From Bacillus norwichensis (lineage in GTDB: Bacteria > Bacillota > Bacilli > Bacillales > Bacillaceae_C): 24,000 bases of DNA. Below the pieces are notes generated by a model. That model made no database searches. It saw nothing but the letters and a program-made list of their open reading frames with translations, and was not told the DNA's origin. The translations under genes were made by a program, and so were the position numbers. How positions within the stretch are numbered: the first letter of the stretch is position 1; each line of letters opens with the position of its first letter. The stretch lies in the NCBI RefSeq assembly GCF_014836955.1, contig NZ_JACSPV010000001.1:60765-84764 (forward strand), written 5' to 3'. Positions 1 through 24,000 of this stretch are shown piece by piece.

Positions 1-72
1 AAAGCGCGATGCTTGACAAATGTTACCGATAGGATATGATTTTTTTGAGATAATGTTGATAAGGAGATTTCT

Positions 73-315
73 ATGGCTAGAATTATAGCACTCATCATGT
101 TGGTCCTTCCTGGCATCTTAGCGGGTTACGGTATAAAATTAATGAGAGATATGCTTTTTGGTATTTTACAACGCCCGTTCCCTTATTTGTGGATGCAGTT
201 TCTCGGCGGTCTGCTTTTTTTTCTAATAGGCTTAGGCTTTATTGGCGGCTTTATTTTACATCGTGATCGAAAAAGAAATAAAGTTCAGGACCGTTTTAAG
301 AAAAAAGCACGGTAA
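73..315 (+). CDS. Small two-TM membrane protein with a basic C-terminus, DUF2627/YqzF-like
   Basis: 80-aa ORF. AAGGAG sits 6 nt upstream of the ATG. Two hydrophobic helices are followed by an HRDRKRNKVQDRFKKK tail. The position next to the yqiK-like gene matches B. subtilis yqzF. Confidence 0.7.
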   Translation: MARIIALIMLVLPGILAGYGIKLMRDMLFGILQRPFPYLWMQFLGGLLFFLIGLGFIGGFILHRDRKRNKVQDRFKKKAR

Positions 316-389
316 GATAAAAATTTGCCGACCCCAAAGAATCATACTTGAGCAAAATCGGCACCATCTTAAATTTTACTATGGCAGAA

Positions 390-638
390 GAAAAGCGCAA
401 GCGTGTTTTATAGGCCCGCGTCGGGGGCAACAAGTGCCGTTTCTTCCTTAGGCCAATTCAGCGGGGTAAATTTGATGCACCTGTTTTTTTCGGTGCAAAA
501 TTAGTCAAGCGCTCAGGAAGGACTTCTGCCTTGCAATGGGCGCTCGCAAACTTTGCACGCAACACCCCTGTCGCTTCGCCTGCACTTCCCGTACGTCGAA
601 CCAATGCTGGTTTATGGAGGTGGGGCAGGACAGGCATC
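390..638. repeat. Full-length copy (A) of a dispersed structured intergenic repeat family; canonical orientation taken as minus
   Basis: Carries all family motifs in order on the plus strand: GAAAAGCGCAAGCG 390-403, ATTCAGCGGGG 456-466, GGGCGCTCGCAAA 538-550, hairpin GCAACACCCCTGTCGC 559-574, GTACGTCG 591-598, ACAGGCATC 630-638. No credible ORF. Confidence 0.45.
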
Positions 639-676
639 ATCTGAAGTTGAGCCTTACTAAATGAAACCTAAATAAA

Positions 677-701
677 AGATCTGCGAAAAGCTTGCAGATC
701 T
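677..701. terminator. Bidirectional rho-independent terminator
   Basis: 8-bp stem AGATCTGC / GCAGATCT with a 9-nt loop. An A-run lies upstream and a T-run downstream. It abuts the stop codon of the minus-strand phosphodiesterase gene. Confidence 0.7.
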
Positions 702-703
702 TT

Positions 704-1435
704 TTATTGATATTGCTCTCTCAGTCGGCAAGCCCTCCCCGGATAATCGGTAATGATTGCTGAACAATTGATGGCAAATAATCTCTTCATATCTTTTTCT
801 TTATTGACTGTATATGGCCTGACAGCAACACCGCAAGCCATGGCATTCTCGATTTCTTGATCGGAAATTGATTTCAATTTTGGATGAATACCACTCGCTC
901 CAAGAGACAGCGCATAGTCCCAAGGCTTGTATAAAGCCTCGTTATATAATGGAGCTGTCACAATTGCAGATTCAATTTCCCTGCAGAAGGCCAAGGAATT
1001 GTGATTGAATGAAGAAATAATCACTCTTTTTTCCAAACAAAACTCGCGTGTCAATGCTATGACTCTTTCTTCCATACCTCTGTAAGGATTGACCGCATTT
1101 TTCAATTCAATATTACATAATAAATTATTTCCTTCAAGCCATTTAAATACTTCGCGCAAGGAAGGGATCCTACAGCTTTTTTTAAAATAGTGAAGGGAAT
1201 GGTAGTTGGCTTTCAATTTAGAGAGCTCGCTGAATGTAAGCTCATTAACATAGCCGCTCCCGTTCGTGGTTCTGTCCACAGTGAGGTCATGAATCACCAC
1301 CACTTCTCCATCCGCTGTTAGTTGTACATCAAGCTCAATCCCGTCTGCCCCATCTGTTTCTGCTGCAATGAAGGCTTCCATCGTATTTTCAGGGTGAGTT
1401 CCTGCAGACCCCCGATGTGCAAAAATAAATGTCAT
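704..1435 (-). CDS. Glycerophosphodiester phosphodiesterase (GDPD family, YqiK-like)
   Basis: 243 aa. N-terminal FAHRG...PENT and ELDVQLT.DG..VV.HD motifs are typical of the GDPD family. Synteny next to spo0A matches B. subtilis yqiK. Confidence 0.9.
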   Translation of the reverse strand: MTFIFAHRGSAGTHPENTMEAFIAAETDGADGIELDVQLTADGEVVVIHDLTVDRTTNGSGYVNELTFSELSKLKANYHSLHYFKKSCRIPSLREVFKWLEGNNLLCNIELKNAVNPYRGMEERVIALTREFCLEKRVIISSFNHNSLAFCREIESAIVTAPLYNEALYKPWDYALSLGASGIHPKLKSISDQEIENAMACGVAVRPYTVNKEKDMKRLFAINCSAIITDYPGRACRLREQYQ

Positions 1436-1526
1436 CTGCTCACCGCCTAAAGTAGGTTAATTACATCATACCCTTTTTAGGCATTATATGCGCGAATAGA
1501 GAATTAGCGAGAGACTCATGAATTTT

Positions 1527-2309
1527 TTAAGAAGCTTTATGCTCTAGTCTTAGCTTATCTGCCACCATCGCAATAAATTCGGAATTTGTAGGTTTAGCCT
1601 TTGACATACTGACCGTATAGCCAAACAGAGAAGAGATCGCATCTATATTCCCGCGGCTCCATGCGACTTCAATAGCATGACGGATCGCCCTTTCAACCCG
1701 ACTTGCTGTCGTATTGAACTTCTTTGCAATGTCTGGGTAGAGGACCTTTGTAATAGCACCCAAAAGCTCAATATCATGATAAACCATTGAAATAGCTTCT
1801 CGTAAATATAAATATCCTTTAATATGTGCAGGTACTCCGATTTCATGAATAACCGACGTGATGCTGGCTTCAAGATTTTGAGGCTTTTTGTCTTCTTGGG
1901 TTTTTACAGACGGACTTGTTTTAAAGGAAGGCATCCCTTTTTCACTAACATCTCGAATGTGATTAGCCAAATATTCCATGTCAAACGGCTTGAGGATGAA
2001 ATAAGAAGCTCCAAGCTCCACTGCTTTTGTCGTCACATCTTCCTGGCCGAAAGCTGTTAGCATGATTACATTTGGGAAACGGATGTTGGAATTCCGCAAC
2101 CTTTCAAGAACTCCAAGGCCGTCCAAATGCGGCATAATAATATCCAGCACTAAAACATCCGGATCCACCTTTTCCAATAGGTTTAGACATTCCTGTCCGT
2201 TGTGAGCGGTTCCAATCACTTCAATATCAGATTGTGTTGACATATAATCTTCTAGTAGAGCGACAAGTTCACGGTTATCATCGGCAAGTACAACTTTTAT
2301 TTTATTCAA
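1527..2309 (-). CDS. spo0A: Sporulation master response regulator Spo0A
   Basis: 260 aa. The receiver domain (DDN...D...PHLDG) and the C-terminal half ([19 protein letters not shown]...[14 protein letters not shown]) are near-identical to B. subtilis Spo0A. TTG start preceded by GGGGAGGAAGAG. Confidence 0.98.
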
Positions 2310-2454
2310 TTCTCTTCCTCCCCATTATAAAAAAAGAATAAAATTGCTTTTACTATATTCTAACAAACAAATACGCCAATGGAAGGTAAATTCCTTTAAA
2401 TTCTTTTAAAATAAGGAAAAAATACATATAATACTTAAATTTGCTAATTCTTTC

Positions 2455-2500
2455 AGACGAATTCGCCATTTTTTGATAAAATGTACTAATTTTTGTCGAA
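2455..2500 (-). promoter_or_regulatory. Cluster of Spo0A-binding 0A boxes (TGNCGAA) in the spo0A upstream region
   Basis: TGTCGAA at 2494-2500 (plus). TGGCGAA on the minus strand at 2462-2468. This abuts AGACGAA at 2455-2461, giving the palindrome AGACGAATTCGCCA. B. subtilis spo0A is autoregulated through 0A boxes between its two promoters. Confidence 0.5.
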
Positions 2501-2654
2501 TTTTCTTTTTTTCTAAAAAAATAAAGAGTAGGAAAACTGGAAAAACATGGGTAACAGCGCAAGGCGGTCATCCACTTGAATTCAAAACGGAAAAAAATTC
2601 TTCTGCGGCGGTCACCTTTCTCCCATAAAAAAGAGGACGCATAATGCGCCCCCG

Positions 2655-3941
2655 TCAACTGACCTTATCCAAGTTTTGGTGTTCATAAATATCAATGCCC
2701 GCCTCATGCAGCATCCATTCGATATGAACTCCGTAACCGGATGTCGGATCATTTACAAAAACATGGGTGACTGCACCGATTAATTTTCCGTCCTGTATAA
2801 TCGGGCTTCCACTCATCCCTTGAACAATTCCGCCTGTTTTATTCAATAGCCGTTTATCGGTCACTTTTATAACCATTCCTTTTGTTGCCGGAAACTTTTG
2901 TGGAACGGTGCTAACAATCTCAATATCATAAGGTTCTACCTGGTTTCCTTCTACAACCGTCAAAATTTTTGCTGGCCCTTCTTTTACCTGATGAGATAAT
3001 CCAATCGGCATTTCCTTGTCCAATGCCCCATTATTAATGTTCTTCTTTAGTTTCCCGAAAATCCCAAAAGGACTGTTTAAAGTGATATTCCCAATGACAT
3101 CACGGTTTCCTGAAAAACGAGCCAATTTTTCTCCAGGGTTACCATTTTTCCCTTTTTCAATAGCTGTTACAGTCGATTTTACAATTTGCCCATTTTCAAC
3201 AACGATTGGCTTTTTTGTGTCAATATCTGAAATGACATGACCCAAAGCCCCGTATTTTTTTGATTTTGGTTCATAAAAAGTCATTGTACCGATGCCGGCA
3301 GCAGAGTCCCTTATATATAAACCCAATTTATATTCTTGTTCCTTTTCATCCTTCAGCGGCAGCAGCTTTGTTTGAAATTTCTCTTTTTCACGCTGTACAG
3401 TCAGATCTAGTGCTTTACCGCTCTTTCCCGCATCTTCCACAAACGGAGCCACCTGTTCCATTTTCTTAATTTCTTTTCCGTTGATTTTTGTAATAATGTC
3501 CCCCACCTGAATTCCTGCATCTTCGCCTGGAGAGCCCTTCTCCGATTTTGTCGAAACTAGATGATGCCCAACAACAAGGACTCCAAGGGTATTAAGCCTA
3601 ACCCCGATTGATTGACCGCCAGGGAAAACCTTAAAGTTTTTCAGGACATTTACATCAACTTTTTTCACAGGCAATCCAGCTATTTGTAGAAAAAGCTCGT
3701 CTTTTCCAGGAGCTTCAGCGGTTAATGAAACAGATTTTGCCTGTTCCGAATACGTAAAGTTCTCAGGAGAATCTGCCATTGTCGAGACGGCTGCACCTTT
3801 AGGAATGATCTGCTCCTGTCCTTCCAGCAATGTAATATTTGACGGGATATTAACATATTGCTGAAAAGGCTTGGAAAAGCCTAGAAGAAGAAGTGAAACA
3901 AGGAGAAGTCCACCTATCAATTGTCTAAGTCGATCTTTCAT
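2655..3941 (-). CDS. spoIVB: SpoIVB signalling serine peptidase (PDZ plus S55 peptidase)
   Basis: 428 aa. Long identical blocks to B. subtilis SpoIVB ([55 protein letters not shown]). Confidence 0.97.
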
Positions 3942-4061
3942 ACGTCCATTTTCACTCTCCTCGCCTTCTAGTCCACAGTTATAATTTGACCTCAGGAGCC
4001 TGCATTTATAACCAGGAGCGTGAAAAAAAGATGTCCAATGAAGGATAGGATTACAAGCTTT

Positions 4062-5744
4062 TTAATTATTTTTCAATGTATAGGCAAACTCGACCAATTC
4101 TTTGGCATGCTTTTTCGTAATCGTGGTGATTTCAGTTCCGGCTATCATGCGGCCAATTTCATTTATTTTCTCGGCTTTATCAAGGTTTTTGATTGCTGTC
4201 CGCGTTCTTCCCTCAGTGATCTTCTTCGAAATAAGCAAATGTGTATCAGCCATTGCCGCTACCTGCGGCAAGTGTGATATACAAAGAACTTGCGAGTAAT
4301 TTGAGATTTGGTGAATTTTTTCGGCCATGGCCTGAGCCACTCTGCCGCTGACCCCGGTATCCACTTCATCAAAGATAACAGATGTGACCCTCTTTGAAAA
4401 AATGGTTTTAAGGGCTAGCATAATTCTCGACAATTCTCCTCCCGACGCTACTTTCGATAAGAGCTTCAACGGTTCTCCCGGATTAGTGGAAAGGTAAAAT
4501 TGCACATCATCCAATCCGTTTATGTTCTCGTCCTGCTTTTGAAAAATAACGTCAAAAACAGTCTTATCCATATACAACACTTTCAATTCCTTTTGAATAG
4601 CGCTTTTTAGTTTCTCTGCCCACTTTTTGCGAAGTTTGCTTAATTGAGTCCCAATCTCCAGAACTTCCTCCCTGAGGGAAGCATGTACTTCTTGGAGCTG
4701 TTCAATCCGGCTGTCACGGTGAATGATTGATTCCGCTTCTTCCTTTATCTTTTCCAAATAATCAAGAATATCCTCAACTGTAAAGCCATATTTCCGTTTA
4801 AGCTGATTGATTTCATTCAACCTAATTTCAATTTCGTTTAATCTTTGAGAGTCAAACTCCAATAAATCAAGTTCGTTTCTCAGTACCCTAGCTGTATCTT
4901 CAAGTAAATAAAAACTGTTTGAAACCGATTCGAACATGGCTTTGTAATTATTGTCGATTTCCGCTGCTGTTTCTAGAACACTCATGGCTTGTCCGACAAA
5001 ATCCAACCCTTTTTGATCTTCTTGAAGATTTTCATACCCAGCTTTCAACGATTCAAACAGTTTTTCATAATTGACCAAACGCTTTCTTTCTTCCTCAAGT
5101 ATTTCATCTTCATTTAACTTTAAACCGGCTTTCTCAATCTCTTGCACTTGAAACTGCAACAGATCAAGCCTTTGGGCCATCTGTTGTTCATTTTTACTCA
5201 ATTCGCTGATTTTCTTTTCGACATCAACCAGTTCAGCGTATTTTTTTCGGTAATCAATCAGTGACTTGGCTATTTCATCCTTGCCAAATTCGTCAAGCAG
5301 AAATAAGTGCATGGATTCATTCATCAATTCCTGATGCTCATGCTGGCCATGGATATCAATCAGCATGCTTCCTAGATCCCTCAAAACGGTCAATGTCACA
5401 AGCTTTCCGTTGATTCGACAGACACTTTTTCCACTGTTTGAAATTTCACGGCGAAGAACCAACATCCCCTCTTCGATTTCAATGCCCAATTCGGCAGCTT
5501 TTGCATAGCAGGTATGATTATCATGAACGAAAAAAAGACCTTCAATCTCCGCTTTTGGCTTGCCGTGCCTGACATATTCCGCGGAACCGCGGCCTCCTAC
5601 CAATAAATGGATCGCATCAATGATAATGGATTTTCCAGCTCCTGTTTCTCCCGTTAAAACTGTCAGTCCCTCGGAGAATGAAATGGATATCTGCTCAATG
5701 ATTGCAAAGTTTCTGATCGTCAACTCCTGTAGCAAAGACTCCAC
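4062..5744 (-). CDS. recN: DNA repair protein RecN
   Basis: 560 aa. N-terminal Walker A (LTGETGAGKSIIIDA), long coiled-coil middle, C-terminal SGGELSR signature. The start is uncertain: GTG at 5744, or TTG at 5735 downstream of GGGGTGGAG. Confidence 0.96.
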   Translation of the reverse strand: MESLLQELTIRNFAIIEQISISFSEGLTVLTGETGAGKSIIIDAIHLLVGGRGSAEYVRHGKPKAEIEGLFFVHDNHTCYAKAAELGIEIEEGMLVLRREISNSGKSVCRINGKLVTLTVLRDLGSMLIDIHGQHEHQELMNESMHLFLLDEFGKDEIAKSLIDYRKKYAELVDVEKKISELSKNEQQMAQRLDLLQFQVQEIEKAGLKLNEDEILEEERKRLVNYEKLFESLKAGYENLQEDQKGLDFVGQAMSVLETAAEIDNNYKAMFESVSNSFYLLEDTARVLRNELDLLEFDSQRLNEIEIRLNEINQLKRKYGFTVEDILDYLEKIKEEAESIIHRDSRIEQLQEVHASLREEVLEIGTQLSKLRKKWAEKLKSAIQKELKVLYMDKTVFDVIFQKQDENINGLDDVQFYLSTNPGEPLKLLSKVASGGELSRIMLALKTIFSKRVTSVIFDEVDTGVSGRVAQAMAEKIHQISNYSQVLCISHLPQVAAMADTHLLISKKITEGRTRTAIKNLDKAEKINEIGRMIAGTEITTITKKHAKELVEFAYTLKNN

Positions 5745-5750
5745 CCCTAA

Positions 5751-6200
5751 TTAAAGCATGTTAATAAAACGTTCATTGATATCTTTTGCATTTTCGCCTG
5801 TTCTGCAAATGATGAGACATGTATCGTCACCACATATACATCCCATGATTTGGTCCCAATCCAGATTATCAATCAGTGCTCCAATTGCCTGCGCATTACC
5901 AGGAAGCGTTTTCAGGACCAGAAGGTTTTCCGTACTATCAATACTGACAAAAGAATCCGTCAGCGAGCGCTTCAATTTTTGCAGCGGGTTAAAACGTTGA
6001 TCCGCCGGAAGACTATATTTATAACGGCCATCCGGCAAAGGTACCTTCACAAGATGCAACTCTTTAATATCCCGGGAAACAGTTGCCTGTGTCACGTTAA
6101 AACCTTGATTTTTAAGGTAATCCACCAATTCATCCTGCGTTTCGATTTCTTTATTTCCAATTACTTCACGAATTTTTAAATGCCGTCGTCCTTTGCTCAA
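5751..6200 (-). CDS. argR: Arginine repressor ArgR/AhrC
   Basis: Strong match to B. subtilis AhrC ([40 protein letters not shown]). Start moved from the track ATG at 6218 to TTG at 6200. That codon is preceded by GGGGTGGG and gives 149 aa, the same length as AhrC. Confidence 0.93.
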
Positions 6201-6367
6201 ATTACCCACCCCGTTCATTTTACAGCGTATTGTATTTTTATACGTTCACTATCAAGTATTATAATGAACACAAAACAATGGCGCAAGCGACTATTAGTTG
6301 ATGTAAAGAGAATCACTATTAAGCCTGCTGCCGATTTATTCAAGAAAAAAAGGCAATCCTGATTAGA

Positions 6368-7210
6368 TTACCCCTTTTCCACGTTTATTTTATTCAAATG
6401 CTCATGGGCATCTTTTACCACATTGGCTGCCGTTACCTGACTCTTATCAGTTCCAGAGCCCTGGCCGCCTTCCCACTTCAAGTGAATTAAAAATTCAATA
6501 TTCCCTTCTCCACCAGTAATAGGCGAGAAAGAAAGGTCCATGACTTCATAGCCTTCTTTGATCGCAATGTCCTTAATTTTCTGTATGACTTCTTCATGAA
6601 TTTTCGGATCACGAACAATACCTTTTTTTCCCACCTGCTCTTTTCCTGCTTCAAACTGCGGTTTGATAAGAGCAACTACATCGCTGTGCGGAACAAGCAA
6701 TGTTTTTAAAACAGGCAATATTAACCTTAGAGAGATAAATGAAACATCAATGGAAGCGAAATCCGGTTTATTACCTGGAAAATCTTCGGGGGTCACATAT
6801 CGGAAGTTTGTCCTTTCCATAACAACCACACGATCATCCTGACGCAGCTTCCATGCGAGCTGGTTATACCCTACATCAAGTGCATAGGACATTGTAGCAC
6901 CATGCTGCAGCGCGCAGTCTGTAAACCCCCCTGTAGACGCCCCAATATCTAGCAGCGTTTTGTCTTTGACCGTGAGTTTAAACGTTTTTAGGGCCTTTTC
7001 CAACTTTAATCCGCCCCTGCTTACATAGGGCATTTGGCTGCCTTTGACTTTTAGCGGGATATCCGCAATCACTTTCTCCCCAGGTTTGTCCAACCTTGTT
7101 TCATTAGAAAAAACAAGACCTGCCATAATGGCTCTCTTTGCTTTTTCCCTTGTTTCAATCAATCCTCTTTCAACTAATAAAACATCAAGTCTTTGCTTAC
7201 TTACTTTCAT
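6368..7210 (-). CDS. tlyA: TlyA-family rRNA 2'-O-methyltransferase (YqxC-like), S4 domain plus FtsJ-like methyltransferase
   Basis: 280 aa. N-terminal S4-like RLDVLLVERGL and the SAM motif LDIGASTGGFTD. Synteny between dxs and argR matches B. subtilis yqxC. Confidence 0.9.
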   Translation of the reverse strand: MKVSKQRLDVLLVERGLIETREKAKRAIMAGLVFSNETRLDKPGEKVIADIPLKVKGSQMPYVSRGGLKLEKALKTFKLTVKDKTLLDIGASTGGFTDCALQHGATMSYALDVGYNQLAWKLRQDDRVVVMERTNFRYVTPEDFPGNKPDFASIDVSFISLRLILPVLKTLLVPHSDVVALIKPQFEAGKEQVGKKGIVRDPKIHEEVIQKIKDIAIKEGYEVMDLSFSPITGGEGNIEFLIHLKWEGGQGSGTDKSQVTAANVVKDAHEHLNKINVEKG

Positions 7211-7214
7211 CTAT

Positions 7215-9107
7215 TCAAGCCCTTTTTTGTTTTTTTGGCATAAGTGACTTTATTTTAACCACTATATTGTCCGGAGTCATTCCTATTTCATTGAGAAGTT
7301 CCTTGACACTTCCATGTTCGATAAATCGGTCAGGTATACCTAAACGATCTATAAATGCATGCTGGTAACCATTGTCATGAGCAAACTCTAAAACAGCACT
7401 TCCGAACCCACCTTGAAGAACCGCTTCTTCAATCGTAAGAACTGGAAGATGCGCTCGAAAAATGTCATGCAGCATAGCTTCATCCATTGGTTTGATGAAG
7501 CGCGCATTGACGACCTGAACAGATATACCTTGTTTTTCCAAACGGTTAGCTGCCTCGAGTGCCATTGGAATCGTCGTGCCAAATGTCAAAATGGCTGCAT
7601 CTTTTCCCTTCCTTAACACTTCCCAGGATCCAATCGGAATTTGCTTCAATTCTTGATCCATTGGTACCCCAGAACCATTGCCGCGAGGGAAACGAAGGGT
7701 AATCGGACCATCATCATATTTCAAAGCCGTGTTAACCATATGCTGGCCTTCATTTTCATCCTTAGGCATCATTAAGACCATATTCGGCAAATTTCGTAAA
7801 AAAGCTATGTCGAATACGCCCTGATGCGTCTCCCCATCAGCGCCAACAAGACCTGCCCGGTCCACACCAATAAACACGTTCAGGTTTTGCCTGCTTATGT
7901 CATGTAGTACCTGGTCATAGGCTCTTTGCAAGAAAGTGGAATATATAGCCAAAAAAGGCTTCATTTTTTGTGTAGCTAATCCAGCGGCCATGGTTGCAGC
8001 GTGCTGTTCTGCTATCCCTACATCAAACATCCTGTCTGGAAATTCAGAAGCAAAGCCTTCAAGCTTTGAACCGACTGGCATAGCTGGGGTAATGGCTACA
8101 ATCCGCTCATCCTCCCTAGCAAGCTTCCTGACAGTTTCACTTACCAGAGCGCTCCATGCTGGAGGAGTATTAACAGGTTTAATAAAGTCCCCTGTATCAA
8201 TTTTATACTGGCCTGTTCCATGCCAGTTACCGATTTTATCGTGCTCGGCTGGGCTGTATCCCTTCCCTTTTTTTGTAATAACATGTAGGAGGACAGGGCC
8301 TTTTGTTTTCTTGGCATAGGCTAGGTTTTCAAATAAAGCATCATAGTCGTGTCCATCGACAGGTCCAAGATAAGTAAAGCCAAGCTCTTCAAAAAATATG
8401 CCAGATACAAGCATATATTTCAAGCTGTCCTTTACTTTTTCTGCCGTAGCAGCCAGCTTCCCGCCAACAGCAGGAATCTTCTTCAATAAATAATCTAATT
8501 CTTCCTTCGCCCATTTATATTTTCCGGCTGTCCGAAGCCTTCCAAGGACATTGTGCAATGCCCCTACGTTAGGCGCAATCGACATTTCATTGTCATTCAG
8601 TACAACAATCATATCTTTTTGTTCATGTCCAATATGGTTCAAGGCCTCCAAAGCCATTCCACCGGTAAGCGCTCCATCACCAATGACAGGAATCACATAG
8701 CTATTTTCTTTTTTTACATCTCTCGCGATGGCCATCCCCATAGCAGCGGACAAGGAAGTTGAGCTATGACCCGTTTCCCATACATCATGCTCGCTTTCCG
8801 ACATCTTTGGAAATCCGCATAATCCTTGATATTGGCGTAAAGTATCGAATTGGCTGGCCCTTCCCGTTAGAATTTTATGAACATAAGATTGGTGGCCAAC
8901 ATCCCAGATAATCTTATCTTTTGGGCTGTCAAAGCATCTATGAAGGGCAATGGTCAGCTCGACCACTCCCAAATTCGGACCGATATGTCCGCCGGTTTTT
9001 GACAAGGTTTCTATAAGGAAATGTCTAATGTCGGAGCTCAATTCCTCCAATTGTTCTTTGTTCAGACCTTTAAGAAAAGAAGGATCTTTAATTGACATGA
9101 GATCCAA
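7215..9107 (-). CDS. dxs: 1-deoxy-D-xylulose-5-phosphate synthase
   Basis: Full-length match to Dxs ([32 protein letters not shown] and transketolase motifs). The track start is GTG at 9116, immediately after the upstream TGA. TTG at 9107 reproduces the B. subtilis N-terminus MDL.SI.DPSFLK and lies 6 nt after GTGAGTG. Confidence 0.95.
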
Positions 9108-9116
9108 AAGGATCAC

Positions 9117-9731
9117 TCACTTTCGTTTCTTGTTTTTTTGCTTCGTTTTTTTCTTCTTATTGTCTTTAATGATTGAAAGATGAAATCTCTCTTCAAGAAA
9201 TTGCATCAACTTTCCCACACGAAATATTATATCCCGTGAGTGCGAAATGGCAAAAGATTTGCCAAGCGCTTTTCCGCCTAATGTCAATGCTGCAATAAGG
9301 CTTGTCAGTCCAACGTTTATTGCATATTCGGCTGGAGAAGCACTGGATAGACCAGCACTTTGGGCTATTTGGATGACAACGAGCGCAGCAGCCGTCCCGC
9401 TGATGATGCCGGATATATCCCCTATTACATCATTGCAAAAGCTTGCGACACGGTCGGCATTCCTTACAATACGTATGGAATGTTTAGCGCCGTATATCTT
9501 TCTTGAAGCCATCGAATGGAATGGAGTTTCATTTGCGGCAGCTGCAGCAATCCCAATCATATCAAAAAAGATCCCAATTAATACAATAAACAGTACAACA
9601 AGAAGACCATAGGTCCACGATACTCCAATCAGTATACCATTGGAAGCAATTGAAAAAATAGCCGCTAACACGAAAGTGATAACGGCAATGCTAATACTCC
9701 ATTTTATGGAATTTTTTATCAATTCATTCAT
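9117..9731 (-). CDS. oapA: Four-TM membrane protein with a lysine-rich tail; candidate OLE-associated protein OapA
   Basis: 204 aa (about 22 kDa). Four predicted TM helices. Lies directly downstream of the candidate OLE RNA and directly upstream of dxs, at a junction where B. subtilis has no gene. Published OapA is a roughly 21-kDa 4-TM protein in exactly this position. Homology was not verified by search. Confidence 0.7.
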   Translation of the reverse strand: MNELIKNSIKWSISIAVITFVLAAIFSIASNGILIGVSWTYGLLVVLFIVLIGIFFDMIGIAAAAANETPFHSMASRKIYGAKHSIRIVRNADRVASFCNDVIGDISGIISGTAAALVVIQIAQSAGLSSASPAEYAINVGLTSLIAALTLGGKALGKSFAISHSRDIIFRVGKLMQFLEERFHLSIIKDNKKKKTKQKNKKRK

Positions 9732-9774
9732 AATAAACGTTCATTCACCGTTCTTCTTCATTAGCTTGGATGGT

Positions 9775-10370
9775 CATAAGAAGAGTAAAAATTACGGCTT
9801 AGGTCCAGTAGGTTTTCCCAGATAGGTACCGCATGTCGCCATAACGGCGGTTTCCCTTTAAACCCATCTTGGCATTGTCACCAAATGCCAGACTGGATTG
9901 CCACTTAGTCCGTACTCTAATCCCCTTCATATGTCCCTTGGAACAGTCTAGGAGATTTCCTCAACAGCCTTTAACCTAGTTCCTAGCCTCTTTTGCAAAA
10001 CTGATTTCATATGGACTGAAGAAATCAGCACGATGGCCAACCGAACTGTTTTCTTATAACCATAATCCCCTCAAGCTTCACTCAAGGCAGGCTACGCTGC
10101 TAGTGATGCCCTTCATCACGTTGCAGGTCTATACTTCACTTTCGCGCAATGCATTTAAGCTAGCCGAACATAGCGAAGCCTCCACGGTAAAAGGGGCTAC
10201 GCCCACATGCCTTTGCGGATCGCCCTTATACCTTTACTCCCAGCTCCAACCCAAGGCTAGGCTCCTCAAGCCGAAACAAGGAACTTCATCGATGTGCCCT
10301 TTAGTGAATTTTTAGGCTCACCTTCAGAACCGGTAGACCGACTAGAATACTGCACCATCCGATAATCTGC
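9775..10370 (-). ncRNA. ole: Candidate OLE (ornate, large, extremophilic) RNA; boundaries approximate
   Basis: The 682-nt gap between ispA and the 4-TM ORF has no credible ORF. Context is xseA-xseB-ispA-[RNA]-[4TM]-dxs-tlyA...recN. Several perfect hairpins: 9871-9889 (6 bp), 10001-10028 (8 bp), 10103-10119 (6 bp), 9836-9850. A strong promoter lies just upstream. The expected size of about 600 nt fits. Confidence 0.78.
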
Positions 10371-10375
10371 AAAAA

Positions 10376-10404
10376 ATTATACCATAACAGGTGTTCTAAT
10401 ACAA
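10376..10404 (-). promoter_or_regulatory. SigA-type extended -10 promoter directly upstream of the candidate OLE RNA
   Basis: Minus strand reads TTGTAT (10404-10399), a 17-nt spacer ending in TGG, then TATAAT (10381-10376). It starts 10 nt after the ispA stop codon. Confidence 0.6.
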
Positions 10405-10413
10405 ACATTAGTA

Positions 10414-11298
10414 TTAATGGGTGCGTTCAGCTATTAGATCAGTGATTTGACTAAGGATTGCAGTATTTACATGTGTTTGGTCAAGTGCTTTTTTTGCCTC
10501 TTTAATGTGGAAGAAAAGATGCTCCTTCGCACCTTCAAGTGTAAGAACGGACGGATATGTGCTTTTATGTCTACCAGTGTCACTTCCTACTGGTTTTCCC
10601 ATCACTTCTTCATCGCCTGTCACATCCAGGATGTCATCGCTGATTTGGAAGCTCAAACCTAAATGATGTGAAAATTGTTTAAAGAAGTCCAACTGCCGGC
10701 TGTCGGCGCCGCCTATAATAGCTCCCGCAAGAACACTGAATGTTAGAAGCTTACCAGTTTTATGAATATGGATATATTCAAGTTCACTGATTCCCAGTTC
10801 TTTATTCTCGCCTTCCATATCGGCAACCTGACCTGCGACCATCCCTTCCGGACCTGCACACTTAGACAGCAAGCTGAGCAGTTCAGCTTTTTGACCAGCC
10901 AGTAAATGTTGATCGTCGGCGATTAACTGAAAGCTGTATGTAAGGAGCCCATCCCCTGCTAAAATGGCCATTGCTTCACCAAACACTTTATGATTTGTTG
11001 GTTTACCCCTTCTGAGATCATCATTATCCATACTTGGGAGATCATCATGGACCAATGAATAAGTATGAATCATTTCCAGAGCAACAGACGTTGCCAATCC
11101 AGCCTCCGACTTTTTCCCAAAGGAGTCCAGTACAGCAAAAAGCAGAAGAGGCCTGATTCTTTTTCCTCCAGCTTCAAGAGAATATGCCATTGCGTCCTTC
11201 AATATAGACGGAGCATCAAGCCGAGAGATACACTCCTCTAGTTCCTTGTTTAAAATTTCCTTGTGTCTTTCCATGAAGTCATTCAAAATATCCGTCAA
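10414..11298 (-). CDS. ispA: Farnesyl diphosphate synthase (polyprenyl synthetase family)
   Basis: 294 aa with both aspartate-rich motifs (LVHDDLPSMDNDDLRRG and FQISDDILD). The TTG start overlaps the xseB stop (TTGA). GAGGAGGAT lies upstream. Confidence 0.95.
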   Translation of the reverse strand: MTDILNDFMERHKEILNKELEECISRLDAPSILKDAMAYSLEAGGKRIRPLLLFAVLDSFGKKSEAGLATSVALEMIHTYSLVHDDLPSMDNDDLRRGKPTNHKVFGEAMAILAGDGLLTYSFQLIADDQHLLAGQKAELLSLLSKCAGPEGMVAGQVADMEGENKELGISELEYIHIHKTGKLLTFSVLAGAIIGGADSRQLDFFKQFSHHLGLSFQISDDILDVTGDEEVMGKPVGSDTGRHKSTYPSVLTLEGAKEHLFFHIKEAKKALDQTHVNTAILSQITDLIAERTH

Positions 11299-11525
11299 GC
11301 TTGATCCTCCTCACTAACTTGGAACTCTTCTTCACCGTTTTCTGTTAAAACCTTCGTCAACTTTTCCTCAGCATATTTTAACTTATCATGACAGGTTTTG
11401 GAAAGTTCCATCCCTTTTTGATATATTTCAAGTGCTTCTTCCAATGGGATATCTCCTTCTTCCAACCTTTTTATGATTACTTCAAGCTGCTCTAGAGCTT
11501 CCTCAAAAGTCAGTTTCCCGCTCAT
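11295..11525 (-). CDS. xseB: Exodeoxyribonuclease VII small subunit
   Basis: 76 aa. [17 protein letters not shown]...Y..G is typical of XseB. The ATG overlaps the xseA stop (ATGA). Confidence 0.95.
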
Positions 11526-12880
11526 TCTTTTGCACCTTCTTCTTTATTATCGATTGTACAATTCAGTTTTCCATCTACAAGAGTCAGCACCAATTTATCC
11601 CCGATTTCCCCCTGGTGGACACTTTTTATGAGCTTTCCCTCTTCTGTATGTGCCACGTTAAAGCCTCTACGAAGTATACTTAAAGGGTTCAGAGCGTCAA
11701 GTGTAGCCGTTTTCCCCATAAATTCGGTAATTTTCGATTTAATGACCGCATGCACTTCCTGCTGGAGTCTTTTTTCAGCTCGTTCAGCCCGTTCTTTATT
11801 CATTTCCACCAGTGCAGAGGGATGACTTCTTGCAAGCCGGCTGCTCAGTTCTGCATAACGGTTTTTTTTCTGAACAATAATATGGTTATGTGCTGTTTGA
11901 AGGGTTTCTTTCATTCTGTCAAGCTGCTCCCATTTTTGCTCGTACAGCTTATGGGGGTTTCTCAGTATGTAAGACTGCTCCATATAATTCAATTGATTTC
12001 GCCTTGTTTTGATGATGGCTCCCATGGCTTGATAAAGCCGGGCTTTCCGCTGCAAAAGCTGTTCTAAGAGATCTTCGATATGAGGAACTGCCAATTCCGC
12101 TGCTGCTGTAGGAGTTGCGGCTCTAAGATCGGCAACAAAGTCTGCAATCGTCACATCTGTCTCATGACCGACCGCGGAAATAACAGGAATGCGTGATCCG
12201 AAGATCGCCCTTGCTACTACCTCTTCATTAAACGCCCATAATTCTTCAATAGATCCCCCACCGCGTCCAACAATTAAGACATCGGCAACATTACCTGCAT
12301 TTGCTTTCTGTATTGCTTCGGCGATTGTCTTGGAAGCAAGTTTCCCTTGTACAAGGGCAGGGATAACCAATATTTGTCCCATGGGATATCTGCGTTTGAT
12401 CGTGGTGATAATATCCCGGATTGCAGCACCTGTAGGAGAAGTAATGATACCTATTACCTTAGGAAAAGCCGGAATGGGCTTTTTAGATTCCCTCGAAAAC
12501 AGTCCTTCCTTTCCAAGCTTTTCTTTCAATTGTTCAAAAGCAAGAAAAAGTTCACCTATTCCATCAGGCTGCATCTCTTGAACATAGATTTGATATTGCC
12601 CGCTCATTTCATAGACGCTTATGCTTCCTCTAAGAAGAACATTCATGCCGTTTTCTGGGATAAACTTCATTCCAGAAGCATTTCTAGCAAACATAACAGC
12701 CATAATCCGTGCATCTTCATCTTTCAATGTAAAATACATGTGGCCGCTTGAGTGTTTTTTAAAGTTGGAGATTTCTCCTTTAACATACACCTGCTCCAAG
12801 TGAGGGTCTGCATCAAATTTTCTTTTTATATATTTCGTTAAAGCTTTTACCGTCAAATATTCTGGATGTTGAATGTCCAA
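11522..12880 (-). CDS. xseA: Exodeoxyribonuclease VII large subunit
   Basis: Strong match to B. subtilis XseA ([27 protein letters not shown]). Start moved from 12961 to TTG at 12880, which lies 5 nt after GGAGGGGAG and gives 452 aa (B. subtilis about 448). The extra 27 track codons fall in repeat sequence. Confidence 0.93.
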
Positions 12881-12912
12881 ACTGCTCCCCTCCACTTCTT
12901 GTAGTATCAAGT

Positions 12913-13309
12913 GACGTACAGGATGTACTAGCGCAAACGATGCGACAGGACATCGCCTCATCCATGCACCTTCATTTTCTATTTTACACCGATTACCGTG
13001 TTTATGCCTTTTGTGATTTAATGAAGAAAATTAAAAGGCGCGCAGTCATAGGCGACAAGCACAAGGCGAATTTTAATGAGGGAGGAAGTCCCTTACCCAC
13101 CACAGCAAAGCTACTCATGTTCATTACATCGTGAAAAACTGATGTTTCATGACAGCTTTGTGACGAAGGAAACAATGATTCCTTGAACTGTACAGCAGGA
13201 GTACATTCTGACAAAATAAACTTCTGCGTGATTTGGTCCCTATGCCATGGGGCCTCTGCGTCTAATACTTCTTGTCCGTCGGCAGGCTCAGATCGCGACA
13301 TCCTGTCGC
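12913..13309. repeat. Copy (C) of the dispersed structured repeat family, filling an approximately 550-bp folD-xseA gap
   Basis: GACGTACAGGATG at 12913-12925. Quasi-palindrome GCGACAGGACATCGC at 12942-12956. Perfect hairpin GCGACA-TCC-TGTCGC at 13295-13309. An AAAAGGCGCGCAG...ATAGGC...ACAAG block at 13033-13066 is collinear with copy A at 391-437. Confidence 0.45.
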
Positions 13310-13373
13310 TGGAGAAAGATAAACCTTCCCTTGAATAAAATTTCCCATAACAAGTTATACTTTCATTACTCAC

Positions 13374-13407
13374 AAAAAAGCTGCCTCTTTTTTATAGTCG
13401 ACAGCTT
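13374..13407 (-). terminator. Possible weak terminator after folD
   Basis: Minus strand: AAGCTG (13407-13402) pairs with CAGCTT (13383-13378), then TTTTGTG follows. The 18-nt loop is long for an intrinsic terminator. Confidence 0.3.
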
Positions 13408-13437
13408 CTAGCAATTCATATTATATTCTACTATTAT

Positions 13438-14304
13438 TTAATTGTCATTGCGATCATTTAAACGCTTTTGTGCTGATTTTACAGTATTATACAAAAGCAT
13501 TGTAATTGTCATTGGTCCGACTCCACCAGGAACCGGTGTTATATGAGAAGCTTTGTTTTTTACATCTTCAAAGTCGACATCACCGCATAATTTGCCGTTT
13601 TCATCTTTATTCATGCCGACATCAATGACTACAGCCCCCTCCTTCACATGATCAGCTTTAACCATTTTCGCTCTTCCAACAGCTGCTACAAGAATATCCG
13701 CCTGTTGTGTGAAAGATTTCAGATCATTCGTTCTTGAATGACAGTATGTAACTGTTGCATTTTCATTCAACAACAATTGTCCCATCGGTTTTCCCACAAT
13801 ATTACTTCTGCCAATGATGACAGCATGTTTGCCCTCAAGATTAACGCCAATGTATTTCAGCATTTGCATGACTCCAAAAGGTGTACATGGCAAAAATGTT
13901 TCTTGTCCAGTCATCATCTTTCCGATATTGATAGGATGAAACCCATCTACGTCTTTTTCCGGAGAGATGGTTTCAATGACTTTTGTCTCAGAAATATGTG
14001 GAGGGATTGGAAGTTGGACCAAAATGCCATGGATGGTGTCATCTTCATTCAATTCCTTGATTTTATCAAGAAGCTCCTTTTCGCTCACATCTGCTGGATA
14101 TTCAATCAGCACAGATTCCATTCCGATAGCTCTGCAGCTTTTTTGTTTGGATGTCACATAGGTGCGTGATGCAGGATTATCTCCAACCAGAATGACTGCA
14201 AGGCCAGGTTTTACACCTTTGGCTGTCAGTTCAGCCACTTCTATTTCAAGCCCTTTTCTTATTTCCTGAGATATTTGTTTTCCATCGATCAGCTTTGCTG
14301 TCAT
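13438..14304 (-). CDS. folD: Bifunctional methylenetetrahydrofolate dehydrogenase/cyclohydrolase
   Basis: Near-colinear match to B. subtilis FolD ([41 protein letters not shown]). The second ATG (14304) was chosen because AGGAGGA directly abuts the first ATG at 14310. The resulting MTAKLIDGK matches B. subtilis MTATIIDGK. Confidence 0.96.
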
Positions 14305-14315
14305 CGTCATTCCTC

Positions 14316-14708
14316 CTACTGTTCTTCCCCGTTGATTTTCGATAAAATTCCATTGACAAACTGTCCCGATTTTTCATCTCCGAATGTTTTCGCTACTTCA
14401 ATCGCTTCATTTATAGCCACATTTGGAGGAACCTCAGTAAATTTTAATTCATATGTTCCGACACGCAGCACATTCAAGTCAACCTTGCCTAGCCGGTCAA
14501 GAGACCACTTTTTCAGATGGCTACTAATTTCTTTGTCGATCTCTTTCAAGTTAGCAGCAGTACCCATAATCAAATCATGCAAGAAATCATCAGATTCTCC
14601 ATCTTGCAGCACATTCCTCAAGGCATCTTTGGGAGGAATATCGCTCATATCTATTTGAAATAAGGCCTGCAAAGCTTTTTCGCGCGCTTCTCTTCTTTTC
14701 ATTTTCAA
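14316..14708 (-). CDS. nusB: Transcription antitermination factor NusB
   Basis: 130 aa. [15 protein letters not shown] and NEAIE.AK.FGD....FVNG.L match NusB. AAAGGAG at 14720-14714. The start is either TTG at 14708 or ATG at 14702. Confidence 0.94.
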
Positions 14709-14796
14709 AAAAGCTCCTTTAGTCTAGGCATTTCAGCCATTTGAGTTTTTCTTAGCTTACCACACAAGAAGAAAAACAAGCATTCGGTCTGCCATT

Positions 14797-14826
14797 TAAA
14801 AATGCCAAAGGGGTTTCACCTTTGGC
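14797..14826 (-). terminator. Rho-independent terminator after the Asp23-family gene
   Basis: Minus strand: GCCAAAGG, loop TGAAACC, CCTTTGGC (8-bp stem), followed by ATTTTTA. Confidence 0.65.
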
Positions 14827-14831
14827 CTGGT

Positions 14832-15248
14832 CTATTCCGTCTCAAATTCTTCTTCAGATTCCTGTTTGCTTTGATCGAATGTCACACCAACAATATGGAT
14901 ATTCACTTCTTCTACTTCCAGTGCCGTCATGTTGAACAATGCCTGGCGAATATTATCCTGAACTTTTTGGGCAACCGACGGAATCGAAACACCGAAGTTC
15001 ATAATACAATATACATCCACAATGATTCCTTCTTCAGAGAGTTCCACCCGGATTCCTTTTCCGTGGTTTTTCTTTCCGAGTCTTTCAACCACTCCAGATG
15101 CAAAATTGCCCCTCATTTGAGCGACGCCTTCTACTTCTGAAGCGGCAATACCAGCTATTACTTCAATCACTTCAGGAGCTATTTCAATTTTCCCGTGATC
15201 CTGTCCGCTTTCTTGCGTCATTTCGAGCATGTTCAATTGATCTTCCAT
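14832..15248 (-). CDS. Asp23/Gls24-family alkaline shock protein (YqhY-like)
   Basis: The IAPEVIEVIAGIAASEVEGVA core is typical of Asp23/DUF322. Position between accC and nusB matches B. subtilis yqhY. Start moved to ATG at 15248, 6 nt after GGAGGTG. The track GTG at 15257 lies inside that SD. Confidence 0.9.
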   Translation of the reverse strand: MEDQLNMLEMTQESGQDHGKIEIAPEVIEVIAGIAASEVEGVAQMRGNFASGVVERLGKKNHGKGIRVELSEEGIIVDVYCIMNFGVSIPSVAQKVQDNIRQALFNMTALEVEEVNIHIVGVTFDQSKQESEEEFETE

Positions 15249-15269
15249 TAAAGGCACCTCCGTTTATTT

Positions 15270-16619
15270 TTAATTCATGACTGAATGCAGTTCCAGAAAC
15301 TTCGTATTGAAGTCTCCACTCACAAACGTTTCATTTTCCAGCAGCTTCAAGTGGAAAGGAATAGTCGTGTGAACCCCTTCAATGATGAACTCCTCAAGCG
15401 CACGTTTCATTCTTGCGATGGCCTCTTCCCTTGTAGAACCATAGGTAATCAATTTAGCAATCATGGAGTCATAGTAAGGCGGGATCGTATATCCAGGATA
15501 TACACCTGAATCCACACGTACTCCCATCCCTCCTGGAGGCAAGTACATCTCAATTTTTCCCGCGGAAGGCATGAAGCCTTTTTCTGGATTTTCAGCGTTG
15601 ATCCGGCATTCGATAGACCAACCACTAAACTCAACATCCTTCTGTTTCACCGACAATTCTTGGCCTGATGCAACTAGGATCTGTTCTTTAATCAGATCAA
15701 TCCCTGTTACCATTTCAGTGACGGGATGCTCCACCTGAATTCGTGTGTTCATCTCCATAAAATAAAATTCCTGATTTTTATGGTCATAAATGAACTCAAC
15801 TGTTCCCGCACCAGTATAATCAACCGCTTCTGCCGCCTTTACAGCGGCCGTTCCCATAGTTTCTCGCATTTCTTCATTGAGTGCTGGGGACGGAGTTTCT
15901 TCCAAAAGCTTCTGAAGCCTGCGCTGAATTGAACAGTCTCTCTCTCCTAAATGGATTGTATTCCCATGTGTATCTGCCAATACTTGAATTTCAACATGGC
16001 GGAAATCATCGATATATTTTTCGATATACACCCCTGGATTTCCGAATGCGACAGCTGCCTCTTGCTGAGTGATTTCAATCCCTTTAATTAACTCTTCTAC
16101 CGTTTTAGCCACTCGAATTCCACGGCCGCCGCCGCCCGCTGTGGCCTTAATGATTACAGGATATCCAATTTCCTCAGCAATTTTCTTTGCCTCATCAACC
16201 GTTTCAACAATTCCATCGGAGCCAGGTACAATTGGTACTCCTGCGGCCTTCATTGTTGAACGAGCAACATCTTTTGTCCCCATCCTTGTTATGGCTTCTG
16301 GGCTCGGCCCAACAAAAATGATATTGCATTCGCGGCATACCTCAGCAAAATCCGCATTTTCAGCTAAGAACCCATAGCCAGGATGAATGGCGTCACATTC
16401 CGTCAATTTAGCAACACTGATAACATTGGCTGAATTCAAATAACTGTCTTTGGAGGCTGTAGGCCCGATGCAATAAGCCTCATCTGCCAATTGCACATGC
16501 AATGCTTCTTTGTCGGCTTCAGAATATACAGCAACTGTTTCTATATCCAGTTCCATGCAAGCGCGTATAATACGGACAGCAATTTCTCCCCTGTTTGCTA
16601 TTAAAAGTTTCTTTATCAT
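15270..16619 (-). CDS. accC: Acetyl-CoA carboxylase biotin carboxylase subunit
   Basis: 449 aa. N-terminal [21 protein letters not shown]-grasp motifs (GGGGRGIR) and [14 protein letters not shown]. Confidence 0.98.
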
Positions 16620-16631
16620 TTATTTCGCTCC

Positions 16632-17141
16632 TTACTTGGGCTCAACTAAAAATAGCGGTTGGCCATACTCCACAAGTTCGCCATCCTTCACAAGGATTTC
16701 CACTATCTTACCTTCAACTTCCGCCTCGATCTCGTTAAACAGCTTCATTGCTTCTACGATACACACGATAGAGTCAGAGGTGACTTCAGAACCGACTTTC
16801 ACATAAGGATCGCTATCTGGAGAGGAAGCCTGATAAAAAGTTCCAACCATCGGAGAAACAATTTTATGTAAATGGCTATTTTCTACGACCTCCTGCACTG
16901 GAGCTGTTTCAGACGCAGCAGGAGCTTTTTCTACTGCCGGGACTTCAGGGACAACTTCCTGGCGAATGACAGGCTGCGGTTCCTGAACCACTTCTGTCAC
17001 ATATTGAATAGTCTCCTGAGCAGGTTTATTTACTCTTTTTTTCAGCTCGATTTTCGAGCCGTCATGCTTATAGACAAACTCCTCAATGTCAGATTGATCA
17101 ATAAGTTTTATAATTTCACGGATTTCCTGAATCTTCAGCAT
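16632..17141 (-). CDS. accB: Acetyl-CoA carboxylase biotin carboxyl carrier protein
   Basis: Biotinylation motif CIVEAMKLFNEIEAE and a Pro/Ala/Glu/Val-rich linker. Start moved to ATG at 17141, 6 nt after AAGGAGTG. The track GTG at 17150 lies inside the SD. Confidence 0.95.
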   Translation of the reverse strand: MLKIQEIREIIKLIDQSDIEEFVYKHDGSKIELKKRVNKPAQETIQYVTEVVQEPQPVIRQEVVPEVPAVEKAPAASETAPVQEVVENSHLHKIVSPMVGTFYQASSPDSDPYVKVGSEVTSDSIVCIVEAMKLFNEIEAEVEGKIVEILVKDGELVEYGQPLFLVEPK

Positions 17142-17178
17142 ACACGACACTCCTTAAAAATTATGAGTAGCTCTTAAT

Positions 17179-17208
17179 ATCATAATATAACAGGTTATAT
17201 AAATTCAA
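17179..17208 (-). promoter_or_regulatory. Possible SigA promoter for accB-accC
   Basis: Minus strand: TTGAAT (17208-17203), 18-nt spacer, TATGAT (17184-17179), about 35 nt upstream of the accB SD. Confidence 0.35.
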
Positions 17209-17247
17209 CGACGACAGGGTAAATATACAGAAATAAATAGTAAAATG

Positions 17248-17560
17248 CAACAAGAAAAGTAAAGATGCCTGTTTATCGACGTACAGACTGGAGAGGTTCT
17301 GACGAGATAATGGAAACACGCGCAACGAAGTGAAGCGATGTTGACTTATCGTAGGAAGAACCTTGAAGTCTGATAGTCGATAGGCATCGGAACTAGACAA
17401 CAAGAAAAGTAAAGACGCTGTCCATCAGCATTAGATAGGCGGGGGAAAATCTTCAAAACGTGGTTAGCGGAGTACCCAGATGACTCAAGCCACGATGCTC
17501 TATCATATGTTACGTCATGGTCAACATCTAATCAACAAACTGCTAGTCATTCTGACAACG
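17248..17560. repeat. Copy (D) of the dispersed repeat family in plus orientation; two diverged tandem units, the first a rod-like hairpin
   Basis: Exact 18-nt direct repeat CAACAAGAAAAGTAAAGA at 17248-17265 and 17398-17415 (150-bp period). Family motifs GATGCCTGT 17264-17272, CGACGTACAG 17277-17286, GAAGCGATGTTG 17332-17343. Five nested helices lie between 17264 and 17388. Confidence 0.5.
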
Positions 17561-17574
17561 AAAAAAATGCGCTC

Positions 17575-17611
17575 AAAAAAGAAAGACGGACAGGCCCCCT
17601 TCCTCTCCATC
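17575..17611 (-). terminator. Rho-independent terminator of the spoIIIA operon
   Basis: Minus strand: GATGGAGAGG, loop AAGGGGG, CCTGTCCGTC (10-bp stem with one G-U pair and one mismatch), followed by TTTCTTTTTT. It starts 7 nt after the spoIIIAH stop. Confidence 0.7.
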
Positions 17612-17617
17612 GTGTTC

Positions 17618-18148
17618 CTATTTTGTTTGAAACTCAACCGTGGCAACCGTCTGTGTACCGATTTCCTCCCTGACCACCTGCAGGATACGTGCGGCATCAG
17701 CCTTGGAATGCTCTTTAGCTATTACTGTAATCAGCATTTCATTATTATCGGTCCGGACCAGCGCATCATCGTATCCAAGAGACTTGATGAGGCTTTCCAA
17801 AGTCCTCTCTTTCGTGTCAAGAGCGGTTAAATCCTGCAGCTTTGAGTATAATTCACTTTTCTCTTTAGCAGTTAGATCAGAGGAGCCAACCTGGGAAGTT
17901 AATTCTGTTCTTTCTTTACTGCGTTTATCCTGAACTTCCATCCTTATCGTTTCAAATGCCTCATCTCCAGATGCTTCCGTAATCACTTTCATATCTTTTT
18001 CATTTGTTGCCATTTCACTGGAAGTCTCTTCTTTTCCACCTGTCGCCAAGTCATTCTTGGCCGGGTCAGACGTCACATAATATACGGACAGTACTACGAC
18101 AAGGCTCAGCATCGTTAAGAGCCAAACTGTCTGTTTCTTTAAAAGCAT
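17618..18148 (-). CDS. spoIIIAH: Stage III sporulation protein AH (feeding-tube channel, YscJ/FliF-like)
   Basis: 176 aa. The N-terminus MLKKQTVWLLTMLSLVVVLSVYY is identical to the B. subtilis SpoIIIAH N-terminus as I recall it. The start overlaps the spoIIIAG stop (TAATG). Confidence 0.93.
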   Translation of the reverse strand: MLLKKQTVWLLTMLSLVVVLSVYYVTSDPAKNDLATGGKEETSSEMATNEKDMKVITEASGDEAFETIRMEVQDKRSKERTELTSQVGSSDLTAKEKSELYSKLQDLTALDTKERTLESLIKSLGYDDALVRTDNNEMLITVIAKEHSKADAARILQVVREEIGTQTVATVEFQTK

Positions 18149-18816
18149 TATGAATCCCCCTTTGACTTTTTCGGCATGACAGCCACTTTATGACTTGGAA
18201 CATTCAGACCTCTTGTTACTGCCTCGACGATCCACTTTTTTACCTGGATATTTTCAGCTCCACCTGCTACCACAAGAACCCCCTCAATCTCCGGCTTTCT
18301 TGTTTCCAAAACAATCGGAACCTCTTTGTCCCCATCCTTGATTAGGACAAGCTGGTCCTCAGTTGATTGATCTTCGATCTTTCTCGTTCCGCCTTCTTTA
18401 TCTTCTTCCACTGTCGTTTGATTTTTTAAAGTCTGGTTTTTTTCCAACACTGTTTTTTCTGTTGCTTCAACATTTACAACAACTGTAACATCTTGCACAC
18501 CAGCTATTTGTTCCAGAGCTTCTTTCAATTGATTTTCATATCGATTCTCCAATTCTGTCATACCATTTTCAGAGTCTTTTTTTCTGCCAAAGGCTTCTGC
18601 ATCATCAGCACCAGCTTCCAAATCTTTCATGACTGCCGCTGAATCTTTCTCTTCTCCAGCTTTCCATAAATCGGAGATGATCATTAAGGCCGCGCCCACA
18701 AGCACAAGAATAAGAACGTAAAAAAGTTTGTTGTTTTTCTTTTGTGATGGATTTCCTTTAGGATCTCCTGTCAATAAATTTTTCAACCAATCAAGAGGAC
18801 CGTTATTTTTACTCAC
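18148..18816 (-). CDS. spoIIIAG: Stage III sporulation protein AG
   Basis: 222 aa. Single N-terminal TM helix and a conserved C-terminal V.GV.VVA.GA......I..AV block. The GTG start overlaps the spoIIIAF stop. Operon order supports the call. Confidence 0.92.
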   Translation of the reverse strand: MSKNNGPLDWLKNLLTGDPKGNPSQKKNNKLFYVLILVLVGAALMIISDLWKAGEEKDSAAVMKDLEAGADDAEAFGRKKDSENGMTELENRYENQLKEALEQIAGVQDVTVVVNVEATEKTVLEKNQTLKNQTTVEEDKEGGTRKIEDQSTEDQLVLIKDGDKEVPIVLETRKPEIEGVLVVAGGAENIQVKKWIVEAVTRGLNVPSHKVAVMPKKSKGDS

Positions 18817-19439
18817 GGATCATCGGTTCCTCCCTTCACTACCAATTCTATTTTCGAATCTGGCACGTCCCATTCGCTTGCGAGCATGTTTCGGAGCTCT
18901 TTAGTCCTCCTGGATTGATTAAGCCTTGGCTGATCCTTAATCTGAATTGATACCTGTTCCACCTCAGCCACCGAATCTTTTTTTCTCGTCGGCTCGACAT
19001 AGACAGTTATTTTATTAATAGATTTCAAAATGCTTTCCGCATCCTGCGCGGGAGAAGAAGTGCTGGATATATCGATATTAGTTATGGTCATGCCATGACT
19101 TGCAATCATCTCCTTTTCCACTTTCTCTTTAAGTTGGACAGCCATTTGCTCTAATATATATGCATGCTGTGATGTTTCTATTTCTCTTTTTTTTTCTTCC
19201 AATGATTTTTCCATATCTGTGTTCGGGTTACTTTGATCATTTAAAAATGATTGTAAAGCTTGATCAAAATCAGTTGAGAGAAACTTAAATATGGGCGTCA
19301 CGACAATTGAAATCAACAAGAGACCTACAACAAACTTCACATATTTCTTCATCGCTGTATCCGGGAGAAGCATGTCCACAATCATAGCCAGCAGAATAAA
19401 AATAACGATATTTATAACCCATTCTGAAATAAGCTGCAT
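18813..19439 (-). CDS. spoIIIAF: Stage III sporulation protein AF
   Basis: 208 aa. Two N-terminal TM helices (W..NI..F.LLA.I.D.LLP....KY.K...GL). GGGAGGGA SD. Operon order supports the call. Confidence 0.9.
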   Translation of the reverse strand: MQLISEWVINIVIFILLAMIVDMLLPDTAMKKYVKFVVGLLLISIVVTPIFKFLSTDFDQALQSFLNDQSNPNTDMEKSLEEKKREIETSQHAYILEQMAVQLKEKVEKEMIASHGMTITNIDISSTSSPAQDAESILKSINKITVYVEPTRKKDSVAEVEQVSIQIKDQPRLNQSRRTKELRNMLASEWDVPDSKIELVVKGGTDDP

Positions 19440-19455
19440 GAAAATTCCCTCCCTA

Positions 19456-20643
19456 TCAGCGAATCATCATCGTAACGTTCCCTGATGTAATGACGATGGT
19501 TACGCAGAGAAAAAACATGAAAGAAACAATCGCTAAGGACGCAAAAACATACATCATACATTTGCCTATTAAGTCTAGACATTTGATAATAGGGCCATCG
19601 CCAACAGGTTGAAGCAACGCACCTGCAAGCTTATAAACTAAAATAATAATCAAGATTTTCACTCCAGGAAAAGCGGCAATCAGCAAAATAATGGCTACTC
19701 CTGCCAGACCAACTGTATTTTTGATCAGTACCGATGCAGTTAATACGGTATCTGCTGCATCCGTGAACATTCTTCCCACAACTGGCACAAAATTGCCAGT
19801 GACATATTTGGCTGTTCTGATTGCAACACCATCTGTCACAGCCGTGGCTGTCCCTTGGATGGAAATAACACCTAAAAGCACGGCCATGAAGACACCAAGA
19901 ATGCCTATACCCGCTTTTTTAAATAAGTTGGACAGCTTTGTCACCTTATAATTTTCACTCAAGGCGCTGACAATCCCCAAAAGCAATGCCATAAATAAAA
20001 GCGGCAATACAACGGTCTGAATAAGGAGACCACTTGTCTGGATCAAAAAGATTAACACAGGATGAAAGAATGCAGCAGATGTGACACCTCCTGCCGAAGC
20101 AATCAAGGCAAGTATGAGCGGAATAAGAGCATAGATAAATTGTGACATCGATTCAATTGCTGTCACCGCATAATCTACTGTGACCCGAAAACTGTTGAGT
20201 GCGATGATAATAAGAACCATGAATACAACCGCATAGGCAACCTTGGAAACAGCTCCTTTCTCAAATGCTGTGTGCAGCGATTGCAGAAAGGAGCTGAAAA
20301 TCGTTAATAGTAATAACGTTCCCAGTAGCTTTCCATTCATGGTCAGCTCCTGAAAAGCAAATGCTCCAATTCCACGAAACCACTCTTTTATGGAAAAAGA
20401 CTTTTCCCCTTTTAAGAATTCAAGAAGTGTTCCCTTCTGACTTTCAGGCAAATATCCCCCATATTCATCCATAATGCCTTCCCAAAACCCTTGGAGCTCT
20501 TCAATTCCCAGCGTTTCAATCTGTTCATCCACCATTTTTGTAATGATATCGTTTGATGGTTCTTCTTCCTGCTCCGCCTGAACTGCAGATGCACCTGCAA
20601 AAAGTACAAAGCAGAATAAGAACAGCTGAATCATGTTCCGCAT
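19456..20643 (-). CDS. spoIIIAE: Stage III sporulation protein AE (polytopic membrane protein)
   Basis: 395 aa. Signal peptide, then blocks near-identical to B. subtilis SpoIIIAE (GKLLGTL.LLTIF, VSKVAY..V.MVLII.ALNSF, GNF.PV.GRMFTDA.DTV). Confidence 0.95.
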   Translation of the reverse strand: MRNMIQLFLFCFVLFAGASAVQAEQEEEPSNDIITKMVDEQIETLGIEELQGFWEGIMDEYGGYLPESQKGTLLEFLKGEKSFSIKEWFRGIGAFAFQELTMNGKLLGTLLLLTIFSSFLQSLHTAFEKGAVSKVAYAVVFMVLIIIALNSFRVTVDYAVTAIESMSQFIYALIPLILALIASAGGVTSAAFFHPVLIFLIQTSGLLIQTVVLPLLFMALLLGIVSALSENYKVTKLSNLFKKAGIGILGVFMAVLLGVISIQGTATAVTDGVAIRTAKYVTGNFVPVVGRMFTDAADTVLTASVLIKNTVGLAGVAIILLIAAFPGVKILIIILVYKLAGALLQPVGDGPIIKCLDLIGKCMMYVFASLAIVSFMFFLCVTIVITSGNVTMMIR

Positions 20644-20673
20644 ATTCTTCCCCTCCGCCTATCACGCACGCTG

Positions 20674-21069
20674 TTATCTGACTGGCATCATATTGATAAT
20701 CGTATCAATCAGAACAGTCAAAATGGGGACAGCCAATGCCAGGATCAGTATTTTCCCTGCTAATTCAACCTTCGCCGCCATGGCCCCCATTCCGGCATCT
20801 TTGCTTATATGCGAGGCAAATTCAGCAATATAGGCAATTCCGATAATTTTTAATATTGTTTTGACATACATCGTATTAATACCGGCATTTGCGGCCAAAA
20901 CTTCAATTGTTGTGATGATTCCATGTATCTGGTCCACCAAAAATAAAAAAATGGCACATCCCGTGAATAAGATTAGCAAAAAAGCAAAAGTCGGTTTCTG
21001 TTCTTTGATGATAAGGGCTAAAAAGGTAGCAATGAGGGCAATGCCCGCTATTTGCAGTATGGCAATCAC
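20674..21069 (-). CDS. spoIIIAD: Stage III sporulation protein AD
   Basis: 131-aa hydrophobic protein. The start MIAILQIAGIALIATFL and the IGIAYI.EFA motif fit SpoIIIAD. Operon order supports the call. Confidence 0.92.
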   Translation of the reverse strand: MIAILQIAGIALIATFLALIIKEQKPTFAFLLILFTGCAIFLFLVDQIHGIITTIEVLAANAGINTMYVKTILKIIGIAYIAEFASHISKDAGMGAMAAKVELAGKILILALAVPILTVLIDTIINMMPVR

Positions 21070-21081
21070 CGTTCCCTCCCA

Positions 21082-21285
21082 TCATTGAAATAAGAAGACC
21101 GATCTTATTTTTTGAAAAAGACCATCTACGATTGTAACAACCATGAACAAAATATAGATAAACCCGAACAGAGTAACCCATTGGGCGTATTCCTTTTTCC
21201 CGACTTGGTCAAGAATTGTATGCAAGAAGGCAACAACGATGCCGACCCCTGCTATTTTGAAAATCACATCCACATCAATGCCCAT
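21082..21285 (-). CDS. spoIIIAC: Stage III sporulation protein AC
   Basis: 67-aa two-TM protein (FKIAGVGIVVAFLHTIL.Q.GK.E.A). GGGAGGAA SD 7 nt upstream of the ATG. Confidence 0.92.
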   Translation of the reverse strand: MGIDVDVIFKIAGVGIVVAFLHTILDQVGKKEYAQWVTLFGFIYILFMVVTIVDGLFQKIRSVFLFQ

Positions 21286-21304
21286 ATCCTATTTCCTCCC
21301 ATCC

Positions 21305-21407
21305 TTAAAGAAAACGCAAGCGGCTTGTGACCTTGAGGGGCTTGGCGCTGGCCGCCTTGAGCCGCCACATTCTGTGGTTTTGGTGGCATCCTGTACATCG
21401 GCTGGCC
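21305..21407. repeat. Short GC-rich member of the dispersed repeat family, inserted between spoIIIAB and spoIIIAC
   Basis: GAAAACGCAAGCG at 21310-21322 matches copy A at 390-403. CATCCTGTACATC at 21387-21399 is the reverse complement (12/13) of 12913-12925. Direct repeat CCTTGAG at 21331-21337 and 21355-21361. Positions 21320-21407 are about 64% G+C by hand count. Confidence 0.45.
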
Positions 21408-21447
21408 AAAGAAACTTCTTTTACATAAAGCAGGTTATCCTTCCTCT

Positions 21448-21963
21448 TCAAAAAAGCAGGATAATAAACAATAGTCCGGATAAAACGCCTAGGCTTTTCA
21501 TAATTTTTTCGTATTTTTTCTGTTTCTCCCTTGCTTCATCCTCTTCCCTGTCGAGATGGGTAACTGCCAGCAGTATTTGTTTTTGTTGCGTATACCGGTC
21601 ATGCCTCCCAAGACTTTCACCAAATTGCATGAGAATTTCATATTCCCCGGATTTCATATCCGTATCTTGCCATATCTCATCAAGGCTTTCCTTCCATGCT
21701 GACTTGACGGTTGCATCTGTTTTGGAAAGTTTTTCAGAAAAAATTTTATATAAGCGTGCGGCTGGTTCGGGCATCTGTGATGATATTTTGTTTGCAGCTT
21801 CTCCAAGCGGGGTATGGCTGTACATGATTTCAGCATCTAATGCTTGCAGAGAGTCTTTAATGATTCGCAGTTGTTTCGGTCTCCGGGTCAAATGGCTGGA
21901 TGCTTCAAACCCTGCCCAAGTTGTTGTTACGACTATCAAAAGAGCGCCAATCAGTTTAAACAT
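21448..21963 (-). CDS. spoIIIAB: Stage III sporulation protein AB
   Basis: 171 aa, the same length as B. subtilis SpoIIIAB. Matching blocks include KL.GA..IVV.TTW.GFE, L..L.AEIMY.HTPL, FGE.LG.HDR..Q.K. Confidence 0.93.
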   Translation of the reverse strand: MFKLIGALLIVVTTTWAGFEASSHLTRRPKQLRIIKDSLQALDAEIMYSHTPLGEAANKISSQMPEPAARLYKIFSEKLSKTDATVKSAWKESLDEIWQDTDMKSGEYEILMQFGESLGRHDRYTQQKQILLAVTHLDREEDEAREKQKKYEKIMKSLGVLSGLLFIILLF

Positions 21964-22870
21964 GGGTATTCACAACTTGTCCGTTTTGATCTTTAATGGA
22001 AATAACAGTCCCCGGGCCATTATCCCGCGATAATTCAATGAATCGCTGAAAAACCTGCTGCTCAATAATTTCCCTCAGCAAAGGTCTTTTGATGATTTCC
22101 TCCAAATCATTTCCATGGGTAGTCATCATTAACGTAATTCCGGCATTAACGGCCTCCATGATAGCTTCCTTATCTTCTCTGCGGCCAATTTCATCGACAA
22201 TCAGCACGTCTGGACTAAGCGCCCTGATCATCATCATCATCCCTTCTGCCTTCGGACAAGCATCAAGCACATCAACTCGCGTTCCGAATTGCAATTGAGG
22301 AATTCCATGTATACAGCCGGCTATTTCAGACCTTTCATCGACAATCCCTGCTTTCATGGGAGAAATTTCTCTTTTGGGATAGCCAGTGGATACAATTCTT
22401 GCAAGATCACGCAACAATGTTGTTTTCCCTGTTTGGGGAGGTCCAATAATCATGGTATGTTTCCATCCCCCCTCATACAAAAATGGGATGAAATGTTCAG
22501 ACGCCCCGATTTTTTCCCGGGCAACCCTTATATTAAAGGAAGCCAAATGCCTCAAGGCTTTTACTCTTCCACCTTCCAATATAACTTTTCCAGCAAGCCC
22601 AATCCGATGCCCGCCCTCAATCGTGATATATCCCCTTCTCAATTCTTCATCCAATGTATAAAATGAGTGGCCGGCCAAATTACTAATCAACTGCTCCGAG
22701 TCATCTCGTGTAAACAAATAAGGCAAGTAGCTTGTCACTTCTCTTGCAGTTACTTCTACTTGCCGGTTGATCCGGAGACGTATCTCTTCTATCCGAGCTT
22801 TCGTTTCTTCAGGCATGGCATCAATTAATTTTGAGATCTCAGTTGGCAGGATGCGAATGATATTTTCCAA
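21956..22870 (-). CDS. spoIIIAA: Stage III sporulation protein AA (AAA+ secretion-type ATPase)
   Basis: Walker A IIGPPQTGKTTLLRDLAR and Walker B LIVDEIGR. Strong match to B. subtilis SpoIIIAA. Start moved from TTG at 22918 to TTG at 22870, 5 nt after GGGAGAGGG. This gives 304 aa (B. subtilis 307) and clears the putative SigE promoter. Confidence 0.94.
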   Translation of the reverse strand: MENIIRILPTEISKLIDAMPEETKARIEEIRLRINRQVEVTAREVTSYLPYLFTRDDSEQLISNLAGHSFYTLDEELRRGYITIEGGHRIGLAGKVILEGGRVKALRHLASFNIRVAREKIGASEHFIPFLYEGGWKHTMIIGPPQTGKTTLLRDLARIVSTGYPKREISPMKAGIVDERSEIAGCIHGIPQLQFGTRVDVLDACPKAEGMMMMIRALSPDVLIVDEIGRREDKEAIMEAVNAGITLMMTTHGNDLEEIIKRPLLREIIEQQVFQRFIELSRDNGPGTVISIKDQNGQVVNTHV

Positions 22871-22903
22871 TGCAACCCTCTCCCAGACTTCTTTTCTACC
22901 TAA

Positions 22904-22931
22904 TATGTATTCGGCCAAGCCTCAATTATGA
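22904..22931 (-). promoter_or_regulatory. Putative SigE-type promoter of the spoIIIA operon
   Basis: Minus strand: TCATAAT (22931-22925; consensus kmATATT), 13-nt spacer, AATACATA (22911-22904; consensus CATACAnT). B. subtilis spoIIIA is SigE-dependent. Confidence 0.4.
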
Positions 22932-22993
22932 CCAGGCTCCCTTGTTGAAGAACAAAAAATTATCACAAAAAAATTGATCGAGCGGACTCCCTG

Positions 22994-23097
22994 TTTAACT
23001 TTATTCAGCAGAAGTCTCCCACTTCTTAAGTGGAGAGATAAATGCCTACTGGGATTCCATTCAGCGAGGGTTCAAACCCAGGCTGAATAAAGTTAAA
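22994..23097. repeat. 104-nt element (E) closed by a perfect 16-bp inverted repeat, with an internal three-way-junction fold
   Basis: TTTAACTTTATTCAGC at 22994-23009 is the exact reverse complement of 23082-23097. Inner hairpin at 23015-23038 (10 bp with one bulge, loop CTT). A second inner stem is GCCT(act)GGG / CCCAGGC. It contains ATTCAGCGAGGG, related to copy A at 456-466. Confidence 0.5.
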
Positions 23098-23236
23098 GCC
23101 TCCGGCGGATACCACAGATTTTCAGAGGAAATGTATCGAGAGAAAGCTCGATAAAATCTGGGCGCAAATACGCCAAGGCGCATTTGATCGTGATATAGTA
23201 GTATTAAGACTGAATGAAAAGCAGGTGCACATATCC

Positions 23237-23761
23237 ATGAGTAAAGAGAAAAGCATTGCGCTGGTAGGGTTTATGGGCGTAGGAAAAACGACAGCAGGTG
23301 AGCTGGCTTCAATAAAACTAAAGTGGGAATTTATAGATACTGATCAGGAGATAGAAAAAGTAGTCGGGCTGCCTACGACGGAAATTTTTAAAAAATATGG
23401 CGAAAAAGCTTTTCGTACATATGAAAAAAAAATGATTGAAGAAAAAACAAAAGAGAAAAAGCAAGTGATATCACTTGGCGGCGGGGCATTTATGAATGAA
23501 GAAACAAGAAAAACATGTCTAGCAAATACTGTTGTCATTTTCCTGGATATTTCTTGGGAAGCATGGAAAAAGCGCTATGATATACTTGTTGAGACCCGTC
23601 CCGTTTTACAAGGGCGCAATTTAAACGAGATAAAGGAATTATATTTAGAACGAAAGCAATTGTATGGACATCATCACTTCTGTATTTTGACAGACAACCT
23701 GTCACCAGACGAAGTCGCAAATAAAATTGTCGAATTATATTCGACACCAATCTCTAGCTAA
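23237..23761 (+). CDS. aroK: Shikimate kinase
   Basis: P-loop GFMGVGKTT, DTD motif, LGGGA motif, and about 174 aa, all typical of AroK. ATG at 23237 lies 9 nt after AGGTG. The track start at 23225 is the GTG inside that SD. Confidence 0.88.
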   Translation: MSKEKSIALVGFMGVGKTTAGELASIKLKWEFIDTDQEIEKVVGLPTTEIFKKYGEKAFRTYEKKMIEEKTKEKKQVISLGGGAFMNEETRKTCLANTVVIFLDISWEAWKKRYDILVETRPVLQGRNLNEIKELYLERKQLYGHHHFCILTDNLSPDEVANKIVELYSTPISS

Positions 23762-23776
23762 AACTAGGGTGTCCAC

Positions 23777-23813
23777 AAATAGCCTCAGGTGAAAACTCAC
23801 CTGAGGCTATTTT
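23777..23813. terminator. Bidirectional terminator between convergent aroK and aroD
   Basis: Perfect 15-bp stem AAATAGCCTCAGGTG / CACCTGAGGCTATTT with a 6-nt loop. The A/T runs at the stem base serve both strands. Confidence 0.8.
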
Positions 23814-23823
23814 GGATCCCCTT

Positions 23824-24000
23824 CTATTCCTTCACTACTTCTTCCTTCATCATGGCAATCATTTGTTTAAGCTTCCTGACCGGAATCTGTCCAGGTGCTG
23901 AAGCCTCCAGACCTGAGCCAAATGTAAGAATGGAGCCATAGGCCCAGCCAATCATTCTACTAATAGCCCCAAGGCTTCCCATCGACATCGTAATCAAAGG
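23824..24000 (-). CDS. aroD: Type I 3-dehydroquinate dehydratase, C-terminal fragment (5' end lies beyond the window)
   Basis: Not in the ORF track because it is under 60 aa. My translation is PLITMSMGSLGAISRMIGWAYGSILTFGSGLEASAPGQIPVRKLKQMIAMMKEEVVKE*. It contains the AroD signature blocks TMSMG..G..SR and FGS..TF......SAPGQI. Confidence 0.8.
   Translation of the reverse strand, partial: PLITMSMGSLGAISRMIGWAYGSILTFGSGLEASAPGQIPVRKLKQMIAMMKEEVVKE

What the first reader, a model, noticed from the sequence alone, without database searches (positions are those of the whole stretch)
390..23180. Unclassified dispersed, structured intergenic repeat family: at least five copies in 24 kb
Five intergenic inserts share short motifs in conserved order. 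These motifs do not stand out anywhere in the coding sequence I read. The motifs are listed here with coordinates on the plus strand. (1) GAAAA(G)CGCAAGCG at 390-403 and 21310-21322, with a related AAAAGGCGCGCAG at 13033. (2) ATTCAGCG(A)GGG at 456-466 and 23057-23069. (3) GGGCGC..CAAA at 538-550 and about 23160-23170. (4) The small hairpin GCGACA-N3/4-TGTYGC at 559-574, 13295-13309 and, degenerate, 12942-12956. (5) GACGTACAG(G) at 591-598 (reverse complement), 12913-12925 and 17277-17286, plus 21387-21399 (reverse complement, 12/13). (6) GATGCCTGT at 630-638 (reverse complement) and 17264-17272. Copies occur in both orientations and range from about 100 to about 330 nt. They are GC-richer than the approximately 40% GC background and fold into long imperfect hairpins. 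This is the behaviour of a REP/BOX/MITE-like element or a multi-copy small-RNA family. I cannot assign it to any named family.
Basis: seen in the sequence. Interest (0 to 1): 0.7.

Follow-up and report, generated by a model that had tools for sequence, protein, structure and literature searches.

The report
Decayed Bacillaceae-1 repeats plus two others
The five long gaps between genes hold real, lineage-specific repeat insertions. They belong to three unrelated families, and the one linking three gaps is a worn-down relative of the known Bacillaceae-1 RNA motif, so the finding is real but mostly ordinary.

Summary
Inside the window alone, the five gaps are no more alike than random pieces of the same window. 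Relatives change the picture. The window comes from a Siminovitchia species close to S. terrae, and in this clade the same gaps have expanded by insertions that are absent from three more distant congeners.

Three families are involved:
- **Family A (gaps 1, 2 and 4; four to five copies).** A 58-65 nt double hairpin with AGGAN loops and covarying stems. It is tandemly repeated four times in S. terrae between spoIIIAB and spoIIIAC. Better-preserved copies reach the Rfam threshold for Bacillaceae-1 (RF01690). The window copies do not (best 18.5 bits against a threshold of 35). Reader motifs 4 and 5, and probably 1, are true fragments of it.
- **Family C (gap 3).** A roughly 150-nt unit that folds into one long hairpin.
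- **Element B (gap 5).** A roughly 210-nt structured element, inserted here and at other loci in relatives.

Motifs 2, 3 and 6 are chance matches.

The AGGA strand of family A resembles CsrA-binding hairpins. That idea was already published for Bacillaceae-1 and is still untested. My strand tests were inconclusive.

The parts
12912..12974 (+). Best-preserved family A unit, a double hairpin related to Bacillaceae-1. Hairpin 1 is GTAC-AGGAT-GTAC; hairpin 2 is GCGAC-AGGAC-ATCGC; the outer stem has decayed. The AGGA strand is '+', which is antisense to xseA/folD.
   Evidence: The custom covariance model R1, built only from non-window copies, scores it 44.7 bits, E 1.7e-9. nhmmer gives E 1.8e-13. 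Rfam RF01690 scores 18.5 bits at 12915-12976(-), below the gathering score of 35.
13251..13310 (-). One and a half decayed tandem family A units. 13288-13310 is hairpin 2 (GCGAC-AGGAT-GTCGC). 13251-13281 is a remnant resembling hairpin 1. They are inverted relative to the unit at 12912.
   Evidence: R1 scores 17.4 bits (E 4e-3) and 10.3 bits (E 0.2). blastn matches 13267-13310 to the S. terrae array at 91%, E 1.6e-11.
13024..13101 (-). 'R' module that follows family A units at several loci. It ends in CTGCGCGCCTTTTAATTTTCTT and contains reader motif 1c.
   Evidence: nhmmer with a profile from L090, L091 and the L081 efp-aroD copy gives E 1.1e-9. blastn to the L091 spoIIIAB-AC gap gives 77% over 87 nt, E 1.6e-11.
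12893..13358 (.). A lineage-specific insertion of about 466 nt between the folD terminator and the xseA ribosome-binding site, bounded by inverted family A units. It carries a spurious 123-aa ORF (13002-13373, minus strand).
   Evidence: Alignment of filled and empty sites: this gap is 557 nt here but 102 nt in S. terrae and 71-98 nt in three more distant congeners. The ORF has no homologue.
539..598 (-). Decayed family A unit in gap 1. Hairpin 1 is partly deleted. The hairpin 2 loop has mutated to AGGGG.
   Evidence: R1 scores 21.4 bits, E 5e-4. nhmmer gives E 1.8e-6. The left flank CATTGGTTC is shared with the L116 copy.
388..403 (-). Possible end of an R module (CGCTTGCGCTTTTCTT, reader motif 1). 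The support is weak.
   Evidence: nhmmer with the R profile gives E 0.55. By eye it resembles the R ends in L090, L091 and gap 4.
21344..21400 (-). Decayed family A unit between spoIIIAB and spoIIIAC, in sense orientation to the operon. Hairpin 1 is lost. Hairpin 2 is CCAC-AGAAT-GTGG, with a compensatory stem change.
   Evidence: R1 scores 19.9 bits, E 1.1e-3. nhmmer gives E 5.9e-7. At the same site S. terrae has four tandem 58-nt units and L091 has two.
21286..21322 (-). Truncated R-module end (GCCGCTTGCGTTTTCTTTAAGGATGGGAGGA, reader motif 1) running into the spoIIIAC ribosome-binding site.
   Evidence: 94.6% identity over 37 nt to L091 and 86% to L090 at the orthologous position. Sequences compared.
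17240..17420 (+). Family C. One full unit of about 150 nt (17240-17371 matched; it folds into a hairpin of about 135 nt) plus the first ~20 nt of a second tandem copy from 17398. Unrelated to Bacillaceae-1 except for a shared CGACGTACAG 10-mer.
   Evidence: nhmmer with a non-window profile gives E 5.4e-28. Fold z-score is -6.3. Copies at other loci: L116, L101 and the L090 efp-aroD gap.
22993..23205 (+). Element B. A structured element of about 210 nt (a 16-bp stem closing a three-way junction, then a long hairpin) inserted between aroK and spoIIIAA.
   Evidence: The S. terrae aroK-spoIIIAA gap lacks it. A copy at 90% identity lies at a different locus and in the opposite orientation in S. terrae (efp-aroD), and a third at 81% in metagenome contig L112. 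nhmmer gives E 4e-62. Fold z-scores are -4.2 and -5.0.

Best explanation
**What it is.** The long gaps are recent insertions and expansions of short structured repeat modules. These modules have colonised intergenic sites in the Siminovitchia terrae clade. Three unrelated families are present.

**Family A.** The family that ties gaps 1, 2 and 4 together is a decayed relative of the Bacillaceae-1 RNA motif (Rfam RF01690).
- Each unit is 58-65 nt. It has one 4-5 bp hairpin, then a 7-bp outer stem enclosing a second 5-6 bp hairpin.
- Each hairpin presents a conserved pentaloop: AGGA(C/U/A) on one strand, which reads RUCCU on the strand that Rfam models.
- Units multiply by tandem duplication with a 58-nt period. 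The spoIIIAB-AC site holds 1, 2 or 4 copies in three species.
- Units appear at new sites together with flanking modules, such as the R module.

**How it most likely works (inferred).** The paired loops are a docking site for a dimeric binding partner. The best candidate is CsrA, when the AGGA strand is transcribed. The hairpins match the CsrB-type CAGGA(U/C/A)G loop and the hairpin in the B. subtilis-group hag leader, GGCAC-AAGGAC-GTGCC.

**State of the window copies.** They are mostly relics. Only the copy at 12912-12974 keeps both AGGA loops, and it is antisense to its operon. I therefore expect little or no function here.

**Shown and inferred.**
- Shown: homology, covariation, insertion polymorphism and multi-locus dispersal.
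- Inferred: the binding partner, the functional strand and the means of spread.
For: **Source organism.** SpoIIIAH is 92% identical to that of S. terrae, and the public contigs are from the same species.

**Gap lengths across seven relatives.**
- spoIIIAB-AC: 162, 416, 425 and 425 nt, against 15, 15 and 0 nt.
- spoIIIAH-accB: 467, 738, 549 and 248 nt, against 163-167 nt.
- folD-xseA: 557 nt, against 71-205 nt.

**Family A as a real repeat.**
- S. terrae has a tandem array of 3.9 copies of 58 nt at 94% match, and L091 has 2.0 copies.
- Gap-to-gap blastn links the window's gap 2 to these arrays at E 1e-11 to 1e-13.
- The iterated HMM and the independent covariance model R1 find the window copies listed under parts.
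- No copies are found in L092, L093, L137 or L138. In 860 kb of syntenic DNA from 41 other Bacillales there is one weak partial hit.
- An exact 23-nt pattern hits 24 distinct metagenome contigs, often at contig ends.

**Structure.** 85.9% of cells pair, against 15-43% when partners are slid. Nine of 16 pairs show changes on both sides. None of 500 shuffles reaches the covariation score. Loops read AGGA(C/T/A) in 38 of 45 first hairpins and 30 of 45 second hairpins.

**Identity with Bacillaceae-1.** Rfam scores are 35.6-71.7 bits for twelve metagenome copies, and 36.4 and 35.6 bits for two S. terrae copies; the gathering score is 35.

**CsrA idea.**
- Gardner and Eldai 2015 reported that the reverse complement of Bacillaceae-1 matches the CsrA-binding motif, and that the discoverers were unsure of the strand (PMC4333381).
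- Weinberg 2010 noted that the two RUCCU loops suggest a homodimeric protein (PMC2864571 supplement).
- The hag leader hairpin was read directly in L126 at 1808-1823.
Against: - **Rfam threshold.** The window copies fail it: the best is 18.5 bits, and there is no hit in whole-window scans at E<=5.
- **Similarity inside the window.** It is not above chance.
- **Gaps 1 and 4.** The copies rest on modest E-values (5e-4 and 1e-3) from a roughly calibrated model. The gap-4 copy is also supported by synteny. Whether gap 1 is an insertion could not be tested, because only same-species contigs were retrievable.
- **No strand signal.** There are 22 G.U cells on the AGGA strand and 18 on the UCCU strand. 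The AGGA strand is sense at about 8 loci and antisense at 3.
- **No transposition signature.** No terminal inverted repeats or target-site duplications were seen at the filled and empty sites compared.
- **csrA not shown.** Presence of csrA in Siminovitchia was not demonstrated. The top 120 hits of the CsrA search were all from other genera.
- **No validation found.** The searchable literature holds no experimental test of CsrA binding to Bacillaceae-1.
Confidence: 0.62

Rival explanations
1. The units are a DNA-level repeat of the REP/BIME type. The hairpins would form in single-stranded DNA and be recognised by a Y1 (RAYT or IS200/IS605-like) transposase that copies them to new intergenic sites. 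They would have no RNA function.
For: - Copies occur in both orientations. There are inverted pairs (12912-12974 against 13251-13310) and tandem arrays.
- Presence and absence vary between close species.
- G.U-compatible mismatches are symmetric on the two strands, 22 against 18, as expected if both strands or the DNA are under selection.
- Orientation relative to genes is not significantly biased.
- The mosaic association with other modules (R, B, C) resembles BIMEs.
Against: - No transposase gene was seen in any fetched locus.
- A loop conserved as AGGAN in two hairpins spaced about 29 nt apart is more typical of a dimeric RNA-binding protein site.
- Bacillaceae-1 was rated 'certainly RNA' by its discoverers on covariation grounds.
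- RAYT-linked REPs are, to my knowledge, uncommon in Bacillota.
Confidence: 0.2
2. The functional strand is the one Rfam models, with RUCCU loops. The units would be small RNAs, or parts of them, whose UCCU loops bind another dimeric protein or pair with AGGA/Shine-Dalgarno sequences. They would not bind CsrA.
For: - The Rfam and Weinberg orientation is the RUCCU strand.
- Three loci, including the best window copy, place the AGGA strand antisense to both flanking genes.
- G.U counts do not favour the AGGA strand.
Against: - The discoverers were reported to be unsure of the strand.
- The arrays in S. terrae and L091 lie inside operons with the AGGA strand as the sense strand.
- A three-unit metagenome cluster is preceded by a promoter-like TG-TAAAAT on the AGGA strand.
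Confidence: 0.13
3. One reading: a single composite element family (MITE/BOX-like) accounts for all five inserts.
For: - Families A, B and C are found next to or inside one another at other loci. In L116 a pair of A units sits inside C. In L112, B lies 135 nt from A. The S. terrae efp-aroD gap holds B and C. The S. terrae spoIIIAH-accB gap holds three A units and C.
- C's arm begins with the same 10 nt as the A unit.
Against: - Profiles of A, B, C and R each hit only their own gaps in the window.
- No full-length element containing all the modules was found.
- Motifs 2, 3 and 6, which were the links to gaps 3 and 5, are chance matches.
Confidence: 0.05

Closest known systems
Bacillaceae-1 RNA motif (Rfam RF01690; Weinberg et al. 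2010)
   Same: - Same architecture: two hairpins with RUCCU/AGGAY pentaloops, one of them enclosed by an outer stem.
- Same bacterial family, many gene contexts, several copies per genome.
- S. terrae and metagenome copies of this repeat score 35.6-71.7 bits, with a gathering score of 35.
   Different: - The window copies are sub-threshold relics (18.5 bits or less).
- In the S. terrae clade the outer stem is weakened.
- Units form head-to-tail 58-nt arrays inside operons.
- Units travel with extra flanking modules and show insertion polymorphism between sister species.
CsrB/CsrC and RsmX/Y/Z sponge RNAs that sequester CsrA/RsmA
   Same: Repeated short hairpins present CAGGA(U/C/A)G in the loop, paired at a spacing that suits a CsrA dimer. 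The S. terrae array would display eight such loops.
   Different: - No binding data exist.
- The copies are dispersed and lie in both orientations rather than forming one dedicated sRNA gene.
- In Bacillota the only known CsrA antagonist is the protein FliW (PMC6546359).
TwoAYGGAY RNA motif (RF01731)
   Same: Two hairpins with GGA-containing loops. It was proposed as a CsrA binder in the same 2015 paper.
   Different: The sequence, the taxa (Clostridia and Gammaproteobacteria) and the loop consensus (AYGGAY) all differ. It was not detected here.
Pneumococcal BOX elements (boxA-boxB(n)-boxC) and enterobacterial BIMEs/REPs
   Same: These are modular intergenic mosaics. A central structured unit varies in tandem copy number and is flanked by other modules. 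Copies occur in both orientations, and sites differ between close relatives.
   Different: No sequence relationship was tested or expected. No associated transposase is known here. The comparison rests on my own knowledge of those elements.

Membership tests
Bacillaceae-1 RNA (RF01690) | Scores at or above the Rfam gathering threshold (35 bits) | tested here: not met
   - Window: no hit in the gathering or E<=5 scans. The best copy scores 18.5 bits when searched locally.
- Related copies meet the threshold: S. terrae 36.4 and 35.6 bits, and metagenome copies up to 71.7 bits.
Bacillaceae-1 RNA (RF01690) | Two terminal hairpins, each with a RUCCU loop (AGGAY on the other strand) | tested here: inconclusive
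   - Met by 12912-12974 (loops AGGAT and AGGAC).
- 13288-13310 keeps one hairpin (AGGAT).
- The gap-1 copy has mutated loops (AGGGG).
- The gap-4 copy has lost hairpin 1 and has the loop AGAAT.
Bacillaceae-1 RNA (RF01690) | Outer stem enclosing one hairpin, with the whole structure supported by covariation | tested here: inconclusive
   - In 28 non-window copies, 9 of 16 pairs covary and 85.9% of cells pair.
- In the window copies the outer stem is largely broken (alignments).
Bacillaceae-1 RNA (RF01690) | Homology to accepted members shown by an independent profile | tested here: met
   The covariance model R1 and HMMs built without window sequences recover the window copies at E 1.7e-9, 5e-4, 1.1e-3 and 4e-3. 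The nhmmer E-values range from 1.8e-13 to 9e-5.
Bacillaceae-1 RNA (RF01690) | Expressed as a small RNA acting in trans | not testable with these tools
   No expression data are available. Three of the four window copies lie inside operon spacers and the fourth lies between convergent genes. None has an evident promoter and terminator of its own (for gap 2).
CsrA-sequestering sponge RNA (CsrB/Rsm type) | Many GGA motifs presented in hairpin loops on one transcript | tested here: inconclusive
   - S. terrae has 8 AGGA hairpins on the sense strand of the spoIIIA operon.
- A metagenome cluster has 6.
- The window has only 3 intact AGGA loops, and they are on different strands.
CsrA-sequestering sponge RNA (CsrB/Rsm type) | Binds CsrA, and csrA is present in the genome | not testable with these tools
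   Binding cannot be tested here. The search for csrA listed only other genera among its best 120 hits, so it is uninformative.
MITE (non-autonomous DNA transposon) | Terminal inverted repeats and target-site duplication at the insertion | tested here: not met
   - Filled and empty sites were compared for gap 2 and gap 5. No duplication flanks either insert.
- Element B ends in GTTAAA, which is also present once at the empty site.
- The gap-2 insert has inverted A units 19 and 48 nt inside its ends, not at the ends.
REP/BIME | Associated RAYT (tnpA-REP) gene in the genome | not testable with these tools
   Only about 27 kb of the genome was accessible, and no transposase was seen in it.

The most novel reading that the evidence does not exclude
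Bacillaceae-1 units may be self-amplifying modules that plant arrays of CsrA-binding hairpins into transcripts. The example is eight AGGA loops on the sense strand between spoIIIAB and spoIIIAC in S. terrae. If so, they would be the first RNA antagonists or cis-targets of CsrA in Bacillota, and would couple the flagellin-FliW-CsrA circuit to sporulation or other operons. The window would then show the decay end of that life cycle.
Probability: 0.1. Interest if true: 0.7.

Novelty: new member of a known kind. Interest (0 to 1): 0.3.

Why it matters
- **Annotation.** The long gaps in an otherwise compact, conserved operon block are repeat insertions, not missing genes. The 123-aa ORF called in gap 2 is probably spurious.
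- **The Bacillaceae-1 motif.** This motif is 16 years old and has no known function. The Siminovitchia terrae clade offers a natural experiment on it. The same sites are empty in three congeners. They carry 1, 2 or 4 tandem units in sister species, and the copies are in different states of decay. That makes this clade a good place to test the unresolved strand question and the published CsrA-sponge hypothesis.
- **Families B and C.** They are unclassified structured repeats. They may deserve their own families if genome-wide counts confirm them.

Tried and rejected
- **Statistics within the window.** Local alignment and shared k-mers, tested against shuffles and real-sequence controls, showed no excess. 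This test has no power for 60-nt copies this decayed, so I did not treat it as a refutation.
- **Whole-window searches.** The repeat finder and Tandem Repeats Finder found nothing linking the gaps.
- **Genome-collection scan with AccC.** The protein is too conserved.
- **Coding hypothesis for gap 2.** The 123-aa ORF has no homologue other than itself and no Pfam hit. No convincing small ORFs were found in the other gaps.
- **Viral origin.** Eight viral contigs matched a 17-base pattern, but none matched the unit HMM, so these are chance matches.
- **Strand assignment from G.U against A.C mismatches.** The counts were 22 and 18, which does not discriminate.
- **Strand assignment from orientation relative to flanking genes.** About 8 loci against 3, which is not significant. 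Crude ORF calls were used, and many units lie at contig ends.
- **Search for csrA in Siminovitchia.** The listed hits were all from other genera.
- **Orthologs of gap 1.** Exact-protein look-ups with DUF2627 and Spo0A returned only the same species.
- **Element B or family C in gap 1.** Neither was found.
- **tRNA or tmRNA.** None found.

Full report
**Layout of the window.**
- The window is a conserved Bacillaceae gene block, mostly on the minus strand.
- The gene order is spo0A, spoIVB, recN, argR, an FtsJ-type methyltransferase, dxs, a 204-aa ORF, OLE RNA, ispA, xseB/xseA, folD, nusB, asp23, accC, accB, spoIIIAH back to spoIIIAA, then aroK on the plus strand. A DUF2627 gene and a GDPD gene lie at the left end.
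  - G1, 316-703, between DUF2627 and GDPD;
  - G2, about 12881-13437, between folD and xseA;
  - G3, 17151-17617, between spoIIIAH and accB;
  - G4, 21286-21447, between spoIIIAB and spoIIIAC;
  - G5, 22919-23224, between spoIIIAA and aroK.
- None holds a tRNA or an Rfam family at threshold. None holds a convincing ORF. The 123-aa ORF in G2 has no Pfam hit and no homologue among 5.8 billion proteins.

**Checking the observation inside the window.**
- By themselves the motifs prove nothing. The ten pairwise best local alignments among the five spacers sum to 98. Same-sized sets of real sequence from the window gave 95.9 +/- 3.8.
- The counts of shared 8- to 11-mers sit on the control means.
- The repeat finder and Tandem Repeats Finder link none of the spacers.
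- On window evidence alone the 'family' could not be told from chance.

**Relatives change the picture.**
- SpoIIIAH identifies the source as a Siminovitchia species, 92% identical to S. terrae. I fetched the syntenic region from seven relatives.
- Three more distant congeners have compact spacers: spoIIIAB-AC 15, 15 and 0 nt; spoIIIAH-accB 163-167 nt; folD-xseA 71-98 nt.
- In the window species, S. terrae and a third close species the spacers have grown, and by different amounts: spoIIIAB-AC 162, 416 and 425 nt; spoIIIAH-accB 467, 738 and 549 nt; folD-xseA 557, 102 and 205 nt.
- Aligning filled against empty sites shows two insertions in this species. About 466 nt sit between the folD terminator and the xseA ribosome-binding site. 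About 190 nt sit in G5.
- The spacers are therefore young insertions, not ancestral sequence.

**Family A.**
- An all-against-all blastn of the spacers exposed a 58-nt unit. It is tandemly repeated 3.9 times in the S. terrae spoIIIAB-AC spacer (94% match) and twice in the third species.
- An HMM seeded on those arrays and iterated finds four copies in the window. So does a covariance model built only from 28 non-window copies.

| Window copy | R1 score | E-value |
|---|---|---|
| 12912-12974 (+) | 44.7 bits | 1.7e-9 |
| 539-598 (-) | 21.4 bits | 5e-4 |
| 21344-21400 (-) | 19.9 bits | 1.1e-3 |
| 13288-13310 (-) | 17.4 bits | 4e-3 |
| 13251-13281 (-), adjacent remnant | 10.3 bits | 0.2 |

- G3 and G5 give nothing.
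- The G4 copy sits exactly where S. terrae has its four-unit array.
- Reader motif 5 (GACGTACAG) is the 5' end of the unit. Motif 4 (GCGACA..TGTCGC) is its second hairpin.
- Motif 1 lies at the end of an 'R' module that follows the units. R is significant in G2 (13024-13101, E 1.1e-9), truncated but orthologous in G4, and weak in G1.

**Family A is dispersed and structured.**
- An exact 23-nt pattern from the unit hits 24 different metagenome contigs, often at contig ends, where assemblies break on repeats.
- Viral-contig pattern hits did not match the HMM.
- There are no copies in the four outgroup Siminovitchia loci. Syntenic DNA from 41 other Bacillales (860 kb) gives one weak partial hit.
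- The unit folds as hairpin 1 (4 bp), then a 7-bp outer stem enclosing hairpin 2 (5-6 bp).
- On 28 copies, 85.9% of cells pair, against 15-43% for slid partners. Nine of 16 pairs show double changes, for example GCGAC/GTCGC, GCCAC/GTGGC, GTCAC/GTGAC; GTAC/GTAC, GCAC/GTGC, GGAC/GTCC. No shuffle reaches the covariation score.
- Both loops are conserved as AGGA(C/T/A).

**Family A is a known family.**
- Rfam scans of the better-preserved copies return Bacillaceae-1 (RF01690) on the opposite strand. Twelve metagenome copies score 35.6-71.7 bits. Two S. terrae copies score 36.4 and 35.6 bits. The gathering score is 35.
- The window's best copy reaches only 18.5 bits, and whole-window scans see nothing.
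- The window copies are therefore homologous but degenerate relatives. They fail the formal Rfam threshold.
- Weinberg et al. 2010 described Bacillaceae-1 as a likely trans-acting RNA found in many gene contexts. They noted that its two RUCCU loops suggest a homodimeric protein (PMC2864571).
- B. subtilis has eight copies (PMC8208703).

**How it may work.**
- Read on the other strand, the loops are CAGGA(U/C/A)G in short hairpins. To my knowledge this is the CsrB repeat consensus.
- I reached the CsrA idea independently and then found it published. Gardner and Eldai 2015 reported that the reverse complement of Bacillaceae-1 matches the CsrA-binding motif. They proposed it as a CsrA-binding sRNA of Bacillales and noted that the discoverers were unsure of the strand (PMC4333381). 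I found no later validation.
- I read the hag leader of a B. subtilis-group genome directly. Its upstream hairpin is GGCAC-AAGGAC-GTGCC, nearly the same as unit hairpins such as GCAC-AGGAC-GTGC. The literature places one of the two CsrA sites of hag upstream of the Shine-Dalgarno sequence (PMC6546359).
- In S. terrae the array puts eight AGGA loops on the sense strand of the spoIIIA operon.
- My two strand tests were inconclusive. Wobble-compatible mismatches number 22 on the AGGA strand and 18 on the other. The AGGA strand is sense at about eight loci and antisense at three.
- A DNA-level, REP-like mode of action and spread therefore remains a serious rival. I could not show csrA in this genus.
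- In the window only 12912-12974 keeps both loops, and it is antisense to its operon. The others have lost a hairpin or the GGA. I regard the window copies as relics.

**The other two families.**
- G5 holds element B (22993-23205).
  - It is about 210 nt and strongly structured (z -4.2 to -5.0).
  - It is absent from the S. terrae aroK-spoIIIAA spacer.
  - A copy at 90% identity lies in the opposite orientation in the S. terrae efp-aroD spacer. Another at 81% lies in a metagenome contig.
  - A profile of B finds nothing in G1, so reader motifs 2 and 3 are chance matches.
- G3 holds family C (17240-17371, plus the start of a second tandem copy at 17398).
  - It is a unit of about 150 nt folding into one hairpin of about 135 nt (z -6.3).
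  - It is duplicated in the third species and present at other loci (L116, L101, S. terrae efp-aroD).
  - Its arm begins CGACGTACAGACTGG and so shares ten bases with the family A unit. In L116 a pair of A units sits inside a C copy. The families are associated but not demonstrably homologous.
  - Motif 6 is unsupported.
- Neither B nor C matches any Rfam family.

**Verdict.**
There are real dispersed structured repeats in all five spacers.
- They belong to three families, not one. The core family is the known Bacillaceae-1 motif in a decayed state.
- No terminal inverted repeats or target-site duplications were found, so these are not classical MITEs.
- The modular layout, with a flanking module, a variable number of tandem units and an R module, works like pneumococcal BOX elements or enterobacterial BIMEs. 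That comparison rests on my own knowledge and was not tested.
- Novelty is modest: new, sub-threshold members and a new clade-specific expansion pattern of a known motif, plus two unclassified repeats.
- The most useful outcome is that the S. terrae clade is a good system for settling the strand and the proposed CsrA role of Bacillaceae-1.

Noticed in passing
window 9754-10374 (-), with 9117-9731 (-): A full-length OLE (ornate large extremophilic) RNA scores 502 bits, E 8.6e-145. It lies between ispA and a 204-aa ORF with no Pfam hit, in the position of the OLE-associated protein gene, followed by dxs. OLE is conserved in S. terrae and other relatives at 75-94% identity.
   Followed up: partly
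window 13002-13373 (-): A 123-aa ORF is called as a gene in the public assembly GCA_040960395.1. It has no homologue in 5.8 billion proteins and no Pfam hit, and it lies wholly inside the repeat insertion. It is probably a spurious annotation.
   Followed up: yes
window 12880-12961 (-): The longest xseA ORF (479 aa, starting at 12961) runs into the inverted repeat unit. The public gene call and the Pfam domain start both point to a start at about 12880 (452 aa).
   Followed up: partly
L097 9169-9510 (also L108, L113): A metagenome locus has three Bacillaceae-1 units (six AGGA hairpins) in about 240 nt. On the AGGA strand they are preceded by a promoter-like TTCATA-16-TAAAAT with an upstream TG, and this is conserved in L108. 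It is a candidate stand-alone small-RNA gene and could settle the strand question.
   Followed up: partly
L081 3414-3478 (efp-aroD spacer, just outside the window): The window species has a fifth family A unit (30.9 bits) with an R module that ends at the aroD ribosome-binding site. This mirrors the R module ending at the spoIIIAC ribosome-binding site. The R end (TTTTCTTAAGGAxGGGA) may supply or mimic a Shine-Dalgarno sequence.
   Followed up: no
L092 2241-2665 (S. sediminis spoIIIAB-AC spacer): This spacer is also 425 nt long but has no family A units. Only its last ~30 nt match the other species, and there is a weak R-module hit (E 0.04). Its content was not identified, so this site seems to be a hot spot for different insertions.
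   Followed up: no
window 2310-2660: A very AT-rich stretch (GC 0.24-0.32) lies between spoIVB and spo0A. A 101-aa ORF there has no Pfam hit and is not called in public annotations. It is most likely the spo0A promoter region.
   Followed up: no
L093 13011-13833 and 2788-3488: The outgroup Siminovitchia sp. FSL H7-0308 has its own expanded spacers. asp23-nusB is 823 nt, and efp-aroD is 701 nt with a 126-nt tandem repeat at 92% identity. Neither is related to families A, B or C. Different lineages seem to carry different intergenic repeats.
   Followed up: no
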